Shown here one piece after another: positions 1 to 64,000 of a DNA stretch of 64,000 bases. Location: IMG/VR virus record IMGVR_UViG_3300032236_001850, positions 124,001 to 188,000 of that record. One strand, given 5' to 3'. Numbering within the stretch: the stretch's first letter is position 1; each line of letters opens with the position of its first letter. The notes under the pieces are model-generated. The model saw nothing but the letters and a program-made list of their open reading frames with translations, was not told the origin of the DNA and did not search any database. A program made the translations under genes and the position numbers.

Positions 1-1
1 C

Positions 2-2062
2 AATTCAGTTGCAAAGAAATCCAATGTATGGGATTCTCATACTACCTACAATATGGGTGACGTTGTTATAGGCCCAGATAATTGGGTCTATGCTTCCTTG
101 GTTGGTGGTAATAATAATGTAAATCCAGCAGGCTATGATATGTTTAATCTTCCATACGGTACAGGTGCATTTGATAATCAAGGTGGAACAGGAGGAATAT
201 TCTCGGTACCACCGTGTAAAGATTGGGGATATCATCCGTATGCTCCTGTTGACACCAGAAGATTCTGGTTGAGATTTTGGCCGGTTATTTACAATTGGTT
301 TGCTCCCTGGGGAAATCTAAATTCAAAATGGAATGACTTAGATAATGCACCAGATTCGGACCCATATTCAGTGTATTTTGTGGGTAATGCAGATTTTGAT
401 TATGTGAGTTCAGGAACATTCTGCCAACCGATATCAATTAGTATGTATCCTGGAGAACCTACAGAAGTACGAACATTTGGAGGGGATAATGATAATGTTA
501 GTGGAGAGGGTGGTGCATTTAATCTTGACTATGTAAGTGATATTGATCTAGGAACACCATCAAACGTTTCGCAGAGTGGTTACGTTCACACTGACGGTTT
601 AGCGAGAGGATGGAATCCTCCATTCAACGATCATCCCGGAGGTGATACGAAATACCCAAGAGAGGATGTTCAGGGTAATTTATATGTTGGTAGTTCATAC
701 GTAAACGATAATAGAATAGTTACATTTCCCTATGTTGCGCTTGCCGTTGCACCAGGATCACCAGTATCACCAAGAGATTCAGCCCTATCGTACCTATTGG
801 GTGATCCTAATGGTGGATTTGTTTCAGGAATATATTTTGGAAGCAATTCAGCTTCCAATACATTCTATGTGTATCCACAAGATAATTCCTCTAGATATAA
901 AATATGGGCAAGTGAGATAAGTGGACCTACAGATCCATATTTCGTTAATTATACCTATGGAGGTCAATATACGTTAGGAGCCTATGATGGAAGCACGCCA
1001 CAAAGTGCAGGAATAGAATGGGTGGAGAATGATCTGGATTATGATGCTTATAACGACGATTGGCCTAATAAGGACAGGATAGCGGAAAGAGATCCTTTCC
1101 CGACCAACACCTTTGGTGATTGCCATTTCGGAGATAATTTCACGGGTAATGTTGCTTTCTGTGCTATAACATGGGAAAATGTTGACGAAAAAACGGTAAG
1201 AAATAATCCAAGTTATCTCCTGGTAGATGATCCTTCACTTACATTCCCTGTTGATGGGGTTTTCCGTGGGGTAACTATGAAAACCAACAACAGATATAAT
1301 ATTTTTCTACATGGAGTAAATGGACTGGATATTAAATCAAGCGATTCCACAATATTTGAAACCATAAGCAACAATAGAGGTGAATTATCGCAATTTAATA
1401 TCTGTAGAAATTTAACCGATGTGGAGCTAGGTAAATCCAGATATAACTCACTTTATGGGTTAATTGGGGTTTACCAATCGGGCACAATGATTCATAATTA
1501 TATCGAGAATGTTCATAATAGTTCAATGAAGGATGGCATGTGGTACAACACTATGACATTTTTCAACCGTGGACCAAAAGGATGGACTATTGTAGCAGAT
1601 AACAGAGATTGGGCTACCTTCTATATAAGCGAGGGAAACACATACTCGGAGGGATTCCAAGAAAATAGATTCAGGGGATCTTCTATAGCTTCCTCGTACG
1701 GTAATTATTTCTTTAAAAATGGGACTCTTTTTCCTTTCGGAAATGAGTCCATATTACCAATAGACGTCAGAACATCCTCATTTGGTCCACATCAAATCGA
1801 TAATAGTATAGGAAAATTTTATAACACCACAGTTGAAACATCAGCAATGAATGGACTCGATGTTAGCAGACCAACCTATCTACAATTGTATTTTAACAAG
1901 AGAATATTAAGACCAACTAGATGGAACGCAGAAGGAGGTAGTTGGACCTATGGGGATTTCCCAATGATACACTTCTATGATAACTCAGGTTACATATTTT
2001 ACCAACAATACGGAAGTACATCGCAATACAATACACCGGATGGACCAAGACCAAATTTCTAA
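2..2062 (+). CDS. Large G/N/D-rich putative virion structural (fibre/spike-like) protein, 5' partial
   Basis: Frame is open from position 2 (ORF track starts at ATG 53); G/N/D/Y-rich, with NxFG-like repeats; no catalytic motif seen. Confidence 0.5.
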   Translation, partial: NSVAKKSNVWDSHTTYNMGDVVIGPDNWVYASLVGGNNNVNPAGYDMFNLPYGTGAFDNQGGTGGIFSVPPCKDWGYHPYAPVDTRRFWLRFWPVIYNWFAPWGNLNSKWNDLDNAPDSDPYSVYFVGNADFDYVSSGTFCQPISISMYPGEPTEVRTFGGDNDNVSGEGGAFNLDYVSDIDLGTPSNVSQSGYVHTDGLARGWNPPFNDHPGGDTKYPREDVQGNLYVGSSYVNDNRIVTFPYVALAVAPGSPVSPRDSALSYLLGDPNGGFVSGIYFGSNSASNTFYVYPQDNSSRYKIWASEISGPTDPYFVNYTYGGQYTLGAYDGSTPQSAGIEWVENDLDYDAYNDDWPNKDRIAERDPFPTNTFGDCHFGDNFTGNVAFCAITWENVDEKTVRNNPSYLLVDDPSLTFPVDGVFRGVTMKTNNRYNIFLHGVNGLDIKSSDSTIFETISNNRGELSQFNICRNLTDVELGKSRYNSLYGLIGVYQSGTMIHNYIENVHNSSMKDGMWYNTMTFFNRGPKGWTIVADNRDWATFYISEGNTYSEGFQENRFRGSSIASSYGNYFFKNGTLFPFGNESILPIDVRTSSFGPHQIDNSIGKFYNTTVETSAMNGLDVSRPTYLQLYFNKRILRPTRWNAEGGSWTYGDFPMIHFYDNSGYIFYQQYGSTSQYNTPDGPRPNF

Positions 2063-2074
2063 TACGTAGGAATT

Positions 2075-2779
2075 TTAAAAACCGAGATCTCCAAGGGTTG
2101 ACATATCACTTAGACCTTCGCCGCCCTCACCCTCGAATCTTTTCCAAATTTCAGGTGCATATTTCTTAAGCAGGCTTAAGATCTCGAATGATTTCTGTGG
2201 ATATTTTTGGAGTGTTGAATTAAGCATCTCCATATCTGAGAAGAGAGTGAGCACTAAGGATTTTATCTTTGGTGTGTTGATTTTTTCTATTTCGTCTATA
2301 ATGCTTGGAATACTAAAATTTCCTTCATCAGTTCCGAAATAGGAGCATTCAAACTTTCCACCAACCTTAACAGGAAACCCTTCAAGAGTAACAAGTGGGT
2401 TGTACCATATATTATAATCTCTACCAACTTCAATAGGTCCGCCTTCTAATGATTTTATGCTGTTATTATTAACTAGGAAACTACCGCCAACTTTTGTAGG
2501 AGAGCCTTCCAAAGATTCCAATCCACAATTTGTAAATTGAAAATCCCCAGTAACTTCACCAAATTGAACTCCTTTAAAATCTCTACAAACAAGTTTTGAT
2601 TTTGTGTCATTCTCTCCGAATTTAACATCACCTTTCACATTAACCAGACCTGTTGATCTATCAAAGTCCCATTTGTCACCTGCAACCTTATTCAGGAAGA
2701 AGAATTGGTCCATTGAAGGACCATTATCATCATCCATATCAGAGGATTCGAAAATTTCGTATGCTTTTATATTTTTCAT
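2075..2779 (-). CDS. 22-aa LRR-type repeat protein with CTS-like leader
   Basis: Starts MKNIKAYEIFES; repeats SLEGSPTKVGGSF / SLEGGPIEVGRDY / TLEGFPVKVGGKF; ends LGDLGF. Confidence 0.8.
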   Translation of the reverse strand: MKNIKAYEIFESSDMDDDNGPSMDQFFFLNKVAGDKWDFDRSTGLVNVKGDVKFGENDTKSKLVCRDFKGVQFGEVTGDFQFTNCGLESLEGSPTKVGGSFLVNNNSIKSLEGGPIEVGRDYNIWYNPLVTLEGFPVKVGGKFECSYFGTDEGNFSIPSIIDEIEKINTPKIKSLVLTLFSDMEMLNSTLQKYPQKSFEILSLLKKYAPEIWKRFEGEGGEGLSDMSTLGDLGF

Positions 2780-2781
2780 AA

Positions 2782-3342
2782 TTATGTAAATTTTGTTGCT
2801 CTTTTAGCTTTTATTAATTTTGTATACAAATCCCTGTTTGGAAGTTTATTTAGAATTTCTTGTAAATCCTCCGAATCCACAAATCTCATTATTCTGGGTG
2901 GGTTTTTTATTAGAGAATCAATAACACATTGATCAAAATCATCAGTTCCGTTATTTTTAAATATCTCATCAACATTACTAAAAACTTTTTTAAATTCCTC
3001 AATTATTTTGTACGGATTTCTTTCAATACACCAGAATGAGTACTTCTCATTATTTCTTGGTTTAAGTCCACTCCAGGCTTCATAGTCCATATTGTCGGCA
3101 TCTTGACTATTCATTAATTCACCAACCTCACTCATAAGCATATAAAGATCAGTCACTGTTGAAGCATCAGCTTCCTCAGCAAACTCTGAAATAACAACCG
3201 CAGCTGCATCAAAGAAATCCTTAGCAACCACGATCAAGTAACCAATCGTTGATACCTCCCTGCCAGTTATTTCCATATAGAAAACAAATCCCATCATATC
3301 AGATTTGTCATTTAGTTCCTCGTATAGTTTAATGTTTCTCAT
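2782..3342 (-). CDS. Hypothetical protein with CTS-like leader
   Basis: Starts MRNIKLYEELND; ATGA overlap with upstream gene. Confidence 0.8.
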   Translation of the reverse strand: MRNIKLYEELNDKSDMMGFVFYMEITGREVSTIGYLIVVAKDFFDAAAVVISEFAEEADASTVTDLYMLMSEVGELMNSQDADNMDYEAWSGLKPRNNEKYSFWCIERNPYKIIEEFKKVFSNVDEIFKNNGTDDFDQCVIDSLIKNPPRIMRFVDSEDLQEILNKLPNRDLYTKLIKAKRATKFT

Positions 3343-3965
3343 AAAAATCCTCTTTTTAATGCCCTTCCTATATGGGAAAAATCCTTTATTCCCGCTTTAT
3401 CCATGATTTTTTTCTTTAAATCCGGACACGGATTCAGAATATAAGTTGATGTTGGTTTGTCCTTAAAGAATTTAATAACCTTCGATTCTGGGATTCTTGT
3501 TATTAAAGATTTTATAAGATCTGGATTTCCACAGTCTATTAGCGGCTCCAAATTTTCGGGATCATCCAGGTATTTTCTATTTGACATATCATAGTCATAA
3601 AGTTCCTTAACTGCAAATTTTTCTATCCCTCTAAATATTGACTCGTAATCGGAAACACTAGACACACTAAATCCCATAATGTATTCCCAATCAAAATCTT
3701 TAAATTCGTAAATACCAATTCTTATCTTATCGTTGGATGTTGGTGTCATCTCTCTCAATTCATACTTCAACACAGTTTCATCCTCACCATGTGGATAAAT
3801 GGTTATCTTAGTTACCTTGCCGTCCTGTTTTTGTTCTGTGTTAATATCCGCCCATTCGGAAATTTTCTTATATGCATCAAGATTTCCCAATGAACCAACA
3901 TAAGGTCTATAAACATTCTCGTTGATTTTTCTTCCGAAAAGATTGAAAGATTTAATTATTCTCAT
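3339..3965 (-). CDS. Hypothetical protein, CTS-like leader plus TGIKD C-terminal module
   Basis: MRIIKSFNLF...; ends KAGIKDFSHIGRALKRGFL; GATATATA at 3970-3977 on minus strand. Confidence 0.85.
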   Translation of the reverse strand: MRIIKSFNLFGRKINENVYRPYVGSLGNLDAYKKISEWADINTEQKQDGKVTKITIYPHGEDETVLKYELREMTPTSNDKIRIGIYEFKDFDWEYIMGFSVSSVSDYESIFRGIEKFAVKELYDYDMSNRKYLDDPENLEPLIDCGNPDLIKSLITRIPESKVIKFFKDKPTSTYILNPCPDLKKKIMDKAGIKDFSHIGRALKRGFL

Positions 3966-3983
3966 CCCTTATATATCCCAAAT

Positions 3984-4069
3984 AAAAAAGGTTGGAGTAG
4001 CGAATTCCAACCTTTACATAGCCGTAACTATTCCGGTCCTAAAATCTGACTTCAGAGAGTCAGCCGGAT
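3984..4069 (-). ncRNA. Candidate structured small RNA (unidentified)
   Basis: AATATATA promoter variant at 4074-4081 (minus); stems UCCGG/CCGGA and CUGACU/AGUCAG, a UACG-loop hairpin, then terminator GGUUGGA/UCCAACC-U6; no ORF. Confidence 0.45.
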
Positions 4070-4137
4070 GTTCTATATATTCTTTGCATCCCAATTTTTA
4101 GGTCGAAATTTGATATATAAACCAAAAACATAATAAA

Positions 4138-4773
4138 ATGAGAAAAGCATGCATCGTGTTATTTCTTTTGGTTTTTGGAGTGATTAATGCTCAAGACACC
4201 ATAAGACTTAAACACACAAACTACACTGCTGTCTACAGCAAGACTTTAAATTACCCAGTACTTGTTGAATGGTGGGAAACCAAAGCAAAGGACGGATGTC
4301 CAAGCCCATTAAAAAGAAAAGATGAATTCAAACCAGATCCGCTTCTACTTAAGGAGACAGATATAGCGAAGGATTATGTTGGATCAGGGTATGACAGGGG
4401 ACATATGTGCCCAGCAGCTTCCAATCTATGTAGTGGTGATAAAGTTCAATCTGAATGCTTCTATTTCAGCAATATGGCACCGCAGCTTCACAGATTAAAT
4501 GCTGGAGATTGGAAAGTATTAGAGATGAAAACAAGAGAGATAGCGATTGCTAATGACAGTGTACATGTTTGGTGTGGTAGCTTGGGAGAGATTAAAAAAG
4601 TTGGTAAGATATCAATACCTAAAACCTGTTGGAAAGTGGTTTACATCAAGAAAACAAAAATCTTTACAGCATACATTTTCAATAATGATGATTCAAAACC
4701 AGACGGAATAGAAAACAATATAGTTCCTCTGGAAGCAGTAGAAAAATTAACAGGATATAAATTTAAAAGGTAA
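4138..4773 (+). CDS. DNA/RNA non-specific endonuclease (NucA/EndA type) with signal peptide
   Basis: YDRGHMCPA motif, FYFSNMAPQ, LNAGDWKVLE; hydrophobic N-terminus ending VINA-QD. Confidence 0.92.
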   Translation: MRKACIVLFLLVFGVINAQDTIRLKHTNYTAVYSKTLNYPVLVEWWETKAKDGCPSPLKRKDEFKPDPLLLKETDIAKDYVGSGYDRGHMCPAASNLCSGDKVQSECFYFSNMAPQLHRLNAGDWKVLEMKTREIAIANDSVHVWCGSLGEIKKVGKISIPKTCWKVVYIKKTKIFTAYIFNNDDSKPDGIENNIVPLEAVEKLTGYKFKR

Positions 4774-4806
4774 AAAAAAGGCTGATATCAATATCAGCCT
4801 TTTTTT
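4773..4806. terminator. Bidirectional intrinsic terminator
   Basis: A7-GGCTGATAT-caa-TATCAGCC-T run between convergent genes. Confidence 0.85.
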
Positions 4807-5569
4807 ATATCATTCCAGATTTTAGTTTTCTACCTATTTTTCCGTAATCTTTTAACCCTGTCCTTTCCAATACTCCAGCCTTAAATTTCTCAAGATTGTC
4901 GATCTTATAGAGTTCCAATGGATTTTTCTTGAAAAAATTATCAATATCCTCAAGAACATCATAATTTATAGGATCGCCGATTTTTAATTTAAGTATGTAC
5001 TCTAGATATTTTCTAATGAAATTGGAATATTCCGGAAGATGTAATTTTTTACTCTCCAAACCAGCATAAGTCATATAAAATCTACCCCCATATTCTCTAA
5101 AAGCTAATAAAATTTGGGATATAATAAGATGAAAAATATAGTTATTATCTCCGCTAACCTCTATTTGTCTCTCCCCAGCTTCATCAGTTCCTATATAATC
5201 AAATTTATTCTCGTCAGATTCGCCAATTACAAATCTTATTTTATAAACATTTGAACCTGATCCAAGACCAGGAGAGCAACTCATTATTTTTTCATTGGGT
5301 TCTGGGTTTAGAGCCTGGGTAAAAGCATAACTTATTGTTCCCCAAAGGAAATATGTATTTAATATAACATCAAGTGTCTTGAGCCCATTTGATTTATAAT
5401 CATAGATATCACCAGCATCATAATTAGGAAAAACATGTAGACCAACAGCTTGAGAGTGATTATTTTTATCCACTCTAAAAGTTATACATTTTTCCAAATA
5501 ATGGTATATTGGAATACGATCAATTGATTCTGATTCAAAAAGTTGATCAAAGGATTTTATTATTTTCAT
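4805..5569 (-). CDS. Hypothetical protein, CTS-like leader plus TGIKD module
   Basis: MKIIKSFDQLFES; ends RTGLKDYGKIGRKLKSGMI. Confidence 0.85.
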   Translation of the reverse strand: MKIIKSFDQLFESESIDRIPIYHYLEKCITFRVDKNNHSQAVGLHVFPNYDAGDIYDYKSNGLKTLDVILNTYFLWGTISYAFTQALNPEPNEKIMSCSPGLGSGSNVYKIRFVIGESDENKFDYIGTDEAGERQIEVSGDNNYIFHLIISQILLAFREYGGRFYMTYAGLESKKLHLPEYSNFIRKYLEYILKLKIGDPINYDVLEDIDNFFKKNPLELYKIDNLEKFKAGVLERTGLKDYGKIGRKLKSGMI

Positions 5570-6684
5570 TATATGAGCCCTCCTCTTAATTTTCTACCGA
5601 TAGCACTAAAATCTTTAATCCCAGTTCTTCTTAAAACACCAGCTTTATATTCTGGATAATCATCAAGTAAATAAAGATCCGTTGGATTTTTTTTCATATG
5701 GTCATCTAGGATTTTTTCAACTTCGGAACTCAAAGATGAACCAAGAAGATAACTTCTAGCAAAATCGGTGAGCAAATTGGATTTTTCATTCATATCTATA
5801 TAGTTTTCACCTATATAAATATTCAAATGTTCGATTTCCGTAGTGATTATCTTCTCTATTTCTTTAACCACCTCATCAATAGTTTTATAACCAAGATAAA
5901 TTTTAATATCTCTCATCTTTTTACTACGACCATGAAGATCAAGGTTTCGATCGACATTTTTGCTTGTTACCTTTTTACCTTCCCCTTTCGGTATAATTCG
6001 GATTTCATTTGCATTGGTACCAATCATGTATTGATTATTGTTTCTTTTTACAGCACCGCTTATTTCCAATATAAAATCAGGGAAAATACGTATGCCAGCT
6101 AAGGCCAAATAACGAAAATTTATCACAATCCCAGCATTTTTACCTTGCATATAAATACCACTAATCGAATTAATATGATCTATCAATTTGGATTTACCCT
6201 TGATTAAAGAGAAATCTGTTATGATGTCGCTTCTTCTTTCTTTTCTGTATACAACATATAAATCGATTGGGAGTTCCCATATCTTGGAAAAGATGAAAGC
6301 ATCATCGTCAACAAGCTCTTTTGCTTCCTTCCTATTGAAATCATTAGGTGCAAACTTATAAACAATATCTCTGATGAAAGTTTGAAGCAGATCCACAAGA
6401 TTCGAAGAGTATTTCATACCGTAATGGCTCCCACTTGAAACAAAGGTAAAGTGCCAATCGCTTCCAGATTTATAAAAGTATGGGCTGCCCGGATTGTTAA
6501 CATAGTCACTGGTGTTTTTGTTTATCAACACATTTATTCTACCGGTTCTTGTTGGGTAAAGTCTATACCATTTTTGAATTTGCTCGAGTTCTCTAGTTCC
6601 TTCGGCTAGTCTGAAGAACTCCTCACAGTCCTCATTCATTTTGGCTGCTTCAAAAAGTTCATTAAAAGTTTTAATTATTCTCAT
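5569..6684 (-). CDS. Hypothetical protein, CTS-like leader plus TGIKD module
   Basis: MRIIKTFNELFEA; ends RTGIKDFSAIGRKLRGGLI; GATATATA at 6689-6696 (minus). Confidence 0.85.
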   Translation of the reverse strand: MRIIKTFNELFEAAKMNEDCEEFFRLAEGTRELEQIQKWYRLYPTRTGRINVLINKNTSDYVNNPGSPYFYKSGSDWHFTFVSSGSHYGMKYSSNLVDLLQTFIRDIVYKFAPNDFNRKEAKELVDDDAFIFSKIWELPIDLYVVYRKERRSDIITDFSLIKGKSKLIDHINSISGIYMQGKNAGIVINFRYLALAGIRIFPDFILEISGAVKRNNNQYMIGTNANEIRIIPKGEGKKVTSKNVDRNLDLHGRSKKMRDIKIYLGYKTIDEVVKEIEKIITTEIEHLNIYIGENYIDMNEKSNLLTDFARSYLLGSSLSSEVEKILDDHMKKNPTDLYLLDDYPEYKAGVLRRTGIKDFSAIGRKLRGGLI

Positions 6685-6694
6685 GAAGTATATA

Positions 6695-6985
6695 TCACTT
6701 CACAGAAATCCAACCCTTACCCAGACAAACCAGATTTATAATGTCACAGTGTTCATCTGGAATATTAACCATTGTGAAGTATGAATGATCATAATCCTTA
6801 TTTGATTCAGCAAAGACACCATATAGATTTCTTCCACTGTAATATCCTGCAAGTTTTCTTCTAATATCCATATCCTCGGAGTTGCCAAAGGAGTATTTCT
6901 GACCACCAATAAATTTGAAGGAGCCCATTATGGAATCATTTAGACAATATTCTTCTCTGTAGATAAAGGATTCACCGGAGCACAT
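6695..6985 (-). CDS. Hypothetical protein, C-terminal WxxVK
   Basis: TAATG coupling to upstream gene; ends GWISVK. Confidence 0.7.
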   Translation of the reverse strand: MCSGESFIYREEYCLNDSIMGSFKFIGGQKYSFGNSEDMDIRRKLAGYYSGRNLYGVFAESNKDYDHSYFTMVNIPDEHCDIINLVCLGKGWISVK

Positions 6986-7245
6986 TATCTGATCTTTATA
7001 AATTCAGGTGCGTTAGCATAAGCCTCCAGAAGTTCATAGATTCTTTGTGACACAATAAGCGAACTCGTTCTCCAAGCATCATCACCGTTGAATCCACCTC
7101 TTATTTTATAAACATGATCCCGACCGTTGCGAACGCGCAACTTCTCAATCTCATAAGTCTCACCATGTTTCATTTCAATTTCACCATCACTGGTTCTGAT
7201 TGGCTTTATATCAAACCAACTCTTATATACAAAACTTTCCATCAT
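6985..7245 (-). CDS. Hypothetical protein, C-terminal FIKIR
   Basis: TAATTTTG promoter at 7250-7257 (minus); ends PEFIKIR. Confidence 0.75.
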   Translation of the reverse strand: MMESFVYKSWFDIKPIRTSDGEIEMKHGETYEIEKLRVRNGRDHVYKIRGGFNGDDAWRTSSLIVSQRIYELLEAYANAPEFIKIR

Positions 7246-7298
7246 GCGACAAAATTAAAAAATGTTTGCGGATAAAAAAAATAATGCACAATAAAAAA

Positions 7299-7322
7299 CA
7301 TACTATGTTACTAACATACTAT
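7299..7322. repeat. Nested palindrome element (CATASTATG-TTASTAA-CATASTAT), copy 1
   Basis: catactatgttactaacatactat in a divergent intergenic region. Confidence 0.9.
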
Positions 7323-7497
7323 CTACGCAGATCCCACCCAGGGCGCATATACGTTCGCGTATATGAACGCGCTATTAAAAACATATGTAGATCCGGTAAA
7401 ATGGTTTTACTTCAGCAGCAAACAAATAAACAAGCAAAAAACAAACTATCGGAACATTTCATAAAAAAATCGATAGAATCTTTGAAAATCCCGCAAA

Positions 7498-7680
7498 ATG
7501 GCAAAATTTATATCTCCTCAGAAAAAGTTGGAGAATGATGAATCACTAAGAAGAATCAAGATTCGTCTGGATATTAGATTTGGTAGATATAGAGATGAAA
7601 TGAAGAACGAGATACCAATCGGGATTAACGGTTCCAAGTACTACAGGGTTAAAAAACTAGAAAACAAAACGGATGAGTAG
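7498..7680 (+). CDS. Small basic hypothetical protein
   Basis: 60-aa ORF overlapping the next start. Confidence 0.6.
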   Translation: MAKFISPQKKLENDESLRRIKIRLDIRFGRYRDEMKNEIPIGINGSKYYRVKKLENKTDE

Positions 7681-7876
7681 AAAAGTTACATTAGCGGAGG
7701 GATTACGAGAAGCTGCAGGAAATCTCACAATAGTTTATATCTGTTACGCATTAATACAGTGGGAACCAAATCCACTGAAATGGAATCCAATAGTACAGTA
7801 CTTTGCCATTTTTATGTCGTGTATTTATTTTCCATATAGGGACAATCAAAGATGGGAGAGGGATAAGGACAAATAA
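7673..7876 (+). CDS. Small two-TM membrane protein
   Basis: Two hydrophobic segments flanking WEPNPLKW. Confidence 0.75.
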   Translation: MSRKVTLAEGLREAAGNLTIVYICYALIQWEPNPLKWNPIVQYFAIFMSCIYFPYRDNQRWERDKDK

Positions 7877-7921
7877 TCCCACGGTGTCCGCACATACACG
7901 ACCGCATTCGATATATAATGT

Positions 7922-8554
7922 ATGAAAATAATAAAGACATTCGAGAGTTTCGAGGAGAAGGAATACACCTTTGATGAACTATCACAAGATGCAAAGAATC
8001 ATGCAATAGAGAACGAGAGAGGTTCATTGTATGACAGTATGGGTGATTGGTGGTACGAAGGAACAATAGAGGATGAAGCACAAAAACTAAGGGATGAGGG
8101 ATTTGAAGATGTTGATATACAATTTTCAGGATTCCACAGTCAAGGTGATGGAGCTTCATTTACTGGCAGAGTATCAGACATTAAACTTTTTGTTAAAGGC
8201 ACTCTCGATATGAAAACCATGAGCGACCAGGTTTTAGATAACATTTACATCTCAGTGGTTAGAACAGACACCAGACACGTTCATGAAAACTCGGTTAGGT
8301 TTGATTGTGAAGTTGACGGTGAGGAAGAAATAGTTTTATTCAGAGCACCAGGTTCAAATCTAGATATAAAAATATCAATTCAGTCTCAGTGTGATAAAAT
8401 AGAAGAAGTCGGAGCACCTTGGGTCAAGAGTAGATGTAAGGAGATATATGAAAAACTCGGTAAGGAGTACGACAGCTACTTTGAAGAGGAACACATAATA
8501 GCAGACATTAAAGCAAACGACTGTAAGTTTGACGAAGACGGAGATTTAATTTAA
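7922..8554 (+). CDS. YTFxELS-family phage protein with CTS-like leader
   Basis: YTFDELSQDAK..., FSGFHSQGDGASF; GATATATA 4 nt upstream; paralogous to 9805..10410. Confidence 0.85.
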   Translation: MKIIKTFESFEEKEYTFDELSQDAKNHAIENERGSLYDSMGDWWYEGTIEDEAQKLRDEGFEDVDIQFSGFHSQGDGASFTGRVSDIKLFVKGTLDMKTMSDQVLDNIYISVVRTDTRHVHENSVRFDCEVDGEEEIVLFRAPGSNLDIKISIQSQCDKIEEVGAPWVKSRCKEIYEKLGKEYDSYFEEEHIIADIKANDCKFDEDGDLI

Positions 8555-8586
8555 AGCACATCAAAAAGATGTGCTTTTATTTTTTT
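8554..8586 (+). terminator. Intrinsic terminator
   Basis: AAGCACATC-aaaaa-GATGTGCTT then T run. Confidence 0.75.
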
Positions 8587-8634
8587 ATTCCGAAATGATT
8601 TCATATATTTGCAATGATAATTATAATTGTAACT

Positions 8635-9159
8635 ATGAAACACTTTCTGGATAACCTAAACATCTTCCAAGATAGAAACGACGGAAAATTAAAATTGCTA
8701 CCAAAATTAGACGGACTATCTGCTTCTTACACACCATATTCTGAATCATATAAAAGCAGATTACCAGAAATGCTTGCTTCAAGAACGGACAGTCAAATTA
8801 AAAGATTCGAAACGGAAGCAAGAGGTAACCTCGGCAAGGGTCTAAGACCGTACACTCTAGGAAAATACGATGAATTAAACGAGATCGCGGAACCAGATGC
8901 GGAAAAACTAATTGCAAAATATGTTGCTTTAAAACTTAGAAACCCAACTCCGGTTATACTTTGGCATTATCCAAGTATGGTTAAATTAGCTACACCACAT
9001 ATGATTTCAAGGATTGAGAAAATTCTTGAGTATGAAAAAACTAAAGCAGATTTATACCAAGCTATAGAGGATCTTGAGCATAGTCACAAAAGATACCTAG
9101 AAGGAAACGAAAAAACTATAGAATCAGTTCTTAAAAAAGGACACAATCTCATGATATAA
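8635..9159 (+). CDS. Hypothetical protein ending KGHNLMI
   Basis: ATG 8635 after promoter 8604; tail shared with next gene. Confidence 0.8.
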   Translation: MKHFLDNLNIFQDRNDGKLKLLPKLDGLSASYTPYSESYKSRLPEMLASRTDSQIKRFETEARGNLGKGLRPYTLGKYDELNEIAEPDAEKLIAKYVALKLRNPTPVILWHYPSMVKLATPHMISRIEKILEYEKTKADLYQAIEDLEHSHKRYLEGNEKTIESVLKKGHNLMI

Positions 9160-9734
9160 TGGAAAACGAAAACGATTACTATTCCTTTGCAGACCAATAT
9201 GGTAGTGTTAGAAATGACGGAATAAGAAGATATGTTACTTATGACGGCGAAACATCAAATGTGATTAGGGATAGAGGAATAGATGCTCTGCAAGCTATGC
9301 GAGAGGAAATTGAAAGATCATCAAGAATAAGTTTAGTCGATGCAGCTGCTTTAGCACAAATACAGGCATATGGAAACGAGCACAGAATGAGGATGGAAGC
9401 GAAAAAACCGGACTGTGTTCTTGACGATGTTTTGATGAATCTAAAAAGAGGACTAAAACCTTATTATCAAGAAAGACTCGATTACTACATAGGTGAAGTT
9501 GATTCCAATAAAGGGTGCTATATAGAATATGAACCAGGAATGGAATTGTTACCGTCACAAAAGGTGGAATGGTTACTGACAAAAACTGTTGAAAAGATAA
9601 ATGCTCTATACGAATCTAAGAAAAAAGCATATCACGATAAAATAAATGCTGAAAAGATATACAAGGATAAAATAGAAAGTTTAGAAAAATCGATAAAAAA
9701 TTATAAAACGAAGGGACACGACCTTATGATATAA
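9159..9734 (+). CDS. Hypothetical protein ending KGHDLMI
   Basis: TAATG coupling; tail shared with previous gene. Confidence 0.8.
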   Translation: MENENDYYSFADQYGSVRNDGIRRYVTYDGETSNVIRDRGIDALQAMREEIERSSRISLVDAAALAQIQAYGNEHRMRMEAKKPDCVLDDVLMNLKRGLKPYYQERLDYYIGEVDSNKGCYIEYEPGMELLPSQKVEWLLTKTVEKINALYESKKKAYHDKINAEKIYKDKIESLEKSIKNYKTKGHDLMI

Positions 9735-9804
9735 AAAAAATATCAAAATAAATTTTTTTAATAAAAAAGAATTTCCTACATTTGCATAACAAATAAAAAA
9801 AATC

Positions 9805-10410
9805 ATGAGAACCCTAAATATTTACACATTTTCAGAATTGTCGGAGGAAGCCAAAAAAAGAGCAATTCAGGACGTTAGAGAGGAGCTAAAAGAGAATACT
9901 CCTCATGAACTTGTGTTCGACTGGGCTATCGATGATTGCTGGTTATTCGAACCAAGCGAGCAAGTTATGAAGGAAACTTTTGGCGATCAATACTTGGAAG
10001 ATCTTGGTGACGATTTCCTTATGAAGAATTTGAGAAAGGGTATTTCTCACAAAAATGGTAATCTTAACGTCACACAGGCACTAAAGATAAACAATCACGA
10101 TATGTTTAAAACGTGGTTGGGTATTCCCAAGATCATTCAGAGATATGTTAACTTTTCAGTGATAGGTTCTGACGAAGATCCATCAACTTTGGATTTTGAA
10201 ATTCTTTTACCTAATTACGATCCCAGATCGTTAGCAATAAAAGGTTGCTCTGAAAATGCAGTTAAGTTATTTGACACCCACATGATTTATGTGGAGGGAA
10301 AAATCATAAACGGTATAAGAGAGTATTTCAATGACGATAATTTAGAGCAAGCCATACTCTCCAGCGATCGTTATGAGTTTTTAGAAAATGGCAGATTATA
10401 CAACAGCTAA
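9805..10410 (+). CDS. YTFxELS-family phage protein (no leader)
   Basis: YTFSELSEEAKKRAI...YEFLENG; own early promoter. Confidence 0.85.
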   Translation: MRTLNIYTFSELSEEAKKRAIQDVREELKENTPHELVFDWAIDDCWLFEPSEQVMKETFGDQYLEDLGDDFLMKNLRKGISHKNGNLNVTQALKINNHDMFKTWLGIPKIIQRYVNFSVIGSDEDPSTLDFEILLPNYDPRSLAIKGCSENAVKLFDTHMIYVEGKIINGIREYFNDDNLEQAILSSDRYEFLENGRLYNS

Positions 10411-10672
10411 CCAATTAAAATTAATAAACATGGAAAGACTAAGAGGTAAAGTAAAAGCGGATGTTCCTACTATCGCAGAGGCTCCTGCTAGAAAAAAGTA
10501 CGAAAAAGCTCCAAAATGCGAGACTAACACGGAAACAAGACCGTTGGATGTTTTGATTAGAGAATTCGAAGCTTCGGCTGGCAATTTTGATGAATTTCAC
10601 ACAACCATGAACGGAAGAGAAAAAATCCTATTCAAAGGGTATATCCATTCAATGAGAGAGGTTAAAGCTTAA
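10388..10672 (+). CDS. Hypothetical protein
   Basis: 94-aa ORF in co-directional run. Confidence 0.7.
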   Translation: MADYTTANQLKLINMERLRGKVKADVPTIAEAPARKKYEKAPKCETNTETRPLDVLIREFEASAGNFDEFHTTMNGREKILFKGYIHSMREVKA

Positions 10673-10741
10673 TTTTTTATTGCTAAACGAAATTTTTGTG
10701 ATTTTTTATACTAGAATAAATATATAAAAAAACCAATCAAT

Positions 10742-10963
10742 ATGGCAGCAATAAGATTTGTATGTAGAACCGATAACAAAGCAAAACACGAGGAGGTTAA
10801 GAATAGAACATACCTTGCTGGTGGTGCTATTGTAAGAGAAAAAATATACAGAGACACAAGTTCTGTATTTGAAGCAGAGATGGAAATAGTTTCCGAGGGA
10901 GGTACGCTTTATAGAGAAGCTAAAGAGTTAGACTTAGTAAATAAAATCAATATCATAGAGTAA
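10742..10963 (+). CDS. Hypothetical protein
   Basis: 73-aa ORF; AATATATA variant upstream. Confidence 0.75.
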   Translation: MAAIRFVCRTDNKAKHEEVKNRTYLAGGAIVREKIYRDTSSVFEAEMEIVSEGGTLYREAKELDLVNKINIIE

Positions 10964-10965
10964 TT

Positions 10966-11322
10966 ATGTACGAGGATGAAGATGATGACCTAGGAGATGA
11001 CATCAACGGGTATTTAAGAGAACAAGCTAGAGAGGTAGCTGAAAGACAGAGAAAAGAAACTCTTAAGAATTTTATAGACGGTTGTTATGTTGCATACGAT
11101 ATGCTTACTCGAGAGGGTGCAAAGGCAATGGAGGGTAGCAACGAGGAATCCATAGGAAGTGCAATCAACAGAATGACTGCTCTATTTCTAGAAAGAGAAG
11201 AGTATGAAAGATGTGGATTTCTAAAAAGATTTGTTAGTGAACACATGCCGGGAAGAGAAGTTGTCCCGGATCCACAGGTTATTAAAGAACTTAAAGAACT
11301 TGAAGCAGATGGCTACTACTAA
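10966..11322 (+). CDS. Hypothetical protein with UvrB/C-like coiled motif
   Basis: FLEREEYERCGFLKR resembles the UVR motif. Confidence 0.65.
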   Translation: MYEDEDDDLGDDINGYLREQAREVAERQRKETLKNFIDGCYVAYDMLTREGAKAMEGSNEESIGSAINRMTALFLEREEYERCGFLKRFVSEHMPGREVVPDPQVIKELKELEADGYY

Positions 11323-11479
11323 AAATTCAGGAGGTTATACTTCCAGTAAAACGAGAATACCAAAAAGCATGCCGTGTAAATTATGCGGAGAAAAAGTCAA
11401 AAACGTTGACGAAAAGGCTACAGCAGTAACTTGTTACAAATGTGTAATCAAGTTATGCAATAAACCAAATTTAAAATAA
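11309..11479 (+). CDS. Small zinc-finger protein
   Basis: CKLC...CYKC; probable ATG 11309. Confidence 0.75.
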   Translation: MATTKNSGGYTSSKTRIPKSMPCKLCGEKVKNVDEKATAVTCYKCVIKLCNKPNLK

Positions 11480-11489
11480 CCCATAAAGA

Positions 11490-11675
11490 ATGGACCCAAA
11501 AACGGAAGCTCTGTTATCAGAATATGACAGCGTGGTTAAGAAAACAGCTAGAAGCGTGTATTTAAAAGCTGAAGCTCTTAAATTAGAATTAGATTCAAGT
11601 ATTATTAATCCGGAGGATAAAAATACCATTATGCTACATTGTATAGCAATGTTAGTAAATAAAGCATCTAAGTAA
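11490..11675 (+). CDS. Hypothetical protein
   Basis: 61-aa ORF, TAATG coupling to next gene. Confidence 0.7.
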   Translation: MDPKTEALLSEYDSVVKKTARSVYLKAEALKLELDSSIINPEDKNTIMLHCIAMLVNKASK

Positions 11676-11878
11676 TGGAAAGAGAAACTAGAAAAGATAT
11701 TATTTTTAATATTATAGAAAAATACTATCAAGCTAACAAAAAGCTCGACAAATCAGGTTTACGTGAGCATCTTATGAGCAATCAAATTGATCTTAGTGAA
11801 GAAGTACTCGATGAAAGAATAAAACATTTTAACAATGAAACTTCTAAAGCTAATAAAGAAAAAATTAAGAACTCTTAG
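11675..11878 (+). CDS. Hypothetical protein
   Basis: 67-aa ORF. Confidence 0.7.
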   Translation: MERETRKDIIFNIIEKYYQANKKLDKSGLREHLMSNQIDLSEEVLDERIKHFNNETSKANKEKIKNS

Positions 11879-12128
11879 AAAAAGATACATCTTAAAAAAG
11901 TGTATAGAGAAGGCTGGAGGTAAGGATTTAAGGGACACCTTAAGAAACGAAAGGCTCCAGAAAATAAGGACTCTCAAAAGAGCAGAAATAAATTCTCTGG
12001 TTAATAGTTGGAAGCTAAAGGAAATAAGTCCACCAACAGAGGAAGAGTATTACAAATTCTTTTTTGAGACCTCACTAACAATTGATTATATTAATTCTGT
12101 TATCAAAAAATACTGGAGAAATCCCTGA
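11835..12128 (+). CDS. Basic hypothetical protein
   Basis: 97-aa K/R-rich ORF. Confidence 0.65.
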   Translation: MKLLKLIKKKLRTLRKRYILKKCIEKAGGKDLRDTLRNERLQKIRTLKRAEINSLVNSWKLKEISPPTEEEYYKFFFETSLTIDYINSVIKKYWRNP

Positions 12129-12151
12129 TATATAGGAGAGCCCAATACCTT

Positions 12152-12190
12152 AAGAGAGGTTATCGGTAAATAAGATGCCTCTCTTTTTTT
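12152..12190 (+). terminator. Intrinsic terminator
   Basis: AGAGAGG...CCTCTCT-T run. Confidence 0.7.
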
Positions 12191-12267
12191 ATAAAAAAAT
12201 AATAAAAATATTTTTTTTATTCGATTTTTATATTTATATTTGCCTAACAATTAAAAAAACATAAAAA

Positions 12268-12609
12268 ATGAAATACTACGGAATAGCAAGCGCAAACGGA
12301 ATCGAATCATTCCTACCAGTTCCATTCAGTGCAAAGACTGATACATTTGCAGCTGATCCAAGAGAGTTATCTCTTATGGCATTAACGGTTAATGCTAATA
12401 GACAAAGACATTCTGTTCTTTTCATGGTTGATGTTGCAACAGACGTAGCAAAAGAAATCAGAGCTCTTGTAGCAGACGGAGACGTTGTAGAAGCATTAAT
12501 CATACTGAAAGAGAAAGCAAAGTCAATAAGCATCATGCAATCTCCAGGAGCGGAAAAAAGTTGGAACCTTATACCTAACAAGGACCTAGATCCTTTTAAC
12601 GGAAAATAA
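12268..12609 (+). CDS. Hypothetical protein
   Basis: 113 aa after early promoter. Confidence 0.85.
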   Translation: MKYYGIASANGIESFLPVPFSAKTDTFAADPRELSLMALTVNANRQRHSVLFMVDVATDVAKEIRALVADGDVVEALIILKEKAKSISIMQSPGAEKSWNLIPNKDLDPFNGK

Positions 12610-12611
12610 AA

Positions 12612-12869
12612 ATGGCGCAAAACATTCACGTTGGTGATGATTTCAGAACAAATCCTCTAAGTTTAAAACCTGGAGGGTATGATGTTACTGTTATCTACCA
12701 AAACGGTAAGTCCTTCACTTACGACAAAATCAAAAACCCAGCAAACTACATTACTAGGATCTCATCAAATTCTAAATACGGTCAGATAGTAGAAATCCTT
12801 ATAGACGGAAATTCAACCTGGTCTATAGAGAGAAGAGGAGAGACTAACGAATTTGGTATAAATCTATAA
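12612..12869 (+). CDS. Hypothetical protein
   Basis: 85 aa, operonic spacing. Confidence 0.8.
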   Translation: MAQNIHVGDDFRTNPLSLKPGGYDVTVIYQNGKSFTYDKIKNPANYITRISSNSKYGQIVEILIDGNSTWSIERRGETNEFGINL

Positions 12870-12872
12870 TCT

Positions 12873-13118
12873 ATGAAAGATATAATTGGACCCATTTTAA
12901 AAAATGGTAAGGATAAAAAGAACATAGGTTTAATCCTACTTGGATTAATTGCAGTATTAGCAGTAGCTATTTGCTTACCTTTATCATTAGTTCTTGGATT
13001 ACAATGTATAGGATTTCCAGTACAACTAAGCTTAAAAAGCTGGTTTGGAGCAGTTCTTATAATTGTATTTCTTAAAGCAGTTTCGGTCAATAATAAGGAA
13101 ACACTAGAAAACAAATAA
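12873..13118 (+). CDS. Membrane protein
   Basis: Two hydrophobic helices. Confidence 0.8.
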   Translation: MKDIIGPILKNGKDKKNIGLILLGLIAVLAVAICLPLSLVLGLQCIGFPVQLSLKSWFGAVLIIVFLKAVSVNNKETLENK

Positions 13119-13207
13119 AAACGAAATTGTGTTGTTGAGTAGTTGGTTTGTAACCAATGATCAGCCTGGGGATTGGGTTTATTCTTGAATCCCCTAATTT
13201 TTTTACT

Positions 13208-13417
13208 ATGGGAAAGAAGAAAAAAGAATCTATTATTATGTGCGGAGGTTGCTATAACGATCTAATCGAGGATCAAATCAAAATAGCCACCATGAACGTT
13301 AATCCAGAAAGTTCAAAAAATGGAGTCTATGCCAGAAATCTTTGTCCAAAATGTTTAGAGTCCGATTACTACAAATCTAGAGTTCTCTCAGTGGAACCAT
13401 ATAGAAAATTTAATTAA
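13208..13417 (+). CDS. Small zinc-finger protein
   Basis: CGGC...CPKC; probable ATG 13208. Confidence 0.75.
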   Translation: MGKKKKESIIMCGGCYNDLIEDQIKIATMNVNPESSKNGVYARNLCPKCLESDYYKSRVLSVEPYRKFN

Positions 13418-13480
13418 TAAATTATTTTTTTATTTGAAAAGGATTTCATATATTTGCAATGTAATTAAAAAACAAATAGA

Positions 13481-14038
13481 ATGGGACTAGATATAATGGC
13501 AATCAGTAATCTTGAAAAGAAAATCAAGATGGACCCAAGGGTAAAAGTTCTTTCCTGGCAAATAAGACCTAAGGTAAAAGAAACTAGGATCAAGATAGAT
13601 GTCACACCCTACGGATCAGAACATGGTGGATTTAACAAGTGCGAGGATATGGAAGGTGGTAAATACGCAGAAACTGATGCAACGGTGGAACATCACTTCA
13701 GAGCAGGTAGCTACGGAGGTTATAACACATTCAGAAAATATCTTTCCAGAGCTTTATGTGGTGTTGAACCAGAAGCTATATGGGCTACACCAGAGGATTT
13801 TAAAGCTGCACCAATGTTTGAGATGATAAATTTCAGCGACTGTGAAGGCATTTTAGGAACGGGGATTTGTAAAAAAATTCACCCACAATTTGTTGAAAAT
13901 AGAGAGAAATTTGAAAACTATCTTAAGGAGCAATTTGGTTATGACGAAAATGAAGTAAGATGGCAAATGTCAACCTATGACGATTTCACAGAGGCATTTA
14001 GATTGGGAGCAGAAAATGGAATAGTAGTTTACACGTAA
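13481..14038 (+). CDS. Conserved-type phage hypothetical (MGLDI... family)
   Basis: MGLDIMA start, FRAGSYGGYN, FSDCEG; early promoter. Confidence 0.85.
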   Translation: MGLDIMAISNLEKKIKMDPRVKVLSWQIRPKVKETRIKIDVTPYGSEHGGFNKCEDMEGGKYAETDATVEHHFRAGSYGGYNTFRKYLSRALCGVEPEAIWATPEDFKAAPMFEMINFSDCEGILGTGICKKIHPQFVENREKFENYLKEQFGYDENEVRWQMSTYDDFTEAFRLGAENGIVVYT

Positions 14039-14280
14039 TGAAACTAATAACAATAAAAATACAAACAGTACTAGGGGAAAATGAAGAGTTTGATGATTTA
14101 TTTTTCCAATATTTGGATGAGTACTCGATAGATCGTAATGTGCTACCAATAGAGGAGGGTGAGGCATACCCAATGGTTGAATACACATCAGGACCAATTG
14201 CTTTAGGTAACATGCTTAGAGAAAGATTTGGCTATGACAGATACGAAATAGAGGAGAAATTTCCAGAACTAATCGAATAA
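14038..14280 (+). CDS. Acidic hypothetical protein
   Basis: TAATG coupling. Confidence 0.8.
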   Translation: MKLITIKIQTVLGENEEFDDLFFQYLDEYSIDRNVLPIEEGEAYPMVEYTSGPIALGNMLRERFGYDRYEIEEKFPELIE

Positions 14281-14324
14281 TACAATTCCGCCAGAATTGC
14301 TATTTGTTTTGATTGATTACAAAG

Positions 14325-14353
14325 AAAAAGGTCTGATTACTCAGACCTTTTTT
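14325..14353. terminator. Bidirectional intrinsic terminator
   Basis: A5-GGTCTGA-ttac-TCAGACC-T run. Confidence 0.85.
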
Positions 14354-14357
14354 GATT

Positions 14358-15179
14358 TTATTTTGTTCCAGTTGAAAGTCCAAATGCTGCCTGAGCGTCC
14401 TTTGCATTAACGTCTCCTCCATCCTCGCCGAAAAATTTTCTAGCCCCACTTACTATTTTACCCAGTAATCCTCCAGGATTTTCCTTTGCATCTTTCTCAT
14501 CATTATTAGAAGTTGCAGAGTCACCTCCGATAATATCATCTCCAGGTAAACGTCTTTCTGCATTATCCTTACTAACATCAATCATATCTTTCTTAACAGC
14601 TTCAGTGAAGCTATTATCAAAATCGCTACTTCTGTCCGGGAAGTAATCTATAAATCCAAGAAGACCGTCAACTAGGACAGATCTATTATATGCACCTACA
14701 CCCTGTCCGTCTTTTAGTCTAACATTACCCTCAATTGTTGTGAATTTCTTACCGTTATAATCAACACTAGTAACTATTCCAGCATGACCACCACCCTCTC
14801 TTTTTGCAATCATTATTTGACCAGGTTTAACTAGAGAAAAATTAGATCTTGCCTGATCTGCAGTTATCTTTTTACCCCCGGTTTTTTCCCATTCCTCCAA
14901 TGCAGAACCAGTTTTATATACTGGATTGGTGATTCCACTTTTTTTACTGAACTCGTCAAAAATATAGTAAATGAAAGCCATACACCAAGGCTGACCGTCA
15001 CTTATTCCTACTGATCTCTGAAATTTATTAACATCGGAACCACTATTGTTACCGACCTCCTTCGCTTTTATATTATTTGATATAACCTTAGCTAGCTCAG
15101 ATCCAGCTCCTGATGGATTATCTAATTTGAATCCGGAGTCTTCATTTATAAATTCATTGAAACTCTTTAATCTTTCCAT
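14358..15179 (-). CDS. CHAP-domain peptidoglycan hydrolase with CTS-like leader
   Basis: GQPWCMAF (Cys), GGHAGIV (His), TIEGN; leader MERLKSFNEFINE. Confidence 0.88.
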   Translation of the reverse strand: MERLKSFNEFINEDSGFKLDNPSGAGSELAKVISNNIKAKEVGNNSGSDVNKFQRSVGISDGQPWCMAFIYYIFDEFSKKSGITNPVYKTGSALEEWEKTGGKKITADQARSNFSLVKPGQIMIAKREGGGHAGIVTSVDYNGKKFTTIEGNVRLKDGQGVGAYNRSVLVDGLLGFIDYFPDRSSDFDNSFTEAVKKDMIDVSKDNAERRLPGDDIIGGDSATSNNDEKDAKENPGGLLGKIVSGARKFFGEDGGDVNAKDAQAAFGLSTGTK

Positions 15180-15287
15180 ATTTATTTGTATTTTGTCTTC
15201 TATATATCAAAAAAATATTCCTTATAATTTTTTTATTTAAAAAGAATTTCATATATTTGCAATGTAAATCAATAAAACAAAATAAAA

Positions 15288-15686
15288 ATGGCAAAAATAC
15301 AAGAAGAGGAGCACATCCTCATAGCAGTAAGAGGTTCACTTAACGAGGAAGTTAGAGTTGAAACAATTAAAATCTCAGAGAAGGATGAGGAATTTGAGGC
15401 CGATGGTTTTGAAGACTTTGGAGAATATGCAGACTATGTTCTAGAGAACTCTGCAGGAGAATACGAACAAGGATTTTGTGCAGTTCTAACAATCAATGCA
15501 AGCCAGAAAGATGAACTTATCAGAAAACTTGGTGGATTTACTAGAGAAGACATGGAGTTCTCATTCAACGCTGGAGGTAACCACAGAGAGGAATCAATAG
15601 AATTTGACATGGATGAAATCGAAGAAATCACTGAACCAAATTTTGTGGATTGGATGGCTCAGGAGTTTTCAGAGGAAACAGAATAA
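15288..15686 (+). CDS. Acidic hypothetical protein
   Basis: 132 aa after early promoter. Confidence 0.85.
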   Translation: MAKIQEEEHILIAVRGSLNEEVRVETIKISEKDEEFEADGFEDFGEYADYVLENSAGEYEQGFCAVLTINASQKDELIRKLGGFTREDMEFSFNAGGNHREESIEFDMDEIEEITEPNFVDWMAQEFSEETE

Positions 15687-15704
15687 TAAAGACTATATAA
15701 AATT

Positions 15705-15735
15705 AAAAAGTCCGATATTGCTATCGGACTTTTTT
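15705..15735. terminator. Bidirectional intrinsic terminator
   Basis: A5-GTCCGATA-ttgc-TATCGGAC-T6. Confidence 0.85.
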
Positions 15736-16414
15736 ATGCGGTTAGTGTTTTGTTTATATTGTTTATTGTTGATGTTAATTTTCTTTCGTAATCTGGAGCT
15801 GAAGCATATCTCTGATTGTTTACATTAACAAACTTTTTTAATAACTCAGGAGCAGTTTTATTCTGGGAAGGAACCACATAACTCTTAGCCATTGTTCTAT
15901 AGTAAGCATCGATACCAGATTGCCAATCATTATGGTTAACAACTGCACCGCTATCAACATTACCAACATTGAATGGATTTTTAGTTCTGATTGGTTTATT
16001 TGATGTGTCTCTACTTAAACCACCCTCCAACGTTAACTGAGCTAAAGCAAGTTGTGGAGGAATATAAGCACCGTGATCCATCACGGCCTTTTTCGCACCG
16101 AGGGCTAGCATTTCACCTTTTATTGGGGATGATGGATTAGTTTTATCAATCCATTTTTGAGCAATATCAGCATAAGCTTTAAATCCTTCAGAAGTTTTAA
16201 GATCCAACGGTGTAAAAATGCTTCCGTCATTAACATTATTTAGACCCAAACTCTTAAGAGCTATTTGATCCGCGGTGTCAGGAATGTCAAGATTCAAAGA
16301 ACCTGTTCCGGTGGTATCGCTATCTGATTTAGCATTAAGTGCATTACTAATTAATAAGGCAGGGTTAAAATCCATCTCATTAATAAAGTCACCAAAAGAT
16401 TTTATGTTGTTCAT
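15734..16414 (-). CDS. GH73 glucosaminidase with CTS-like leader
   Basis: LAQLTLEGG, NPFNVG, YASAPDYERKL; probable start MNNIKSFGDFINE at 16414. Confidence 0.82.
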   Translation of the reverse strand: MNNIKSFGDFINEMDFNPALLISNALNAKSDSDTTGTGSLNLDIPDTADQIALKSLGLNNVNDGSIFTPLDLKTSEGFKAYADIAQKWIDKTNPSSPIKGEMLALGAKKAVMDHGAYIPPQLALAQLTLEGGLSRDTSNKPIRTKNPFNVGNVDSGAVVNHNDWQSGIDAYYRTMAKSYVVPSQNKTAPELLKKFVNVNNQRYASAPDYERKLTSTINNINKTLTA

Positions 16415-16517
16415 ATCTATTTGTATTTTATCATCTATATATCCAAAAAATATATTCAATAATTTTTTTATTTGGAAATGATTTCATATATTTGCAACGT
16501 AATCAATAAACAAAATA

Positions 16518-18221
16518 ATGGAATCAGGTACACTACAATTTTGGACAACTGGCGAGGCCTATATGGGCTTAATGAACGACTTTTTTAGATCTGGAGAATT
16601 TGAAAAATATCATCAGCTGCTTGGGGATGGCAACTTAGACAGAGCACAAAAGATGATGGCATTCAGATATAGAATGGTCCTAAGTGGGGACACTAGAACG
16701 GAGGAGGGTTTAAGCTGTTCTTTTCTACCAGAAGAGCCAAAAGACTTCAATAAAACACTATATTATGCTATTAGAACAGCTATCGTTGCAGCTAATAGAA
16801 AACATGATAGATGGAACGATAAAACTCTGGAAATAAGAGAGATTGCTAAATCCGGCTACCGAGATATTGTTACTCTACTAGAATATTTTCCAGTTGAGGA
16901 AATCTATAAGAGATGCTACAAATACATCATAGAGGAGGAAGGTTATACGTTAACCACTCTCTACGATGCAATAACTAAAAATGACCATACAATCTCGGGT
17001 CTTCTAATGAGAAACGGTGAGTTTGCTCAATGTGGTTACCAGGATCACATCTCACTGTATCCATTTCTTGTTCAACTTGGACTTGTAGAGGGTGAGGACA
17101 GATTGGATTGCGATGCAGTATCAATATCATCTAATATGTTATGTGGTGCTGCTGCTTTTGGGTTGGAATCTCTACATTTTGACCTTAATAAAAGGTATCA
17201 TCTCAGTGATGAGCAGATGACAGAGTTATGGCGACTTAGAGAATATCATCTACAGCACTACACTAGCAATGAGAAAAGATCAGTATCGGAAGGAATTCGT
17301 GAATTTTTCTGCTACAAAGAAGCAATGGGTGCTAAGTATGGCAACATTATGTTTCTAAAAAGATTTTTTCCACATATCAAAACATGCGAGGTTTCCAAAG
17401 ATTTCAGACCAGATTGGAAAGCCAACTTTGTTAGAACCTCACCAAAATATTCAATTCCTGGTCTTCTACATAGTATTAAAGCTAACGACGAGCAAGAAGC
17501 ACATAATGCTGTGCTACAAATCCAGAAAGACTTCGAAAAACATAAGGAAGTTCGGGGAAGAAACAATATACATTGGTTCTATCAGGAGTACTTGGAAGGG
17601 GAGAACGGTGTACTCAATTGCATAAAAACAACGGAGGTTAGCCGTGGATATGCAAGAGAATATGCTAATCTGATGGAATATGACATAAAGATAGCATGTA
17701 GCTCGGTTCAAGGTGACATTGTGGGTGGTAAGAAATCAAGCTTTGAAATAAGTTTAGACGATCAATCAGCACTAAGAAAGATTGCTAGAGAACTTGCAAC
17801 CACTTTCGAGGAAGACATCCAGCTAGAATTTGTAAGAGTTGCTGAGGGTGACATCAGAATAGTTCAATTCAGAACCCTGAAGGGAAGTCCACAGGTAAAC
17901 TTCGAACCACAGAAGGAAGAGTTGGAAAAAGCTATAGTGATTGGTAAAACTTTCTGCAAACCGTACTACACAAATAATGGCGACGAAATAAACACCAACG
18001 ATATTCTGGTTGTTGAAGAGGATTGCGAATCAGAAGCTCTATTGGGTAAGAAAGCACTTATAGTTGAGAATGACACAAACTTCTCGCACATTCTCGCACT
18101 ATCCAAAGCCCTAAATATTCCATCTATATACGGCACAGGTAAGGTTGATCTACCTAAGGACAAACAGGTTTGGTTTAATACAGGATATGGTACGGGGTAT
18201 GTAAAAATAATCACCAAATAA
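16518..18221 (+). CDS. PEP-synthase/PPDK-like ATP-grasp plus phospho-His swivel-domain protein
   Basis: VRTS, QEYLEGENGV, IQLEF...IVQFRTL (ATP-grasp-like) and DILVV...FSHILALSKALNIPSIYG (mobile His domain); no TIM-barrel part. Confidence 0.7.
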   Translation: MESGTLQFWTTGEAYMGLMNDFFRSGEFEKYHQLLGDGNLDRAQKMMAFRYRMVLSGDTRTEEGLSCSFLPEEPKDFNKTLYYAIRTAIVAANRKHDRWNDKTLEIREIAKSGYRDIVTLLEYFPVEEIYKRCYKYIIEEEGYTLTTLYDAITKNDHTISGLLMRNGEFAQCGYQDHISLYPFLVQLGLVEGEDRLDCDAVSISSNMLCGAAAFGLESLHFDLNKRYHLSDEQMTELWRLREYHLQHYTSNEKRSVSEGIREFFCYKEAMGAKYGNIMFLKRFFPHIKTCEVSKDFRPDWKANFVRTSPKYSIPGLLHSIKANDEQEAHNAVLQIQKDFEKHKEVRGRNNIHWFYQEYLEGENGVLNCIKTTEVSRGYAREYANLMEYDIKIACSSVQGDIVGGKKSSFEISLDDQSALRKIARELATTFEEDIQLEFVRVAEGDIRIVQFRTLKGSPQVNFEPQKEELEKAIVIGKTFCKPYYTNNGDEINTNDILVVEEDCESEALLGKKALIVENDTNFSHILALSKALNIPSIYGTGKVDLPKDKQVWFNTGYGTGYVKIITK

Positions 18222-18271
18222 TTTTTTTATTCGAAAAGGATTTCTTATATTTGCATATCGATTTAAAACAA

Positions 18272-18478
18272 ATGGACATGAAAAATTTTGTATATCTAGT
18301 AAAGAGTAAAAACAAGTTAATAGTAACTTCCATGGCTGTTAACAATCCGGACTATATCGTTTTACTCGCATCGGAAGGACCACAATCATTTGAATACTGT
18401 AAAATGTATTGCTTAGGTTCCATGACTGGGAATCAAGTTGGAACTAAATTCAATAATTCAATCTCTGATTTTCAATAG
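18272..18478 (+). CDS. Hypothetical protein
   Basis: ATG 18272 after early promoter. Confidence 0.65.
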   Translation: MDMKNFVYLVKSKNKLIVTSMAVNNPDYIVLLASEGPQSFEYCKMYCLGSMTGNQVGTKFNNSISDFQ

Positions 18479-18482
18479 TCAT

Positions 18483-18872
18483 ATGGAGCTAAATGAAGGC
18501 ATTTTAAAGGCTATTGACTCTTCGGTAATAGTATTGGATCAATACCAACCTAGAGACACGTATGGAGTGTTCTATAAAGGTAAAAGAGTACAAGTTGATG
18601 GAGCTAAGAAAGTATACTACACAAAAAATGCTGCCAAGAAAGCAGTTTACAATTTAGTCTTCATGACTTTCTGGCAAGGTGAGTACTGGCAGTCCTGTAG
18701 TAGACAGATAAAAGAAAGATCCGGGGTTGATGTTGACTTTAGCGCAACCATTGCTATTCTACCACAGTACGGAAAAACTGACAGATTCAAAGATCCGGAG
18801 ACAATCAGAATGTTTAAAGCTCTCAGAGACGAGCTACTGAAAAAAGAAATATTCACAATAGTAAAATTCTAA
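18483..18872 (+). CDS. Hypothetical protein
   Basis: Probable ATG 18483. Confidence 0.8.
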   Translation: MELNEGILKAIDSSVIVLDQYQPRDTYGVFYKGKRVQVDGAKKVYYTKNAAKKAVYNLVFMTFWQGEYWQSCSRQIKERSGVDVDFSATIAILPQYGKTDRFKDPETIRMFKALRDELLKKEIFTIVKF

Positions 18873-18874
18873 TT

Positions 18875-19228
18875 ATGAGAATTACATCTAAAGACCTAGT
18901 AGGTAAAACAAGAGGAAAAGTAAGGGACTGGATTTGTGAGGAGGTATTATCTTCTTTGACAGATGAAACCATCTATTCACCAACCCAAAATGATGAGGAT
19001 GGTCACGTCTACGAAATCAAACTTGTCATTAACGGGATTGAGGTTGAACCTAAACTTCTACAAAGGTTATACGATGGAATAGAAAAAATAGTTGATGACG
19101 AAGCTGCAATTATTGCTGACAATAAATTGAAGGATGCACTAAGCAGCATAGATACACTTCACGAAGTCATCAAAGAAGCAGAGTATAAAATTAGAGACAA
19201 ATTTAACATCGAAGATAAAGAATACTAA
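18875..19228 (+). CDS. Hypothetical protein
   Basis: 117 aa, operonic. Confidence 0.8.
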   Translation: MRITSKDLVGKTRGKVRDWICEEVLSSLTDETIYSPTQNDEDGHVYEIKLVINGIEVEPKLLQRLYDGIEKIVDDEAAIIADNKLKDALSSIDTLHEVIKEAEYKIRDKFNIEDKEY

Positions 19229-19230
19229 TT

Positions 19231-19956
19231 ATGAAGCTATACGTACCTGAAATCGGAGATCGTCTAAGACTAACAAAGGATTGGACATTCACTTTACATT
19301 ACGAGCACAGAAACTCAAGTCTATTGGAGCATTTTGGTAAAAGTTTCCAATACAGAAGCGGGACTACAAATCAGGATATTGTGGTTACCCTGCCAAAAGA
19401 TACAGTACTGAAAGTTGATAGAATCTACATCAGAAAGGGATTGGAGGAATGGTCATCGATAAGCTTCTATGCTGAGGGTATAGGAACGGGAAGTGGTGCT
19501 TTCGGTAGACCTAAGAGTGCTAGATTTTGGGCTAAACTTTCGGATTGCAATAACATAGAGTTTGAAATCGAAGAAACGAAGGATGTTACTAAACCTTCAT
19601 TGAGCTTCTCCAGCGTCCAAGATATAAGAAAAAACACTTCAACCACTTCATTAACTAGAAAAGAACCAGAACCAAAAAGAATTTCATTCAACTCTGTCGT
19701 CTACGCTGGTAAGAATTGGAGAAATCATGTGGAGAAATATAATGTGGTTACTAGCTACACAGAAAGCTACGTTTATAAATCAGAAGGAGTTAACGGAGGT
19801 CTCTTTGGGATGGGTAGAAATACCATCTATTACTTCGACGTCAGAAGACCAGATCTTAAATATAGTTTATCAACCATCGAAGGGGATTTTATCGGAGAGT
19901 ACGGAACTCTTGCTGCACTTAAGAAAGCAGCAAACGAGCACTATAAAAATAATTGA
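19231..19956 (+). CDS. Phage hypothetical protein
   Basis: 241 aa; LKVDRIYIRKG...RFWAKLSD. Confidence 0.85.
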   Translation: MKLYVPEIGDRLRLTKDWTFTLHYEHRNSSLLEHFGKSFQYRSGTTNQDIVVTLPKDTVLKVDRIYIRKGLEEWSSISFYAEGIGTGSGAFGRPKSARFWAKLSDCNNIEFEIEETKDVTKPSLSFSSVQDIRKNTSTTSLTRKEPEPKRISFNSVVYAGKNWRNHVEKYNVVTSYTESYVYKSEGVNGGLFGMGRNTIYYFDVRRPDLKYSLSTIEGDFIGEYGTLAALKKAANEHYKNN

Positions 19957-20022
19957 TAAATAATTTTTTTATTTGGAAATGATTTCATATATTTGCCATA
20001 TAAATCATTAAAAATCAAATAT

Positions 20023-20451
20023 ATGATAACCATTATCAAGGACATTCCAGTACATAAATTAACAGAGCACAAAGACTATGTTAACCATCTTTTCAGAAAT
20101 TCTAGCGGAGTTTATAACATCTGCAGAAATGAAGAGGACGTTATTAAATCAAACCAATGGTTTAGTAATTTACCAAAGAGAGCAATATTGGTTGACGAGG
20201 ATCTAACAATAGAGGCTGGAGACAAATTTGTTGCAAGGGCTACTAATAGATCATTGGATGGTAAGATCTTCAAATTTATAGGACCAACAGAGGGTGGAGA
20301 GGACATCATAGACGTTGAGGACGAGGACGGAAACATTCTCGTTTCAACCATCTACTTATTGGAAAATTCATTAAAGATAGTTAGAGAAGCCACGATGGAG
20401 GATCTTGAAAATGTTGCTAATGCTAAGTGTGCAATCCTTGAGATTGAATAA
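20023..20451 (+). CDS. Hypothetical protein
   Basis: ATG 20023 after early promoter. Confidence 0.8.
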   Translation: MITIIKDIPVHKLTEHKDYVNHLFRNSSGVYNICRNEEDVIKSNQWFSNLPKRAILVDEDLTIEAGDKFVARATNRSLDGKIFKFIGPTEGGEDIIDVEDEDGNILVSTIYLLENSLKIVREATMEDLENVANAKCAILEIE

Positions 20452-20482
20452 TTATTAGATTTTAAAAACAAAATATTACAAA

Positions 20483-20746
20483 ATGAAAAAAGTATTTAGT
20501 TTAATGCTATTAGTATTAATGATTGCTGTAACGGGATGTTCCAGCAATAACGATTTCAACAAGGGTAAAAAACTTCTTGAGGATCAAGGTTACACGGACG
20601 TGGTAAACACAGGACACACGTTCTTCTGCTGTGACGAGAAAGACACATACTCAACCGGTTTCAAATGCAAAGACAAGCAAGGGAATGAAGTTAAAGGGTG
20701 TTTTTGTTCAAGTCTAACTAAAGGGGTAACTATCAGATACGAATAG
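20483..20746 (+). CDS. Lipoprotein
   Basis: Signal peptide with lipobox VTG-C; Cys-rich body. Confidence 0.85.
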   Translation: MKKVFSLMLLVLMIAVTGCSSNNDFNKGKKLLEDQGYTDVVNTGHTFFCCDEKDTYSTGFKCKDKQGNEVKGCFCSSLTKGVTIRYE

Positions 20747-20748
20747 TT

Positions 20749-21021
20749 ATGAAAGTTAAGGCATCCATAGATGCAGGCTTAGAAACCACAAAATCCATAA
20801 TGGAGCACGTCATACCAAATCACAAGTTTGACGGTGATCCTAAGCAACTTCAGATCAGCATCCATCCACAGATTGCAAATGCTATGTTTGCAAGGGATAA
20901 AGAAGTTCTTGAGCTGGAAAGGTTGACAACTCTAATAACTCTAGCGAGAACATTGGATGACGAGAATCTACACAAGGCATACGATGCACTAAATTATCAA
21001 ATAATTAAAAGAGTAGAATAG
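20749..21021 (+). CDS. Hypothetical protein
   Basis: 90 aa, operonic. Confidence 0.75.
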   Translation: MKVKASIDAGLETTKSIMEHVIPNHKFDGDPKQLQISIHPQIANAMFARDKEVLELERLTTLITLARTLDDENLHKAYDALNYQIIKRVE

Positions 21022-21024
21022 CAC

Positions 21025-21846
21025 ATGGACGATCAATTAAGAGAGCTACTCAATGAGCTTAACAAGCACAAGAAAGAACAGGATGAGCTATCATCCAAAG
21101 TTCTAGAAATACTCAAAGGAGCTGACAGAGTTAGCGTTATGCCCGAGGTGCTGTGCTCCATATTCGAATCACTGGAACATGAAGGTGACATGAATTTTCA
21201 GAATCTAATAATGTATTGGGGATTGGAAAGATACGTTTCCAAGAAAGTTACTGCTCAGATTGAAAATATAGGAAAGCTTTATGACCACTGTGTGAAAGAA
21301 AACTACACACAGGATAACACCTGGCATTGGGGATCTGGAGACAGAACAGTCTGCTTCATACCATCAGAAACTAAGAAAATACTTCTCTTCGAGAACCAGA
21401 ACATCCAGTTTGTTTGTGTGGTTGATCTAGGAAGACTTGGAGATCTACATATTAGAAAGGTTTATCCCGATTTATTCAACGAGTACTCGGGATATGGTTT
21501 CTATAGCCTCGGAAGCTTTGGTGATGTTGATCATCTAAGAGAAGGTTTAAAGGGAGAAAATGGTTTAGAAATAGCTGTTGCAAATCTAACTGGGAAATAT
21601 AAGGAATGGTCAAATTCAATTTCTGGTGTTAAATATCCATGCAGAATAAGTCTCAAAAGTATGATTGAAGACGACTTCTCCGCACCAAATAGAGCATTTG
21701 ACTATGGCGATAACAGGGACGAGGGCTACATTCTTTCAGTAAAGTTTATGGATAGATGCGAAGTTAGTGACTATTACCAAGCAGCATATGTTTTCTATGA
21801 TGTTATTGGAGCTATAAAAGAAATGGAAGAAAATAATCATGAGTAA
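21025..21846 (+). CDS. Hypothetical protein
   Basis: 273-aa ORF. Confidence 0.85.
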   Translation: MDDQLRELLNELNKHKKEQDELSSKVLEILKGADRVSVMPEVLCSIFESLEHEGDMNFQNLIMYWGLERYVSKKVTAQIENIGKLYDHCVKENYTQDNTWHWGSGDRTVCFIPSETKKILLFENQNIQFVCVVDLGRLGDLHIRKVYPDLFNEYSGYGFYSLGSFGDVDHLREGLKGENGLEIAVANLTGKYKEWSNSISGVKYPCRISLKSMIEDDFSAPNRAFDYGDNRDEGYILSVKFMDRCEVSDYYQAAYVFYDVIGAIKEMEENNHE

Positions 21847-22150
21847 AATAACATTTGACGAGTTCTGTAATATGATATGCGATGGAATGTACGATCCAAA
21901 ATTTCCATTGGAAGTTCAGTGTTCAGGATACAAGAACCTCAGAAAAATGGTAATTGAAAATATTAGACCAGCATCACTGGAGGAGATGAAGAGATGGGAA
22001 ACCAATCCAACACCAGAGGAACTCTGGGCAGTTCCTGATATTAAATATCTAAGATTTCTACATTTTAAGCTAAGAGAATACATCGTGGAAAATTGGGACG
22101 ATATAATGAAGCTACACTTTTGTAGATTTGAATTTACTAAAATTAAATAG
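21839..22150 (+). CDS. Hypothetical protein, C-terminal FTKIK
   Basis: Ends RFEFTKIK. Confidence 0.8.
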   Translation: MSKITFDEFCNMICDGMYDPKFPLEVQCSGYKNLRKMVIENIRPASLEEMKRWETNPTPEELWAVPDIKYLRFLHFKLREYIVENWDDIMKLHFCRFEFTKIK

Positions 22151-22152
22151 GT

Positions 22153-22575
22153 ATGAGAAAGTATATAAATCTGGAGAACGTTAATAAGCCAAAATACTTT
22201 GTTGCTGGTGAAGTACCTATAGATGATTTTGTTTCCATTATGGACACACTATTTGCTGCAGAACCTAAGGACATAAGAAGATCCAAGGTGATGAAAGGGA
22301 GAAAGGCTCACTGGTATAAACTAGTAATAGATGGAAATCTTACTTGTCCGGTTACTGGTCTTAAAGCAGAGTATTGCAGACTAGATATTCAAAAACATCC
22401 AAATCCAAAGGTCGAGGACACATATCACTTTAACTTCTATAGTGCGGACGGAGACCTATTTACCATAGATCATAAAACTCCACTTTCACAAGGAGGTAGA
22501 GACATTTACGAAAACGTTCAGCCCATGATTGCAGAATTCAATTGGGAGAAAGGAAGCGAACTAATATACACATAG
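22153..22575 (+). CDS. HNH endonuclease-like protein
   Basis: FTIDHKTPLSQGG...NVQPMIAEFNWEKG. Confidence 0.8.
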   Translation: MRKYINLENVNKPKYFVAGEVPIDDFVSIMDTLFAAEPKDIRRSKVMKGRKAHWYKLVIDGNLTCPVTGLKAEYCRLDIQKHPNPKVEDTYHFNFYSADGDLFTIDHKTPLSQGGRDIYENVQPMIAEFNWEKGSELIYT

Positions 22576-22577
22576 TC

Positions 22578-22877
22578 ATGATACTATCTCAAAGAGAAGC
22601 TAAGCATTTCATAGACATTAGGGTTCTCAAGAACTCACATCGTCCAGACTACATCATAGGAAAACTGGAGAACAAGATTGAGGAATGGAAGGCTGAAAAG
22701 TTTATTCTTGGGATGACTAACATCTTCGATATGACCTCAGAGGAAACCGCAAAGCACAGGGAACTTACCTGGCTTATAGAGCACGGTGAAAGCGTTGTTA
22801 CCAGACATCAGATTTCCAAATGGACTCGTAAAAGACCCACACCTAAACCTAAGGTTTGTGGGTGTTGCGGAAAATAA
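22578..22877 (+). CDS. Hypothetical protein
   Basis: Probable ATG 22578; ends CGCCGK. Confidence 0.75.
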   Translation: MILSQREAKHFIDIRVLKNSHRPDYIIGKLENKIEEWKAEKFILGMTNIFDMTSEETAKHRELTWLIEHGESVVTRHQISKWTRKRPTPKPKVCGCCGK

Positions 22878-22945
22878 TCCTCCAAATATTTTTTTATTTA
22901 AAAAGGATTTCATATATTTGCCTTGTAATTAAAAATCAAAACACA

Positions 22946-23131
22946 ATGGCAACAAACAGAACCCACGCTTACGATCTACTTCAGAAGCTAACTAACGACA
23001 TGGACTACTCACACGAGGAGATCCTTGATTACCTTATCAGCAATCATCTTAGCGGAGACCAAGCTCTTGATGCAATGAGAGGATTCTTAGAAGACAAATC
23101 ACTGGATGAAAATTTAATGCCGACGGACTAA
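22946..23131 (+). CDS. Hypothetical protein
   Basis: ATG 22946 after early promoter. Confidence 0.8.
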   Translation: MATNRTHAYDLLQKLTNDMDYSHEEILDYLISNHLSGDQALDAMRGFLEDKSLDENLMPTD

Positions 23132-23241
23132 TGAGAAAGTTAACACCCTTCGGAGCTATGGTTATATCGATGATATTTACCATAATATGTGTGATAGTTG
23201 TTCTAATACACATTCATCAAAATTTTCCAACTTGTAAATAA
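23131..23241 (+). CDS. 36-aa single-TM peptide (not in ORF track)
   Basis: TAATG coupling; MRKLTPFGAMVISMIFTIICVIVVLIHIHQNFPTCK. Confidence 0.6.
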   Translation: MRKLTPFGAMVISMIFTIICVIVVLIHIHQNFPTCK

Positions 23242-23247
23242 TTAGTC

Positions 23248-23571
23248 ATGAAAAAGATACTATTAGGAATCAAAACAAACTCAGCTTCTTATTCATCAAC
23301 CTCAAGTGAGGGATACAGCTGCGGCACAATGGAAGCTAGTCAAGTTGACATCGTCATGAGTGGAACTGAAGAGGAAATAAGAGAAGCAGTTTCTAAAAAG
23401 AGAGAAGCACGTAAGCAATTAGAAAAACTATCAGACAGAATAGAATTTCTAGAAGACTCTGAACGCTGGGAGGAAATAGACGAGGTTCGTGAGGAATTTG
23501 ATAGAATTTCGCTAGAAACAAGAGAGGTCAACTACCCAAAATTAATCATGGTTGACGGAATAGAATTATAA
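23248..23571 (+). CDS. Hypothetical coiled-coil protein
   Basis: 107 aa. Confidence 0.8.
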   Translation: MKKILLGIKTNSASYSSTSSEGYSCGTMEASQVDIVMSGTEEEIREAVSKKREARKQLEKLSDRIEFLEDSERWEEIDEVREEFDRISLETREVNYPKLIMVDGIEL

Positions 23572-23573
23572 AA

Positions 23574-23714
23574 ATGAAAACAATAGTAGTTTCCTTACAG
23601 GAAAGATGGGCAGCCACGAGAGGGGTTGCTCATAAGAACAAAAAGAAGTACAGCAGAAAGGGAAGGGATCATTCCAGAACCCTATCTGCGAGAAAACTTC
23701 AACTTGAAGATTAG
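23574..23714 (+). CDS. 46-aa basic peptide, ArfA-like motif (not in ORF track)
   Basis: MKTIVVSLQERWAATRGVAHKNKKKYSRKGRDHSRTLSARKLQLED; operonic spacing. Confidence 0.6.
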   Translation: MKTIVVSLQERWAATRGVAHKNKKKYSRKGRDHSRTLSARKLQLED

Positions 23715-23743
23715 AAAATGATTACTAACCAAATCAGAAGCTT

Positions 23744-24304
23744 ATGTATTACAAGTATAACAAAGAGATACTCGACTTCGAGAAATCTACAGCCCACAGA
23801 AAGCTAATCCTAGCATTAGTGTTTAGTGTTACATTATCCTTAATATTAGGATTTTTTGCATCGAAAAGAACAGACATCAGAAATCTAACCCCCGAAGAGA
23901 AGCTTATAGTTTTACGAGATAATAACAACTTTTCGGAGGACAGATTACTAGAGAAAATAAAGGCACTAAACTTTAAATTTCCAGACATAGTATTTGCACA
24001 AGCAAAACTGGAATCTGGAAACTTCAACTCAGCAATATTTCTAGAAAACCATAACATGTTTGGGATGCGGGAGGCCAAATTAAGGGCAAACCTTGCAAAG
24101 GGAACAAACAGAGGTCATGCCTTCTATGATTCGTGGGAAGACTCCGTTTTAGATTATGCACTGTACTATTCAACCTATCTCTGCAGAATTGACACAAAGG
24201 AGGAATATTTTGATTACTTACAGCAGAGCTATGCTGAGGACCCAACCTATGTCAAAAGACTAAAAACAATTTTATCAAAAGAAAAAAATAAAATTTCAAA
24301 ATAA
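23744..24304 (+). CDS. Membrane-anchored GH73 glucosaminidase
   Basis: N-terminal TM; AQAKLESG, HNMFGMR, YAEDPTYVKRL. Confidence 0.88.
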   Translation: MYYKYNKEILDFEKSTAHRKLILALVFSVTLSLILGFFASKRTDIRNLTPEEKLIVLRDNNNFSEDRLLEKIKALNFKFPDIVFAQAKLESGNFNSAIFLENHNMFGMREAKLRANLAKGTNRGHAFYDSWEDSVLDYALYYSTYLCRIDTKEEYFDYLQQSYAEDPTYVKRLKTILSKEKNKISK

Positions 24305-24364
24305 TTTTTTTATTCAAAATCAATTTCATATATTTGCAAAGTAAATCAATAAAACAAAATAATT

Positions 24365-25378
24365 ATGGCGCACACACCACCATCAGGGCTTAAGAAACCC
24401 ATGAGCGAAGAAGCAAGACAAAGAATAGCAGATGCTGTAAGAGCAACAGCAGCCCGTAAAAGAGCAGAGGCTGGATTACCACCAATCGGTGAACCTAATG
24501 CTCCAGCTCCAGACTACATCGAAAGACCTCTGGAGTTGGTAAAGATGAGAGATCAGAATTTCTCTCCAGATCTATTCATTCCAATGAAAACCAGCAAGCC
24601 TGTCGATTTTCTATTTACCGACGACGGGGGATTACCAAAGGCATGTAATTTCATGGTTGTTGGGGATCCAGGTGTAGGTAAGACCACAGTCACCTTAGAT
24701 ATCCTGGCGGATCTAAATCTGGCTGGTTATAAAACACTATTCATCTCTGCGGAAATGTCACGTATCGACTTATATGGATACGTACAGAGATTTCCTAAAT
24801 TCGGAGAGGTTGATATTCTTTTCACTGGGGAATACTGCGACAGCAACCCAAGAACCATTTTGGAACAAGCACTCAAGCCAGGTTATGATGTTGTACTTAT
24901 CGACTCACTAGTGGAGCTACAGGAAGACATCAAAGAGGTTCTTCGTATGACAACTATAGGTTCAGAAAAATTAGTTATTGACATGATGCTGTCACACAAC
25001 ATGGCGGAGAATGATTCAAAGACACACACAACTTTTCTTGCCATTCAACAAGTAGGAAAAAATGGAATTTTCGTGGGGTCAAACAAGATAAAACACGCTG
25101 TTACGGGTATGCTTGAAATTAGAAGAGACCAGAAAGGTGGGGGTTCTTATCTTATGTTTGATAAAAATCGTAGAGGTTCAGTAAACAAGAGAATGTTTTA
25201 TAATCTATCAGTCGATGGGGATGTTGAATATGATCTTAGACGTTTTAATAATGACGAAGATGCAAGGGATGCATTGGCACAGGAGAGAGCCATATTGGAG
25301 GGTGAGGATAAAAGTTTTGATGATATGTTCGGTACCAATAGACATCCTACCGATGACGATACAGATAACGCAATCTAA
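24365..25378 (+). CDS. RecA-superfamily (RadA/Sms-like) ATPase
   Basis: Walker A GDPGVGKTT, FISAEM, Walker B VLIDS, GSNKIKH, KNRRG. Confidence 0.85.
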   Translation: MAHTPPSGLKKPMSEEARQRIADAVRATAARKRAEAGLPPIGEPNAPAPDYIERPLELVKMRDQNFSPDLFIPMKTSKPVDFLFTDDGGLPKACNFMVVGDPGVGKTTVTLDILADLNLAGYKTLFISAEMSRIDLYGYVQRFPKFGEVDILFTGEYCDSNPRTILEQALKPGYDVVLIDSLVELQEDIKEVLRMTTIGSEKLVIDMMLSHNMAENDSKTHTTFLAIQQVGKNGIFVGSNKIKHAVTGMLEIRRDQKGGGSYLMFDKNRRGSVNKRMFYNLSVDGDVEYDLRRFNNDEDARDALAQERAILEGEDKSFDDMFGTNRHPTDDDTDNAI

Positions 25379-25412
25379 AGAAACAAAGGGATCGGGATAA
25401 AGTATAATTCAT

Positions 25413-26177
25413 ATGAATATCATATACGAAATATACGATCCAATAACTGGTAAAAAATACATAGGATCAAAGACCAACTGGAAAGGTCCAGGTACATATT
25501 ACGGTTCGTCAAAAAATCAGGAAATGTTAGATATTATAAAGGAACGCAAATCGACTCTAATATTTAAAATATTAGAGGAGGTTGATTCCATAAGTAATAT
25601 ACTTGAAAGAGAGGAATATTGGCAGAGACTGTATGGAGTTGCAGAATCGGAAATGTATTGGAATCAAAGATACGCATATGCTTGGGGATTTTACATGACA
25701 GGAAAAACCCACACGCAGGAGTCAATAGATAAAATAAAAAAGAGCCACAATGATCCAAAGATGGTCAATCACCTTAGAGAAAAAGCAAAAGAAAAATGGG
25801 ACGAAAAGAGGGAGAATGGCGAAGATTATTTTAGTCAGGAAGGAATGGATAATTTAAGAAAAGAGGGTGCTAAGGTTGGAAAATTTCCAAGAAATGAGGA
25901 ATGGTCAAGAAAACATAGAGAGAGAAAATTAGGTTCCTCCAATACACCAGAAAGTAAAATTAAAGCATCTAAGTCACTAAAGTTAAAATATCTAAATGGT
26001 GAAATAGAAAATGCTTATGCTAAAAAAGTTATAGCAACATCAGAAACCGATGGAACAGAAACGGAACACAAGTCTATAACACAAGGAGCTATCTCAATAG
26101 GTTATAAAGCACACAACATAAGACAAGCCATTAAAACAGGAAAGCCATTAGGTGGGTTTTACTGGAAATTAAAGTAG
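25413..26177 (+). CDS. Free-standing GIY-YIG (Seg-like) homing endonuclease
   Basis: IIYEIY...KYIGSK, YYGSS, REEYW; NUMOD3-like GKTHTQESIDKIKKS; NUMOD1-like C-terminus. Confidence 0.9.
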   Translation: MNIIYEIYDPITGKKYIGSKTNWKGPGTYYGSSKNQEMLDIIKERKSTLIFKILEEVDSISNILEREEYWQRLYGVAESEMYWNQRYAYAWGFYMTGKTHTQESIDKIKKSHNDPKMVNHLREKAKEKWDEKRENGEDYFSQEGMDNLRKEGAKVGKFPRNEEWSRKHRERKLGSSNTPESKIKASKSLKLKYLNGEIENAYAKKVIATSETDGTETEHKSITQGAISIGYKAHNIRQAIKTGKPLGGFYWKLK

Positions 26178-26278
26178 CAACACCAAAAAGATATATAAAA
26201 CATCCTAAATTATTTTTTTTATTCGAGGGAATTTGATATATTTGTAGGGTAATTAAAAAAACAAATTAAAAGAAAATT

Positions 26279-27418
26279 ATGAGTAGATTTGAGACATTAT
26301 CGCAATCTGTATTTGATTCAAAAGTTAAGGAAGCAATTGCAGTATCTCCTCTTCGTAAAGAGGTAAGTTTAAAAGAAGTTGAAATCGTAAAGAGCAACGT
26401 TCTTAGATACCAAGACAGAAACATTCCAATGGAGGAGGCTGCTTTCAAAGGTATCTGTAAAATCATAGGACTTCCTACTGGTTTTGACAAAACATTCTCT
26501 GAGGCTTTCGGGGACAAGGCAAGACAATCTCTAGTTAACAGACTAAAGGTTGCAGTTCAAGCCAAAGGTAAAACTACGGTTTCTTTGGTTATCAATCCTG
26601 AAACAAAAAGAGTTGTTAGTGTTCAACCAGATCCTAAGAACTTGGTGAGCAACCAAACATTCATCGATACCACATCTCGTATTATTGATAAATATGGTTT
26701 GGAAGTAAACAACTTCTCAATCGGAAACAACGGCGGAGTTATTGTTAACGCTTCTTCACCTAAGAATGCTTGGGGATTAGCTGGTTTAACCAATGAGGAT
26801 CACTACGGTGGTGTATCATTTACAAATAGTCCAGACGCTGGATTTAAGGTTTCTCCATTCATGTACAGATTAATTTGTGCAAATGGTATGATTGGGACAG
26901 CTTTCAACGAGAGTATTTCTCTTGGTCAAATGGATGCTAAGACAATGGAAAGCTTTTGGGCACTGTTGAATGATATGGCAACCAGATCTTTCAGACCAAC
27001 TCTCTTCGACGAAAAAGCTAGATTGGCTATGAACACTAATGCTTCACTTTGGGAGCTTCAAAATGCACATGATGTACTTAAAAGATACTCAAATGCAGAA
27101 TACAAAGAATTGGAAGCTTGGGTTCCTCTAGTAACAACTAAAGAGGCATTCCACAATGCAAGAATTGACACATTCACTATGGGCAAAGATCAAATGAAAA
27201 ATGCTAGAACTGGAGTTTCAGTTTGGGACGTTATCAATGGCTTAACTCATTTTGGATCATCCGATAATGGATTTAAGATTTCTGATTACGATTCTAGAAA
27301 AATCCAATACGAAGCTGGTGCATTACTTGCTAAGAAAAGCTTTGATATGGCTAATCAAGTTAGATCGCCATTCAATGAAATTGAAACTAAATTCGGAGCC
27401 ACCTGGCAAAAGAATTAA
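26279..27418 (+). CDS. DUF932-family protein
   Basis: YRLICANGM and VWDVINGLT motifs. Confidence 0.75.
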   Translation: MSRFETLSQSVFDSKVKEAIAVSPLRKEVSLKEVEIVKSNVLRYQDRNIPMEEAAFKGICKIIGLPTGFDKTFSEAFGDKARQSLVNRLKVAVQAKGKTTVSLVINPETKRVVSVQPDPKNLVSNQTFIDTTSRIIDKYGLEVNNFSIGNNGGVIVNASSPKNAWGLAGLTNEDHYGGVSFTNSPDAGFKVSPFMYRLICANGMIGTAFNESISLGQMDAKTMESFWALLNDMATRSFRPTLFDEKARLAMNTNASLWELQNAHDVLKRYSNAEYKELEAWVPLVTTKEAFHNARIDTFTMGKDQMKNARTGVSVWDVINGLTHFGSSDNGFKISDYDSRKIQYEAGALLAKKSFDMANQVRSPFNEIETKFGATWQKN

Positions 27419-27444
27419 TATTTGGTCAACATAACGTTAAGTTT

Positions 27445-27475
27445 AAACCTGCTGTTCTCACCAGCAGGTTTTTTT
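27445..27475 (+). terminator. Intrinsic terminator
   Basis: AAACCTGCTG-ttctcac-CAGCAGGTTT-T run. Confidence 0.9.
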
Positions 27476-27501
27476 GTGGGTTTTTGCTTCCTTGATTCCT
27501 C

Positions 27502-27520
27502 ACACCGTTGCCGACGGTGT
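27502..27520. repeat. CACCG-N7-CGGTG element, copy 1
   Basis: acaccg-ttgccga-cggtgt, downstream of terminator and upstream of promoter. Confidence 0.9.
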
Positions 27521-27597
27521 TCAGGATGTGGAAAATATATCGGGAAATATTTTTTTATTCGGAAAGAATTTCTTATATTTGTAAAAAGATTTATTGA

Positions 27598-28038
27598 ATG
27601 TTAAAAGAATCAAAACTATACAAAACCTACATCAGATTTAATAAGGACGAGAAGGTCTTTGAGGAGATAGTTCTAGACAGAACACATCAGGAAAGATTCG
27701 AACGTTTTAAATCTCGACTCGAATTTTGTGTCTCTGTTGGGGATTTAGTTAGGGTTAGAGATGGTAGTGGAAATTTAGATTTTGATGATGGAAAGAAACG
27801 ATTCGGCATTGACGAGCTATTCAAACAGAATCCAGCATTAGTCATCGAGACTGGTCTTTCTTTTATAACAGAACCCATGGTGGGAATAGGTGAGAGCTCC
27901 AGATACGTCCTGGATCTACTTCTTCTTTTTCCAGAAGGGGAAAGAGTTTACACGTCGACCACCTTTGTGGAACCGACTAATGATGATGAATGGAGATATT
28001 ACGGAACAACATGGCCAAAATGGGACAGAATCAGATAG
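27598..28038 (+). CDS. Hypothetical SH3/KOW-like protein, C-terminal WDRIR
   Basis: VGDLVRV motif; ends KWDRIR. Confidence 0.8.
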   Translation: MLKESKLYKTYIRFNKDEKVFEEIVLDRTHQERFERFKSRLEFCVSVGDLVRVRDGSGNLDFDDGKKRFGIDELFKQNPALVIETGLSFITEPMVGIGESSRYVLDLLLLFPEGERVYTSTTFVEPTNDDEWRYYGTTWPKWDRIR

Positions 28039-28274
28039 GGGTCATCAAAAATGATATTGAGTTCGATTACAGACTCGATGATCCCTATGCTGGGATTATA
28101 TTTGCTACCCTACGCAAGGGTGAATTTGTTAAACTCAGTAATCCAAGAATTGGTAACTTTGATACTGTTTACTATGATGGTCTAATAACGGAAGGAGAGC
28201 ACAGTGGGGTGGTTTTAAATATAGCAGATTATGATGTTGACATAATAGACACAACATGGAAAAAGATCAGATAG
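28020..28274 (+). CDS. Small beta-barrel-like protein, C-terminal WKKIR
   Basis: Start within 19-nt overlap; ends TWKKIR. Confidence 0.8.
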   Translation: MGQNQIGVIKNDIEFDYRLDDPYAGIIFATLRKGEFVKLSNPRIGNFDTVYYDGLITEGEHSGVVLNIADYDVDIIDTTWKKIR

Positions 28275-28477
28275 CAATATTAAAAAACTCTAGACTTATT
28301 AGATCAAGTAATGGATATGTGCTATGGAAATCAGGAACTGGATTGATAGCAACCAAGACAAATTTTGAGGATTTGTACATCGTAAACACACTAGAGAATA
28401 ACGTTTTACATTGTTCAATATCATCAGCGGAGATAATAATATTAGAATGGGTAAATAAATGGAAAAGACTAAGATAG
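28256..28477 (+). CDS. Small protein, C-terminal WKRLR
   Basis: 19-nt overlap start; ends KWKRLR. Confidence 0.8.
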   Translation: MEKDQIAILKNSRLIRSSNGYVLWKSGTGLIATKTNFEDLYIVNTLENNVLHCSISSAEIIILEWVNKWKRLR

Positions 28478-28740
28478 GTGTTTTAACACAGAAACTGGTC
28501 TTCCAAGAAAAATGTGGGGAAACTTTCAAAGAGATCACGTGGCATAAAGGAACCATAGTGGAGATATACGAATGTGGAGAAAATATTTACCATAAGACCA
28601 AAAGACTTCAGTATCAAGAAAGTGATAAGGTAAAAGTTTACTACTGTAACGAATGGAAGTTTACCATGATAGCTAAACACCGGATAGATGTTATGGAGGT
28701 GGATGATATTAGATGGGAAAAAATATTAAGCAAAGATTAA
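28459..28740 (+). CDS. Small protein, C-terminal WEKIL
   Basis: 19-nt overlap start. Confidence 0.8.
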   Translation: MEKTKIGVLTQKLVFQEKCGETFKEITWHKGTIVEIYECGENIYHKTKRLQYQESDKVKVYYCNEWKFTMIAKHRIDVMEVDDIRWEKILSKD

Positions 28741-28750
28741 AGATTTTAAA

Positions 28751-29026
28751 GTGATACAAGCAAATGACGTGCATATAGCGGTTCTTAAGGAGACATTTAG
28801 GACAACCAATTATCAATCAGGTGGATTTATAACATGGAACGAAAATGAAGCAGTACAGGTCAAGCATAATGGAGTTGACGGATCACCGCTATGGTACTGT
28901 TTAAAATTGGATGAGTCTACGGATGTTGACATTGATGAATTCATATATAATGGTCTTGTAGCTGCTTCGAGCCAGTTGGATTTTATAGAAGTTAATTGGG
29001 TAAATGTAAATGGGATCAACAGATAA
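28751..29026 (+). CDS. Small protein, paralog A1
   Basis: GTG start; first ~108 nt nearly identical to 29173 onward. Confidence 0.8.
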   Translation: MIQANDVHIAVLKETFRTTNYQSGGFITWNENEAVQVKHNGVDGSPLWYCLKLDESTDVDIDEFIYNGLVAASSQLDFIEVNWVNVNGINR

Positions 29027-29159
29027 ATTAGGAGTAGTTAAAAAAATTCGATGCATCCATATACAGAAAAGATCTTATATGGGAGGAAGGAGAGATTGTT
29101 TGGATTGGTGGCGAAGATTAATAGATGGAATCCAAATAGAATTTAAACGAATAAGGTGA
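29010..29159 (+). CDS. 49-aa ORF B1, doubly frameshifted paralog of 29442..29660 (not in ORF track)
   Basis: MGSTDKLGVVKK...IQIEFKRIR; middle DNA aligns to B2 in another frame. Confidence 0.55.
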   Translation: MGSTDKLGVVKKIRCIHIQKRSYMGGRRDCLDWWRRLIDGIQIEFKRIR

Positions 29160-29455
29160 TTGATATGGATGAAATACAGGCAAATGACGTGCGTATAGCG
29201 GTCCTTAATAAGGCATTTAAGACAACCAATTATCAATCAGGTGGATTTATATCATGGAACGAAAATGAAGCAGTACAGGTCATAAAACACGGTGGAAGGA
29301 TGAGTATGCACCTATGGTGCTGTATAAAAATGGAAGATCCAGTAATTGGACTACATAGAAATAATCTACCAAAAAATCTTATTGTTTCTAGGAGTCATTT
29401 GGAGTTTATAAATATGGAGTTTATAAATATAAAAAACGAAGGTGGAACCAACTGA
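29156..29455 (+). CDS. Small protein, paralog A2
   Basis: TTNYQSGGFISWNENEAVQV shared with A1. Confidence 0.8.
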   Translation: MIDMDEIQANDVRIAVLNKAFKTTNYQSGGFISWNENEAVQVIKHGGRMSMHLWCCIKMEDPVIGLHRNNLPKNLIVSRSHLEFINMEFINIKNEGGTN

Positions 29456-29660
29456 TAGATTAGCAATTATAAAGACAGAATTCGAGACATCCATATATGG
29501 GAATGAACTTATATGGAAAGGTGGAGAGATTGTTTGGATTGGCGGGGAAGATGCTATAACTGGTATGGTAACTATTTGCAAATTTGACAAGCCATTTGCA
29601 ACATACGTTCCGAAAGATTCGGTTGATGAATTCATAATAGAATGGCAAAATATTGGATGA
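29442..29660 (+). CDS. Small protein B2, C-terminal WQNIG
   Basis: IWKGGEIVWIGGED; ends IEWQNIG. Confidence 0.8.
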   Translation: MEPTDRLAIIKTEFETSIYGNELIWKGGEIVWIGGEDAITGMVTICKFDKPFATYVPKDSVDEFIIEWQNIG

Positions 29661-29884
29661 TGGAAACTACCAAATATTTAGGTACATTAACAAGATCACT
29701 GGTATCGCAGGATTTAGGAAAGGATAAGATTCTATGGGGTGAGGGTGAAACAGTTATAGTAAAAGAAATTGACGGTAATCCAGAATATTTCAGGATAATC
29801 AAACTACAAAACACATTAGGAAATATGGTAGTGCCACACTCAGCATTCATATACTACAGACCAGACTGGGTCAAATTAAGGTAA
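29642..29884 (+). CDS. Small protein, C-terminal WVKLR
   Basis: 19-nt overlap start; ILWGEGETV resembles B2. Confidence 0.8.
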   Translation: MAKYWMMETTKYLGTLTRSLVSQDLGKDKILWGEGETVIVKEIDGNPEYFRIIKLQNTLGNMVVPHSAFIYYRPDWVKLR

Positions 29885-29939
29885 AAATATTTTTTTATTC
29901 AAAAAGAATTTCTTATATTTGCATATCAAATCAATCAAA

Positions 29940-30140
29940 ATGCAAACAGCAACACTTAGAAGATCGGTTTATACAAAATTTGGAGGTTATTACCCTAAGG
30001 GAGCAAAGGTGGAGGTTGATACAATTGATATGGCTAATGACAGGGTATCAATAAAAAAACTAAACTATGAAGGTCCGATAAGGGTTTCACTTAAACCTAA
30101 GGATTTAATTTTCAATATAAAATGGAAACAACTGACATGA
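29940..30140 (+). CDS. Small protein, C-terminal WKQLT
   Basis: ATG 29940 after early promoter. Confidence 0.8.
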   Translation: MQTATLRRSVYTKFGGYYPKGAKVEVDTIDMANDRVSIKKLNYEGPIRVSLKPKDLIFNIKWKQLT

Positions 30141-30583
30141 TATTTAGCAATTCCTTTTATGGAGCATTTCCTGACATGAAAGGGGAATTGATGCGCAGAA
30201 AAGAGCTTGAAGAAAAATTAGACAGAAAAAGAGGAGAAAATTTTATTAATAAGGGTGATTCGATTTCACATTTTCTAATGAAGGATTTCATTATAAACGA
30301 TGATGGAACGGAAAGACCTATAAAACTCAAAGATATATGCTTCGGAAAACCATTTCAGGGTTTAATTCCATCAAGACCCAGCATTTATGCTGTAACTTCA
30401 GTTCATTATGTAGCTGGTTACAAAATAGTTATAAAAAGATTTCAGGACACTTCAGACGACATCATTTGGTATGAAACACCAATAGACCATTACTACTGCA
30501 AAATATCAGAACTGGAGGGAGTAATACACGAACATCTACTCGAAGCAATACAAAGGGATTCAACATGGAACAGAGTAAAATAG
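30122..30583 (+). CDS. Hypothetical protein, C-terminal WNRVK
   Basis: 19-nt overlap start. Confidence 0.8.
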   Translation: METTDMIFSNSFYGAFPDMKGELMRRKELEEKLDRKRGENFINKGDSISHFLMKDFIINDDGTERPIKLKDICFGKPFQGLIPSRPSIYAVTSVHYVAGYKIVIKRFQDTSDDIIWYETPIDHYYCKISELEGVIHEHLLEAIQRDSTWNRVK

Positions 30584-30912
30584 GATTCTTTATAATCAGA
30601 ACGTTCGACGATCTTGTGTTTACTAGAGACGATTTTAGTGGATATCCTGATCAGTACACTGTGGAGATGCTAGAAAGAATAACCCCATTCAGAGCAAGAA
30701 TGAAATTCGAAAAGGAGTTTGGAGGAGATGACACGGAAGCTAGTGTGATCTATGGGGCATCAACATACTCAACCAAAGGAAGGGATGGGGAATATGACAC
30801 ATTTGAGGTTTGGTATTCGGATGAGGATGAACCTAGAGGTTACGAAACCAAGGAACAAATAAATGCAGAATTTCTAAGAAGGAGTTTAAATAAAACATCA
30901 CTGGAGTTATGA
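30565..30912 (+). CDS. Hypothetical protein
   Basis: 19-nt overlap start; ATGA coupling to next gene. Confidence 0.8.
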   Translation: MEQSKIGFFIIRTFDDLVFTRDDFSGYPDQYTVEMLERITPFRARMKFEKEFGGDDTEASVIYGASTYSTKGRDGEYDTFEVWYSDEDEPRGYETKEQINAEFLRRSLNKTSLEL

Positions 30913-31097
30913 AAGTAAAAATATTTAAAAGTTGGATGATTGAGGAACAGCAGAACGAGATCAATCAATGGTTTTCTGAAAATAATGTTATAGTACATAA
31001 CATCACGCAGTCAACCGGGGGAGAGACCACACAATGGACAATCATATCTATATTCTACACAGAAGTTAAACAATTGGAATTTGAAAAAGTTAAGTAA
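30909..31097 (+). CDS. Cse60-like small protein, C-terminal FEKVK
   Basis: KVKIF...EINQWFSEN...ISIFY; paralog of 58060 and 60875. Confidence 0.75.
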   Translation: MKVKIFKSWMIEEQQNEINQWFSENNVIVHNITQSTGGETTQWTIISIFYTEVKQLEFEKVK

Positions 31098-31381
31098 TGG
31101 AGGATTCTACATATCATGCTACACTACTGGGGAAGATAAATGCGATGAAATTTTATGAATTTGTATATGACGACAAGTTTCCTAATCCGTTAGTCAATAG
31201 AAATCTATTAAATGGCCAAAGATATACGATATTCATCAATTCACACACAACCGGAACACATAACAGATTTCTGATGAATGGTAAATTTAACACCGGGTAC
31301 GGCAGCATAAGCTTCGGTGGGGAAATACTTGGAAATATACTAACAATAGGAAATCCTCCACAATTTCAAAAAATTCTTTAA
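31097..31381 (+). CDS. Hypothetical protein, C-terminal FQKIL
   Basis: TAATG coupling. Confidence 0.75.
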   Translation: MEDSTYHATLLGKINAMKFYEFVYDDKFPNPLVNRNLLNGQRYTIFINSHTTGTHNRFLMNGKFNTGYGSISFGGEILGNILTIGNPPQFQKIL

Positions 31382-31441
31382 ATAATTTTTTTATTCAAAA
31401 AGGATTTTATATATTTGCCATGTAATCAAAATGAAAACACA

Positions 31442-31819
31442 ATGGCATACAACGTAACTACATGGAAAATGAAGAGCATGGATAATCTAGTTATCCCACT
31501 TGCAGCTCTTTACGAATCACCAAGAAAAGACTGGCATCCTAAGGAGCCAAAAATCAAAGACGCAGTCACTATGGAGGTTTCTCTACAATGCGGATGTGAG
31601 CAGGAAATTGTTGGGATTCTGAAAGAAGGAAACCTACACGTCACCAAACTCTCAATGTCGGGTGAAGGATCAGGGGGATTTATTGGCGGAGTGCTTAGAC
31701 CAGCATTAGAAAAAAGCACAGGATCATTCTCAGCTTTAGCTGTTTGGGAGGGAGGAGATTCCATAACTAATATTGGATTCCAAGATGGATTCTACAAAGA
31801 GGAGGACGTAGAGCTATGA
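31442..31819 (+). CDS. Hypothetical protein
   Basis: ATG 31442 after early promoter; AVWEGGDSI. Confidence 0.8.
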   Translation: MAYNVTTWKMKSMDNLVIPLAALYESPRKDWHPKEPKIKDAVTMEVSLQCGCEQEIVGILKEGNLHVTKLSMSGEGSGGFIGGVLRPALEKSTGSFSALAVWEGGDSITNIGFQDGFYKEEDVEL

Positions 31820-32250
31820 AATATCCAAACCCAATAGACACACTGTTTAGTGAGCACCTTCATGGCAAAGAAGCCTATATCAGGGCAGCAGGTTTAGTAT
31901 CAGAAGGAAACATAGACTCCAAATGTATAATGGAATACCGTAAGTACAGCGGTGTGGTATGCAAATCAGAGCTCAAGTGGAACGCAGTTGAAATCAAGGA
32001 TGAATTTCTAAAGAAGTTAAACTCAATTAGGGAGGAAGCTGGACTGACTTATGATATGCGTGATGCTGTACACAAGGGAGCAAACGAATTGTTTGACACA
32101 CTCCACGTTAAAGTTGGTATGATTTACTATCACTCGGTAGTTAAACACGAGGTACTAACAGATAAGGATGGCGTGATAACAAGAGTTGATTTAACTTACG
32201 AAAACGGTACAACCGTAGAGATTAGAAACATAACTAACATAAGAAAATAA
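31816..32250 (+). CDS. Hypothetical protein
   Basis: ATGA coupling. Confidence 0.8.
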   Translation: MKYPNPIDTLFSEHLHGKEAYIRAAGLVSEGNIDSKCIMEYRKYSGVVCKSELKWNAVEIKDEFLKKLNSIREEAGLTYDMRDAVHKGANELFDTLHVKVGMIYYHSVVKHEVLTDKDGVITRVDLTYENGTTVEIRNITNIRK

Positions 32251-32254
32251 AACC

Positions 32255-32644
32255 ATGGACACAAAAATATATTTTGACGTTGAGAAAATAAGCGTCATAG
32301 AAGTTAGACCAGAAACCCTATCAGACTATGTTTTCTATCCAGAAAAACCGGCCTACCAGAGGCACATCTTTGGTTTCATCCCATCAGGTAAGAACCCATA
32401 TCTTCCGCCAAGATGGAGTTCCGACGAAGGATGGTTTTATAAAACCGACGAGGATCTAAGATCTTATAACCACTATCGAATAGACGACGTTGAGAAAAAG
32501 ATATATCACAGAGCACGTGTGGTGATTCATCTTGGCTACAAGGAGAGTGTTAATAGAGTATTTGACTCAACGGATGAAGCAATGGAATGGGCGGATCATA
32601 TAATTAGAACATCAGGAAAAAACTTAGAATTATTAATCAAATAA
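32255..32644 (+). CDS. Hypothetical protein
   Basis: 129 aa. Confidence 0.8.
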   Translation: MDTKIYFDVEKISVIEVRPETLSDYVFYPEKPAYQRHIFGFIPSGKNPYLPPRWSSDEGWFYKTDEDLRSYNHYRIDDVEKKIYHRARVVIHLGYKESVNRVFDSTDEAMEWADHIIRTSGKNLELLIK

Positions 32645-32652
32645 AATTAGAA

Positions 32653-33060
32653 ATGGCAACAAGATCAAGAATTGGAATTGAGAGAGAAAACGGACATATA
32701 GAATCCATCTATTGTCACTGGGATGGCTATCCTAGCCACAATGGTAAAATCTTAGCGGAACATTACACGGACCCGGAAAAAATTAAAGCATTAATAGCAC
32801 TGGGTGACATCAGCTCATTAAACGAAAACGTTAGTCCTGCCGACGGTGTTGAACATTCATTCGATAAACCAGCAGAGAATGTAACAGTAGCATATCACAG
32901 AGACAGAGGTGAGGATTTAACCAAAGCAAGAGTAAGCTACTCAATGAAAGGTTTCGAACAAAGCGACTACGAGGAATATGGATACATATTTACAAAAGAC
33001 AACCAATGGAAAGTGGTTGGAGTTAAAAAATGCTTCGTTCCGCTAGCTGACGTTATATAA
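32653..33060 (+). CDS. Conserved-type phage hypothetical (TRSRIG...YCHWDGYP family)
   Basis: MATRSRIGI...IYCHWDGYPSHNG...YHRDRGE. Confidence 0.88.
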   Translation: MATRSRIGIERENGHIESIYCHWDGYPSHNGKILAEHYTDPEKIKALIALGDISSLNENVSPADGVEHSFDKPAENVTVAYHRDRGEDLTKARVSYSMKGFEQSDYEEYGYIFTKDNQWKVVGVKKCFVPLADVI

Positions 33061-33081
33061 TAGAAACCAATACAAGTTAAT

Positions 33082-33118
33082 AAAATCCGAATAAATATTT
33101 TTTTATTCGGATTTTTTT
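33082..33118 (+). terminator. Terminator overlapping next promoter
   Basis: AATCCGAATAAA-tattt-TTTATTCGGATT-T run. Confidence 0.75.
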
Positions 33119-33146
33119 ATTATATTTGCTTATTAAATCCAATTAA

Positions 33147-33452
33147 ATGAGGGTAATAGAAATAAAGAAACACGTTACTAATGGATTCAGACTTGGACAT
33201 CTGATACTTGACGATTACTACAGCAACGACGATGTTGAATACGAGGTTGAGGATTGGTGTCACAAAGACGGAAGTGGACATAGTAGAGGATGGAGGAGTG
33301 AATGGAGAGAGATTACCGACGTCACGGAGAGAGGAGTAATCATGATGGAGGAACATAGAAAACTAGGAAAATCCATAGAGAGAATTGAAAAAAGAAGAAA
33401 AGACATTCTTGATAATCTAATAGTACCATTCGTAGAAATACATAGAAAATGA
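33147..33452 (+). CDS. Hypothetical protein
   Basis: 101 aa after early promoter. Confidence 0.8.
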   Translation: MRVIEIKKHVTNGFRLGHLILDDYYSNDDVEYEVEDWCHKDGSGHSRGWRSEWREITDVTERGVIMMEEHRKLGKSIERIEKRRKDILDNLIVPFVEIHRK

Positions 33453-33652
33453 TAATAGACACAATATACATACCAGCATTGAGCTTTTTAGTTCTATGTT
33501 TTCTCACTTTAATAGCCAATGGTTTTAAAGCAGACGTACCTGAAAATCGTCTGGCCTTGGTTTTTATGGTTTTAGCAGTAATCAATCTTTACTATGATGT
33601 TATATTCTACTTTGTTAAACTCGTAGAATGGATGCTATCATCAGTTGTTTAG
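33449..33652 (+). CDS. Small membrane protein
   Basis: Two hydrophobic helices; ATGA coupling. Confidence 0.75.
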   Translation: MIIDTIYIPALSFLVLCFLTLIANGFKADVPENRLALVFMVLAVINLYYDVIFYFVKLVEWMLSSVV

Positions 33653-33861
33653 TTACTTTTTAATAACATCCACAAGAACTGCAAAGAAGCAAATTCCTAG
33701 GAAAACGCCAATCACATAAAGTGGGCATGTAGGGTCAGGGTTCATTATAGGGTACATATTTCTGCTATATATCGGTTTATGGTATCAAATTGTAACATTT
33801 TTATCCCAAAATATTTTTTTATTTCATTATTTTTTCATATATTTGCATAAAGTAATATCAT

Positions 33862-34215
33862 ATGTTGGTTTCTGAACTGTGTCCTAGCAAATATCTGATA
33901 ACAGATGCCCATTTTGAAGAGATCCAGTGGGTAATTTCAAAGGAGGTTCCATTAACACACTTTGCAAGTATAGCAGGTGGTCTTGTATTGGTAACAAACG
34001 AAAGACAAATGTGGTATGAAGATACAGATGGCCATGATACTTCCCTATGGATGACCAGGTTTTATGTAAGAGGAGACGAAAATCCTTTCTTCTGGTTTAG
34101 TAAAGGAAACAACAGAATTGGCAATCTGGAAATACAACATCTCAACGAAAATCTCATCAAGAGAATCGGAGAGATAAAATGGAAAAAGATAGAATGGACC
34201 ACATTAGAAAAGTAA
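33862..34215 (+). CDS. Hypothetical protein, near-terminal WKKIE
   Basis: After early promoter. Confidence 0.8.
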   Translation: MLVSELCPSKYLITDAHFEEIQWVISKEVPLTHFASIAGGLVLVTNERQMWYEDTDGHDTSLWMTRFYVRGDENPFFWFSKGNNRIGNLEIQHLNENLIKRIGEIKWKKIEWTTLEK

Positions 34216-34481
34216 TACTTAGCACTATTCCGGATGGCGTTCTAAGAGTACTGGCTGAGTCTAGTCTTGTCTTGGTACCGCCAAACTTTGAAGATAATGT
34301 CTTCAATAGGGCAGGTATTGATATAGAACTACCAAATTTATCAATGAATATAGAAAGGTTTGTTGATACCGATCATTGGTGGATAGAAGACGAATATTAC
34401 AGCTACTATACACCAGAAGAGATGGATAGGAAGCTAGCGGAAGAAATATCAAAATCGGTTACATGGATAAAAATTCAATAG
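34179..34481 (+). CDS. Hypothetical protein, C-terminal WIKIQ
   Basis: Start formed by A+TGG of the upstream Trp. Confidence 0.8.
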   Translation: MEKDRMDHIRKVILSTIPDGVLRVLAESSLVLVPPNFEDNVFNRAGIDIELPNLSMNIERFVDTDHWWIEDEYYSYYTPEEMDRKLAEEISKSVTWIKIQ

Positions 34482-34744
34482 TTTATATAAAGGAAATATT
34501 CACTGACGCTATGTTCGAATCCGGATATCGGAGGGATAACGACGAGTGCGACGTGTTTCCAATAGTAAGACCTGACGAGAGAATAAATCCAATAGTTATA
34601 GAAAGATTAAAATTAGCTACAAGAGGTAATAAACGTCTATATTGGATAACGGGATTCAATCTACCCAGCATGGATGCAGAAGAGGTGGAAAGAGAAGTAA
34701 TAAAAGATATAATGGAATGTTTAGTATGGGAAAATATAAAATAG
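34463..34744 (+). CDS. Hypothetical protein, C-terminal WENIK
   Basis: 19-nt overlap start. Confidence 0.8.
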   Translation: MDKNSIVYIKEIFTDAMFESGYRRDNDECDVFPIVRPDERINPIVIERLKLATRGNKRLYWITGFNLPSMDAEEVEREVIKDIMECLVWENIK

Positions 34745-35115
34745 AAAATAGTAAATTTACATTCGATGTCGACGATCTGTTTACAGATTACTCACAAATT
34801 AAAAAATTTCCAATAAGACCTAGTAAGATTGCAGGATTACAGGAAATACTATTTCAGATAACAGAGACCAGAGACGAGTTACCGGAACTATGTGCATTGG
34901 TTGTATACGAAACACAAGGTTATCAATATGTAGTAGAGAATAGGAAAAGAAGTTATTCTAATGATGTCTATCTGAAGATATACAAAATCCACAGCAACGA
35001 TTTTAGAGAAGTTGTTAGTGACTCTACCATTAATCCAGATTACATCGAGGAGTTTATAATTCAACACATATCAAGTCACCTTGAATGGGCAAAAATACCG
35101 TGGGTTGGGGTATAA
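34726..35115 (+). CDS. Hypothetical protein, near-terminal WAKIP
   Basis: 19-nt overlap start at ATG 34726. Confidence 0.8.
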   Translation: MGKYKIENSKFTFDVDDLFTDYSQIKKFPIRPSKIAGLQEILFQITETRDELPELCALVVYETQGYQYVVENRKRSYSNDVYLKIYKIHSNDFREVVSDSTINPDYIEEFIIQHISSHLEWAKIPWVGV

Positions 35116-35179
35116 AAAGATTGAATATTATTTTTATATTAAAAGATAATTTCATATATTTGCATATTAAACAGAGAAA

Positions 35180-35494
35180 ATGAAAAAAATAAAGCTACCA
35201 AAAATCAATCTTAAGTCAATCTGGGAAACCGTAGAGTTTCCTTTTGTTTGTTTGTTTTTACTCATCCTATTTTTTGGCTGTATTGTTATAGCTGCAAATG
35301 GTTATAAGGAGGAGAAGGGGGAATATCCAAAACCAATTAAGCTTGGACTTGGTGACAATATAAAAGCTAGCTTGGTTGTAACCGGATCACATGAGTACAT
35401 AGTAACAACATACACAACCAAAACTGGAGCAGGAATTTCAACTATACATAATCAAAGTTGCAAATTTTGTGCAGCTAAAAAATCAAAAAAATGA
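35180..35494 (+). CDS. Single-TM membrane protein
   Basis: TM at residues ~20-40; after early promoter. Confidence 0.8.
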   Translation: MKKIKLPKINLKSIWETVEFPFVCLFLLILFFGCIVIAANGYKEEKGEYPKPIKLGLGDNIKASLVVTGSHEYIVTTYTTKTGAGISTIHNQSCKFCAAKKSKK

Positions 35495-35742
35495 GATTAA
35501 TAGCATTCCTGTATCGATTACCAATACTTCCTATATTAATAGGGTATGAGCTCTATGTTATCAATAGAATAGTAAAGGAGTCCGATATGAACGACCTAAT
35601 GGAGATACAATCCAGTGGAGACCTTCAAAAGATTACTCATCCCTACTTGGAAACATTTAGAAAAAAATACTCAGGACCTTTACATCTATTTTCGATCCTA
35701 TCATGGATAACCTTCATAAGAATAGCTATAATGCATCACTAA
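35491..35742 (+). CDS. Membrane protein
   Basis: Hydrophobic N- and C-terminal segments. Confidence 0.75.
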   Translation: MRLIAFLYRLPILPILIGYELYVINRIVKESDMNDLMEIQSSGDLQKITHPYLETFRKKYSGPLHLFSILSWITFIRIAIMHH

Positions 35743-35743
35743 T

Positions 35744-36148
35744 ATGAAATTCAAATTTATAAATTTCCAGTACCCCTTTACTAAGGATGAACTCTTGGAA
35801 GACTTCAAGGAGGTTGAGTGCCCGCTACCGTACAATAACCTTCCCGATGGTGAATATCTTATTAGAGGGAATAAGGCACAGCACAGAAAGAAGTATTGGA
35901 AGTCTGGAGATTCTTGGTTTTTTGTTGATGAAAGCACTAGGGATAATGGACACTTCATGTGTGAAGCAACAACTTATAAATTATATCCACAGTTATCAGA
36001 AAAGGAATGGGCAGCTCTATCAGCAGTACCGTTTAAGTGTCTCAATCGTTATTGGCAAAGAGCTCTTTGCGGATATAGGTTCGATATGGAACTGAGAGAG
36101 ATGAGTAGAAATATTGCAAAGGATTTTTTAAGTTTAGATAAAGAATGA
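35744..36148 (+). CDS. Hypothetical protein
   Basis: 134 aa. Confidence 0.8.
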   Translation: MKFKFINFQYPFTKDELLEDFKEVECPLPYNNLPDGEYLIRGNKAQHRKKYWKSGDSWFFVDESTRDNGHFMCEATTYKLYPQLSEKEWAALSAVPFKCLNRYWQRALCGYRFDMELREMSRNIAKDFLSLDKE

Positions 36149-36771
36149 AAAGTACCAAATTACTTAGAGTTGTAAGAACTGGTGAAATAGTAAAGATCTT
36201 ATGGAAAAATGATCTTATGACAGCATATAATAAAGCTGCTTGTGATAGTAATGGCTATTCATATTACAATATACTATCGGCAACACAGATTCCTGGTGTT
36301 TTCATACCCAGAGAAACACCAATAAAGGTTAAATACCTAGGACCACATCCAAATGGACAGGGCTCTTTGCATGAATGGATTCCAGTAAGGACAGACGAAT
36401 ACGAAAACATAGAATTATCAGAAGAAGAGGAAAAGAGAGAGCTGGAAAGATTTGAATGGGAAAAATTTAGATTCTCTATGACTGACGATCTAATATCAAT
36501 AACGAAATCCATAGTTAATGAATTTCCAATGCTCCGAGGTCATACATGTATGGTTCACGACGAGGACATAGATAGAACAAACAAGTATGATGGAATATAC
36601 ATTTACCCAGACGGTAACAAATATGAGATTCTCAGAGTATATCGGAATGTAAGGGTTACTATACCAAGAGGTGGGGGACTAGCAATATGTAATTTCAACA
36701 TGGAGGAAGAGTTTGATAGAAAAATATTAACAGGTAACAAAAAAATAGAATGGCAGAAGATAGAAGACTAG
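36145..36771 (+). CDS. Hypothetical protein, C-terminal WQKIED
   Basis: ATGA coupling. Confidence 0.8.
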   Translation: MKSTKLLRVVRTGEIVKILWKNDLMTAYNKAACDSNGYSYYNILSATQIPGVFIPRETPIKVKYLGPHPNGQGSLHEWIPVRTDEYENIELSEEEEKRELERFEWEKFRFSMTDDLISITKSIVNEFPMLRGHTCMVHDEDIDRTNKYDGIYIYPDGNKYEILRVYRNVRVTIPRGGGLAICNFNMEEEFDRKILTGNKKIEWQKIED

Positions 36772-37475
36772 ACAGCATCCTAGACAAGATCAGTAAAAGT
36801 GGAATTGATTCACTATCCAAGGATGAGAGATCGTATCTCAGAAAGATCTCGGGAGAACCAGAACCGAAATTAGATACAAAATTAGTATCCAATCCAAATG
36901 GTTTTAGAATGGCTAACATCAGTTCCGATGTGGAATCGACTGCTGATTGTGTTGCAGCTCTTAATGAATATAAGAACTCAAAATGGAAAAGAAAAACCAA
37001 GTTCAATATCAAGATAACCCCAGAGGAAAGCAGCACGGTTAGAGTATTTACCGACGGTGTGGAAACATTGTCAATTCTGCAATCGCCTAATGATGGAGCA
37101 TTCCTTATCAATTATGATCTTGATACTCTAAGACCACTTATAGAAAAATTACAAAAAACAGCAAAGAAATGCTACACTCATGATTATGGCCAGGTTTATC
37201 TAAATCCGTGGAGCATGAGCGTATGGGTTGTTGGTGGTGATGGTGGAATTGTTCAAACTGATGATAAACCGTCCGATGTAGTAAAAAGATTAGATGAGGG
37301 TGATTGGGGTGACTGTGAATTTGATATTGATTTCAGTGTGGATGCACACGAAATAAAAGACACCATATTGGAAGCTGAATATTTCCCTGCAATGGACGAG
37401 GATTCAGAATACGACGACAACAAAATGGAGTGGATAGAGGTTGCTAGAACAATAGATATATGTAACTTTGAATAA
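36750..37475 (+). CDS. Hypothetical protein
   Basis: LDSILDKISKSGIDSLSKDERSYL helix motif; 22-nt overlap start. Confidence 0.82.
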   Translation: MAEDRRLDSILDKISKSGIDSLSKDERSYLRKISGEPEPKLDTKLVSNPNGFRMANISSDVESTADCVAALNEYKNSKWKRKTKFNIKITPEESSTVRVFTDGVETLSILQSPNDGAFLINYDLDTLRPLIEKLQKTAKKCYTHDYGQVYLNPWSMSVWVVGGDGGIVQTDDKPSDVVKRLDEGDWGDCEFDIDFSVDAHEIKDTILEAEYFPAMDEDSEYDDNKMEWIEVARTIDICNFE

Positions 37476-37868
37476 ATGAAATATCTAGTTCCATTTATTA
37501 TTTTCTCCTCGCTCTGTTACCCGCAAAAAACAGAATATTACAGATATGGGTATGAAGGAATAGAGATGTTTGCTAAATTCAAGGATAGCACAATCATATA
37601 CACCCAACACCTTGCAAAGGCAACAATAAGGAAAGATGTGGCACTCGTAGTTTTAAATTTATATCCAAAAAGAAAACTAAATAATGGACATCTTGTGGTT
37701 GAGTTACCAAATGCCATAGTTACAGGTGAGATAAAAATAGAAAGAGCGGAGAAACTTGTGGTTATTAACTATTACTACGAAAAAGTGGAGTGGTGTGATA
37801 AGAATCTAATAGAAATACCAGAGGAACTTAAAAAATCAAAAATCGATGTACACACCAATAAAAGATGA
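37476..37868 (+). CDS. Secreted hypothetical protein
   Basis: N-terminal signal-like peptide. Confidence 0.75.
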   Translation: MKYLVPFIIFSSLCYPQKTEYYRYGYEGIEMFAKFKDSTIIYTQHLAKATIRKDVALVVLNLYPKRKLNNGHLVVELPNAIVTGEIKIERAEKLVVINYYYEKVEWCDKNLIEIPEELKKSKIDVHTNKR

Positions 37869-38208
37869 TGATGTTGCTTTAGTCAAATGGAAAGAGACAT
37901 CATATAAGGGCACACCTGTCTATATAGGTTTGATTAACGATTTTGTAGCTGCTGTGTGTACAAATAACTCCGGTATAGAATATGATGTTGTAGCAATCAG
38001 GTTCAGATTGAAATATTACGGAACTAAAATTGTTAATGAGGTTTATAAAACAGAATCAATAGGTGTGATAGCTGTCTATAGACACGGATGGACTCTATGT
38101 GATCTGAAGGAGGGTTTATGGTTATCATCAGCTGAGTTGGATAGAATTAACACAGCTATAGAAAAAGCATTGGATGAGAAAAAATTAGATTTTGTTGCAG
38201 TAAAATAG
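37846..38208 (+). CDS. Hypothetical protein, C-terminal FVAVK
   Basis: 120 aa. Confidence 0.75.
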   Translation: MYTPIKDDDVALVKWKETSYKGTPVYIGLINDFVAAVCTNNSGIEYDVVAIRFRLKYYGTKIVNEVYKTESIGVIAVYRHGWTLCDLKEGLWLSSAELDRINTAIEKALDEKKLDFVAVK

Positions 38209-38216
38209 AATATGTT

Positions 38217-38561
38217 ATGGATAAAACAACTACAGAAAATATTCTAATAGACTATATCAGCCATGATGTATTCAAAAAAAATATGAGACTGGATCACAGT
38301 TCGGGTATAGCCACAACCGTGGAATATATGATTTTAGATATCAGAAACATCCATTGTCATATAGAGGAAATAAAGATAGGTAAATCAAATTTACCAACAT
38401 TGGATAACCGATTTTTTGCTTACATAAAAATTAGAGGTGTGGAAAAAGCTATAATGTCACACTTTTATCCAATGTTCAATGTTTCTAATTTTGTAGCTGA
38501 ACATATAGGCAGGAACTTAATTTGGGTTGATATATACACTACAAATAAACAAATCAAATGA
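38217..38561 (+). CDS. Hypothetical protein
   Basis: 114 aa; LIWVDI near C-terminus. Confidence 0.75.
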   Translation: MDKTTTENILIDYISHDVFKKNMRLDHSSGIATTVEYMILDIRNIHCHIEEIKIGKSNLPTLDNRFFAYIKIRGVEKAIMSHFYPMFNVSNFVAEHIGRNLIWVDIYTTNKQIK

Positions 38562-38878
38562 ACATAATCAAAACCTTCGAAAGCTTCCATGCATTCGATA
38601 TGAACAACGAAAAGCTAGGGGTGGAAGGTCTAAGCAAATTCATAGGTAAACCACTTCTTGGTGGATATATCACAAACCCATTTGTTAATAATGCAGCTTC
38701 AGTTGGAGTGATGATTAGCGACACTCCAGACTCAGAACCAAATGATACGGATAACAAAATTCTATTTTGGATTAACGATTACTTTTGGCAATTGGATGGT
38801 CTTAGAGATAAGAAAACACCAAAGGATGAACAACTTCTTTCAGAGATGGCCAAAGTAATAGATGCAAGTGTACAGTAA
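38558..38878 (+). CDS. Hypothetical protein with CTS-like leader
   Basis: MNIIKTFESF; GATATATA at 38529. Confidence 0.8.
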   Translation: MNIIKTFESFHAFDMNNEKLGVEGLSKFIGKPLLGGYITNPFVNNAASVGVMISDTPDSEPNDTDNKILFWINDYFWQLDGLRDKKTPKDEQLLSEMAKVIDASVQ

Positions 38879-39009
38879 TGTGGTTATTAGATTTAATATT
38901 TGGCAGAAGAATAGATCCTAAGGCTGAGGTCGAAAAGGAACTAACATCAAAATACGGAAAGGATTGGCACAGATACGACGGAATCATTCACTGGGTCAGA
39001 CTAAGATGA
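38878..39009 (+). CDS. 43-aa peptide ending IHWVRLR (not in ORF track)
   Basis: TAATG coupling; carries the C-terminal tag. Confidence 0.65.
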   Translation: MWLLDLIFGRRIDPKAEVEKELTSKYGKDWHRYDGIIHWVRLR

Positions 39010-39026
39010 GCCAAGATATATAGTTT

Positions 39027-39512
39027 ATGAAACACATACTCTCCATAGACGAGGCATATAGACACGTACCAAAACAGATAACAAAATTTTATTTTACTTT
39101 CGAAAGTACAAATCCAATAAACAGAAGGGACGCAAGCTCCAATGTTCCTTTGTATGGTTCCACACTTATAGGTGATGCCTTATCACTATACAAGGAAGAA
39201 AAAGATCAATCAGAACAGCCAGAAAATGTACGTTTTTACGAGGGTATTTGTAAGCTTTCCATAGCTTATATGAAAGACCTAGAAGAACTAGCAAATCAGA
39301 GATCAGTCAGCATACAATCAATATTAGATGCATTGGAACAAAATCCACCAGTTAGAGAGTTGCATAATATTCTAAGGGATAACACAGAATGGGATTTTTA
39401 CTATATGTACGATGCTATTTCATTTCAGGATGAGGAAGAAAGGGAGAGATTAGTAGTTATCAGACCTTATCTCGATATACTCACTGAACTTAATCCAAAT
39501 AAACTAAGATAA
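39027..39512 (+). CDS. Hypothetical protein with CTS-like leader
   Basis: MKHILSIDEA; GATATATA 4 nt upstream. Confidence 0.8.
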   Translation: MKHILSIDEAYRHVPKQITKFYFTFESTNPINRRDASSNVPLYGSTLIGDALSLYKEEKDQSEQPENVRFYEGICKLSIAYMKDLEELANQRSVSIQSILDALEQNPPVRELHNILRDNTEWDFYYMYDAISFQDEEERERLVVIRPYLDILTELNPNKLR

Positions 39513-39516
39513 AGAA

Positions 39517-39885
39517 ATGATTAAGAAATACGACGATTTTATTAATGAATCAATAGGTTCCACATTCACACCTGAACAGCAGGAAATCATAAAAAATTTT
39601 GCTAAGGATCTGGAAAAGGTTTCATTGTATAAAATAAGTACAGAAACAGATAGTTCAAAATTTGAAATAAAGATGAATAAGTATTCTAATTTGTATGAAT
39701 ATGTCTATTCATGCTACATCAGCAATCGTATTTTATATCTAAGAAATTATAAAAGAAGAACATCGGGTTCATTAAGAGGTGTTATCTCTAATTTTCATGA
39801 GGAGTCACCAGAATCTCTAGAGGATGCATTGGGTATTATTGCAAAGAATACAGTTAAACAATACGAATTTAAAAGAATAAAATAA
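39517..39885 (+). CDS. Hypothetical protein, CTS-like leader plus FKRIK tail
   Basis: MIKKYDDFINES...YEFKRIK. Confidence 0.8.
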   Translation: MIKKYDDFINESIGSTFTPEQQEIIKNFAKDLEKVSLYKISTETDSSKFEIKMNKYSNLYEYVYSCYISNRILYLRNYKRRTSGSLRGVISNFHEESPESLEDALGIIAKNTVKQYEFKRIK

Positions 39886-39892
39886 TAGAATC

Positions 39893-40039
39893 TTATTTTT
39901 TCTTTCTTTTTTTCTTACGTTTAATTCTAACACAATTAGGAACTATCCTACCATCCAGTTCTTTAGTGCCTATCTGCTTAAATCCTACCCAGCATGGATC
40001 ATTCTTTTCGGCTAAAAATTCATCAAATTTTAGTATCAT
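39893..40039 (-). CDS. 48-aa CTS-leader peptide with CW...NCV motif and basic tail (not in ORF track)
   Basis: MILKFDEFLAEKNDPCWVGFKQIGTKELDGRIVPNCVRIKRKKKRKKK; TAATG coupling to 40039..40620. Confidence 0.8.
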   Translation of the reverse strand: MILKFDEFLAEKNDPCWVGFKQIGTKELDGRIVPNCVRIKRKKKRKKK

Positions 40040-40620
40040 TAGTCTTCTATTTTTTTAAATTCTCTAATCGAATTTTCATCAAAAATTGCAACATTCTTGC
40101 TTCCTCTTTCAACCAAACAGAATCCATCATAGCCCGATTTTTTAATTGCTTCTAATATAGGAGCACATTCTATGATTCTCCATGCTCCGTGTTTGATTCT
40201 CCAAAGGTAGTGATAAACACTATCACCTGGGTCATCAACATCAAATTCTCTGTCAGTGTCGTAATCATATCCCTTCATACCAGAAGCACTAACAGGTTTA
40301 AATTTGGTACCGTTAGTTTCATCCTCATATCCGCTAACAATCATCTTCTCTATCACACCCTTCAGGTCAAGCTTCTTGGCAATCTTAGGGTCCATAGGGT
40401 CACAAAGGTTAACTCCAGGTTTTAGCCACACTTCCCAAACTGCTCCATCCGGAAATTTTGATCTCTCATCAGCACCAGAAAAATCCTTAGCAAATGCAAG
40501 ATTACTAGTCAGAAATATACAACCACCAAATCTTTTCATTTTAGGTGGGAAATCTCCTTTTCTATTTCCGTGGTACAATCTCTCACCAACGAAAGATTCA
40601 AATAAAGCTATGTGTCTCAT
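40039..40620 (-). CDS. ADP-ribosyltransferase-fold protein with CTS-like leader
   Basis: RLYHG, IFLTSNLAFAKDF, GYDGF...VAIFDENSI. Confidence 0.7.
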   Translation of the reverse strand: MRHIALFESFVGERLYHGNRKGDFPPKMKRFGGCIFLTSNLAFAKDFSGADERSKFPDGAVWEVWLKPGVNLCDPMDPKIAKKLDLKGVIEKMIVSGYEDETNGTKFKPVSASGMKGYDYDTDREFDVDDPGDSVYHYLWRIKHGAWRIIECAPILEAIKKSGYDGFCLVERGSKNVAIFDENSIREFKKIED

Positions 40621-40635
40621 TAATGTATGTTAAGA

Positions 40636-41208
40636 TTAGTATCTATCATCATCATATTTTTCCTCAATCATGAAATCAAAAATATCTTCGTATCCTGAGG
40701 TGTAATCAAGTTTTTTGGCTATATCCTTAATCTCACTATCAGTTTTTCGGTGATTATCGAAAGCTTCAGCAAATTCTTCATTAAATTCTAATTTTGGCTT
40801 CCAATCCATTTTTCTTGCTAAATTGATTGCCTCTATCTCTTTTTGATTAACCGGAGGTGCATCAAAAATTCCAACCTCAACATCCACCGTATCTCTATCG
40901 TAAAGGTACCATCCACACGAATCCAGCCAATCATGTAGTAATTCTTCAAGTTTTTCAGATGTTGCATTTTCTGGAACCTGAAAGTTCCATGGTTCTAAAG
41001 GATTTTCGTCATCAACACCAATCCAATTCGAAAGAACAACAAGAAGCTCGTTGAAATCCTTTTGTAGATTCATACCCTTAGAAACCCCAATTGTTGTAGT
41101 TTCTTCCTCCTCCGGACAATAAAAAAATATTTTTGCCACTATAATTTTACCTCCACCTGAACCCGAGGATTCAGATTCGAATAGTTCATATTTTCTAATG
41201 TGTTTCAT
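40636..41208 (-). CDS. Acidic hypothetical protein with CTS-like leader
   Basis: MKHIRKYELFES; GATATATA at 41226 (minus). Confidence 0.82.
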   Translation of the reverse strand: MKHIRKYELFESESSGSGGGKIIVAKIFFYCPEEEETTTIGVSKGMNLQKDFNELLVVLSNWIGVDDENPLEPWNFQVPENATSEKLEELLHDWLDSCGWYLYDRDTVDVEVGIFDAPPVNQKEIEAINLARKMDWKPKLEFNEEFAEAFDNHRKTDSEIKDIAKKLDYTSGYEDIFDFMIEEKYDDDRY

Positions 41209-41300
41209 CGATTAACTTTTTTGTATATATATCGGTTAAACAAATCCTCATTTTTATTTTTTTATTTGGAAAGGATTTCTTATATTTGCATATCAAATCA

Positions 41301-41516
41301 ATGGAAATGGACAGATACCCAAAGGACGAGCAACTAACAGGAATTTACGTTAAGAGATGTAAGTGTGGTGCCAGACCTTATATGGACAGAGTTATGTCAG
41401 GTGGCACACCCAAGTGGATCAAGTGCGACAACTGTGGGAGAACTGGTGAGAGTGATCGAGATAAGCAGACAGCAATAGATAATTGGAATCAAAATAAAAT
41501 AGTTTACGAATCATGA
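41301..41516 (+). CDS. Lar-like (restriction alleviation) zinc-ribbon protein
   Basis: KRCKCG...IKCDNCG...AIDNWN pattern. Confidence 0.6.
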   Translation: MEMDRYPKDEQLTGIYVKRCKCGARPYMDRVMSGGTPKWIKCDNCGRTGESDRDKQTAIDNWNQNKIVYES

Positions 41517-41749
41517 GCGACACTAAAACAAAATCGGAACAAATAGTAGAAATAGAGGAAAGAATTAAGCACTTATTTGCAGAAAGTTCATTAACTAAGG
41601 AACAGTTAAAGACGTCCAATTCCCTGATAGAGGAATGGAAAGTATTAACAGGATGGAAAACTGATGAGACGCCATTCCTGAAAGGATCTCACGACCGGAT
41701 TCTTGATGACAAGCCTGTGTGGTACTATAAATTAAGTCAAAAATACTAA
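41513..41749 (+). CDS. Hypothetical protein
   Basis: ATGA coupling. Confidence 0.75.
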   Translation: MSDTKTKSEQIVEIEERIKHLFAESSLTKEQLKTSNSLIEEWKVLTGWKTDETPFLKGSHDRILDDKPVWYYKLSQKY

Positions 41750-41774
41750 GATGATAAATTTAAAATAAACCACG

Positions 41775-42125
41775 ATGAAAACAATTAAATTTACATTTAT
41801 TCTTTTAATAACAGCATTTGTTGCAGTATCTTGTGAGAAGCAAAGCAAACCAGTGCAGGAAATATTAAAAACTGACGATCGTAGCGATCTCATTGTTTAT
41901 GGAGATTATGATGACTACGGAGTACATCATGACGACGGTACTGCATTCTATATGCTAAGAACGTGTTATAGAGATTGCAGAATCACTGACTGTGGCACAT
42001 CAGAGTATATTGATAAACTAATCAAGCAAAGAAGAAATGATGTGGTTGCTCTCCAAAAAGAGTATGACTCGCTGGTTCATAAAACTGAAACAGATTACGA
42101 TAAACTAAAAGAAAAAACCGAATAA
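41775..42125 (+). CDS. Lipoprotein
   Basis: Lipobox AVS-C. Confidence 0.82.
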   Translation: MKTIKFTFILLITAFVAVSCEKQSKPVQEILKTDDRSDLIVYGDYDDYGVHHDDGTAFYMLRTCYRDCRITDCGTSEYIDKLIKQRRNDVVALQKEYDSLVHKTETDYDKLKEKTE

Positions 42126-42134
42126 AAATATAAT

Positions 42135-42224
42135 ATGGGATATTATCACGCTTTTATGATGCTCTGCGCATTTGTTATCATCATAATACTAGGTGGAATC
42201 TACGAGAACACAAAAAGAAAGTAA
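42135..42224 (+). CDS. 29-aa TM peptide (not in ORF track)
   Basis: MGYYHAFMMLCAFVIIIILGGIYENTKRK; TAATG coupling. Confidence 0.5.
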   Translation: MGYYHAFMMLCAFVIIIILGGIYENTKRK

Positions 42225-42298
42225 TGAAACAACGGATCATCACCTGGATATTAACACGAACCACGTGTATCTGGCTTAGATGGATAAAAAGAAAATAG
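42224..42298 (+). CDS. 24-aa peptide ending RWIKRK (not in ORF track)
   Basis: MKQRIITWILTRTTCIWLRWIKRK. Confidence 0.45.
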   Translation: MKQRIITWILTRTTCIWLRWIKRK

Positions 42299-42299
42299 C

Positions 42300-42494
42300 A
42301 TGGCAACAACCTGGAAATCAGAAAAACAGTCACTGGCAGAGTTAAATGACAAGGTGAAAGAACAAGCTAAGCTAATCAAAACCCTTAAGAGCGAGGAGGA
42401 GATTAGAAAGATGTTCGATAGGTATAATGAGTTCATAGCACACCACGACATCGAGGAGTGGCAACCGTGGATAGACAAACAATTTAAAAAATAA
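42300..42494 (+). CDS. Hypothetical protein
   Basis: 64 aa. Confidence 0.75.
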   Translation: MATTWKSEKQSLAELNDKVKEQAKLIKTLKSEEEIRKMFDRYNEFIAHHDIEEWQPWIDKQFKK

Positions 42495-42499
42495 AAATC

Positions 42500-42832
42500 A
42501 TGTCAGTAAGAGTAGAACAGTATTTAATTTATGGCTATAAGTTCGGGGAAGAATTTACAGAGGAGTATTGGGAAAAGGATTTTAGAGATGATATGGAATG
42601 GGATAAGAGAAAACCTAAGGACCAACCATTCTTTATCACTGATGGAATGAGCGGAGATTACACGTTCTTTGGTTTGATCTGTCAACTATCAAATGGCTGG
42701 GACGAAGATTACGATGCAAAGGAAATCGATTTCCCGTACAACAAAGGGATTATTATTGAAAAATTCTCGGAGTTATATCCAGATATGGAAATTCCAGGAA
42801 TTAAATTATATTATTTACCACACTATGTTTAA
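42500..42832 (+). CDS. Hypothetical protein
   Basis: 110 aa; DGMSGDYTFFG. Confidence 0.8.
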   Translation: MSVRVEQYLIYGYKFGEEFTEEYWEKDFRDDMEWDKRKPKDQPFFITDGMSGDYTFFGLICQLSNGWDEDYDAKEIDFPYNKGIIIEKFSELYPDMEIPGIKLYYLPHYV

Positions 42833-42843
42833 AAGATAAACAA

Positions 42844-43134
42844 ATGAAAAAGATAATCTTATTCTTAGCAATCATCACCCTAGTATCATGCGATGATGGT
42901 ACAAAACCAAAATTTATAGGTCAGGACATCATAGACGGTAAGGTTTCTGCAATAAAACCAGGAACAGCGGGAGGATATGGACATCCAGCGGATCTTCCAG
43001 TCATCTGGGTACAGACACCCACTGAAACAAGAAAGGTTGAAATTCCATTTGAGTATGAAGGAAAATGGAAAGTTGGCGATACCTGTTTACTAATCATAGA
43101 GAGATACGTGGAACCAACAGAGACAACCAAATAA
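42844..43134 (+). CDS. Lipoprotein
   Basis: Lipobox LVS-C. Confidence 0.82.
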   Translation: MKKIILFLAIITLVSCDDGTKPKFIGQDIIDGKVSAIKPGTAGGYGHPADLPVIWVQTPTETRKVEIPFEYEGKWKVGDTCLLIIERYVEPTETTK

Positions 43135-43586
43135 TGAACAAAGTATTCCAGCGTAACGTGAACAAAGGGAATGGTGATTGCGTCAGAGCTGCACTGTCAA
43201 CTCTATTTGGTATTCAGTACGAGGATTGTGAACCGCTTGCTCCGGATGAACACCAAGCATACAACATGCTGCTCTTCTATAGAAAAATGGGATACGATGA
43301 ATTCTCATTCTATAGAACCAATATACAGTCAGAAGAGAGAGGATTTCCATCACTTGCAGAGGTATTGGAATTCGACGGAGGAATCAATGGGCTCTTCTAT
43401 GCATCGGTTAAGTCTAGAACATTCGACGATGGTACTCATGCAGTTCTTATAGACAAGAGCGGAACTGTTGTACATGATCCGAATCCAAACCAAAAATGTT
43501 TGGGTCTAGGTATAGAAGAGGTCATAGATGTCGTGGTGACGGGGAATTGGCACATTTCAACGGAAGGTAAACTAATAAGAGAATAA
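43134..43586 (+). CDS. Papain-fold (C39-like) peptidase candidate
   Basis: GDCVRA (Cys), THAV (His), VHDP (Asp); TAATG start 43134. Confidence 0.6.
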   Translation: MNKVFQRNVNKGNGDCVRAALSTLFGIQYEDCEPLAPDEHQAYNMLLFYRKMGYDEFSFYRTNIQSEERGFPSLAEVLEFDGGINGLFYASVKSRTFDDGTHAVLIDKSGTVVHDPNPNQKCLGLGIEEVIDVVVTGNWHISTEGKLIRE

Positions 43587-43587
43587 A

Positions 43588-43803
43588 ATGAAAGTAAAAA
43601 TAGAATACATGCTCATCACTGATCTACTAGGAGATAGACCCAACGGTAGATGTCCAGAGATCTTCAAGAGCGTAGAGGAGGCAACCCAGCATTGGAGAAT
43701 CCATTATCAAAATAGAAGCAAGGGTGATGGTTACGATGAGTACTGGAGAAAAACCCCTCTAAGAATACAGCAGATCATCACAACCAATCTTTGGGAAATT
43801 TAA
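43588..43803 (+). CDS. Hypothetical protein
   Basis: 71 aa. Confidence 0.75.
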   Translation: MKVKIEYMLITDLLGDRPNGRCPEIFKSVEEATQHWRIHYQNRSKGDGYDEYWRKTPLRIQQIITTNLWEI

Positions 43804-43815
43804 AACACAAACGCC

Positions 43816-44016
43816 ATGCCTGAACAATTTAAAGACTACATCAAAGGGAAATACCCAAACCTTGACACAGATAGAATCCTGTCTCTGATAGATCAGAACG
43901 TCAAACAGATACAACCAAATCTAAACAATCCAACCAGAGGATGTGTGGTGCCAATCGGCTGTGATCTGAACAAGAACCTCATCATTAAAATCATTTCAGA
44001 GTATCTAAATCCATAA
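43816..44016 (+). CDS. Hypothetical protein
   Basis: 66 aa. Confidence 0.7.
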   Translation: MPEQFKDYIKGKYPNLDTDRILSLIDQNVKQIQPNLNNPTRGCVVPIGCDLNKNLIIKIISEYLNP

Positions 44017-44018
44017 AC

Positions 44019-44225
44019 ATGAGACTAGTTAAGTGGAAGACGTTGATCCAGAATCAGCATGCCTTCGAATACGACGAATTCACTATGAAGGGCACAGTCA
44101 TGATAGAGGATGACTCGCTGTCAGACGAAGGGATCAGTAAGAGGATAGAGGAGAGGCTGCTCACTCAAGAACAGAGAGACAACAGGGTTTCAAAAATCTC
44201 CATCACCCACATTCCCATCATCTAA
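44019..44225 (+). CDS. Hypothetical protein
   Basis: 68 aa. Confidence 0.7.
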   Translation: MRLVKWKTLIQNQHAFEYDEFTMKGTVMIEDDSLSDEGISKRIEERLLTQEQRDNRVSKISITHIPII

Positions 44226-44268
44226 GAACCCGATTTTGCTAAGATATATAGAGAAAATAAGCAACAAA

Positions 44269-44568
44269 ATGGAAAATATTAAACCTTACGAGTCATTCAA
44301 TTTGGAACCAGAAGAAGTAAACGAAAACTTCTGGACTAAAATGTTTGGCAGACCCACAGTCGATGATGCTGCACATGACTCACTAAGAGGAAAAGGCTTC
44401 AGTCACAGAGGCAAGGACAGCGAGAGATCGGAAGACAACTACATCATGTTTGATGGTAACAAATTCTATCCAGATCAGATTGAGTATGATGATTATCATT
44501 CAACCAAGGAACTTCCAAGAGTAGAGAATGGCAAACTCATCATAGCCAACCCAGCCTGGAGTATGTAA
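44269..44568 (+). CDS. Hypothetical protein with CTS-like leader
   Basis: MENIKPYESFNLE; GATATATA at 44243. Confidence 0.8.
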   Translation: MENIKPYESFNLEPEEVNENFWTKMFGRPTVDDAAHDSLRGKGFSHRGKDSERSEDNYIMFDGNKFYPDQIEYDDYHSTKELPRVENGKLIIANPAWSM

Positions 44569-44581
44569 TCATATCACACAT

Positions 44582-44610
44582 AAAAAATCCACCTTCACGG
44601 TGGATTTTTT
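44582..44610. terminator. Bidirectional intrinsic terminator
   Basis: AAAAATCCACC-ttcac-GGTGGATTTTT. Confidence 0.88.
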
Positions 44611-44677
44611 ATGACATTATCTCTAGGAACTCGGCCAATCCGAGCATATTACTAGGTGATATACGGATGGATTAAAA

Positions 44678-46609
44678 TTAGATAAATCCTCTTTTTAATA
44701 ATTTACCAATCTTTCCGGCGTCCGTTATTCCAGTTCTTTTTATAACACCAGCTTTTACATCAGGATGCGAGTCTAGCATATAAATATCCAATGGCATCTT
44801 TTTAAAATAATCATCCAAAGCAGAGTCACCTATAATCGAATCAAGAAGCGTAAATGTTTCCGGATGTTCCTTAAAAAACTCTATAAATCTACCCACATCC
44901 CATCGACCCTCATTCTGCATAATATATTTTTTACCATTTATATCAAATGAAAAATACTCACCAATCTCATCAGGTAACCCCTTAAGTGATTTCAAATTGT
45001 TACCTGTACAAATAAAATATCCTCCGACCTCCCCCGGTGCTCCTTCTAAGGATTCAAGATTGTTATCATAACATTGGAAGCTTCTACCAACGATTTCAGG
45101 TGCTCCCTCCAGAGTCTTTAATTTGTTTTTTGCACACACAAATGAATTCTGGATTTCCCTAGGTGCTCCCTTCAATGACACAAGTTTGTTATCATTACAA
45201 AAGAAGCCAAAGGAAAATTGAGGTGCTCCCTCCAATGAGGTTAACTCGTTACTGGTACAACTGTATTCACCCTCAACTATCTCCGGACCTCCTTTTAATG
45301 ACTTCAGCTTGTTTTCTTGACACTCAAACCTACCGGCCACCGTTCTAGGTCCTCCCTCCAGTGATTCTAGTTTATTCTTATTGCAAGTGAAATTACCATT
45401 AACAATTTGAGGTGCACCTTCAAGGGTTTTCAAATTGTTGTCTGAACAATCGAAACCATCCACCGTTTGTGGTGAACCTATTAACGATTCTAGATTACTA
45501 TTATTACAAGCTAAACTTTTCACTTTCTCTGGTGCTCCCATCAGGTTTTTTAAATTGTTGTATGAACAATTGAAACCACCATCCACCGTTTGTGGTGCTC
45601 CTTTTAGTGATGTTATATTATTTCTAGAACAGTTGAAATCTCCAGTAACGTGACCAAATTCAATGCCTTGGAAATTTCTTATTCCCCAGTCATTACATCT
45701 AAAAGTTCCTTTTATGTCCACAAGTCCAGTCTCCTCATTTATTTTCCATTCCCCACTAGTGCACTCGTTCAACCATTTAACTTTATTCGATTCCCTTCCA
45801 GTTCCACTAAGATCTTTAATTCCGGTTCTTTTTAGCACACCACTCTTTAAATCGGGAAGGTCGTCTAGTAGATATAAGTCCTCAGGATTCTCAGTGAAAT
45901 GATTGTCAAGTATATTCTCAATTTTTTTACCGTTTACTATTCCAAGATCGGAAAGACATGTCATCACATCCATATCATCTAATTTAATAGCGATACGAAC
46001 AAGGTCAGCAGCAAGATCAGATTTTATCTTAGAATTAAGAACAACCCCAGCTTTAATACCAGGAATTGACAGCAGAAATTCAAGTTGTTTGAATTGTCTA
46101 TAAATTTTGTAAATACCAGAATTTCCAGTAGGAAATCCTCTACTGTCACTGTTTGATGATGTTCTTAATTCTTCCTTAGATAGCTTATCTAGGATTCTTT
46201 TGATCGAAAGATTTAGTCCATAGAATTGTCCATTAAAAACAGCTTCCTTCAATGTAGAATATGAGATCTTTGAAACATATGTCATTTGTGCAATACTATA
46301 CAATATCAACTTTGTCATTGCATCGTTCATCTCCTCTTGTGTGGAGAAAGGCATATCTTTCTCAATTGTAAAACTTCCATAAATCAGGTTGACCTTTCCA
46401 TCACCGGAAGGCTTTAATGAACATGAGTAGGAGGTTCCAAAATTATATTCTCTCACCCCCAGGGAACTACTCTTGGCACCATCTCCCAAAAATTTCCTAG
46501 CCTTCTTATAAATAGGAAGTTTACTCAATGTTTCAAAAGACGGAAACTCCTCCTTGTCCTTTTTGGTTGCGCCTTCAAACAACTCATTAAATGTTTTTAT
46601 TCTTCTCAT
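44678..46609 (-). CDS. Chimeric LRR protein: CTS leader, domain, TGIKD module, 22-aa LRRs, second TGIKD module
   Basis: About 11 repeats of CxxNxLxSLxGAPxxVxGxF; module at ILDNHF...RTGIKD and at the C-terminus. Confidence 0.88.
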   Translation of the reverse strand: MRRIKTFNELFEGATKKDKEEFPSFETLSKLPIYKKARKFLGDGAKSSSLGVREYNFGTSYSCSLKPSGDGKVNLIYGSFTIEKDMPFSTQEEMNDAMTKLILYSIAQMTYVSKISYSTLKEAVFNGQFYGLNLSIKRILDKLSKEELRTSSNSDSRGFPTGNSGIYKIYRQFKQLEFLLSIPGIKAGVVLNSKIKSDLAADLVRIAIKLDDMDVMTCLSDLGIVNGKKIENILDNHFTENPEDLYLLDDLPDLKSGVLKRTGIKDLSGTGRESNKVKWLNECTSGEWKINEETGLVDIKGTFRCNDWGIRNFQGIEFGHVTGDFNCSRNNITSLKGAPQTVDGGFNCSYNNLKNLMGAPEKVKSLACNNSNLESLIGSPQTVDGFDCSDNNLKTLEGAPQIVNGNFTCNKNKLESLEGGPRTVAGRFECQENKLKSLKGGPEIVEGEYSCTSNELTSLEGAPQFSFGFFCNDNKLVSLKGAPREIQNSFVCAKNKLKTLEGAPEIVGRSFQCYDNNLESLEGAPGEVGGYFICTGNNLKSLKGLPDEIGEYFSFDINGKKYIMQNEGRWDVGRFIEFFKEHPETFTLLDSIIGDSALDDYFKKMPLDIYMLDSHPDVKAGVIKRTGITDAGKIGKLLKRGFI

Positions 46610-46744
46610 CCGTTATATATCCAAATTAAATGAAACTACATATACCCATGTGGCAATCACAGACTGAAATACATAGATAAAATAGAATCAAAAGAACCTC
46701 ATTCGAAGTGAACCTGTCTAAAATCCGATACCGATATATACAAA

Positions 46745-47152
46745 ATGAAACACATCAACACATTCTACCAACACATTAACGAATCAAAATCTCAAATAGC
46801 GGAAGCCATAGAGGTTAACGCAGATGAATTTGAATCAGCCGGTTCAAAAGAAGGAAATTTCATGGTTAATTTTCCAAAGGAAGATGTTGAAATTTTGAAG
46901 GATTTGAGTGAATTGATTGGATTTGAATGCGTTTCACAAGTTGGCATATTTCTAATGGTTACTAGAGATCCAAGCACTAGAGAAAAACCATTGGCATATT
47001 TTTCTAAAACCGCTAAATTATACAGAATGGAAATATACCCGAAGGAGCTTACCTGAGATAAATTATACTACTTGGGTGATTCACCAGAATCATTGATGGC
47101 TGTTTTCCTCAGCTATGTTGGATGGAGACCAGAGTGGATTAAAATAAGATAA
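46745..47152 (+). pseudogene. CTS-leader/WIKIR gene interrupted by in-frame TGA (47054-47056)
   Basis: Frame continues after TGA as DKLYYLGDSPESL...PEWIKIR-TAA. Confidence 0.75.
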
Positions 47153-47156
47153 TCAA

Positions 47157-47584
47157 ATGAAACACATACATACATTCTACCAACACATCAACGAATCTCA
47201 ACTCGAAATAGAATCGACCAATCTACCGGATGGGGTAAAAGAGATTGATGAAGAGGAACTTAAAAAATGGGGAAAAAAGCCACACAAATTCTTACCATCG
47301 GGGATGATGAAGCATTTAAACAGTTTAAAAATTGGACTGGAGTGACCAAATCTGAGGATCCCCGGGATTTGCTAGTCCTTAAATCATCATCCACCTCAGA
47401 GGAATATCAATGGTGCTTTGTTCTTTGGACCAAGGAAGAAGATGAGGAGAAAGCAAGACGATTTCTTTCAAGAACACTAGAGGGTGTTTTTGTAACATAC
47501 ATTATCACCTCACCGTCACAAAAAGTTAGAGAGCAGCTAATGCACTACATCAACGATTATGTTAAATGGATCAAAATCAGATAG
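47157..47584 (+). pseudogene. CTS-leader/WIKIR gene split by -1 frameshift at A-AAA-AAG (47273-47279)
   Basis: Leader in frame of 47157; WIKIR in the -1 frame (47267..47584). Confidence 0.75.
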
Positions 47585-47605
47585 ACAAATAAAACATAGA
47601 CAATA

Positions 47606-48046
47606 ATGAAAAACTTAATGATTTTTACTGATTTTTTAAAAGAATCAATTAATTCAGGTGGAATGCCACATCGAAGATATGAAGAAATAACTAAAGATCA
47701 ATGGCGAGAGAAAAAAGAAACACTCCAATGTGTTAGCTTGACAAATGATGAGATAGAGTCAATAGATGAAATATATGAATTTATAAGGGATGTTATATAC
47801 CCAAAAGCAGAAAGAATAAAGTTTTGGGAGTTTTCTCAGAAAGACACTCAATATCTCATCGAAATACGTGATTTAAACATTATGATTACTAAATATTCAC
47901 CATCAATGTGGTTAATTTTTACTAATAGGAATGAGGATGTAGAAGATGAACATTTTTATATTGCAACTTCATTAAAGGAAACAATCGATCTTACAGCATA
48001 TCTTGCGGGTGAATTATTTCATATCGAATGGATCAAAATAAGATAG
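47606..48046 (+). CDS. CTS-leader/WIKIR protein
   Basis: MKNLMIFTDFLKES...IEWIKIR. Confidence 0.85.
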   Translation: MKNLMIFTDFLKESINSGGMPHRRYEEITKDQWREKKETLQCVSLTNDEIESIDEIYEFIRDVIYPKAERIKFWEFSQKDTQYLIEIRDLNIMITKYSPSMWLIFTNRNEDVEDEHFYIATSLKETIDLTAYLAGELFHIEWIKIR

Positions 48047-48050
48047 AAGA

Positions 48051-48683
48051 ATGAAACACATCCATACATTCTCACAACACATCAACGAGAGCTCCTCTCA
48101 GGAGATCATGGACTTCTGCAAGAAGTACAAGATTTCAATTGAACAGTTTAGAGGACAGGAGGAAATCCCAGGTGATTTTAGAAAACTTTCAAATCTAAAA
48201 TCCATTCCTTCAGGTTTCAACCCAAAGGTTGAAGGGAATCTGACTCTTTCCTCGATTTACAGCTTACCTGATGGGTTTTCACCCGTTGTTGGTGGAGATC
48301 TGGAACTGCATGAACTGAATCATTTGCCAGAGGGATTCTCACCCACTGTGGGAAGAGATCTACATCTGAACTATCTAAATCGTATTCCATATGAATTCAC
48401 TGTTAATGTGGGAGACAATCTGATTTTAGATAATGTGTATGAGGTTGGGAAGGGATTCTCACCCACTGTGGGCGGCAATCTGGATCTAGGATCACTCAGA
48501 ATTTATGCGGAAGGATTCTCACCCATCGTGGGCGGGAATCTAATCTTAAATAAAATGGAAAGCATTCCGCTAAAAGGTGTTTCGCTAAAAGGAGTTAAAG
48601 GAAAGATAGAACTTTTTCACAATTACAATCGTGTAAATCTAGAAACCATAGCGGGTGATATAAAATGGATCAAAATAAGATAG
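48051..48683 (+). CDS. CTS-leader/WIKIR protein with 22-aa LRR-like repeats
   Basis: Repeats LxxLPEGFSPxVGGDLxL; DNA repeat ggattctcaccca about every 66 bp. Confidence 0.85.
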   Translation: MKHIHTFSQHINESSSQEIMDFCKKYKISIEQFRGQEEIPGDFRKLSNLKSIPSGFNPKVEGNLTLSSIYSLPDGFSPVVGGDLELHELNHLPEGFSPTVGRDLHLNYLNRIPYEFTVNVGDNLILDNVYEVGKGFSPTVGGNLDLGSLRIYAEGFSPIVGGNLILNKMESIPLKGVSLKGVKGKIELFHNYNRVNLETIAGDIKWIKIR

Positions 48684-48695
48684 GGTATATAGCAC

Positions 48696-49517
48696 ATGAA
48701 AAGAATACTAACATTCCACCAGCTATTTGAAGCAGCCAAACCAAAGGACACATCTTGGATGCCAACCCCCGCGGAGATAAGTCAATTGGAAATTTTTCAA
48801 AATCTGAGAGATGATCATCTTATACGTTTATCCGAACCATACCTCTTAACACAGGGTCAGATAGAAAGGAATGTGAGATCAATAAGTTTTTCAACAGACA
48901 CCAATAACCTTTATAGACTGGAGCCAAATTCAGATGGCACAATCAACATCAAATTTGGAAGAAGCTACATAGCCAAAAATAAGCCTTTCAAAAACCAGGA
49001 GGAAATGACGGATGTTATTATTTACTTAATGATCGTAACAATAGCAATTTATGATCCTGTATGGAGTCGTAAGCCACACAATCCACCCAAAAGAACTCCT
49101 TTCAATGACGATCACGTGAAACTAAATGGGGAATTGGAGAGAGGTGATCTCGAAGGCTTGCTAAACGGCATCACAGAGCTTATGAAATCCAAATTTGGAT
49201 TCTGTGAGGAAAGACTGGTCCAGATTGCGATCATTCTGATGTGGTACATGAAGTCAGCCACACAGGAGGCAAAAAACAACTTCATAAAGCAACTGATCGT
49301 CAATGTGACAGCAGAGAGAATGTTCTTGCATTGGTGCCATCTGCCTAAAATTTTATCTCATCGCCAACCCTTCGTGTCGATGCCTGCAGTTACGGAAGGT
49401 CTCTCCATGGCATTCTCAGATTTTCTTAATAACAATGGGGATGCTCCAATGCCACCAGCTCTGGGGGAGTTCCTTTCCAAGATAACCGATGGGTTCAGAT
49501 GGATTAAAATCAGATAA
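48696..49517 (+). CDS. CTS-leader/WIKIR protein
   Basis: MKRILTFHQLFEA...FRWIKIR; N-terminal part resembles that of 44678..46609. Confidence 0.85.
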   Translation: MKRILTFHQLFEAAKPKDTSWMPTPAEISQLEIFQNLRDDHLIRLSEPYLLTQGQIERNVRSISFSTDTNNLYRLEPNSDGTINIKFGRSYIAKNKPFKNQEEMTDVIIYLMIVTIAIYDPVWSRKPHNPPKRTPFNDDHVKLNGELERGDLEGLLNGITELMKSKFGFCEERLVQIAIILMWYMKSATQEAKNNFIKQLIVNVTAERMFLHWCHLPKILSHRQPFVSMPAVTEGLSMAFSDFLNNNGDAPMPPALGEFLSKITDGFRWIKIR

Positions 49518-49576
49518 CCAGATAAATAAATCATCACTGATTAAAGTGGGATATATAAATAAAATAAAACCAAAAA

Positions 49577-50062
49577 ATGAAACACCTAATCGCCTTTGAG
49601 ATTTTTGAAAATGAGAATATGGAATCTCTAATTCCTAAAATTGCTATTTTTAGCGAGGGTGACTACTATAAACTAAAGGAATATATAAAATCCAATAACA
49701 TAAAGACTGATCTCATTCCCCACCATTTCCCATACGAGGAATATTACAGAGATAATATTAAACGTGGTCAGAGGGGCAATAATTTTTTCTATATCATCAA
49801 CGATAAGGTTATGTTGTACCCAAGTCCAGGATACGATAAAAAATTGAAAAAACTAACAGATAGGGATCTAAATTTTCCTAAATCCCACAGAGCTGCATAC
49901 ATTAAAGATTTCAGAAACATCCCACTAGAGGAACTTTACAACAACTCGGAAGAAATACTTGGGTACTCAATATTCCTACTGGACAAACTTATAACAAAGG
50001 CGAAGCAAATGACAAGAAGCAAATTAACACCATTTGAGGTGACTCTATTCGATAGAGATTAG
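49577..50062 (+). CDS. Hypothetical protein with CTS-like leader
   Basis: MKHLIAFEIFEN; GATATATA at 49550. Confidence 0.82.
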   Translation: MKHLIAFEIFENENMESLIPKIAIFSEGDYYKLKEYIKSNNIKTDLIPHHFPYEEYYRDNIKRGQRGNNFFYIINDKVMLYPSPGYDKKLKKLTDRDLNFPKSHRAAYIKDFRNIPLEELYNNSEEILGYSIFLLDKLITKAKQMTRSKLTPFEVTLFDRD

Positions 50063-50065
50063 CAC

Positions 50066-50521
50066 ATGAAACACATACACACATTTCACCAACACGTCAA
50101 CGAATCCCAATCTCTACCTTCAGGGGTAAGCAAGGTGACAGCCGATGAGTATACAAAACAAAAATGTGTTCCTCTATCCCAGGAGGAAACTGAAAACATC
50201 TTATTCTTAACTAATATAGTGGAACTTGCTTCTTCGACAGATCCACAGAGGAAAAACGCGGATAGCGAGGACAATCAGATCTATCTTTGCGCTGGTTTTT
50301 ATCCTTATGGAGCTATTCCGCCATGGGCATTCTTCGGAAAGTCAAAGTCAGGAATTTACTATCTATCAGCTAATCCCACACGATTAACGGACACAGAAGG
50401 CCAGGAAAGCAACTATTACGCTGCAAACTCATTGCAACCTCTAATTTCAATTGCTCTTGATATGTTCATTAAACTTGGAATGGTTGATACCTCCGGAATC
50501 AGCTGGATCGAAATCAAGTAA
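50066..50521 (+). CDS. CTS-leader protein ending WIEIK
   Basis: MKHIHTFHQHVNES...ISWIEIK. Confidence 0.85.
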   Translation: MKHIHTFHQHVNESQSLPSGVSKVTADEYTKQKCVPLSQEETENILFLTNIVELASSTDPQRKNADSEDNQIYLCAGFYPYGAIPPWAFFGKSKSGIYYLSANPTRLTDTEGQESNYYAANSLQPLISIALDMFIKLGMVDTSGISWIEIK

Positions 50522-50665
50522 ACCTCTAAGGGGCCGGCCACCGGAGATCTAACATCCAACATCATTATAGCACGTTTAAGGGACAATAATCTACAAACCC
50601 ATATCTACATCTTATTAGAGAGATATAAACAAGCTACACTCAAATAAACAACCGCATATAAGCAT

Positions 50666-51028
50666 ATGAAACACATCCTACATATAGACACGTATCAACA
50701 CATGAACGAGTCAATAACAAACCCATCATGGGAGAGAGAAGGCACAAGAGTCACACTGGCAGATATAGAGCCACACCTAGAAGAGGAGTTGCTAATCCAA
50801 CCGGACTCCATAGCACATCTACTCATACCCACAGAGAGGGATCCTAGAAGAGTGGCACAAGCCAATCTGGATCACCCAATCATACTCACAAGAGACAAGG
50901 GCCAGCTCACAAGCATACTAGATGGACAACACAGAGTCACAAAAGCCATAGAGCAAGGCAAGTGGGTAAAGGCAAGACAACTCGATCTAGACACAGTCCC
51001 AGAACACATAGCCAAGGTGCTCAGATAA
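50666..51028 (+). CDS. ParB/Srx N-terminal-like protein with CTS-like leader
   Basis: RVAQANLDHPIIL...ILDGQHRVTKA. Confidence 0.75.
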   Translation: MKHILHIDTYQHMNESITNPSWEREGTRVTLADIEPHLEEELLIQPDSIAHLLIPTERDPRRVAQANLDHPIILTRDKGQLTSILDGQHRVTKAIEQGKWVKARQLDLDTVPEHIAKVLR

Positions 51029-51543
51029 CCCAACTCTCATAGAGGCATTCTAAAGGGACTTAGGAAGCAAACCATATAGAGAGATAGTCAGAATAATATA
51101 ACACAGACACGGCCAGGTAATCGCGTTTAACGACCCCCTTCGGAAGCCCCTCTGCATGTGTGAGTTACCACCCAGGGCTGTCCCAACAAGATTTCCTCGT
51201 CGCCCCGATTTCCCATTTCATTCCACTTCTCTCCACTTTGTTCCACTGGGCAAGAGTTTCCACACAGAAACCCACGTTTTCTTTAGGAAAAACCAAATCT
51301 TTTATATATCCGTGATTTTGGGACGAGGTTCCCTGAACACCCATCACTATCTCGCCCCGAACCATGCCTCTTCCCTACATCTCTCTATGTGGAATGGATC
51401 TCCTGCCTCTCTATTAGAGACGGAACATTCTATGTGGCATTATCTCTCTATGCTCTCTCTATAGGAATGACTACCGGGTTGGCCGGCCCTCACCCCTATC
51501 TTGGCCCCAAATTCCCCCATTGCCGGCAGAGGATATATAGTGT
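51029..51543. other. GC-richer non-coding locus with skew flip and CTCTCTAT repeats (candidate origin/terminus)
   Basis: CTCTCTAT at 51381, 51407, 51444, 51455, inverted copy at 51076; TGGCCGGCCC at 51480 inverted to 50530. Confidence 0.45.
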
Positions 51544-52185
51544 ATGAGACACCTTAAGATTTTTGAAATGAACCCAGCCTTCTACGAGGATCCACCGGAA
51601 CCAAAACGTGAGGGAGCGGATGTGGAGTACCCAGAGCATGAGCAGCTCTTCTCCCCTGTGTTCTGCCATGAGGGGTATCCAGAAGAAGATAAAGTCAGAG
51701 GAGAGAAAGGTTACCCTGACTTTGCCATAGTGATGGACAAGACACCTCAGAAAGCCATATGGGTTGTGAGAGATATTGACGATGTCATTCCCGAGAGCTA
51801 CCTGACCTATTGGGAAACGTCCGAAGGAGGCGAGCATGTCCAAGACACCAACTCCATCCTGAACTTTGCCACTGACGAATTCAAAGCCGGTAGATGGGTG
51901 GATGGCTTTGATGCTTGGGACGAGGATGAATGGGCAGTGGATCTTGTGAAGATCACCACTGTGGAAGATGTGGATTCCCTTATCCAAGATCTCTCCAACT
52001 TCATTAACCCGAGCCACGCCTCCTACTATGGCAAGGTGAGAAATCCCAAGATCAAAGATCACTACAGAATTAGTCACGTTCCAGGTGAGGGCGAGATCTC
52101 TTTGGCGAAGAGAGCAATCAGAGCGCTAGAGATATACAAGAGAAGGATTGAATCAAACACCGTCGGCGGGTCCACACCGGCTTAA
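51544..52185 (+). CDS. Acidic hypothetical protein with CTS-like leader
   Basis: MRHLKIFEM; GATATATA 4 nt upstream. Confidence 0.82.
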   Translation: MRHLKIFEMNPAFYEDPPEPKREGADVEYPEHEQLFSPVFCHEGYPEEDKVRGEKGYPDFAIVMDKTPQKAIWVVRDIDDVIPESYLTYWETSEGGEHVQDTNSILNFATDEFKAGRWVDGFDAWDEDEWAVDLVKITTVEDVDSLIQDLSNFINPSHASYYGKVRNPKIKDHYRISHVPGEGEISLAKRAIRALEIYKRRIESNTVGGSTPA

Positions 52186-52274
52186 TCCCAGCCCACTATG
52201 GAGTCCACTCTCCCAAGTCCAGTCCGGAACCCGGCCTCATGAATGGCCTTTCATTTTTCAAAAACAAAAGTAAT

Positions 52275-52315
52275 AAAAATCCTCGAGATAAAAAAATATT
52301 TCGAGGATTTTTTTT
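52275..52315 (+). terminator. Terminator overlapping next promoter
   Basis: AAAAATCCTCGA...TCGAGGATTTTT-T run. Confidence 0.8.
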
Positions 52316-52365
52316 ATTCGAAAGGATTTTGTATATTTGCAATGTAAACAATAAGGCCCCAGGTA

Positions 52366-52390
52366 CATACTATGTTACTAACATACTATG
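52366..52390. repeat. Nested palindrome element, copy 2
   Basis: catactatgttactaacatactatg. Confidence 0.9.
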
Positions 52391-52415
52391 TCTGAGACCA
52401 CGGCAAACACGAACT

Positions 52416-52619
52416 ATGCGCAGACTTAAGAACGGATGGGAGATCGCGGGAGCGACATCAATATGTATTGCTCTCGCGAGCATCTTTATATACATCATGT
52501 GGGAACTCGGCTTATATGGGATGCCTAGTACTACCGATGTGGTTGTCTCAGTAGTACTCACAGCTGTCACACTCTTTCTCTTTATCTGGAGCCCACCCGA
52601 CGAGAACTCTAATACATAG
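52416..52619 (+). CDS. 67-aa two-TM protein flanked by palindrome repeats
   Basis: MRRLKNGWEIAG...; stop codon lies inside repeat copy 3. Confidence 0.7.
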   Translation: MRRLKNGWEIAGATSICIALASIFIYIMWELGLYGMPSTTDVVVSVVLTAVTLFLFIWSPPDENSNT

Positions 52620-52640
52620 TATGTTACTAACATACTATGT
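52614..52640. repeat. Nested palindrome element, copy 3 (perfect 13-bp arms)
   Basis: ACATAGTATGTTA-C-TAACATACTATGT. Confidence 0.92.
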
Positions 52641-52683
52641 CTGGGACTGACCACGAACACGTACACGAACTAATTAATAGAAA

Positions 52684-52989
52684 ATGAAAACATATCAACT
52701 TAAAACACCTTACTCAGAGTACACCGTTATATTATCGGGCGGCACGTATGCGAACGGACGTCAAGCTATTCGCATACTAGACGCGGAGGATGGGTTACCA
52801 GTTATGACTGCCACTGTGAATGTCCCTGAGGTGGATCTGGAACCAGGTGAGATCATCATCAAGAACTACTCAGAGAACGAAGGGTGCTTGCCCTTTCTCA
52901 TCACCAACGGTGTTGTCTCCTCTGTCGAGAGATGGGTTGGCCACGGTATGGCTGTTGTGAAACTCCTGATAGACATAGACGATATATAG
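52684..52989 (+). CDS. DUF4313-like protein
   Basis: YANGRQAI...ATVNVP...IIKNYSENEG. Confidence 0.65.
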   Translation: MKTYQLKTPYSEYTVILSGGTYANGRQAIRILDAEDGLPVMTATVNVPEVDLEPGEIIIKNYSENEGCLPFLITNGVVSSVERWVGHGMAVVKLLIDIDDI

Positions 52990-53005
52990 AGGAAAACTCT
53001 ATAGA

Positions 53006-53380
53006 ATGAAACACCTAATGCTTTTTGAAAGCTTCTTTCGCCGCGGTGCGATGGATCCGACCGCCTTGCAATTGGTCAAAATCGGCGGTGCGGTTAATCC
53101 GGCTTTAGGCTTCCTTAAAAAACACGACATAGATACCCTTACCGAAGCTGGTATAGAGACCGAAGTGGTTGGAGAAATCACAGGGAAAGACGACTACGCT
53201 TTCTGGGATATCAACGGTGTTTTATCGGATCCCTATTATGTTGCTTTCACTCATCCTGGCAAGGAGAATTCCCTTATGACAAAGGAGAAGAATTTCGAGA
53301 TACATCCTGGTAAAATATACTTCCGAAGAAAGGGTGGTTGGGCGAAAGAAAACGTCAGTGATTTCATCCAATCAAGATAA
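53006..53380 (+). CDS. Hypothetical protein with CTS-like leader
   Basis: MKHLMLFESFF; GATATATA at 52981. Confidence 0.8.
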   Translation: MKHLMLFESFFRRGAMDPTALQLVKIGGAVNPALGFLKKHDIDTLTEAGIETEVVGEITGKDDYAFWDINGVLSDPYYVAFTHPGKENSLMTKEKNFEIHPGKIYFRRKGGWAKENVSDFIQSR

Positions 53381-53397
53381 TTTGACAATCGTTAAAG

Positions 53398-53425
53398 AAA
53401 AGCCTGATTTTAGTCAGGTTTTTTT
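53398..53425 (+). terminator. Intrinsic terminator
   Basis: AGCCTGA-ttttag-TCAGGTT-T run. Confidence 0.8.
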
Positions 53426-53563
53426 GTGCGTGCAGGTAGCGCTCGCTTCCTGTAATCTACCGTGGGAAATTTGAGGTTAAAATCAGGGGGGTAAAAATAA
53501 TTTGAAATTTTTTATTTTTATATGAAAAAATGTCATATATTTGCAAAACAAAATCACATCAAC

Positions 53564-53791
53564 ATGGAACTTTACATCTTCAAAATCATGGACGAACCCA
53601 ACACCTATGTGAAGGTGAGCACCAAAACATTTAAGTGTCGCCGTACGAAGAATATAAATGATTCAAGTTGGTGGTTTACAAAGAGGAATGCAAAGTCTTG
53701 GGAATTCTCGATTAAAACGAAATTCCCAAGTGCCACAATGATCCCCGTGGATATGTCATTAACCGAGGTTAAATTCCAATCTATCAAATGA
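53564..53791 (+). CDS. Hypothetical protein, C-terminal FQSIK
   Basis: ATG 53564 after early promoter. Confidence 0.78.
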   Translation: MELYIFKIMDEPNTYVKVSTKTFKCRRTKNINDSSWWFTKRNAKSWEFSIKTKFPSATMIPVDMSLTEVKFQSIK

Positions 53792-54060
53792 TGAAGGATT
53801 TGATAAACATAGGTCTTCACAATCACATGTCAGCGGTGCTCAAGGCAGACCTCCTGGTTATCGACGACAAGGTCTATAAAGACCGGTCCGGTAAATATGA
53901 TGGGGCAGGAGAGAACCCAAGGGTTCTAATCCCGGAAGAAGAGCTAGACAAGGTTAGAGTGGAAGTCAATGAGGCAGGAACAATATTATCCTATGATGGG
54001 TCCCAAGGAAATATTATTCTTATATCAACAGCACCAATTAAATTTCAACAAATAAAATGA
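53788..54060 (+). CDS. Hypothetical protein, C-terminal FQQIK
   Basis: ATGA coupling. Confidence 0.78.
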   Translation: MMKDLINIGLHNHMSAVLKADLLVIDDKVYKDRSGKYDGAGENPRVLIPEEELDKVRVEVNEAGTILSYDGSQGNIILISTAPIKFQQIK

Positions 54061-54392
54061 GAGCATACCACGCAACATCCGCAAGCAACGTGCCATCCAT
54101 ACAAAAGGATGGTCTGATTATCAAATGGGATTATGTTTACCTTACAGATTCAATCGATTCGGCTCTCCGTTGGATTGGCTTCAGATTACAAGCCGTCGGT
54201 GAGAAGACAATTGCCGTGATTGAGGTTGAGGTTGATGAGACAAAGCTTGAGGAAGGCATGGACCATTCACCGATGATGGTTTCTCTATTCGGTGTTGGTA
54301 AATCATGGACCTCATCGGAACCAATCCCTGCTGCTTCGATAAAAGAAGTGCATCTATATATGATTAACGATAAAAAGGAACAACATGCCTAG
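54057..54392 (+). CDS. ART-fold (KptA/Tpt1-like) protein
   Basis: AYHATSASNVPSIQKDGL, VYLTDS, VIEV. Confidence 0.7.
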   Translation: MRAYHATSASNVPSIQKDGLIIKWDYVYLTDSIDSALRWIGFRLQAVGEKTIAVIEVEVDETKLEEGMDHSPMMVSLFGVGKSWTSSEPIPAASIKEVHLYMINDKKEQHA

Positions 54393-54912
54393 TACAATTA
54401 AAAAAAGAACCTGGTGCACAACATGCCAGGAATTCGAACTGTTTGAATCACACCTAACATCACATGAAACTATCATCATAGATTCAGAAGGCAGTGAGAT
54501 AAAGAAAACATCAAAGACCACATGCGATACATGCGGTAATGAATATGTGCCATACAGCCTGTCCGAGGTGCCTGAGGAGAAGATCCTCGAGCAAAGAGAA
54601 AGATACAGACAGATGAAGAAGACCGAATTCATCAAGATGTTAAGCGCCTATCAGGATATGAGCAGATCAAATATCCTTGCCGACATGATGAGAGAGGTCT
54701 CGGATAAACCTGTTGGATACACTGTGAGAGAGGATGATGCTGGTCAGGAAGCAATTGACACTGCGGAAAGAGCAGCAAGGGATGCTCAGAGATTGGCAAA
54801 CATAGAATTCAAAGAGCAATTCCGAGGTGCACAACGTAATGACAAATGCCGATGCGGATCAGGCAACAAGTATAAAAAGTGTTGTCTACCTAAGGTTAAT
54901 GCCATACGTTAA
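54385..54912 (+). CDS. Zinc-ribbon plus SEC-C motif protein
   Basis: CTTC/CDTC at N-terminus; RNDKCRCGSGNKYKKCC at C-terminus. Confidence 0.85.
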   Translation: MPSTIKKRTWCTTCQEFELFESHLTSHETIIIDSEGSEIKKTSKTTCDTCGNEYVPYSLSEVPEEKILEQRERYRQMKKTEFIKMLSAYQDMSRSNILADMMREVSDKPVGYTVREDDAGQEAIDTAERAARDAQRLANIEFKEQFRGAQRNDKCRCGSGNKYKKCCLPKVNAIR

Positions 54913-54914
54913 CA

Positions 54915-54938
54915 CATACTATGTTACTAACATACTAT
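54915..54938. repeat. Nested palindrome element, copy 4
   Basis: catactatgttactaacatactat, 2 nt after a stop codon. Confidence 0.9.
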
Positions 54939-54957
54939 CCACACGCGTACATTTAAA

Positions 54958-55095
54958 ATGAAAAATCCAATAAAATCCTGGTGGAATGATTTGTATCCCT
55001 ATCAGAAGAGAGACGTAATCAACGGTATAATCAACACGGTAAAATATATTTTGATAATAATATTTATAATCTATTTAATAAAGAGGTACTTATGA
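54958..55095 (+). CDS. 45-aa TM peptide (not in ORF track)
   Basis: MKNPIKSWWNDL...YILIIIFIIYLIKRYL; ATGA coupling to next gene. Confidence 0.65.
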   Translation: MKNPIKSWWNDLYPYQKRDVINGIINTVKYILIIIFIIYLIKRYL

Positions 55096-55262
55096 TACAA
55101 ATAGGACTTTGGTTTGCAGGATTCATGCTGGGACTCGGCATCGGTGGAAGGATAGGACAATACATTGAAAGAAAAGATTGGGACCAGCTCATCAGGGACG
55201 GGAAGCTTCCAAAACCTGACCAACGGTGGGAAGCGGTCGATCAGGAAAAATCCTATAAATAA
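55092..55262 (+). CDS. 56-aa TM peptide (not in ORF track)
   Basis: MIQIGLWFAGFMLGLGIGG... Confidence 0.65.
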   Translation: MIQIGLWFAGFMLGLGIGGRIGQYIERKDWDQLIRDGKLPKPDQRWEAVDQEKSYK

Positions 55263-55317
55263 TTTTTTTATTTGGGAATGATTCCATATATTTGTCATGT
55301 AATTAAAAACACTTATT

Positions 55318-55539
55318 ATGGCACATGTAATAAAAGACATTGAGATAGACGGAGACTTATACAATATAAGATACTTCTTCGACGCGGACCAATCGGAAGA
55401 CGGGATAGACATCTATAGAGCAGACGACGGTGCACACATTGGAGAGATCCTCGGAAAAAGATTTCCAGATGAGGATGATGAAGATGATATGGATTACATC
55501 AAAAAGGTATTAAAGGATTGGTTGGACAACAACATATAA
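55318..55539 (+). CDS. Acidic hypothetical protein
   Basis: After early promoter. Confidence 0.8.
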   Translation: MAHVIKDIEIDGDLYNIRYFFDADQSEDGIDIYRADDGAHIGEILGKRFPDEDDEDDMDYIKKVLKDWLDNNI

Positions 55540-55552
55540 TGTACGCGTAGAC

Positions 55553-55792
55553 ATGGCAAAGAGAAAAACCATCGGTGTTTTGGAGATGATCGATTATGCA
55601 AACACCCAACTGGCAAGAAAGGACACAGATGCCACAAAGGAATTCAAGGAAGGGATTTGTGTCATGGTCGAGAAGATAATGTTTCTTACCGATTCATATT
55701 CGGGATTTCAATTTCTGGATAATAATGATTGTGAGATTCACGCATTGGGTCACGTCTCCAGAAAATATTACAAACCTGTCTTTAAAAAATAA
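55553..55792 (+). CDS. Hypothetical protein
   Basis: 79 aa. Confidence 0.8.
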   Translation: MAKRKTIGVLEMIDYANTQLARKDTDATKEFKEGICVMVEKIMFLTDSYSGFQFLDNNDCEIHALGHVSRKYYKPVFKK

Positions 55793-55859
55793 TTCCAAAA
55801 TAATTTTTTTATTTGAAAAAGGTTTTCTATATTTGCTCAGTAATTAAAATCAAACCAAA

Positions 55860-56177
55860 ATGGCAGAATTAACCAGAGATCAAAAAATGGAAAAGATAAG
55901 AACCAATGTGGAAGTTTATCTTATCAAAAATGCAGAATCATGTAATGTTCCATTCACATCATTAATCAATGACGAATCTAAGGACCACATTGTAAATATA
56001 GGAACATCAATCATGGCGAACAGATTGGGTATCGAAACATATCCAGGATCCTTCGTTAAAGCCATATTGGAAAATGACCTTTATGAAGCAATCAACAGAG
56101 CAGACTCAGTCAACCGCGGTGCTATTCCATTCTATGTCACAATGATTCACAACCTTGGAATCAATTTAGCAGAATAA
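55860..56177 (+). CDS. Phage hypothetical protein
   Basis: PGSFVKAILENDLYEAINRAD motif. Confidence 0.82.
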   Translation: MAELTRDQKMEKIRTNVEVYLIKNAESCNVPFTSLINDESKDHIVNIGTSIMANRLGIETYPGSFVKAILENDLYEAINRADSVNRGAIPFYVTMIHNLGINLAE

Positions 56178-56215
56178 GCTTTCTTTGGTAGCTTATAAAC
56201 CAGACACACAACTAT

Positions 56216-56239
56216 AAGAGGCTTCGGCCTCTTTTTTTT
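56216..56239 (+). terminator. Intrinsic terminator (identical family copy 1)
   Basis: AAGAGGC-TTCG-GCCTCTT-T run. Confidence 0.92.
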
Positions 56240-56265
56240 GTGGTGTGCATTGTGCTTGCACAGAC

Positions 56266-56284
56266 ACACCGTTGTCGACGGTGT
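56266..56284. repeat. CACCG-N7-CGGTG element, copy 2
   Basis: acaccg-ttgtcga-cggtgt. Confidence 0.9.
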
Positions 56285-56428
56285 TTTGGATGTTGCCATG
56301 AACATGCCGATTTAACATATGGATTTTTATGGATGTCCTATGGTAAACACCGTGGTAGAAACTTTAACGTTTTTAATCGTTTGTATGTAAAACCTTTCTC
56401 TTATATTTGCCTCGTAATTAAAACCAAA

Positions 56429-56923
56429 ATGAAAACAGAAACACACAGAATCGGAGACAAGGACAAGGTATACAAAGTATCCGAGTCGGGTACCTATTAT
56501 TCTAATGAAACACCAGATGAGGTGATAAGAGTATTAGAATCGCTAAGAGGTACACACCAAAGAGTTAAAATCTATCTTGGAGATAGAGAGACAGGCAGAG
56601 ATTGGATGGAGGAAGATGGCAAGGTTGGTAAGATAGGCAGAAGCACTGGTCCAATTAAAATTCCAATACTTCTTAGAACTATGAACAGCCACGGTGGCGG
56701 AGCACTGCTAGATGATTGCATCGTTAAGATAGTAACCTCGCCAACATCATCGACAAGAACACTATACCAGCACCCGAGGTATTACCAACCTGCCATGGAA
56801 ATCACAAATGAAGGTCTGGAAGGTAAGCCAGAGTACACTCACACATTAAGAATCGGCGGTGAGGTCTATAGCAGACACACTTCAATGAGATCAGCCCAAA
56901 GATTGGTCGCATTATTAAAATAA
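56429..56923 (+). CDS. Phage hypothetical protein
   Basis: ATG 56429; GRDWMEE...IGRSTGPIKIP...GGALLDDCIVKI. Confidence 0.85.
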   Translation: MKTETHRIGDKDKVYKVSESGTYYSNETPDEVIRVLESLRGTHQRVKIYLGDRETGRDWMEEDGKVGKIGRSTGPIKIPILLRTMNSHGGGALLDDCIVKIVTSPTSSTRTLYQHPRYYQPAMEITNEGLEGKPEYTHTLRIGGEVYSRHTSMRSAQRLVALLK

Positions 56924-57019
56924 AAACTTTAACGAAAAAAACCTTAAAATAATTTTTTTATCTAAATAGAATTTTTTACATTTACGGAGTAATTAATTAA
57001 ACACTTAAATACATTCACC

Positions 57020-57523
57020 ATGAACAAAAATGAAAAAAAAGCTGGAAACAGCGCAGTAGCAGCTTCGGCTGGGAAAGTTGAAAAAATGGCAAAAGCAGTT
57101 GTCAAAAAAGAAACTGCTAAAGTAGATGCTCCTGAGGCAGCAGTGGCTGAGGTGCCTGCACCGCTAGTACCGCACATCAACGGTGCCTTCGAAGTGGGGT
57201 CAAGAATCGAAACTTCATTGGTTTCTCCATTGAAAGTTTTCGGTAAAAAAGAAGCAACTGGTACTCCGGCTCAAATGAAGCCATGTGCTGCAATCATCTT
57301 AGAAAAGTTGGCCATCGCTGGTCCTACTGGAACTAACTTGATTAGAGTTAAAAAACCAGGTTCAACACGTATTTTCTACACAACTGAGGAAAACCTAATC
57401 GTAGGAGAGGGTGCACCAGCAGCGGTGGTAACGGCTCCAGTCGTTAAGGAGGAAAAACCTGCACCTGCACCAAAGGCTGCAAAAGCTCCAAAAGCTGAAA
57501 CAGTTGCAGAGACTGCTGAGTAA
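57020..57523 (+). CDS. Ala/Lys/Pro-rich protein with central small domain
   Basis: KPAPAPKAAKAPKAE tail. Confidence 0.8.
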   Translation: MNKNEKKAGNSAVAASAGKVEKMAKAVVKKETAKVDAPEAAVAEVPAPLVPHINGAFEVGSRIETSLVSPLKVFGKKEATGTPAQMKPCAAIILEKLAIAGPTGTNLIRVKKPGSTRIFYTTEENLIVGEGAPAAVVTAPVVKEEKPAPAPKAAKAPKAETVAETAE

Positions 57524-57541
57524 TCAGTAACCCACGGTATT

Positions 57542-57566
57542 AAAAGAGGCTTCGGCCTCTTTTTTT
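57542..57566 (+). terminator. Intrinsic terminator (identical family copy 2)
   Basis: AAGAGGC-TTCG-GCCTCTT-T run. Confidence 0.92.
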
Positions 57567-57601
57567 GTGGGCAAAGAATTCCTATGTCGGACCATGTGAT
57601 C

Positions 57602-57618
57602 CACCGTTGTCGACGGTG
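57602..57618. repeat. CACCG-N7-CGGTG element, copy 3
   Basis: caccg-ttgtcga-cggtg. Confidence 0.9.
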
Positions 57619-57722
57619 TTGGGGTTTGTCCCGCCTGAAACATGTCAAAAAAATAATTGATAAATTATCGTTGTGTTTGCTAAGGATTTATTATATTTGC
57701 TTTGTAATTAAACTATAACAAT

Positions 57723-58076
57723 ATGGATGAACTTGATGACGTATTGGAAAGGCTCAATGTCTTGGCAGAGAGGGTAAGAGCAATCAGAGAAACTCTGGAG
57801 GAAGTTGAAACAAAGGTTGGAGAGATCAAAGGACTTGAAGCCCGTATGGATTTTATAAAGAGAGCCAGAAGATTCACCAGCCACGACGAAGCTCTTGTAT
57901 GGAAAAATATAGAGGATGGTATCATCCGAAAAATAGACACGGCTTCGCCCGAACAGATGCAGATGCTTTTGGATAAGAAGGGATTTGCATTTAGATACTA
58001 TCCCGAGATATACGACGGTGTGGATAAGCTGGGCATGTTAACAATCAAAGAAAAACGATATGACACTACGATGTAA
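57723..58076 (+). CDS. Coiled-coil hypothetical protein
   Basis: After promoter 57692. Confidence 0.8.
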   Translation: MDELDDVLERLNVLAERVRAIRETLEEVETKVGEIKGLEARMDFIKRARRFTSHDEALVWKNIEDGIIRKIDTASPEQMQMLLDKKGFAFRYYPEIYDGVDKLGMLTIKEKRYDTTM

Positions 58077-58242
58077 AATATTCAGAAAGGTCAAGGTAAG
58101 TGATCTTGAAACGGAGATCAACAACTGGCTGGAATCCAATGATGATGTTGTGATTTCACAAGTAACACACAGCGAAGACGACCAATGGGGTACAGTTATT
58201 ATTTTCTATTCTAGAAAATTGGAATACGTAAAAGTGAAATAA
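58060..58242 (+). CDS. Cse60-like small protein, C-terminal YVKVK
   Basis: KIF...LETEINNWLESN...VIIFY. Confidence 0.75.
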   Translation: MTLRCKIFRKVKVSDLETEINNWLESNDDVVISQVTHSEDDQWGTVIIFYSRKLEYVKVK

Positions 58243-58314
58243 ACTTTAACGGTTTTTATCGTGGTTATGTAAAATATATAGCTTATATTTACATGTAATT
58301 AAAACAATAACATT

Positions 58315-58869
58315 ATGAACAAACCAAAATTATTTCCGGGATTTCCACAGGGAGACTTCGGAGCACTTAGAGAAGGCGTAATAAGAACAGCAAGCATTTT
58401 CGCAGAGGAAGGTGGAGAAAAAAACAGAAAAATAGCATCGGTGCTTAGCGTGCTTGGTGACGCAATGGCAGACCAGAAGCTATATGAAAACATCTACAAA
58501 GGAGTAGAAAAGGATTATAACATGTACCACAATTGGTGGAACAGAGAGATGTACCAGAAGGTAGGTGGGGAAATGGGTTCAGGTAAACTTGTAGCACTAG
58601 CCCAGGATGAAATGCCAAAACACATTTCTGATGCTGTTGAAGGCGTATCATACCAAGGAATGTATCTTCTACAAATGCAAATCCAGGCATCTAAAGATGG
58701 TGGACAACTATCAAGAATTGGCACACATCCAGACTTTAAGGAACAACTACATGTTTTCCATCAAATAATTTGGTTTATTTATATGGCAATACTTTACCCT
58801 AATGGTCTAAATATGATTTCCAAAATCTTCATATCCAACAGTGGCAAATCAGGAAAGAATTGGGCATAA
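58315..58869 (+). CDS. Hypothetical protein
   Basis: 184 aa with own promoter and terminator. Confidence 0.82.
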   Translation: MNKPKLFPGFPQGDFGALREGVIRTASIFAEEGGEKNRKIASVLSVLGDAMADQKLYENIYKGVEKDYNMYHNWWNREMYQKVGGEMGSGKLVALAQDEMPKHISDAVEGVSYQGMYLLQMQIQASKDGGQLSRIGTHPDFKEQLHVFHQIIWFIYMAILYPNGLNMISKIFISNSGKSGKNWA

Positions 58870-58887
58870 GAAATCCCACACACAATT

Positions 58888-58911
58888 AAAGAGGCTTCGG
58901 CCTCTTTTTTT
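58888..58911 (+). terminator. Intrinsic terminator (identical family copy 3)
   Basis: AAGAGGC-TTCG-GCCTCTT-T run. Confidence 0.92.
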
Positions 58912-58937
58912 ATGACATCAGGCTGTGCCTATGAGAT

Positions 58938-58956
58938 ACACCGAGGCCGACGGTGT
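58938..58956. repeat. CACCG-N7-CGGTG element, copy 4
   Basis: acaccg-aggccga-cggtgt. Confidence 0.9.
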
Positions 58957-59086
58957 TAGGAATCGATGAATCCGCCATGTCAAAAATAAAAAATCAAAAT
59001 TAAATTTTAACGAAAACTTTAACGTTTGACATCGTTGTGTCTACTAAGAATTTCTTACATTTACATGTAATTAAAATCAAAACATC

Positions 59087-59875
59087 ATGTCAGAAGAAAC
59101 AAAAACACCAGAAGTAAAGGAAGTAGATTTCATCCTTGAATTGAATGAGGAGCTTAAGAAATTAGAGGACATCAGAGAATTATTCATTTGCCAATCCTAT
59201 GCTGAGGAATTCAATGAAAGGGATGAGAGAATTCTCAAGGAGGTTAAAATACCGATTCATCAGGGAGGACAGGAATGTGGTAAAGTTGATATCGGTGAAT
59301 ACATCAGCTTATATCTGGATGACATCAAGCACCAAGGGAAACCCGAGAGAGTGTTCTCCAACGGTAGAAACCCATTCAGAGGACCAAAAGAAATTCCTGT
59401 ATTCTCGGGAGATAAATCTGGACCAAGAGAAATGTTGAAGTGTGAGATAACTCCAGAGGAGGAAGCGAAGATTGCACAATTCGAGAAGACACACATTAAA
59501 CCATCTGGACCAAGTGATACCATCATCGGTGAATTGTTCCGAGCATTCCAAAGAATCGAATACAGAGCAGGTAACGACGGTGACAACTTCATGTGCATCG
59601 GAACACCAAGCTTCGAATCTTTTCTTTACATCATGTCCACATTGGATATCATCAATTGGGGTTGGTTGTATGATAAGGAAATCCAATTAAAAAATCCACT
59701 TCTCCAAGTTTGGGTATACAGTAACAGAATCACATGGGAAGGTGAACTATTCGAAATCAAGTTTGTCCAATTGATTCTTATCGAATTATTGGAAACCGGG
59801 GTGATTAAGGACAGACCTAATGATATGGATTCACGAGATTTTATGAAAATAAAATCTGATAATGATCGTTGGTGA
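59087..59875 (+). CDS. Hypothetical protein
   Basis: 262 aa; SGPSDTIIGELFRAFQRIEYRAGNDGD. Confidence 0.85.
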   Translation: MSEETKTPEVKEVDFILELNEELKKLEDIRELFICQSYAEEFNERDERILKEVKIPIHQGGQECGKVDIGEYISLYLDDIKHQGKPERVFSNGRNPFRGPKEIPVFSGDKSGPREMLKCEITPEEEAKIAQFEKTHIKPSGPSDTIIGELFRAFQRIEYRAGNDGDNFMCIGTPSFESFLYIMSTLDIINWGWLYDKEIQLKNPLLQVWVYSNRITWEGELFEIKFVQLILIELLETGVIKDRPNDMDSRDFMKIKSDNDRW

Positions 59876-59921
59876 TTGAAAAGGATTTATTATATTTGTC
59901 ATGTAATTAAAATCAAAACAA

Positions 59922-60155
59922 ATGGAAAAAAAATTATTTTGTGTGATGTTCACCAGTCGGGATGACTGGGACTCACCAACTGTTGTCTTCGTTAATGCAA
60001 CGGACAGGGACAAAGCTTACTTTGCCGCTCTAAAGAAAATTGGATTTACTGAAGAGGAAGATGAGGAGATGAGAGAGCGAGGAGACCATGATAACGTCAT
60101 CATCGAAGTGGATGACACCATAGACGAAGATTACGAACCAACTGAAGATGAATAA
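59922..60155 (+). CDS. Acidic hypothetical protein
   Basis: After promoter 59891. Confidence 0.8.
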   Translation: MEKKLFCVMFTSRDDWDSPTVVFVNATDRDKAYFAALKKIGFTEEEDEEMRERGDHDNVIIEVDDTIDEDYEPTEDE

Positions 60156-60157
60156 TT

Positions 60158-60352
60158 ATGGCAAAGAAAACTGTATTGGATTTTCTCTTATCCATAGCTA
60201 TCACGGTCTTGGTGTATTCTATTCTTACCGCACCACATCTATGTTTAATCCTTTTTGGATTCGGGTTTGCTTACTCTCAGGGTTGGTGTATTACATGTGG
60301 TGTGGCTTCGGCTATTATCGGTCATATTATATCAGACAAGTTGAAAATTTAA
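60158..60352 (+). CDS. Small membrane protein
   Basis: Two to three hydrophobic segments. Confidence 0.75.
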   Translation: MAKKTVLDFLLSIAITVLVYSILTAPHLCLILFGFGFAYSQGWCITCGVASAIIGHIISDKLKI

Positions 60353-60419
60353 CGTTTTAAATCATTGCCACGTAAAAAAGATTTCTTATATTAGCCACGT
60401 AATTAAAATCAATCACATC

Positions 60420-60641
60420 ATGAGCACATTAAGACCAGGTGATCCAGTAAGAGTCACACAAGAACCAAAATCAAGATTCAATCAACACCCAACCAAAGTT
60501 GGCATAGGTCATGTCTATGTACGTAGCGGACAAAGTGGAAATTCACTCTATGTGGCAGTGGCTTGGGAAGATGGAAATTGTTGCAATGGTTTATTAAGTT
60601 CCTTTACAACTGTAGAAAAAATAAATATTTCTAAAATATAG
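60420..60641 (+). CDS. SH3/KOW-like small protein
   Basis: LRPGDPVRV...VAWEDG; paralog of 63154..63504. Confidence 0.78.
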   Translation: MSTLRPGDPVRVTQEPKSRFNQHPTKVGIGHVYVRSGQSGNSLYVAVAWEDGNCCNGLLSSFTTVEKINISKI

Positions 60642-60732
60642 GGAATAAAAATGAAACATTAGGTATTATTACTACTATAATATCTGTTAAATCGGATTTA
60701 ACAATTCAATTTGATATTCATGTTATGTTTTT

Positions 60733-60760
60733 AAAGGAGCTTACCCGGCTCCTTTTTTTT
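60733..60760 (+). terminator. Intrinsic terminator
   Basis: AAGGAGC-ttacccg-GCTCCTT-T run. Confidence 0.88.
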
Positions 60761-60770
60761 ATGTATAAAA

Positions 60771-60795
60771 CATACTATGTTAGTAACATACTATG
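60771..60795. repeat. Nested palindrome element, copy 5
   Basis: catactatgttagtaacatactatg between terminator and promoter. Confidence 0.9.
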
Positions 60796-60874
60796 TCCAC
60801 GCGAGAACTTTAACGTTTGGCCTCGTGCGTATATGAAAAAGATTTCTTATATTTGCTTTATAATTAAATGGAAC

Positions 60875-61090
60875 ATGAAGTTTTTTCTTGTCACATCAGA
60901 CGAAATGCAAACCCTAAGGGATAAGGTTAACCAATTCTTGGATGAGCATCCTGGCATCATCCTACATAGTCATCAATTCGCAACATGTGGGACAACTGGT
61001 AAGAACAAATATGTTTCCATATTTTATGACGATGCACCAGAATATTTAAAAATAAAAAACAATGACAAAGGAACAGAAAGAACTTTATAA
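60875..61090 (+). CDS. Cse60-like small protein
   Basis: ATG 60875; LRDKVNQFLDEH...VSIFY. Confidence 0.75.
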   Translation: MKFFLVTSDEMQTLRDKVNQFLDEHPGIILHSHQFATCGTTGKNKYVSIFYDDAPEYLKIKNNDKGTERTL

Positions 61091-61235
61091 AAGGATCAAA
61101 GCAAAAGCAAAGGACAGAGGGGTAAAAACCGTGGACGAGTTACACGACCTAATCGCAGACGAGTTTTACGACGACGGTGTAACTGGAGCGGACTTTGAAT
61201 TCATCAAAGACTCACTTAGACTCAAGAGGTTTTAA
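61062..61235 (+). CDS. 57-aa hypothetical protein (not in ORF track)
   Basis: MTKEQKELYKRIKAKAKDRGV... Confidence 0.7.
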   Translation: MTKEQKELYKRIKAKAKDRGVKTVDELHDLIADEFYDDGVTGADFEFIKDSLRLKRF

Positions 61236-61259
61236 TTACACATACTTCTTTTTGAAAGG

Positions 61260-61286
61260 GGCTTTCTTTATAAGAAAGCCTTTTTT
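61260..61286 (+). terminator. Intrinsic terminator
   Basis: GGCTTTCTT-tat-AAGAAAGCC-T6. Confidence 0.88.
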
Positions 61287-61324
61287 GTTGGCATTGACAT
61301 GGAAAATGCATGTACATGCATATT

Positions 61325-61341
61325 CACCGGCGGCGACGGTG
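61325..61341. repeat. CACCG-N7-CGGTG element, copy 5
   Basis: caccg-gcggcga-cggtg. Confidence 0.9.
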
Positions 61342-61440
61342 TGGAGGATGTAGGCGGATTAATTCGGAAAATAATTCGGATTTATCGTTGGTATATAAAA
61401 AAGGTTACTTATATTTGCATGTAATTAAAATCAAAACATT

Positions 61441-61632
61441 ATGGACGAGACATTAAAAGGTAAGAGAATCACATTAATAAAAATGGGTGATGACCCAAAT
61501 CCAATAAAGGCAGGAGAAATGGGAACCATCCAAGGTGTGGATGGCATCGGCCAGATCCACGTCAATTGGGACAACGGTAGAAGTCTAGCGCTAATACCAG
61601 GTACCGATGTATATCAAATTATAAGAGAATAA
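61441..61632 (+). CDS. DUF4314 protein
   Basis: GKRITLIKMGDDPNPIKAGEMGTIQGVDGIGQIHVNWDNGRSLALIPGTD. Confidence 0.88.
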   Translation: MDETLKGKRITLIKMGDDPNPIKAGEMGTIQGVDGIGQIHVNWDNGRSLALIPGTDVYQIIRE

Positions 61633-61811
61633 TGTACAAGTTTGGAAAATTCCCAACCCATACGGGTGGTCTAAAAAAAGGCCAATATGCGGATAAAAGG
61701 ATGGATCCTAGAAGAATACAGATTGTCAGAAGAGCAGAGAAGATTCAACACACATTTCCAAATAGAAGTTTATTCTCAGCTATAAGATATATTTTGAAAT
61801 ACGGTAATTAA
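61632..61811 (+). CDS. 59-aa basic protein (not in ORF track)
   Basis: TAATG coupling; MYKFGKFPTHTGG... Confidence 0.65.
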   Translation: MYKFGKFPTHTGGLKKGQYADKRMDPRRIQIVRRAEKIQHTFPNRSLFSAIRYILKYGN

Positions 61812-61840
61812 TAATTGGTTAGGTTTTTTAATTCAGAATC

Positions 61841-61866
61841 AGGCTTTCTTAAAGAAAGCCTTTTTT
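61841..61866 (+). terminator. Intrinsic terminator
   Basis: GGCTTTCTT-a-AAGAAAGCC-T6, near copy of 61260. Confidence 0.8.
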
Positions 61867-61900
61867 GTGACCAAAGGATTTTATAGGCAAGACCATAAAA

Positions 61901-61917
61901 CACCGGCGGCAACGGTG
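61901..61917. repeat. CACCG-N7-CGGTG element, copy 6
   Basis: caccg-gcggcaa-cggtg. Confidence 0.88.
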
Positions 61918-62009
61918 GAAAAGATGTTGAAAGATGTCAAAAAGGATGAAGAAGAAATGAAGATGATGTATAAAGATGTACAAAGAGATGTATCCTTCAC
62001 ACCGCGGTT

Positions 62010-62031
62010 CATACTATGTTAGTAACATACT
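62010..62031. repeat. Nested palindrome element, copy 6
   Basis: catactatgttagtaacatact. Confidence 0.88.
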
Positions 62032-62117
62032 CTCCACGCGTATTGAATTTTAACGGTGGTTTGCATGGTAATTATGAAGTATTCATTATATTTGCTATGT
62101 AATTAAAACAATTAAAC

Positions 62118-62312
62118 ATGGAAGAACAAGTTAAAGAAGCCAGAGAACACTTCAGAAATCACAAATCACATATACACATTTATCAGATAGAAGATGATGT
62201 CATAGCCGAACTCCTCGGGCGAGAGCATATTCAAAGATTATCTTTCGAGATGAAGATGGATTGCCTTTATGACCATTTGCTTTCCCAAGGTCTTTGTGAT
62301 GTGACCGAATAA
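62118..62312 (+). CDS. Hypothetical protein
   Basis: After class II promoter. Confidence 0.75.
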   Translation: MEEQVKEAREHFRNHKSHIHIYQIEDDVIAELLGREHIQRLSFEMKMDCLYDHLLSQGLCDVTE

Positions 62313-62332
62313 TTCACATGTAAACACATATT

Positions 62333-62349
62333 CACCGCCGGCCGAGGTG
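62333..62349. repeat. CACCG-N7-CGGTG element, copy 7 (imperfect)
   Basis: caccg-ccggccg-aggtg. Confidence 0.7.
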
Positions 62350-62470
62350 GTCTAGCGGGATCCCTGACAGGATAAAAAAATTCCGATGGATACTTGAAAT
62401 TTTAACGTTTTATATCGTGGTTTATCAATAGGAATGCCTTATATTTGCCATGTAATTAAAACCAATCAAT

Positions 62471-62713
62471 ATGAATCAAATCACACACGAACAATTAAGA
62501 AATCGGCTTAGAGAAGGTTCAACCCGATTCTTTTTCAGAAAGACCAACGGTGAACTAAGACCTGCCTATGGCACAACAGATTTAACAAGAATTCCAAACC
62601 ATTCCCATCCAAAGGGAGGTGACGCCCCGGTGGGTACCACTTGCTACTTTGACCTCGATAAGAATGCTTGGCGCTCAGTTTCACACACCCAAGAAATTTG
62701 GTCCAATGAATAA
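62471..62713 (+). CDS. WYL_2/DUF2693-like SH3 beta-barrel protein
   Basis: FFFRKTNGELRPAYGT...YFDLDKNAWRSV. Confidence 0.82.
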   Translation: MNQITHEQLRNRLREGSTRFFFRKTNGELRPAYGTTDLTRIPNHSHPKGGDAPVGTTCYFDLDKNAWRSVSHTQEIWSNE

Positions 62714-62885
62714 ACATGAAATCATAAGCAAGACCAGAAGACTGCTAAACTCCGCGGGCTTCGATGATATGGAATACACAATCAGCTTGCAAGGTCCAAC
62801 GGTGATAATGGGAGAGGGCATGGAGGAAAAATTAACACCAGAATTACGAAAAGAAATCCTGGAAACAGGAATGAAGTTTCTATAA
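62706..62885 (+). CDS. Hypothetical protein
   Basis: ATG 62706 overlapping upstream stop. Confidence 0.7.
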   Translation: MNKHEIISKTRRLLNSAGFDDMEYTISLQGPTVIMGEGMEEKLTPELRKEILETGMKFL

Positions 62886-62917
62886 CCAGGACTTCCTGCT
62901 TTGGTCAGGTTATAGCT

Positions 62918-62950
62918 AAAGGGTGACATTTGAGAGTCACCCTTTTTTTT
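62918..62950 (+). terminator. Intrinsic terminator
   Basis: AAGGGTGAC-atttgaga-GTCACCCTT-T run. Confidence 0.88.
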
Positions 62951-62979
62951 GTGGCATGAATTAGGCCTGGATACTTGCC

Positions 62980-62996
62980 CACCGAGGTCGACGGTG
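62980..62996. repeat. CACCG-N7-CGGTG element, copy 8
   Basis: caccg-aggtcga-cggtg. Confidence 0.9.
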
Positions 62997-63153
62997 TGAC
63001 CGGATTCACATGCATTTTGATTCATGATGAAGCAAGCAATTGTTTTTCCGAATCGGATGATGCTTAACACCGAGGAAAAAACTTTAACGTTTAATATCGT
63101 TGTGAATTAACTATTATGTCTTATATTTGCTTTGCAATTAAAAAATCAAAATT

Positions 63154-63504
63154 ATGGGAACATTAAAAGCAGGAGACATGGTGATGGTAACCACACAGAA
63201 CGCAAACGGTGTGGGATTCATCTATAACACATATCCAGACAAACCAGAGGAAGGAGTCCTAAGAGCATCCATAGCCTGGAGCGACGGTGGATGTAGCGAC
63301 GGCCTTGTTATTTCGGAATTCAAAACCATAGAGAAAACCGGGGTGCTTACAGAAGAGAAAGGAAAAGAAATAATCAAGGAATTAGATGAATTTGCATCGG
63401 GTCTGGATAAGTATTCATTAGGCTTGCCTGGTGGAGTTGACCACACAGGAGAAATGGTTCATATAATCCGAATGGGTCTAATCAACGAGACCGTGGAAGC
63501 TTAG
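63154..63504 (+). CDS. SH3/KOW-like protein with C-terminal extension
   Basis: LKAGDMVMV...IAWSDG; paralog of 60420. Confidence 0.8.
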   Translation: MGTLKAGDMVMVTTQNANGVGFIYNTYPDKPEEGVLRASIAWSDGGCSDGLVISEFKTIEKTGVLTEEKGKEIIKELDEFASGLDKYSLGLPGGVDHTGEMVHIIRMGLINETVEA

Positions 63505-63506
63505 TT

Positions 63507-63779
63507 ATGAGTGTTTCGATCAACGGTGAAGGCGCGAAGCTCTGGGGATTAGTCAGAGTTGATAGGGATCGCTACAGAGACACTTCACTGGAAATGTGGC
63601 TGGCCAACGATGAGGAACATCTTAAAGAGCAGATAAAGGAGGAATATCTACAGGATTACAATGACGGTGATTGGTTTAGAAAGGAGGTCGAGAAGGATTT
63701 TGAAGCGGATTGGGAATACACCATATTACCATTTGAAATAGACCTGAGCGGACTAGTAAAACCGTGGACCAAACTTTAA
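63507..63779 (+). CDS. Acidic hypothetical protein
   Basis: 90 aa. Confidence 0.78.
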   Translation: MSVSINGEGAKLWGLVRVDRDRYRDTSLEMWLANDEEHLKEQIKEEYLQDYNDGDWFRKEVEKDFEADWEYTILPFEIDLSGLVKPWTKL

Positions 63780-63844
63780 CGGTTTTTATCGTTGTGATTA
63801 CAAATAATTTCTTACTTTTACTCTGTAATTAAAATCAACCCATT

Positions 63845-64000
63845 ATGACAAAAGCAACATTAAGACAACAATTAGAAGCCTTCGATAGAGGCATTTACCT
63901 CGATTCCGACGGTAAGGAAAGTTGGTGCTACACTTTCTACGATTGGTTCTGTCAGGACTCATCACTGAAGAGAAAATCTGATAAATTATTCAAACAGGTT
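63845..64000 (+). CDS. Hypothetical protein, 3' partial
   Basis: ATG 63845 after class II promoter; FYDWFCQDSSL; runs off the window. Confidence 0.75.
   Translation, partial: MTKATLRQQLEAFDRGIYLDSDGKESWCYTFYDWFCQDSSLKRKSDKLFKQV

Follow-up and report, generated by a model that had tools for sequence, protein, structure and literature searches.

We describe an 86-nt sequence in the genome of a large phage that is very probably a true RNA gene in its own right, belonging to a new family. The family appears to be phage-restricted, and it is absent from Rfam 15 and from the literature that we searched. Its two invariant motifs are complementary to adjacent segments of 23S rRNA, and we consider the chances to be even that the small RNA pairs with host 23S rRNA at helix 69. 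On what seems to us the best reading, the RNA would most likely act in trans, late in infection.

The window analysed here is a 64,000-nt stretch comprising bases 124001-188000 of a 434,509-bp IMG/VR virus record that has direct terminal repeats and 35% G+C. The RNA gene sits in a 172-nt intergenic gap, with divergent genes on either side (Table 1). The original prediction quoted a minus-strand sequence consisting of a promoter box, a 4-nt gap and an 86-nt stretch lacking an ORF. The minus strand reads exactly as quoted, and the RNA strand carries nothing beyond AUG-UAA; a 59-aa TTG ORF on the opposite strand is not kept across the RNA family. There is one copy of the RNA in this genome and one in a 430-kb relative. 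ARAGORN detected no tRNA or tmRNA in the 64-kb window, and RNA runs account for 0/13 of the sequencing runs that hold the phage.

Table 1 Features of the RNA gene and its surroundings, in window coordinates
Feature	Position	Strand	Remarks
Downstream gene, 208-aa ORF	3339..3965	minus	ATG at 3965; leaderless class
Upstream neighbour, secreted Endonuclease_NS gene	4138..4773	plus	Divergent; ATG at 4138
Late-promoter box AATATATA	4081..4074	minus	One mismatch from genome-wide GATATATA
4-nt spacer gaac	4073..4070	minus	Between box AATATATA and A4069
Predicted transcription start A	4069	minus	First RNA nucleotide; placed from box-to-A spacing
Small RNA, 86 nt	4069..3984	minus	RNA position i = window coordinate 4070-i
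5' domain: P1, P2 and bulge AUUUUAGGA	4068..4032	minus	RNAfold
P1, UCCGG paired with CCGGA	4068..4064 with 4036..4032	minus	Encloses P2 and bulge AUUUUAGGA
Hairpin P2	4063..4046	minus	Two alternative pairings
Motif M1, UUAGGACCG	4042..4034	minus	UUAGGA unpaired, CCG inside P1; complement of 23S 1920-1928
Hairpin P3, AUAGU-UACG-GCUAU	4031..4018	minus	RNAfold
P3 5' strand and loop, AUAGUUACGGC	4031..4021	minus	Complement of 23S 1907-1917
Hairpin P4, intrinsic terminator	4015..3987	minus	10-bp stem AAAGGUUGGA/UCCAACCUUU; 9-nt loop AUUCGCUAC (4005..3997)
Motif M2, UUCGCUAC	4004..3997	minus	In P4 loop; complement of 23S 1930-1937
Terminator U-run, six U	3989..3984	minus	Read from sequence
Late promoter GATATATA of 208-aa gene	3977..3970	minus	N4, then ATG 3965; outside RNA, marks 3' boundary
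Late promoter GATATATA of Endonuclease_NS gene	4112..4119	plus	Outside RNA, marks other boundary

The dominant word upstream of 587 ORFs, by k-mer count, is GATATATA, which occurs 92 times genome-wide, in 67 cases no more than 45 nt from an ATG. Given that the fifth base after the box is an A in 59 of these 67 gene-proximal copies, we took this A as the start site. For 14 genes the ATG lies exactly at the predicted start, indicating that these genes are leaderless, and most others have leaders of ~15-25 nt. The box of the RNA gene, AATATATA, differs from GATATATA at position 1 (A instead of G) and is the only one-mismatch variant enriched before genes, with 14/43 copies near starts as compared to 67/92 for GATATATA. 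Boxes of this RATATATA class precede the tail sheath, portal, prohead protease and head-closure genes. Another word that recurs ahead of genes, TAnnTTTG, is the -7 box of Bacteroidota sigma-A promoters; the genes behind it encode DNA ligase, a helicase-like protein and an ATP-dependent protease. With virion genes behind one word and ligase, helicase and protease genes behind the other, "late-type promoter", the term used in the original prediction, is a fair name, and we consider RATATATA-N4-A to be the putative late promoter of this phage, the class being assigned from the genes served. The presence of host-type TAnnTTTG boxes points to a host that probably belongs to the Bacteroidota.

At its 5' end the RNA is bracketed by its own late box and conserved A, and at its 3' end by P4 and the U-run. 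Each of the two neighbouring genes also has a box, which for the downstream gene had been claimed. Placement of the start at the base of the UCCGG/CCGGA stem agrees with the conserved A five bases past the box; in a family member from the deposited 642-kb phage genome LR756502.1, the box is likewise followed by four bases and an A (AATATATA-ttat-A), giving the same start, AATATATA-N4-ATCCGG.

One close relative was found in IMG/VR, the 430-kb IMGVR_UViG_3300034116_002156, which has the same two flanking genes. The flanking proteins of the two phages are 67% and 72% identical; the RNAs are identical at 85/86 positions, with the sole change in the bulge. The relative's promoter has the canonical GATATATA, the spacer gagc and then A, in the same place, and the DNA between the RNA promoter and the promoter of the divergent gene has diverged. 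Within the 6.6 kb aligned, the RNA is the best-conserved 86-nt window (98.8%, versus 89.5% for the next best). The whole RNA is thus under strong purifying selection. In a pond-metagenome strain that is ~97% identical, none of the differences listed falls inside the RNA; two are just 5' of the box, and the U-run is one longer (seven U). The view that this is an independent RNA and not a leader is upheld by the separate promoters of the flanking genes, by the conservation of the RNA relative to its surroundings and by its unrelated neighbours in other phages.

RNAfold predicts P1, an inner hairpin, P3 (AUAGU-UACG-GCUAU) and a terminator whose 10-bp stem carries a 9-nt loop and runs into six U, reproducing the hairpins and terminator first proposed. 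The inner hairpin has two near-isoenergetic forms, of which the CUGACU/AGUCAG form originally described folds at -27.0 kcal/mol and the minimum-free-energy variant at -27.4 kcal/mol. The fold has a z-score of -3.0, and 1/200 shuffled sequences folded equally well. Structure alone beats chance only modestly; the strong evidence is conservation in other phages.

A first covariance model, built from two sequences (this phage and the 430-kb relative), detected weaker copies in three unrelated viral contigs. These three copies share the words UUAGGACCG and UUCGCUAC, which we refer to as M1 and M2, amid differing stems. A pattern built on the two words matched at least 119 IMG/VR contigs. Together with two further scans, each of which left one word free, this gave at least 222 loci with at least 103 distinct core sequences, placing the family in at least 200 IMG/VR contigs. 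An exact 18-mer match in contig L084 was discarded as a chance match, lying within a tape-measure-like ORF of a high-GC contig.

The core of the family consists, in order, of an optional and variable P2, M1, P3, an A-rich linker, and P4 with M2 in an 8-nt loop. In the consensus, a single-stranded UUAGGRYCG is located directly 5' of P3, a hairpin of 4-7 bp, and P4 combines an 8-nt loop carrying UCGCUAC with an R-Y closing pair and a U-run. The RNA described here conforms to both descriptions, with AUUCGCUAC as its loop. Among the matches listed, P3 is present in 208/208 family sequences, in 54 distinct forms.

A second model, R2, was built from 26 other diverse members, without this phage or its relative. 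It matches the window at 4044..3981 on the minus strand with 62.7 bits (E 2.4e-11), the next match in the window scoring 18.8 bits. The alignment of these 26 members has compensatory changes in 12/16 pairs, including 8/9 pairs of P4. Paired cells make up 83% of the alignment, as compared to 76 +/- 1% in shuffles (0/500 as high), and the covariation score is 0.394, as compared to 0.267 in shuffled alignments (0/500 as high), with lower scores in slid controls. G-U pairs are frequent and would become A-C mismatches if read from the other strand, which fixes the transcribed strand as minus. Covarying homologues were one of the checks that the original prediction had named, and a family of phage members with covarying stems has now been found.

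Family members occur in two settings. In large phages (this phage, its relative, LR756502.1, L143 and L183), the RNA is closed by a stem, P1 (CCGG), and preceded by a RATATATA box of its own; P1 of large-phage members is UCCGG/CCGGA or ACCGG/CCGGU. Two members of the P1 class, L160 and L109, have no clear box. The genes flanking P1-class members are unrelated from phage to phage, including the downstream genes of the six large-phage members that we compared, and the next gene is convergent in L307 and L143. A riboswitch or attenuator leader would be expected to precede a constant, same-strand regulated gene; with six large-phage members having unrelated downstream genes, two of them convergent, we rejected this identity. 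In most small phages, the RNA lies directly behind a conserved ORF of 167-175 aa, with the element beginning no more than ~10 nt from its stop codon. This ORF has no Pfam, PHROG or Atlas function. It was not found in this genome, and large phages are without it.

A pattern scan of prokaryotes, covering one genome each of 185,579 species, gave two matches, which we attribute to chance because both are without the hairpin and model R2 finds nothing there at E<=1. A blastn search with the locus and three members against 50,697 deposited phage genomes returned LR756502.1 and two chance Microviridae matches, and nothing else. The original prediction could not assign a known family; correspondingly, Rfam 15 gave no match at gathering score in the 64-kb window or at the loci of three other members, and at E<=10 only terminator-driven, sub-threshold matches such as STnc390 (21.8 bits, versus a cutoff of 50). 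Self-cleavage had been raised as a property to check; no Rfam ribozyme model matches the RNA at E<=10, and none of our results speaks for it.

Literature text containing the two words falls into papers on m5U1939 of 23S rRNA and papers carrying the I-CeuI site, which pointed to 23S rRNA around helix 69. M1 and M2 had been defined before any comparison with rRNA. As target sequences we used E. coli rrlH, read directly, and the Rfam bacterial LSU consensus, as stand-ins for the host rRNA. Positions 1906-1940 of E. coli 23S rRNA are GGCCGUAACUAUAACGGUCCUAAGGUAGCGAAAUU. M1 is an exact complement of the segment formed by the helix 69 3' strand and the junction, M2 is an exact complement of the segment that begins two nucleotides further on, and AUAGUUACGGC of this phage complements the loop and 5' strand of helix 69 (Table 1). 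In RNA coordinates, the Watson-Crick runs pair 28-36 with 1920-1928, 39-49 with 1907-1917, and 66-73 with 1930-1937, and RNA 28-49 matches 23S 1907-1928, which is all of helix 69, at 20/22 positions.

This complementarity exceeds chance by several measures. The local antisense score is 34, as compared to 18.6 +/- 2.0 (maximum 27) in 500 shuffles, and helix 69 is the best site on the whole 23S rRNA for 82/82 unique family members, among the members listed. Cofolding gives a ddG of -22.4 kcal/mol with the unfolding of both partners paid, versus -3.7 +/- 2.3 for shuffled targets and -6.8 kcal/mol for the next-best real 23S window. The chance of two motifs falling on adjacent 23S segments is ~1e-5 (2904/4^9 times 40/4^8). 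The phage genome has no site with both target words besides the opposite strand of the gene itself.

In the bacterial LSU consensus of Rfam, the target positions carry upper-case letters and are hence near-universal, and 1930-1934 forms an unpaired junction. The usual complementarity of the family covers 1916-1928 (13 nt) plus 1929/1930-1937. Many members are imperfect beyond 1916-1928: the base facing U1915 is usually mismatched, and 28% have a C facing A1916. In the scan that left M1 free, UUAGGACCG was found 39 times, UUAGGGCCG 9 times and UUAGGAUCG 4 times, with no other M1 variants. These two variants, and UUGGGGCCG in contig L076, keep pairing to U1923, G1922 or U1926 through a G-U wobble, and the commonest variable position of M1 faces U1923, one of two non-universal letters in 1906-1940. 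The wobble-preserving variants are transitions throughout, and the argument from them is modestly significant. In the scan that left M2 free, UCGCUAC was invariant in 75/75 unique sequences. M1 and M2 thus have what is expected of the seeds of a trans-acting sRNA, being conserved, exposed and matched to a conserved target, and the predicted promoter and terminator are the RNA's own, outside the neighbouring mRNAs.

Several other identities were considered and discarded. A C/D box guide RNA was rejected because RUGAUGA is lacking and CUGA is confined to the variable P2 of this member. A preQ1-I-like loop would need an A-rich tail, which is lacking, as is an Rfam match. For a boxA/boxB-type nut site or a put RNA, members share no downstream operon. 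The loop is not a T-loop and bacterial genomes are without copies, which speaks against attP or a tRNA 3' fragment. An I-CeuI-type homing site does not fit since the two halves are permuted and separated, and a group I internal guide sequence would carry its two parts in the other order.

In the ribosome, intersubunit bridge B2a is made by helix 69, which also contacts the tRNAs in the A and P sites. According to the account in PMC12828698 (citing Kulik et al. 2017), E. coli is blocked in translation and growth by a synthetic antisense PNA directed at this helix. Given the role of helix 69 in bridge B2a and tRNA contact, and the block by the PNA, binding to free 50S subunits or late intermediates would be expected to hinder subunit joining or maturation. 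We propose the following course of events. The late promoter RATATATA-N4-A would start the transcript at A4069, and P4 with the U-run would end it at ~3984, giving an RNA of ~86 nt; these signals are seen in the DNA, and the transcript would follow from them. Made late, the RNA would base-pair with helix 69 of host 23S rRNA and with the segment that follows it, probably on 50S subunits that are free or on pre-50S particles during assembly. Two seeds, the exposed UUAGGA and the P4 loop, would initiate pairing, after which P1 and P3 would open and extend the duplex across helix 69. The expected effect would be an altered supply of working host ribosomes, for example through blocked subunit joining or blocked late 50S maturation. 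The phage might gain by halting the synthesis of new ribosomes, by parking subunits, or by shielding the site from a host factor.

There are counterpoints to this pairing. The target, helix 69, folds into a hairpin of its own, and in 70S ribosomes it lies buried between the subunits. M1 and M2 have the same 5'-3' order as their targets, which makes one continuous duplex impossible, such that two helices are needed. An 8-nt loop cannot easily pair all of its 8 nt, and strain is expected. M2 has an unpaired probability of ~1.0 in this RNA and is predicted to be unpaired in every member, whereas M1 is ~55% unpaired; here, P1 and P3 sequester both the CCG of M1 and the extension across helix 69, so that part of the antisense sequence is paired internally in the predicted fold. 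Lastly, a phage itself depends on ribosomes, which makes a benefit less evident, and only a highly abundant RNA could act on the majority of them. The wider proposal, that phages of Bacteroidota-like hosts, with genomes from a few tens of kb to 642 kb, may share a helix-69-binding RNA to take over, park or disable ribosomes or to block the making of 50S subunits, is tentative and falls somewhat short of an even chance in our estimation.

Other explanations account for parts of the data. The invariant motifs could be protein recognition sites, through which the RNA would serve a phage or host factor as scaffold, decoy or sponge, with the likeness to 23S rRNA being a relic of an antisense rDNA fragment. 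The motifs are indeed presented as protein sites often are, in a hairpin loop and a single-stranded stretch, their order is permuted relative to a contiguous antisense, as might be left by an old rearranged fragment, and the 167-175-aa ORF directly upstream in most small phages is a possible partner. However, a relic would drift, whereas the motifs are invariant over at least 103 distinct cores while the stems vary freely; the variants that are observed are those that pair with 23S rRNA, the ~170-aa ORF is missing from large phages, and adjacency of the two 23S segments would have to be put down to a chance of ~1e-5. We therefore regard protein recognition as unlikely. Somewhat less probable again is that the RNA is the guide of an RNP, pairing with 23S rRNA or rDNA to steer a phage or host nuclease or modifying enzyme, with no steric block. 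Bipartite, same-order recognition by two exposed elements is the topology of EBS2/EBS1-IBS2/IBS1 pairing, and mobile elements classically insert at or cut this part of 23S, as the I-CeuI-site papers among the text matches to the two words attest. Nevertheless, we found no conserved enzyme gene nearby, with flanks that differ between large phages; no domain could be recognised in the ~170-aa ORF of small phages, the family conserves neither C/D nor H/ACA boxes, and the lack of copies in prokaryote genomes argues against rDNA integration.

We also considered that the element acts in cis alone, as a terminator or 3'-UTR stabiliser of the upstream gene or as an attenuator of the downstream gene, with no role in trans. 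P4 with its U-run is a canonical intrinsic terminator, and the close spacing between upstream stop codon and element in most small phages would suit such a role. In the phage studied here, however, the gene upstream is transcribed in the opposite direction and the RNA is served by a separate promoter, so P4 has only the RNA's own transcript to terminate; the downstream gene has its own leaderless promoter beyond the terminator, and the next gene in L307 and L143 points towards the element. Moreover, terminator loops are normally not invariant, yet UCGCUAC is retained in all 75 unique sequences. A purely cis-acting element is hence improbable. A self-cleaving ribozyme or ligand-sensing riboswitch would likewise be a compact, multi-stem RNA with conserved unpaired nucleotides, but neither ribozyme nor riboswitch models of Rfam match at E<=10, there is no conserved downstream gene to regulate, and complementarity to rRNA already accounts for the conserved nucleotides, making this identity very improbable. 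We give even less credence to an element that works at the DNA level, as a protein-binding site, origin or packaging signal: two invariant words could bind a protein as DNA, but the stems covary to stay paired, with many G-U pairs that are sensible only as minus-strand RNA, and promoter and terminator bracket the element exactly.

The preferred reading, a trans-acting RNA directed at 23S rRNA, has partial likenesses among known systems. Trans-encoded sRNAs such as prophage DicF and other phage sRNAs are similar in size (~50-100 nt) and in having their own promoter, a Rho-independent terminator and short, exposed seeds. However, these target mRNAs or other sRNAs, whereas the seeds described here face a functional centre of 23S rRNA; there are two of them, for adjacent segments, and the RNA is phage-restricted and without a known chaperone. 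C/D and H/ACA snoRNAs and U3 of archaea and eukaryotes resemble it in carrying ~8-20 nt of antisense to universal rRNA segments, sometimes in two parts. Unlike these, the phage family has no conserved C (RUGAUGA), D (CUGA) or H/ACA boxes, and its element order differs from that of an H/ACA pocket. We know of no snoRNA-type RNPs from bacteria or phages.

The two-part EBS2/EBS1-IBS2/IBS1 recognition is an established feature of group II introns, and it is similar in its two exposed elements, one from a terminal loop, which bind adjacent targets in the same 5'-3' order. The likeness is topological only, since the phage RNA lacks both an intron architecture and a domain V, and neither a reverse transcriptase nor a maturase is encoded close to it. 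To our knowledge, phage small RNAs described to date act on mRNAs, and phage attacks on the ribosome described to date are made by proteins. Mizuno and co-workers in 2019 and Al-Shayeb and co-workers in 2020 reportedly described phage-encoded ribosomal proteins, such as bS21, in huge phages and phages of Bacteroidota. Such proteins are likewise directed at the ribosome of the host, and the RNA family occurs in phages of this kind, LR756502.1 included, but the factors described there are proteins and not RNA. The helix 69 PNA has the same target and, as far as the account in PMC12828698 goes, demonstrates that helix 69 is accessible and that translation stops when it is bound; the PNA is man-made, short and contiguous, whereas the phage RNA is natural, structured and bipartite, and its effect is a prediction. 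Our search of the literature, the coverage of which was incomplete, found no phage RNA complementary to helix 69 or 23S rRNA. We conclude that a small base-pairing RNA with a terminator is a known kind, whereas its proposed target, the bipartite same-order recognition and the restriction to phages are new.

If the pairing is true, a natural antisense RNA would for the first time be seen to target a functional centre of the bacterial ribosome, as the RNA equivalent of the ribosomal proteins that phages encode, and it would represent a new class of host-takeover mechanism, new as such to phage biology. It would also offer a natural template for antisense inhibitors of helix 69 and a compact marker for a group of uncultured phages. 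The family is widespread, occurring in at least 200 viral contigs that include some of the largest phage genomes, and its sole invariant nucleotides are the antisense of a critical, highly conserved part of 23S rRNA. Even if the link to rRNA is a relic, this is a well-supported new family of structured RNAs, worth adding to RNA databases, and the putative late promoter of the 434-kb phage was defined alongside it.

Across the whole phage genome, the late promoter GATATATA-N4-A occurs in 92 copies, and in 14 genes with this promoter the ATG coincides exactly with the predicted transcription start, such that the mRNA would be leaderless. Most of the remaining genes behind it have leaders of ~15-25 nt, counted from the predicted start. 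At genome position 293109(+), outside the window, a perfect hairpin, aaagctttccttg GATATATA aaggaaagcttttttt, carries a GATATATA box in its loop, indicating that a terminator and a promoter overlap at this site.

The gene downstream of the RNA belongs to a paralogous family of small proteins with the N-terminus MRIIK(T/S)FN.., each with a leaderless late promoter ahead of it; these proteins matched no Pfam or PHROG family. The divergent gene on the other side of the RNA encodes an endonuclease that shares ~60-72% identity with 213 relatives on IMG/VR contigs. This gene and the next are convergent, and are separated by a hairpin that is likely a bidirectional terminator.

Coordinates of promoters, genes and hairpin (window positions unless a contig is named; L094 and L137 are IMG/VR viral contigs carrying members of the RNA family)
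Feature	Position	Details
Late promoter GATATATA-N4-A, examples	3977..3970(-); 4112..4119(+); 6696(-); 7910(+)	
MRIIK(T/S)FN.. paralogues	3339..3965(-); gene starts 6696(-), 7910(+), 46621(-)	more outside the window
DNA/RNA non-specific endonuclease, secreted	4138..4773(+)	Endonuclease_NS, E 2.5e-34; signal peptide
15-bp palindromic hairpin	4773..4806	A and T runs on its flanks
TAnnTTTG box, examples	upstream of 16518 and 26279	
167-175-aa ORF, examples	L094:3524-4027(+); L137:7015-7542(+)	many other loci

A second class of genes (66 ORFs in the whole genome) is preceded by TAnnTTTG, a Bacteroidota-type -7 box, often as TATATTTGC. This class includes ligase, helicase-like and protease genes. 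The presence of the box suggests that they are transcribed early by the host RNA polymerase, and that the host belongs to the Bacteroidota.

In most small phages, a conserved 167-175-aa ORF ending ..SPRAKEYLK.C..VKEK has its stop codon ~10 nt or less before the RNA. The ORF is confined to viruses, and none was found in this 434-kb phage genome. Its product is possibly a partner of the RNA.

The covariance model R2, built from 26 other family members, has a weak second match at window 14302..14357(+) (18.8 bits, E 0.04), which is probably just an A-rich stretch together with a terminator hairpin.

A strain ~97% identical over window 2800..5600 is present in pond metagenomes from other studies (pond/viral metagenome runs X2 and X3). 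Among the strain differences listed, those near the RNA are two bases, 4083 and 4084, just 5′ of the promoter box, and a U-run longer by one U at the RNA 3′ end.

What the first reader, a model, noticed from the sequence alone, without database searches (positions are those of the whole stretch)
6695..58242. C-terminal W/F-x-K-I-R/K tag on more than 25 small, mutually unrelated proteins
Seen: termini WISVK, FIKIR, FTKIK, WDRIR, WKKIR, WKRLR, FKRIR, WQNIG, WVKLR, WKQLT, WNRVK, FEKVK, FQKIL, WIKIQ, WENIK, WQKIED, FVAVK, WVRLR, FKRIK, WIKIR (x5), WIEIK, FQSIK, FQQIK, YVKVK. The tag occurs on both early-promoter genes and CTS-leader late genes. Inference: a beta-strand-like terminal signal (docking by beta-augmentation, degron, or localisation to a phage compartment); together with the leader and the TGIKD module it suggests a combinatorial sorting code that I do not recognise as described.
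Basis: partly seen in the sequence, partly recalled or inferred. Interest (0 to 1): 0.82.

Follow-up and report, generated by a model that had tools for sequence, protein, structure and literature searches.

The report
Shared C-terminal peptide on phage proteins
About one in six genes in this stretch of a 434-kb uncultured phage genome ends in the same short peptide (aromatic-x-Lys/Arg-Ile/Leu/Val-Lys/Arg), a real, protein-level and lineage-specific signature whose role is unproven: it may be a docking signal, or only a strand inherited by fast-diverging gene copies.

Summary
With a mechanical gene set, 18 of 152 ORFs end in the strict motif [WFY]-x-[KRQN]-[ILV]-[KR], against 0.13 expected. 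Controls gave 0 of 932 ORFs in unrelated viral loci and 1 of 280 in the distant relative MA9V-2.

- **Source:** the window is part of a 434,509-bp IMG/VR contig, a T4-like phage probably of Flavobacteriia.
- **Selection level:** codons at the tag vary synonymously or conservatively, and a 430-kb sister genome keeps the pattern, so selection acts on the protein and not on the DNA.
- **"Mutually unrelated" is overstated:** eight or nine carriers are one tandem family of SH3-like paralogs. The WIKIR genes form a cluster that shares only an N-terminal T4-CTS-like leader and the tag. Tagged genes also cluster along the genome.
- **More than one fold:** no sequence similarity extends upstream of the tag in the other carriers.
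- **Expression class:** tagged genes lie behind both early-like and late-like promoters.

My best reading (about 0.4) is a C-terminal docking or recognition strand on early-acting accessory proteins. The main rival (about 0.3) is a terminal strand merely inherited by hyperdivergent paralogs. No partner was identified. I found no description of such a tag in four full-text literature searches.

The parts
6695..6985 (-). 96-aa ORF ending GWISVK
6985..7245 (-). 86-aa ORF ending EFIKIR
21839..22150 (+). 103-aa ORF ending EFTKIK in an early-like operon. The L007 ortholog (89% identity) ends EFVQIK.
27598..28038 (+). 146-aa ORF ending KWDRIR. The L007 ortholog ends KWERIR.
28020..28274 (+). SH3-like array member ending TWKKIR. 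Its ATG overlaps the Trp codon of the preceding tag.
28256..28477 (+). SH3-like array member (73 aa) ending KWKRLR. AF2 pLDDT is 83, with the tag lying after the last strand.
28459..28740 (+). SH3-like array member with a near-terminal variant, RWEKILSKD
28751..29026 (+). SH3-like array member with an extended variant, NWVNVNGINR. Relatives end WRQIK, WDKLK or WETIKK.
29010..29159 (+). 49-aa ORF ending EFKRIR
29156..29455 (+). SH3-like array member with an internalised variant, EFINIKNEGGTN
29442..29660 (+). SH3-like array member ending EWQNIG, a degenerate form. Relatives end EWVKLR.
29642..29884 (+). SH3-like array member ending DWVKLR
29919..30140 (+). SH3-like array member ending KWKQLT. 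Relatives end WKQLI or WKQIA.
30122..30583 (+). 153-aa ORF ending TWNRVK. The L007 ortholog (61% identity) ends KWNQLK.
30909..31097 (+). 62-aa ORF ending EFEKVK, a paralog of 58060-58242. The L007 ortholog is 45% identical overall but its tag is 6/7 identical.
31097..31381 (+). 94-aa ORF ending QFQKIL
33862..34215 (+). 117-aa ORF with a near-terminal variant, KWKKIEWTTLEK
34179..34481 (+). 100-aa ORF ending TWIKIQ
34463..34744 (+). 93-aa ORF ending VWENIK, 98% identical in L007
36145..36771 (+). 208-aa ORF with a variant carrying one extra residue, EWQKIED
37846..38208 (+). 120-aa ORF ending DFVAVK
38878..39009 (+). 43-aa ORF ending HWVRLR
39517..39885 (+). 122-aa ORF with an N-terminal leader (MIKKYDDFINES), ending EFKRIK
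40039..40620 (-). 193-aa leader protein with a weakly ART-like fold, ending EFKKIED. More than 150 metagenomic homologs end F-x-K-I-L. In the AF2 model this segment is a confident terminal beta strand.
46745..47152 (+). Leader gene interrupted by an in-frame TGA (47054-47056). The downstream piece ends EWIKIR.
47267..47584 (+). 105-aa ORF ending KWIKIR. It is overlapped by the 62-aa leader ORF 47157-47345, so the two may be one frameshifted gene.
47606..48046 (+). 146-aa ORF with leader, ending EWIKIR
48051..48683 (+). 210-aa ORF with leader, ending KWIKIR
48696..49517 (+). 273-aa ORF with leader, ending RWIKIR, behind a late-like promoter
50066..50521 (+). 151-aa ORF with leader, ending SWIEIK
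53522..53791 (+). 89-aa ORF ending KFQSIK
53788..54060 (+). 90-aa ORF ending KFQQIK
58060..58242 (+). 60-aa ORF ending EYVKVK, a paralog of 30909-31097
44641..44670 (+). Relic: VIYGWIKIR followed by a stop, directly after an in-frame stop, in an intergenic region

Best explanation
The tag is a protein-level C-terminal module with the consensus aliphatic-[E/K]-[W/F]-x-[K/R]-[I/L/V]-[K/R]-COOH. It is carried by a lineage-specific set of small accessory proteins in a roughly 434-kb T4-like phage.

I read it as a short extended recognition peptide that docks these otherwise different proteins onto one common partner. The aromatic and the aliphatic residue, three positions apart, would fill two hydrophobic pockets, with the flanking basic residues and the nearby free end contributing.

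The carriers are either early-transcribed or made late with a T4-CTS-like leader. If that leader works as in T4, the late ones are packaged and injected. The shared property would then be presence in the cell at the start of infection, so the partner is most likely an early hub, either a host machine or an injected phage protein.

Shown: the motif, its enrichment, its terminal position, selection at the amino-acid level, its conservation in sister genomes, and its presence on at least two different folds.

Inferred: that it binds anything, how it binds, and the identity and timing of the partner.
For: - Enrichment is extreme and specific to the terminus: 18/152 against 0.13 expected, and half of all strict-motif occurrences are exactly terminal. 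There were none in 932 control ORFs.
- Codons differ while residue classes are kept (Ile as ATC/ATT/ATA; Val and Leu alternatives; Arg as AGA/AGG/CGA; W versus F). Orthologs in L007 show synonymous and conservative changes.
- In the 46745-50521 cluster only the 14-aa leader and the 5-7-aa tag are conserved, with synonymous differences, while the middles cannot be aligned. Both ends therefore behave as constrained modules.
- No similarity upstream of the tag was found among non-array carriers in a leave-one-out HMM test (mean quantile 0.49).
- In the SH3-like model the barrel ends at residue 63. The tag (residues 69-73) is not a regular strand and has lower pLDDT of about 70.
- A 45%-identical ortholog pair keeps 6 of 7 tag residues.
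- The tag is present behind both promoter classes.
Against: - No partner or receptor was identified, and only about 90 kb of the 434 kb were examined.
- Tagged genes are clustered (12 adjacent pairs against 3.9 expected, p about 5e-5) and neighbouring tags are more alike. Eight or nine carriers are one paralog family. Shared descent therefore explains part of the signal.
- In the ART-like family the tag-like segment is an integral, confident beta strand.
- Family members with extensions after the motif keep W-x-x-[IV], so a free carboxylate is not strictly needed.
- Tags are not more conserved by identity than the rest of most ortholog pairs.
Confidence: 0.4

Rival explanations
1. The tag has no separate signal function. 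It is the last structural strand, with an aromatic and an aliphatic core residue and a charged cap. It was inherited by tandemly duplicated small genes that diverge so quickly that only this most constrained segment stays recognisable. The ORFs stop right after it because phage genes are trimmed to the minimum.
For: - The SH3-like tandem array has the tag Trp as its most conserved column.
- Tagged genes are clustered and neighbouring tags are more alike.
- There are broken copies and a relic, as expected for a birth-and-death family.
- In the widespread ART-like family, F-x-K-I-L-COOH is a confident integral strand in the same register.
- Extended variants keep W-x-x-[IV].
Against: - The motif sits on at least two different folds and on 43-273-aa proteins with no similarity upstream of it.
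- In the WIKIR cluster other core elements are not conserved while both termini are.
- The position distribution is sharp, 19 exact against 1 at +1 to +3 residues, which is sharper than a purely structural end would suggest.
- The SH3-like model leaves the tag outside the regular strands.
- Other phages do not show this ending.
Confidence: 0.3
2. The tag is a turnover or expression determinant: either a C-terminal degron (or anti-degron) read by a host or phage AAA+ protease or adaptor to time the life of early-acting proteins, or a C-terminal context that tunes termination and expression.
For: - It is exactly terminal, with basic residues at -1 and -3 next to hydrophobic ones.
- It occurs on early and on presumably injected proteins.
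- From my own knowledge (not tested here), ClpX recognises some basic-hydrophobic C-termini such as that of MuA, and C-terminal Lys/Arg favour expression in bacteria.
- The relative MA9V-2 is annotated as encoding a ClpP subunit.
Against: - No protease or adaptor was found in the 90 kb examined.
- The invariant aromatic at -5 and the pattern at -7/-6 are not explained by termination effects.
- Nothing here measures stability.
Confidence: 0.15
3. The peptide is a by-product of a nucleotide-level element at gene junctions, such as an overlapping start codon and initiation region for the next gene, a recombination box for cassette shuffling, or a promoter.
For: - Fourteen of 18 Trp tags have A before TGG. 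In about 10 cases the next gene starts at that ATG with a 19-nt overlap.
- TAG stops are enriched after tags, 12/27 against 20/125.
- The region is A-rich, as expected upstream of starts in Shine-Dalgarno-poor Bacteroidota.
- Late-like promoters abut some tags.
Against: - Phe and Tyr tags cannot supply an ATG. Many Trp tags have no overlapping gene, including the four intact WIKIR genes (47267-49517).
- The variable positions are the synonymous ones while residue classes are conserved.
- The downstream N-termini encoded in the overlap are less conserved than the tag.
- A degenerate DNA search found only chance hits elsewhere.
Confidence: 0.05

Closest known systems
T4 capsid targeting sequence (CTS) / prohead-protease propeptide of internal proteins and Alt
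   Same: It is a short terminal peptide shared by otherwise unrelated phage proteins. The same genome carries a clear CTS-like N-terminal leader (MK.IK.F..[LF].E) on many genes directly behind late-like GATATATA promoters. That leader is low-confidence in the AF2 model. Several tagged proteins carry both.
   Different: The tag is C-terminal and has no consistent [L/I]-x-E cleavage site. It also occurs on leaderless genes in early-like operons. Its function is not known.
Encapsulin cargo-loading peptides and scaffold C-terminal capsid-binding tails (recalled from memory, not tested)
   Same: These are short C-terminal peptides with small hydrophobic and basic residues that dock diverse cargo to the inside of an HK97-fold shell.
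   Different: The sequence differs, since there is no G-S-L core. Many carriers here are early genes. No binding to the capsid protein was tested.
PTS1 / PDZ-ligand type C-terminal signals
   Same: The position is exactly terminal, across unrelated proteins.
   Different: The residue pattern differs, ending in K/R after an aliphatic residue. No TPR or PDZ receptor was found. Extended variants that keep W-x-x-I suggest the carboxylate is not essential.
LIR/AIM motif [W/F/Y]-x-x-[L/I/V] (beta-augmentation with two hydrophobic pockets)
   Same: The core spacing of aromatic and aliphatic residue is identical, and an acidic residue often precedes the aromatic one.
   Different: That is a eukaryotic Atg8 system and the motif is internal, not terminal. 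It serves only as a mechanistic analogy.
C-terminal strand of SH3-like barrels
   Same: For the 28020-30140 array, the fold is SH3-like and the tag lies at its end.
   Different: The other carriers are not detectably SH3-like. The model places the tag after the last barrel strand.

Membership tests
T4-type CTS / propeptide | N-terminal location, about 10 residues, ending in an [L/I]-x-E cleavage site | tested here: not met
   The tag is at the C-terminus. Only 3 tags have [LI]-x-E directly before the aromatic residue (my own reading of the tagged sequences printed). The separate N-terminal leader of this genome does meet this feature.
T4-type CTS / propeptide | Restricted to late, head-packaged proteins | tested here: not met
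   Tags occur in operons behind the early-like promoter motif at 27552, 29892 and 19966. Packaging itself cannot be tested with these tools.
T9SS C-terminal domain (Bacteroidota) | A 70-100-aa beta-sandwich CTD plus an N-terminal Sec signal peptide | tested here: not met
   The conserved part is 5-7 residues. No Pfam hit for any carrier. The N-termini printed are not signal-peptide-like.
Exact-C-terminus signals (PTS1 / PDZ-ligand type) | The motif must be at the free C-terminus | tested here: inconclusive
   19 of 38 strict occurrences are exactly terminal. However, family members with 1-11 extra residues keep W-x-x-[IV].
Exact-C-terminus signals (PTS1 / PDZ-ligand type) | A cognate receptor domain encoded by the phage or host | not tested
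   Only about 90 of the 434 kb were read, and the host is unknown.
Single shared fold (SH3-like paralog family) | All carriers are recognisable by one profile or fold | tested here: not met
   The A1 profile finds only the 8 array members. Other carriers match only over the tag. The leave-one-out test was negative. The ART-like carrier has a different fold.
Nucleotide-level junction element | Conservation of bases and not of residue classes | tested here: not met
   Synonymous and conservative codon variation within the window and between orthologs.
ClpX/ssrA-type degron | Tag-dependent proteolysis by an AAA+ protease | not testable with these tools
   There are no stability data, and no protease gene in the region read.

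The most novel reading that the evidence does not exclude
The phage uses a two-ended peptide code. The N-terminal CTS-like leader sends proteins into the head for injection. The C-terminal [W/F]-x-K-I-[K/R] tag, on injected and early-made proteins alike, then gathers dozens of unrelated effectors onto one early hub or compartment in the infected cell. This would be a PTS1-like sorting signal in a bacterial virus. Other C-terminal modules (TGIKD...IGRKLK.GLI, LGDLGF) would specify other destinations.
Probability: 0.15. Interest if true: 0.9.

Novelty: new variant of a known kind. Interest (0 to 1): 0.6.

Why it matters
Huge phages carry hundreds of small orphan genes that cannot be annotated by homology. 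A short terminal peptide shared by about 30 of them in 64 kb gives a way to group them. It is also directly testable by reporter fusions, tag deletion, peptide pull-down and virion proteomics. If it is a docking or sorting signal, it would be a C-terminal counterpart to the T4 capsid targeting sequence and would point to an unknown hub of early infection. If it is only an inherited strand, it documents unusually fast birth-and-death evolution of accessory genes with conserved ends.

Tried and rejected
- **Family and homology searches:** Pfam and PHROGs gave nothing for any carrier. ESM Atlas look-alikes were uninformative. tblastn against 50,697 phage records gave no hit for four carriers. Database homologs for 58060 and 39517 are only one or two near-identical sequences.
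- **Profile search:** the SH3-like profile against 1.84 billion representatives found only about 14 small relatives, all from the same lineage.
- **DNA search:** a degenerate search for WIKIR followed by TAG in IMG/VR gave chance hits only.
- **Stop-codon recoding:** rejected. Read-through lengths are ordinary and the window has no tRNA.
- **Charge:** no difference between tagged and untagged proteins.
- **Prohead-protease site in the tag:** rejected on inspection.
- **Walking the contig:** two look-ups found no record.
- **Literature:** four full-text searches found no description of such a tag.


Full report
**Source**

The window has no near DNA match among 50,697 phage records. Its proteins place it on IMGVR_UViG_3300032236_001850, a 434,509-bp contig, at roughly 124,001-188,000. 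An almost identical 434,721-bp ENA contig exists. A 430,120-bp sister contig has 45-98% identical orthologs.

The only cultured relatives found are jumbo phages of Flavobacteriia, at 29-33% identity for one 567-aa protein: Chryseobacterium MA9V-1 and MA9V-2 and Tenacibaculum pT24. MA9V-2 is annotated with T4-type head genes. Large contigs carrying a homolog of one window protein encode a Gp23-family capsid protein. GC content is 34-42%.

**Checking the observation**

- With a mechanical, greedy, non-overlapping ORF set, 18 of 152 ORFs end in [WFY].[KRQN][ILV][KR]. The motif's own internal frequency predicts 0.13 (p about 1e-32). Only 2 of 273 rejected shadow ORFs end that way.
- Over a 90-kb extended stretch, shuffling each protein gives a mean of 0.16 terminal matches against 19 observed. 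Of 38 occurrences anywhere in 28,076 residues, 19 are exactly terminal, 6 lie within ten residues of the end and 13 lie elsewhere.
- Controls: 0 of 932 ORFs in 67 unrelated viral loci, 8 of 56 in the sister locus, and 1 of 280 in the whole MA9V-2 genome.
Position -7 is usually aliphatic or Pro, and position -6 is usually E or K.

**Protein-level or DNA-level selection**

The evidence points to the protein.

- The aliphatic position uses ATC, ATT, ATA, GTN, CTN and TTA. The basic positions use AAA, AAG, AGA, AGG and CGA. The aromatic position is TGG, TTT, TTC or TAC.
- Between the two genomes, tags change synonymously or conservatively: FTKIK to FVQIK, WDRIR to WERIR, WNRVK to WNQLK, FEKVK to FEKIK.
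- In about ten cases the next gene starts at the ATG formed by 'A TGG', giving a 19-nt overlap. TAG stops are enriched after tags, 12/27 against 20/125. In the array this follows partly from the overlapping frame.
- Phe tags, and Trp tags with no overlapping gene, show the overlap is opportunistic and not the cause.
- There is no sign of stop-codon recoding, and the window has no tRNA.

**How unrelated the carriers are**

- With tags trimmed, BLASTP gives 29 clusters from 31 proteins.
- The genes from 28020 to 30140 nevertheless align as one divergent tandem family. A profile of that family recovers exactly its eight window members.
- The AF2 model of one member has pLDDT 83 and is an all-beta barrel. 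Its best PDB matches are SH3 domains, with TM about 0.6-0.7 and weak E-values.
- That family is tiny and lineage-restricted in a 1.84-billion-protein library. Its members nearly all end W-x-K-[IL]-[KR].
- For the other carriers, a leave-one-out profile test on residues -45 to -8 finds no similarity upstream of the tag (mean quantile 0.49).
- Tagged genes are strongly clustered, with 12 adjacent pairs against 3.9 expected (p about 5e-5). Neighbouring tags resemble each other more than distant ones do. Local duplication has clearly contributed.

**The WIKIR cluster (46745-50521)**

This is the most informative region. Its genes share a 14-residue leader, MKHI(H/N)TF.QH(I/V)NES, and the tag WI(K/E)I(R/K). 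Both carry synonymous differences between copies. The 90-250 residues between them cannot be aligned, apart from the N-terminal ~80 residues shared by 48051 and 50066 (28.6% identity).

Another may be frameshifted. A nine-codon relic lies at 44641-44670. The picture is a birth-and-death family in which only the two ends are held constant.

**Expression classes**

- A GATATATA element sits directly upstream of almost every gene with the MK.IK.F..F.E leader.
- A 20-nt element followed by a Bacteroidota-type TAnnTTTG box recurs 12-13 times ahead of the operons at 9.7-31.4 kb and at 41.3 kb.
- Calling these 'late' and 'early' is an inference, by analogy with T4 late promoters and host-type promoters.
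- Tagged genes occur in both classes.
- The leader resembles the T4 capsid targeting sequence and ends in [L/I]-x-E, the T4 prohead-protease consensus (established knowledge). It is the only low-confidence part (residues 1-8, pLDDT below 50) of an otherwise excellent model.

**Structure of the tag**

There are two models and they differ.

- In the SH3-like protein the last regular strand ends at residue 63. The tag (residues 69-73) is coil at pLDDT about 70. This member has a five-residue insertion, so the result may not generalise.
- In the 193-aa leader protein at 40039-40620, the tag-like IREFKK segment is a confident terminal strand (pLDDT about 96). That model has pLDDT 91 and weak Foldseek hits to ADP-ribosyltransferase-fold proteins. 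The motif F-x-K-I-L-COOH is conserved in more than 150 homologs at 57-84% identity from many uncultured large phages.
- The loci around those homologs have many leader genes but no tag enrichment.

**Interpretation**

The facts fit two readings.

1. The tag is a functional terminal module, a docking or recognition strand. In favour: extreme specificity for the terminus, presence on different folds, conservation of just the two ends in the WIKIR cluster, and absence from other phages.
2. The tag is only the most constrained structural strand of rapidly diverging paralogs. In favour: clustering, the SH3-like family, the integral strand in the ART-like family, and extended variants that still keep W-x-x-[IV].

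I favour the first at about 0.4 against about 0.3. I add one inference: both carrier classes, early-made and presumably injected, would be present at the onset of infection. That suggests an early hub as the partner. A degron or expression role (about 0.15) and a DNA-level by-product (about 0.05) are less likely. No partner was identified, and only about a fifth of the genome was read.

**Novelty**

Four full-text searches, including a comparative review of jumbo phages, returned nothing describing such a tag. The general kinds are known, namely terminal targeting peptides and lineage-specific expansions with conserved ends. This particular C-terminal signature in a phage appears undescribed.

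Noticed in passing
window 2075-6684(-), 7922, 14358-15179(-), 38558, 39027-41208, 44678-46609(-), 46745-53380; extended region 70287-81396: About 30 genes start with a T4-CTS-like leader, M-[KR]-x-[IL]-[KR]-x-[FY]-x-x-[LF]-x-E. Almost every one has a GATATATA element directly upstream, which is probably a late promoter. One of them is a CHAP-domain peptidase (14358-15179, Pfam E 5e-9).
   Followed up: partly
window 3339-3965(-), 4805-5569(-), 5569-6684(-), 44678-46609(-); window-equivalent 73313-73876 and 74479-75237 in L085: A second C-terminal module of about 35 aa occurs on larger leader proteins: KNPL.LY.LD..P..K..V..TGIKD[FY]..IGRKLK.G[LF][IM]. A third ending, ..LGDLGF, is at 2075-2779 and at ext 73876-74469. 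KGH[ND]LMI is at 8614-9159 and 9159-9734.
   Followed up: partly
window 40039-40620(-): A 193-aa leader protein with invariant Y-H-G-N-R and F-L-T-S motifs. The AF2 model has pLDDT 91. Foldseek hits are weak (E 0.02-0.3), to ADP-ribosyltransferase-fold proteins (AcrIF11, MbcT, ParT, PltA). It is possibly an Alt-like injected enzyme. It has more than 150 homologs in uncultured large phages and none among 50,697 phage records.
   Followed up: partly
window 46745-47152 and 47157-47584: The first is a leader gene with an in-frame TGA at 47054-47056. The second is a 62-aa leader ORF overlapping the next tagged ORF near an A-run. These may be pseudogenes, assembly errors or recoding. I did not resolve which.
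   Followed up: partly
window 8582-56974 (13 sites, + strand): A repeated 20-nt element, TTTTTATTCAAAAAGRATTT, is followed by a TAnnTTTG-like box ahead of operons. There are 13 matches against 0.22 expected, so it is probably a host-type early promoter.
   Followed up: partly
window 25413-26177: A 254-aa ORF with a GIY-YIG-like N-terminus lies between two conserved genes and is absent from the syntenic site in the sister genome L007. It is probably a homing endonuclease. Its YWKLK ending is a chance match to the loose motif.
   Followed up: no
L081 (jgi 3300050206, 201-kb contig) 4224-8540 and 14600-15009: A different recurrent C-terminal motif, R..[QK]ID.[IL]L[K], occurs on eight or more small ORFs of another large phage. 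Conserved-end small-gene families may therefore be common in such genomes.
   Followed up: no
window -7117 to 2062 (L084): Three large paralogous proteins (871, 1074 and 1087 aa; two begin MAYLLST.(S/N)GNWTS) lie just left of the window. The first window ORF (53-2062) is the C-terminal part of the 1087-aa protein.
   Followed up: no

What the first reader, a model, noticed from the sequence alone, without database searches (positions are those of the whole stretch)
7299..62031. Dispersed 25-bp nested palindrome CATASTATG-TTASTAA-CATASTATG (6 copies)
Seen: at 7299, 52366, 52614, 54915, 60771 and 62010; intergenic or overlapping a stop, and followed by a C-rich CCACG/CTACG/CCACACG-like tract. 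Each 9-mer and the 7-mer spacer is itself a palindrome with a free central C/G, so the whole is palindromic except at three S positions. Copies often sit just after a stop or terminator or beside a promoter. Inference: tandem binding site for a dimeric or tetrameric protein, or a recombinase core site.
Basis: partly seen in the sequence, partly recalled or inferred. Interest (0 to 1): 0.75.

Follow-up and report, generated by a model that had tools for sequence, protein, structure and literature searches.

The report
Jumbo-phage promoter-like motif tied to own sigma
The 25-bp "nested palindrome" is a real, strongly conserved, one-directional control signal at the head of gene groups in a family of giant water-dwelling phages. 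It is most likely the promoter read by a sigma factor that these phages carry themselves, not a recombination site.

Summary
Six copies lie in the window (7299, 52366, 52615, 54915, 60771, 62010), all on the + strand, against 0 expected by chance.

The window belongs to a 434.5-kb T4-like jumbo phage. The whole genome has 10 copies, all in one orientation, all within genome 131-193 kb.

The motif recurs at orthologous sites in related 219-430 kb phages and in more than 120 aquatic metagenome stretches. It is almost absent from 185,000 bacterial species genomes.

- **Conservation.** Core positions are 98% identical between orthologues, against 75-81% for the flanks. Positions 5, 13 and 17 are C or G only.
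- **No selected symmetry or hairpin.** C21 is invariant while its mirror, position 5, is free. The 3' arm decays, the middle 7-mer varies in the wider family, and pairing does not covary.
- **Context.** About 90% of copies are intergenic and co-oriented with the flanking genes. They are often 3-15 nt after a terminator and upstream of any other promoter box. Sometimes the motif is the only conserved element before a gene.
- **No recombination signal.** I found no recombinase, no phage RNA polymerase and no rearrangement at copies.
- **Link to a sigma factor.** The motif occurs only in genomes whose RpoS/RpoD-like sigma belongs to one clade (100/99 support). In several lineages it lies 0.4-3 kb upstream of that sigma gene.

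Best reading (about 0.5): it is the promoter of the phage sigma holoenzyme, with sATACT as the -10 element and a start in CGCGAGGG. No transcript data exist.

The parts
7299..7323 (+). Motif copy 1 (CATACTATGTTACTAACATACTATC). It lies in the divergent gap between the - strand gene 6985-7245 and the first + strand genes.
   Evidence: In the alignment with relative G001 it is the only conserved + strand element before the gene at 7498; no conserved TAnnTTTG box lies between them.
52366..52390 (+). Motif copy 2, first of a twin pair 249 bp apart. It is followed by a leader of about 90 nt that is conserved in three phages.
   Evidence: The host-type promoter box 26 nt upstream is absent in relative G004, while the motif and leader are kept.
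52615..52639 (+). Motif copy 3, the only fully self-complementary copy. Its bases 3-5 (TAG) are the stop of the 41-codon ORF. The ATG of gene 52684 lies 45 nt downstream, with no other promoter box between.
54915..54939 (+). Motif copy 4. It starts 2 nt after the stop of gene 54385-54912 and ends 19 nt before the ATG of a conserved 45-aa membrane-protein gene (54958-55095).
   Evidence: The ORF is conserved with synonymous changes in G001 and G004.
60771..60795 (+). Motif copy 5. It starts 10 nt after an intrinsic terminator and lies upstream of a 'class B' promoter module.
62010..62034 (+). Motif copy 6 (2 mismatches in the degenerate 3' arm), upstream of a 'class B' promoter module.
7246..7298 (-). 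Host-type promoter on the - strand (T-run plus TAATTTTG box) for gene 6985-7245. It abuts copy 1.
   Evidence: sequence read directly. The TAnnTTTG -7 box of Bacteroidota is established knowledge recalled from memory.
52309..52340 (+). 'Class A' host-type promoter (T-run, then the TATATTTG box at 52332-52339) just upstream of copy 2.
52391..52496 (+). Conserved leader after copy 2, including a 10-bp stem hairpin at 52444-52479.
52497..52619 (+). ORF of 41 codons encoding a hydrophobic peptide between the twin copies. It is conserved in G001 and ends at the TAG inside copy 3.
52684..52989 (+). First gene after copy 3 (101 aa, function unknown).
60736..60760 (+). Intrinsic terminator (GGAGC..GGCTCC followed by T8) ending 10 nt before copy 5.
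60806..60865 (+). 'Class B' module (AACTTTAACG ... TATATTTGC) between copy 5 and the gene at 60875-61090.
62046..62104 (+). 'Class B' module between copy 6 and the gene at 62118-62312.
7498..7680 (+). First + strand gene downstream of copy 1, starting a 45-kb block of + strand genes.

Best explanation
The motif is the core of a phage-specific promoter that heads transcription units in the early/middle region of a T4-like jumbo phage.

**How it would work (inferred).** The phage has no RNA polymerase of its own. It carries three sigma-like genes. Host RNA polymerase loaded with the phage's 300-aa RpoS/RpoD-like sigma ('sigma1', genome 204386-205288, - strand) recognises the element. In this genome sigma1 is itself expressed from a host-type early promoter.

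**Proposed anatomy (inferred).**
- Positions 17-22 (sATACT) are the -10 hexamer. The invariant A18 and T22 would be the -11A and -7T, and the C/G-only position 17 would be -12.
- Positions 23-28 are the discriminator.
- Transcription starts at G29-G31 inside the conserved CnCGCGAGGG.
- The very conserved upstream half (A sATAsTATG nTrs TAA) lies where a spacer would normally be. It must therefore contact extra parts of sigma1 or a second phage protein.

**Shown:** existence, strong purifying selection, directionality, intergenic head-of-operon placement, phage specificity, and co-distribution with one sigma clade.

**Inferred:** that it initiates transcription, which sigma reads it, and where the start lies.
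For: 1. **Selection on the DNA sequence.** In 15 orthologue pairs (this phage against relatives G001 and G004), 265/270 core positions are identical, against 75-81% for the flanks. The motif is also kept letter for letter inside a conserved 97-aa gene, where it is read as KDTMLVTYSPREG.
2. **Directional and asymmetric.** All 10 copies have one orientation. A at -1 is found in 109/124 copies although the search did not force it. C21 is invariant while position 5 is free. The downstream CGCGAGGG box is conserved.
3. **Placement.** 81/89 copies are intergenic and the flanking genes are co-oriented (58/63 upstream, 61/72 downstream). A terminator-like hairpin lies within 100 nt upstream in 31/114 copies, and 21 of these end 3-15 nt before the motif. 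Other promoter-like boxes lie downstream of it (18, 19 and 12 copies) and rarely upstream (3, 3 and 1), at variable distance (9-19 or 38-53 nt).
4. **Sole candidate promoter in some places:**
   - copy 7299, at the start of the + strand block;
   - copies 52615 and 54915, which are 45 and 19 nt before an ATG;
   - a copy in relative G002, 27 nt before an ATG;
   - the unit at genome 191949, built as terminator, motif, about 95 nt, terminator, and conserved in G004.
5. **Machinery.** No T7-type or multisubunit RNA polymerase was found. Three sigma-like genes are present. sigma1 aligns to RpoS/RpoD over regions 1.2-4.2 and has a host-type promoter box upstream.
6. **Link to sigma1.**
   - All 9 motif-bearing genomes at least 88% complete carry a sigma1 homologue 2-14 kb from the copy cluster.
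   - In the 511 kb of metagenome DNA fetched around copies, sigma1 homologues occur in 8 loci and sigma2 or sigma3 in none. In six of these loci sigma1 lies 0.44-3 kb downstream of a copy on the same strand.
   - Of 48 viral contigs with more distant sigma1-like genes, only one has the motif, about 1 kb upstream of its sigma.
   - In a tree of 84 such sigmas, all 17 motif-linked ones form one clade with 100/99 support.
7. **Residues at -12.** sigma1 has K and L where E. coli sigma70 has Q437 and T440, the residues that read position -12 (alignment). That changes at these residues shift -12 preference from T towards C is recalled from memory. It would fit a -12 that is C/G here.
8. **Phage-specific.** Only 7 stretches match in 185,579 species genomes, all of them metagenome-assembled bins.
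Against: - No transcript data exist. No RNA run could be listed, so no start site has been seen.
- There is no recognisable -35 hexamer. The most conserved bases fall where a sigma70 promoter has its spacer, which is unusual.
- A few copies are followed almost at once by a terminator (genome 192886; two copies in L110). A promoter there would give RNAs of only about 35-45 nt.
- One copy lies 26 nt downstream of a host-type promoter box (52366), and one lies inside a gene.
- The sigma-motif co-distribution is confounded by shared descent of the phages.
- The attempted sigma1-DNA complex prediction was not folded and gives no evidence either way.
Confidence: 0.5

Rival explanations
1. The motif is an operator or upstream activating site for an unidentified phage DNA-binding regulator, such as a small ribbon-helix-helix or helix-turn-helix oligomer. 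This protein would switch the adjacent promoters on or off, or block read-through from upstream. The motif itself would not start transcription.
For: - In this genome the element is built of three palindromic 7-mers spaced 8 bp apart.
- It always lies upstream of the other promoter boxes.
- In some lineages it sits 9-19 nt before a GATATATA box, which centres it near -37 to -45 from that presumed start.
- Copy 52366 lies just downstream of a host-type promoter, where a repressor would sit.
- A conserved small helical protein gene (79-96 aa) lies between the motif and sigma1 in several lineages.
Against: - Constraint is not symmetric, and the middle 7-mer is not conserved in the wider family.
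- The distance to downstream promoter boxes varies without helical phasing (38, 41, 50, 53 nt; 9-19 nt).
- Several copies have no other promoter to regulate.
- The conserved directional CGCGAGGG box is unexplained by this reading.
- No HTH or RHH Pfam family was found among 121 window ORFs.
Confidence: 0.27
2. The motif is the recognition site of a phage nickase and marks localized single-strand interruptions, as in T5, phiKMV-like and tf phages. The nicks might serve as loading sites for the sliding clamp that activates T4-type late promoters.
For: - Copies are on one strand only, number about 4-10 per genome, and keep conserved positions among relatives. Phage tf and its relatives show the same pattern (PMC3517423).
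- There is weak letter similarity: TACT/RTGMC (tf) against TACTATG, and R/GCGCRGG (T5) against CGCGAGG.
- The phage is T4-like (portal gp20, capsid gp23).
- In some lineages a GATATATA late-type box follows the motif.
- An HNH domain is present among the window ORFs.
Against: - The TACTATG match needs C at position 5, which is G in 61% of copies.
- About 90% of copies are intergenic, at the head of operons. That suggests a role in gene expression and is not something I know to be reported for nick sites.
- In this genome no copy lies near the late-type boxes.
- Only assembled contigs were available, so read ends could not be examined.
Confidence: 0.05
3. The motif acts in RNA or single-stranded DNA as a hairpin. 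It would be a processing site (RNase III-like), a stability or antitermination element, or an N4-type hairpin promoter.
For: - All copies are on the transcribed strand.
- The sequence is quasi-palindromic, and mean folding z-score is -1.5.
- Some copies lie between a stop codon and a terminator.
Against: - Only 1 of 38 copies is fully paired.
- The variable positions pair no better than chance: 16/38, 21/38 and 19/38, with no compensatory change.
- What is conserved is the sequence, not the pairing.
- No Rfam family matches.
- No N4-like virion polymerase was found.
Confidence: 0.04
4. The motif is a core site for site-specific recombination, or the end of a small mobile cassette that shuffles the small genes between copies.
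For: - The sequence is palindromic and dispersed in a region of small variable ORFs.
- Copies with extended similarity exist: genome 190817 and 192886 share about 30 nt beyond the motif.
- One copy is embedded in frame in a gene.
Against: - No tyrosine or serine recombinase was found.
- Copies are orthologous and syntenic in relatives.
- Contigs of four runs show no motif-bounded joint. The only real indel (53776-54046) is not at a copy.
- All copies are in direct orientation.
Confidence: 0.03

Closest known systems
Promoter classes read by phage-encoded sigma factors (Bacillus phage SPO1 gp28 and gp33/34; T4 gp55 late promoters TATAAATA)
   Same: A phage supplies its own sigma, which redirects host RNA polymerase to a promoter sequence unlike the host's. 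The promoters are co-oriented with the genes, few to tens per genome, and phage-specific. This genome also has a T4-late-like box (GATATATA) and a short region-2-only sigma.
   Different: No transcription data exist here. The element is much longer (about 22 conserved bp plus flanking boxes). It is quasi-palindromic, has C/G-only wobble positions and lacks a recognisable -35 at 16-18 bp. The examples themselves are recalled from memory, not tested here.
T4 middle promoters (MotA box at -30 plus sigma70 -10, with AsiA remodelling sigma)
   Same: The class combines a -10-like hexamer with a conserved upstream box that replaces the -35. It is used after the early genes and often sits in tandem with early or late promoters. 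A small helical protein gene lies next to sigma1 in several lineages, which is reminiscent of AsiA.
   Different: No MotA or AsiA homologue was identified or specifically searched for. The conserved box here abuts the -10 instead of being centred at -30. The sigma is the phage's, not the host's.
T7-type promoters (23 bp; AT-rich recognition part, then the GGGAGA start)
   Same: It is a long, nearly invariant, directional motif with an AT-rich body (...ACTAT) followed by a G/C-rich start region. Copy numbers are similar, and copies are often placed after terminators or inside the end of an upstream gene.
   Different: No single-subunit RNA polymerase gene is found (Pfam on the large ORFs).
Localized nick sites of phages T5, phiKMV-like and tf (PMC3517423)
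   Same: Copies lie on one strand only, number a few to about 14 per genome, and keep their positions among relatives. Short letter matches exist.
   Different: Copies here lie almost only in intergenic, head-of-operon positions. The letter match depends on a free position. Nicks could not be examined.
T4 PeSL cassettes (early promoter plus stem-loop flanking mobile small genes)
   Same: Terminator-plus-regulatory-motif modules recur between small variable ORFs.
   Different: No shuffling bounded by the motif was seen in the relatives compared.

Membership tests
sigma70-family promoter | A -10 hexamer with A at -11 and T at -7, placed 6-8 nt upstream of the start | tested here: inconclusive
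   sATACT (positions 17-22) has A18 invariant (38/38) and T22 near-invariant (37/38) in the set where these positions were not forced. A C-G step follows 6-7 nt downstream. No start site has been mapped.
sigma70-family promoter | A -35 element 16-18 bp upstream of the -10 | tested here: not met
   Positions -6 to -1 read y-y-n-a-a-A; only the last A is conserved (109/124). The conserved block lies in the would-be spacer.
sigma70-family promoter | A cognate sigma is present | tested here: met
   A 300-aa sigma with regions 1.2-4.2 aligns to RpoS/RpoD. The motif co-distributes with one clade of this sigma.
T7-type single-subunit RNA polymerase promoter | The phage encodes a T7-like RNA polymerase | tested here: not met
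   PF00940 finds nothing in six frames, although the control set holds no positive genome. Pfam on 18 large ORFs gives none.
N4-type hairpin promoter | A conserved extruded hairpin (stem kept by covariation) and a giant virion RNA polymerase | tested here: not met
   1/38 copies are fully paired and there is no covariation. The largest ORFs are tail, baseplate or collagen-like proteins.
Site-specific recombination core site | A recombinase gene, and rearrangements joining copies | tested here: not met
   PF00589 and PF00239 are absent. Relatives are syntenic. No motif-bounded joints appear in contigs of four runs.
Symmetric operator of a dimeric or tetrameric repressor | Equal constraint on the two half-sites | tested here: not met
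   C21 is 38/38 against position 5 at 22 C / 16 G. G9 is 35/38 against position 17 at 23 C / 14 G. Positions 1-3 are conserved against degenerate 23-25.
MetJ-like array of tandem 8-bp boxes | Each 8-bp box is conserved as a palindrome | tested here: not met
   The middle box is TTAsTAA only in this lineage. In 124 copies position 10 is T68/A27/G28 and position 12 is A60/G51/C13.
Localized phage nick site | A physical nick at the motif in virion DNA | not testable with these tools
   Only assembled contigs of the runs are held, with no read ends.
RNA-guided transcription (dCas12f with an ECF sigma) | A Cas12f/TnpB-like gene linked to the ECF sigma | tested here: not met
   PF07282 is absent. 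Neighbours of the ECF sigma have no such Pfam hit. Free C/G swaps would also break guide pairing.
Known RNA families (Rfam) | A match to a covariance model | tested here: not met
   No match in the window at gathering score, and none in 9 kb to its right at E up to 1.

The most novel reading that the evidence does not exclude
The motif is a genetically encoded, strand-specific nick site placed at the head of transcription units. In a T4-like phage it would serve as a fixed loading point for the sliding clamp that activates transcription. It would be a hard-wired form of the 'nick as enhancer' known for T4 late promoters in vitro. It would also give a function to the unexplained localized nicks of T5-, phiKMV- and tf-like phages.
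Probability: 0.04. Interest if true: 0.85.

Novelty: new variant of a known kind. Interest (0 to 1): 0.5.

Why it matters
Giant phages from water are known almost only as sequences, and how they time their gene expression is unknown. This element gives a concrete, testable handle.

- It is a long, nearly invariant signal shared by a whole clade of 219-434 kb phages in lakes, ponds, estuaries and the sea.
- It is tied to one clade of phage-borne sigma factors.

If it is that sigma's promoter, it defines a regulon (a 'middle' class) in uncultured phages. It would also supply a promoter/sigma pair that is orthogonal to the unusual promoters of Bacteroidota hosts.

It would further show an odd recognition rule: positions that must be C or G but accept either. 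That rule could teach something about how the upstream edge of the -10 element, or the minor groove, is read.

If it is ordinary, it is still a useful marker for annotating transcription units in these genomes.

Tried and rejected
- **RNA evidence.** No RNA run could be listed for the stretch. The one read-laying run therefore went to DNA contigs. It showed only repeats of the promoter modules and one unrelated 269-bp indel.
- **Phage RNA polymerase.** PF00940, PF00562 and PF00623 searches, a DFDGD motif scan, Pfam and PHROGs on 25 large ORFs, and an Atlas look-up of the 1849-aa ORF (baseplate gp8-like) all came back negative.
- **Complex prediction.** The sigma1-plus-motif-DNA job was counted but not folded, so it is no evidence either way.
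- **Function of flanking genes.** Pfam and PHROGs on genes next to the copies gave only unknowns: SEC-C motif, phrog_5162, phrog_37545.
- **Regulators.** Bulk Pfam scans of 121 window ORFs and 141 ORFs to the right returned no HTH or RHH family. For the second set only the top 25 of 74 families are shown.
- **Literature.** A search for the motif letters found nothing relevant.
- **GenBank phages.** No close relative and no motif match were found.
- **RNA-guided transcription idea** (PMC13472631): no Cas12f-like domain is present.
- **Hairpin reading:** rejected on pair counts.
- **Motif ATG as a start codon:** the ATG at positions 7-9 gives an ORF that is not conserved at copy 7299.
- **Apparent inversion between loci L077 and L080:** it is explained by a single T14C change in a nearly symmetric copy.

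Full report
**1. The observation**

The pattern CATASTATG-TTASTAA-CATASTATG, searched with up to 3 mismatches, occurs six times in the window. All six are on the + strand: 7299, 52366, 52615 (not 52614), 54915, 60771 and 62010. None appeared in 100 dinucleotide-preserving shuffles. The 9-mer alone occurs 9 times against 0.45 expected.

The window is bases 124001-188000 of a 434,509-bp virus record with direct terminal repeats and 35% G+C. The whole genome has ten copies. The other four lie just right of the window, at genome 188404, 190817, 191949 and 192886. All ten have the same orientation.

A weight matrix built from the copies scores them at 44-62 bits. The best unrelated site in the genome scores 14.8. 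So this is a sharply defined family of ten, confined to genome 131-193 kb.

**2. The genome around it**

- Nearly all genes are on the + strand.
- The phage is T4-like. It has portal gp20, capsid gp23, a neck protein and a tail sheath. It carries 31 tRNA genes at 210-229 kb.
- No T7-type or multisubunit RNA polymerase was found.
- It encodes three sigma-like proteins:
  - sigma1: 300 aa, RpoS/RpoD-like, genome 204386-205288, - strand;
  - sigma2: 222 aa, ECF type, closest to a Bacteroidetes subfamily;
  - sigma3: 119 aa, with region 2 only.
- Three other promoter-like families are visible:
  - 'Class A': a T-run followed by TATATTTGC, about 30 nt before ATGs. The box fits the TAnnTTTG -7 element of Bacteroidota (recalled from memory). 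It is common from window 8.6 kb to 57 kb.
  - 'Class B': the same box preceded by AACTTTAACG-N8-ATCGTTG, from window 56 kb to genome 193 kb.
  - 'Class L': GGATATATA before genes at 200-434 kb.
- The source is freshwater or pond.
- The host is probably a Bacteroidota. Three hints point that way: the class A box, the ECF sigma type, and a motif-bearing contig binned with a Saprospirales genome.

**3. Conservation**

The motif is found in five other viral contigs with a strict pattern and in 15 with a relaxed one. These include genomes of 219, 289, 319, 343, 348, 373, 373 and 430 kb.

By contrast it occurs in only 7 stretches of 185,579 bacterial and archaeal species genomes, all of them metagenome bins. 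It is therefore a phage signal, not a host regulator's site.

The two nearest relatives (G001 and G004, about 75-85% identical in DNA) are syntenic, and their copies sit at orthologous places. Over 15 orthologue pairs:

| Positions | Identical | Share |
|---|---|---|
| 18 core positions | 265/270 | 98% |
| S positions 1, 5, 13, 17, 25 | 55/75 | 73% |
| 60-nt flanks | – | 75-81% |

Every change at an S position is C to G or G to C.

**4. Anatomy from 38 and 124 copies**

- **Invariant or nearly so:** A at -1 (109/124, not forced by the search), A2 T3 A4, T6 A7 T8, G9, T11, T14 A15 A16, A18 T19 A20 C21 T22.
- **C or G only, about half each, never A or T:** positions 5, 13 and 17. These three vary independently of each other.
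- **Position 1:** mostly C.
- **Beyond position 22 conservation decays:** 23 is A or C; 24 is mostly T; 25 is C or G.
- **Flanks:** upstream there is a C-rich tract at -9 to -5, then a-a-A. Downstream most copies carry CnCGCGAGGG.
- **Middle 7-mer:** TTAsTAA is a palindrome only in this lineage. In the wider family position 10 is T, A or G and position 12 is A, G or C.

C21 is fixed while its mirror, position 5, is free. G9 is fixed while its mirror, position 17, is free. The left end is conserved while the right end is not.

Pairing is not selected either. Only 1 of 38 copies would form the full 12-bp hairpin. The variable pairs match in 16, 21 and 19 of 38 copies. This speaks against a symmetric dimer or tetramer site and against an RNA or single-strand hairpin.

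**5. Context**

- Of 89 distinct metagenome copies, 81 are intergenic by a crude ORF call. This is in genomes that are about 92% coding. The flanking genes run the same way as the motif: 58/63 upstream and 61/72 downstream. Most exceptions are chance hits or spurious ORFs.
- A hairpin plus T-run lies within 100 nt upstream of 31/114 copies. In 21 of these it ends 3-15 nt before the motif.
- Other promoter-like boxes lie downstream of the motif within 80 nt: TAnnTTTG in 18 copies, GATATATA-like in 19, AACTTTAAC in 12. They seldom lie upstream (3, 3 and 1).
- The spacing to those boxes varies: 9-19 nt to GATATATA and 38-53 nt to TATATTTGC. This fits a separate tandem promoter better than an activator site at a fixed distance.

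Each window copy has its own setting:

- **Copy 7299** lies in the divergent gap that opens the 45-kb + strand block. Against G001 it is the only conserved + strand element before the first gene at 7498.
- **Copy 52366** lies 26 nt after a class A box. That box is missing in G004, which keeps the motif and the 90-nt leader.
- **Copy 52615** holds the stop codon of a conserved 41-codon membrane peptide and lies 45 nt before gene 52684.
- **Copy 54915** fills a 46-nt gap between a stop codon and the ATG of a conserved 45-aa gene.
- **Copies 60771 and 62010** precede class B modules. The first follows a terminator by 10 nt.

Outside the window:

- The copy at 190817 lies inside a conserved 97-aa membrane-protein gene and is kept letter for letter in three phages.
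- The copy at 191949 heads a unit built as terminator, motif, about 95 nt, terminator. This unit is conserved in G004.
- The copy at 192886 is followed after 8 nt by a terminator.

**6. Recombination**

No tyrosine or serine recombinase domain is found in six frames. Related genomes show no inversion or exchange bounded by copies.

Contigs of four DNA runs laid on window 51500-57400 give one real difference. It is a 269-bp deletion (53776-54046) that is not at a copy. The other 'joints' are other copies of the repeated promoter modules. Contigs drop rare variants, so low-frequency events are not excluded.

**7. Link to the phage sigma**

sigma1 has a class A box upstream (TATCTTTG), so it should be made early.

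- **Co-occurrence.** Every motif-bearing genome that is at least 88% complete (nine in all) has a sigma1 homologue at 39-84% identity. It lies 2-14 kb from the cluster of 4-10 copies.
- **Proximity.** In the 511 kb of metagenome DNA fetched around motif copies, tblastn finds sigma1 homologues in eight loci and sigma2 or sigma3 in none. In six of those loci, representing about four lineages, sigma1 lies 0.44-3 kb downstream of a copy on the same strand. The motif is the first element after a terminator there. The same holds in viral genomes G009 and G020.
- **Specificity.** sigma1-like genes are common in viral contigs (417 relatives). Of 48 contigs carrying the more distant ones, 12 of them complete genomes, only G020 has the motif.
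- **Phylogeny.** In a maximum-likelihood tree of 84 such proteins, the 17 motif-linked sigmas form one clade with 100/99 support. The clade also holds two near-identical fragments and two short fragments whose contigs end near the gene. None of the tested contigs of the 63 remaining sequences has the motif.

This is the pattern expected of a sigma and its promoter. It is also what shared descent alone would give, so it is support and not proof.

**8. Mechanism proposed**

The mechanism rests on the universal need of sigma70-family factors for A at -11 and T at -7, which is established knowledge.

- The best fit is sATACT (positions 17-22) as the -10 hexamer.
- That places the start at G29-G31 in CGCGAGGG.
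- The C/G-only position 17 then becomes -12.

In the alignment to RpoS, sigma1 has K and L at the positions of sigma70 Q437 and T440. These residues read -12, and the substitutions are conserved across the clade. From memory, changes at these residues shift -12 preference from T to C. That would fit, but I have not tested it.

sigma1 also differs at the residues that read TG of an extended -10 and at those that read the -35. This agrees with the lack of either element.

Two things remain unexplained. The first is why positions 1-16, the would-be spacer, are the most conserved part. The second is why positions 5 and 13 accept C or G but not A or T. Either sigma1 makes unusual contacts, perhaps minor-groove or shape reading, or a second phage protein binds there. 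A small helical protein encoded next to sigma1 in several lineages is a candidate.

An alternative register has TAAsAT (positions 14-19) as the -10 and a start at 26-28. It is not excluded.

**9. Comparison with the known**

The element works most like the promoter classes of phage-encoded sigmas (SPO1, T4 late) and like T4 middle promoters, where a conserved box replaces the -35. It looks like a T7-type promoter but lacks the polymerase.

Localized nick sites share the one-strand, few-copy pattern (PMC3517423). The motif's intergenic head-of-operon placement, however, points to a role in gene expression rather than to nicking.

RNA-guided transcription by dCas12f with an ECF sigma (PMC13472631) was considered and not supported. 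No paper in the library holds the motif letters, and GenBank phages hold no close relative.

**10. Verdict**

The feature is real, strongly selected and phage-specific. It is best read as a new variant of a known kind: a promoter class for a phage-borne sigma factor. Confidence is about 0.5 because no transcript ends are available. The main rival, at about 0.27, is a binding site for an unidentified regulator.

Noticed in passing
window 8604, 12235, 13449, 15252, 16487, 18246, 19988, 22913, 24329, 26237, 27574, 29914, 31410, 33121, 33838, 35155, 41281, 52332, 53536, 55287, 55828 (+ strand): A second repeat family ('class A'): AATAATTTTTTTATTcgaAAaggATTTCaTATATTTGCaatGTAAttaaaa, about 25-35 nt before ATGs. 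The TAnnTTTG box fits Bacteroidota housekeeping promoters, so these are probably the host-read early promoters.
   Followed up: partly
window 56402, 60387, 60848, 62087, 62440, 63122, and genome 189090-192364: A third family ('class B'): AAAACTTTAACG-N8-ATCGTTG, then 12-15 nt, then TATATTTGCttaGTAATTAAAAC. The upstream part (AAAC-N15-CGTT) resembles ECF-sigma promoters (recalled from memory) and could belong to the phage's ECF-type sigma at genome 274045-274713.
   Followed up: partly
genome 200-434 kb (outside the window): GGATATATA is enriched upstream of genes (26 of 201 upstream regions at 232-434 kb). It resembles T4 late promoters. A 119-aa sigma with region 2 only (genome 281665-282024) may read it. 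In other phage lineages this box follows the 25-bp motif by 9-19 nt.
   Followed up: partly
window 52497-52619: A 41-codon ORF for a hydrophobic peptide (MWELGLYGM...FLFIWSPPDENSNT) lies between the twin motif copies and is conserved in relative G001. It is preceded by a conserved leader with a 10-bp hairpin (52444-52479).
   Followed up: partly
genome 190718-191011 (L017:2718-3011): A 97-aa membrane-protein gene, conserved in three phages, carries a full motif copy plus the CACGCGAGGG box in frame (KDTMLVTYSPREG).
   Followed up: yes
window 53776-54046: A 269-bp stretch that removes most of ORF 53788-54060 is missing in the contigs of three other runs (X2-X4). This is a strain-level indel unrelated to the motif.
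   Followed up: no
L070:458-712, L083:948-1211, L059:5463-5726, L104:4167-4406: A small helical protein (79-87 aa; pairs at 26-38% identity, E 3e-10 to 5e-5) is encoded immediately upstream of the sigma1 homologue in several distant lineages. tblastn at E 1e-3 finds no homologue in this genome. It may be a sigma partner.
   Followed up: partly
L050, L054, L084, L094, L107, L117 (metagenome loci): A conserved short unit follows the motif: GGTATATAGGG, then TAATCCCATGGAC...GTCCGGGATCAAATAACCCGTTTT, ending in a terminator. It looks like a small RNA gene of about 50-60 nt.
   Followed up: no
G003 (L042, reverse strand), about 45 nt after the motif copy at position 12621 of the reversed locus: A tRNA-like sequence of about 115 nt has matching acceptor ends (GGACAG...CTGTCC), a T-arm and a long internal insertion. 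ARAGORN did not call it.
   Followed up: no
window 4138-4773 (+), and other window ORFs: A DNA/RNA non-specific endonuclease (PF01223, E 2.5e-34) lies among - strand genes left of copy 1. Bulk Pfam scanning of window ORFs also found HNH, Lar, CHAP, two glucosaminidases and a KaiC/RecA-like ATPase. Their exact ORFs were not located.
   Followed up: no
genome 210278-228985: 31 tRNA genes lie in a 19-kb cluster to the right of the motif region.
   Followed up: no
genome 192200-192240 (- strand): A class A-type promoter on the - strand points back towards the motif copy at 191949. The 280-nt stretch between them may therefore be transcribed from both strands.
   Followed up: no
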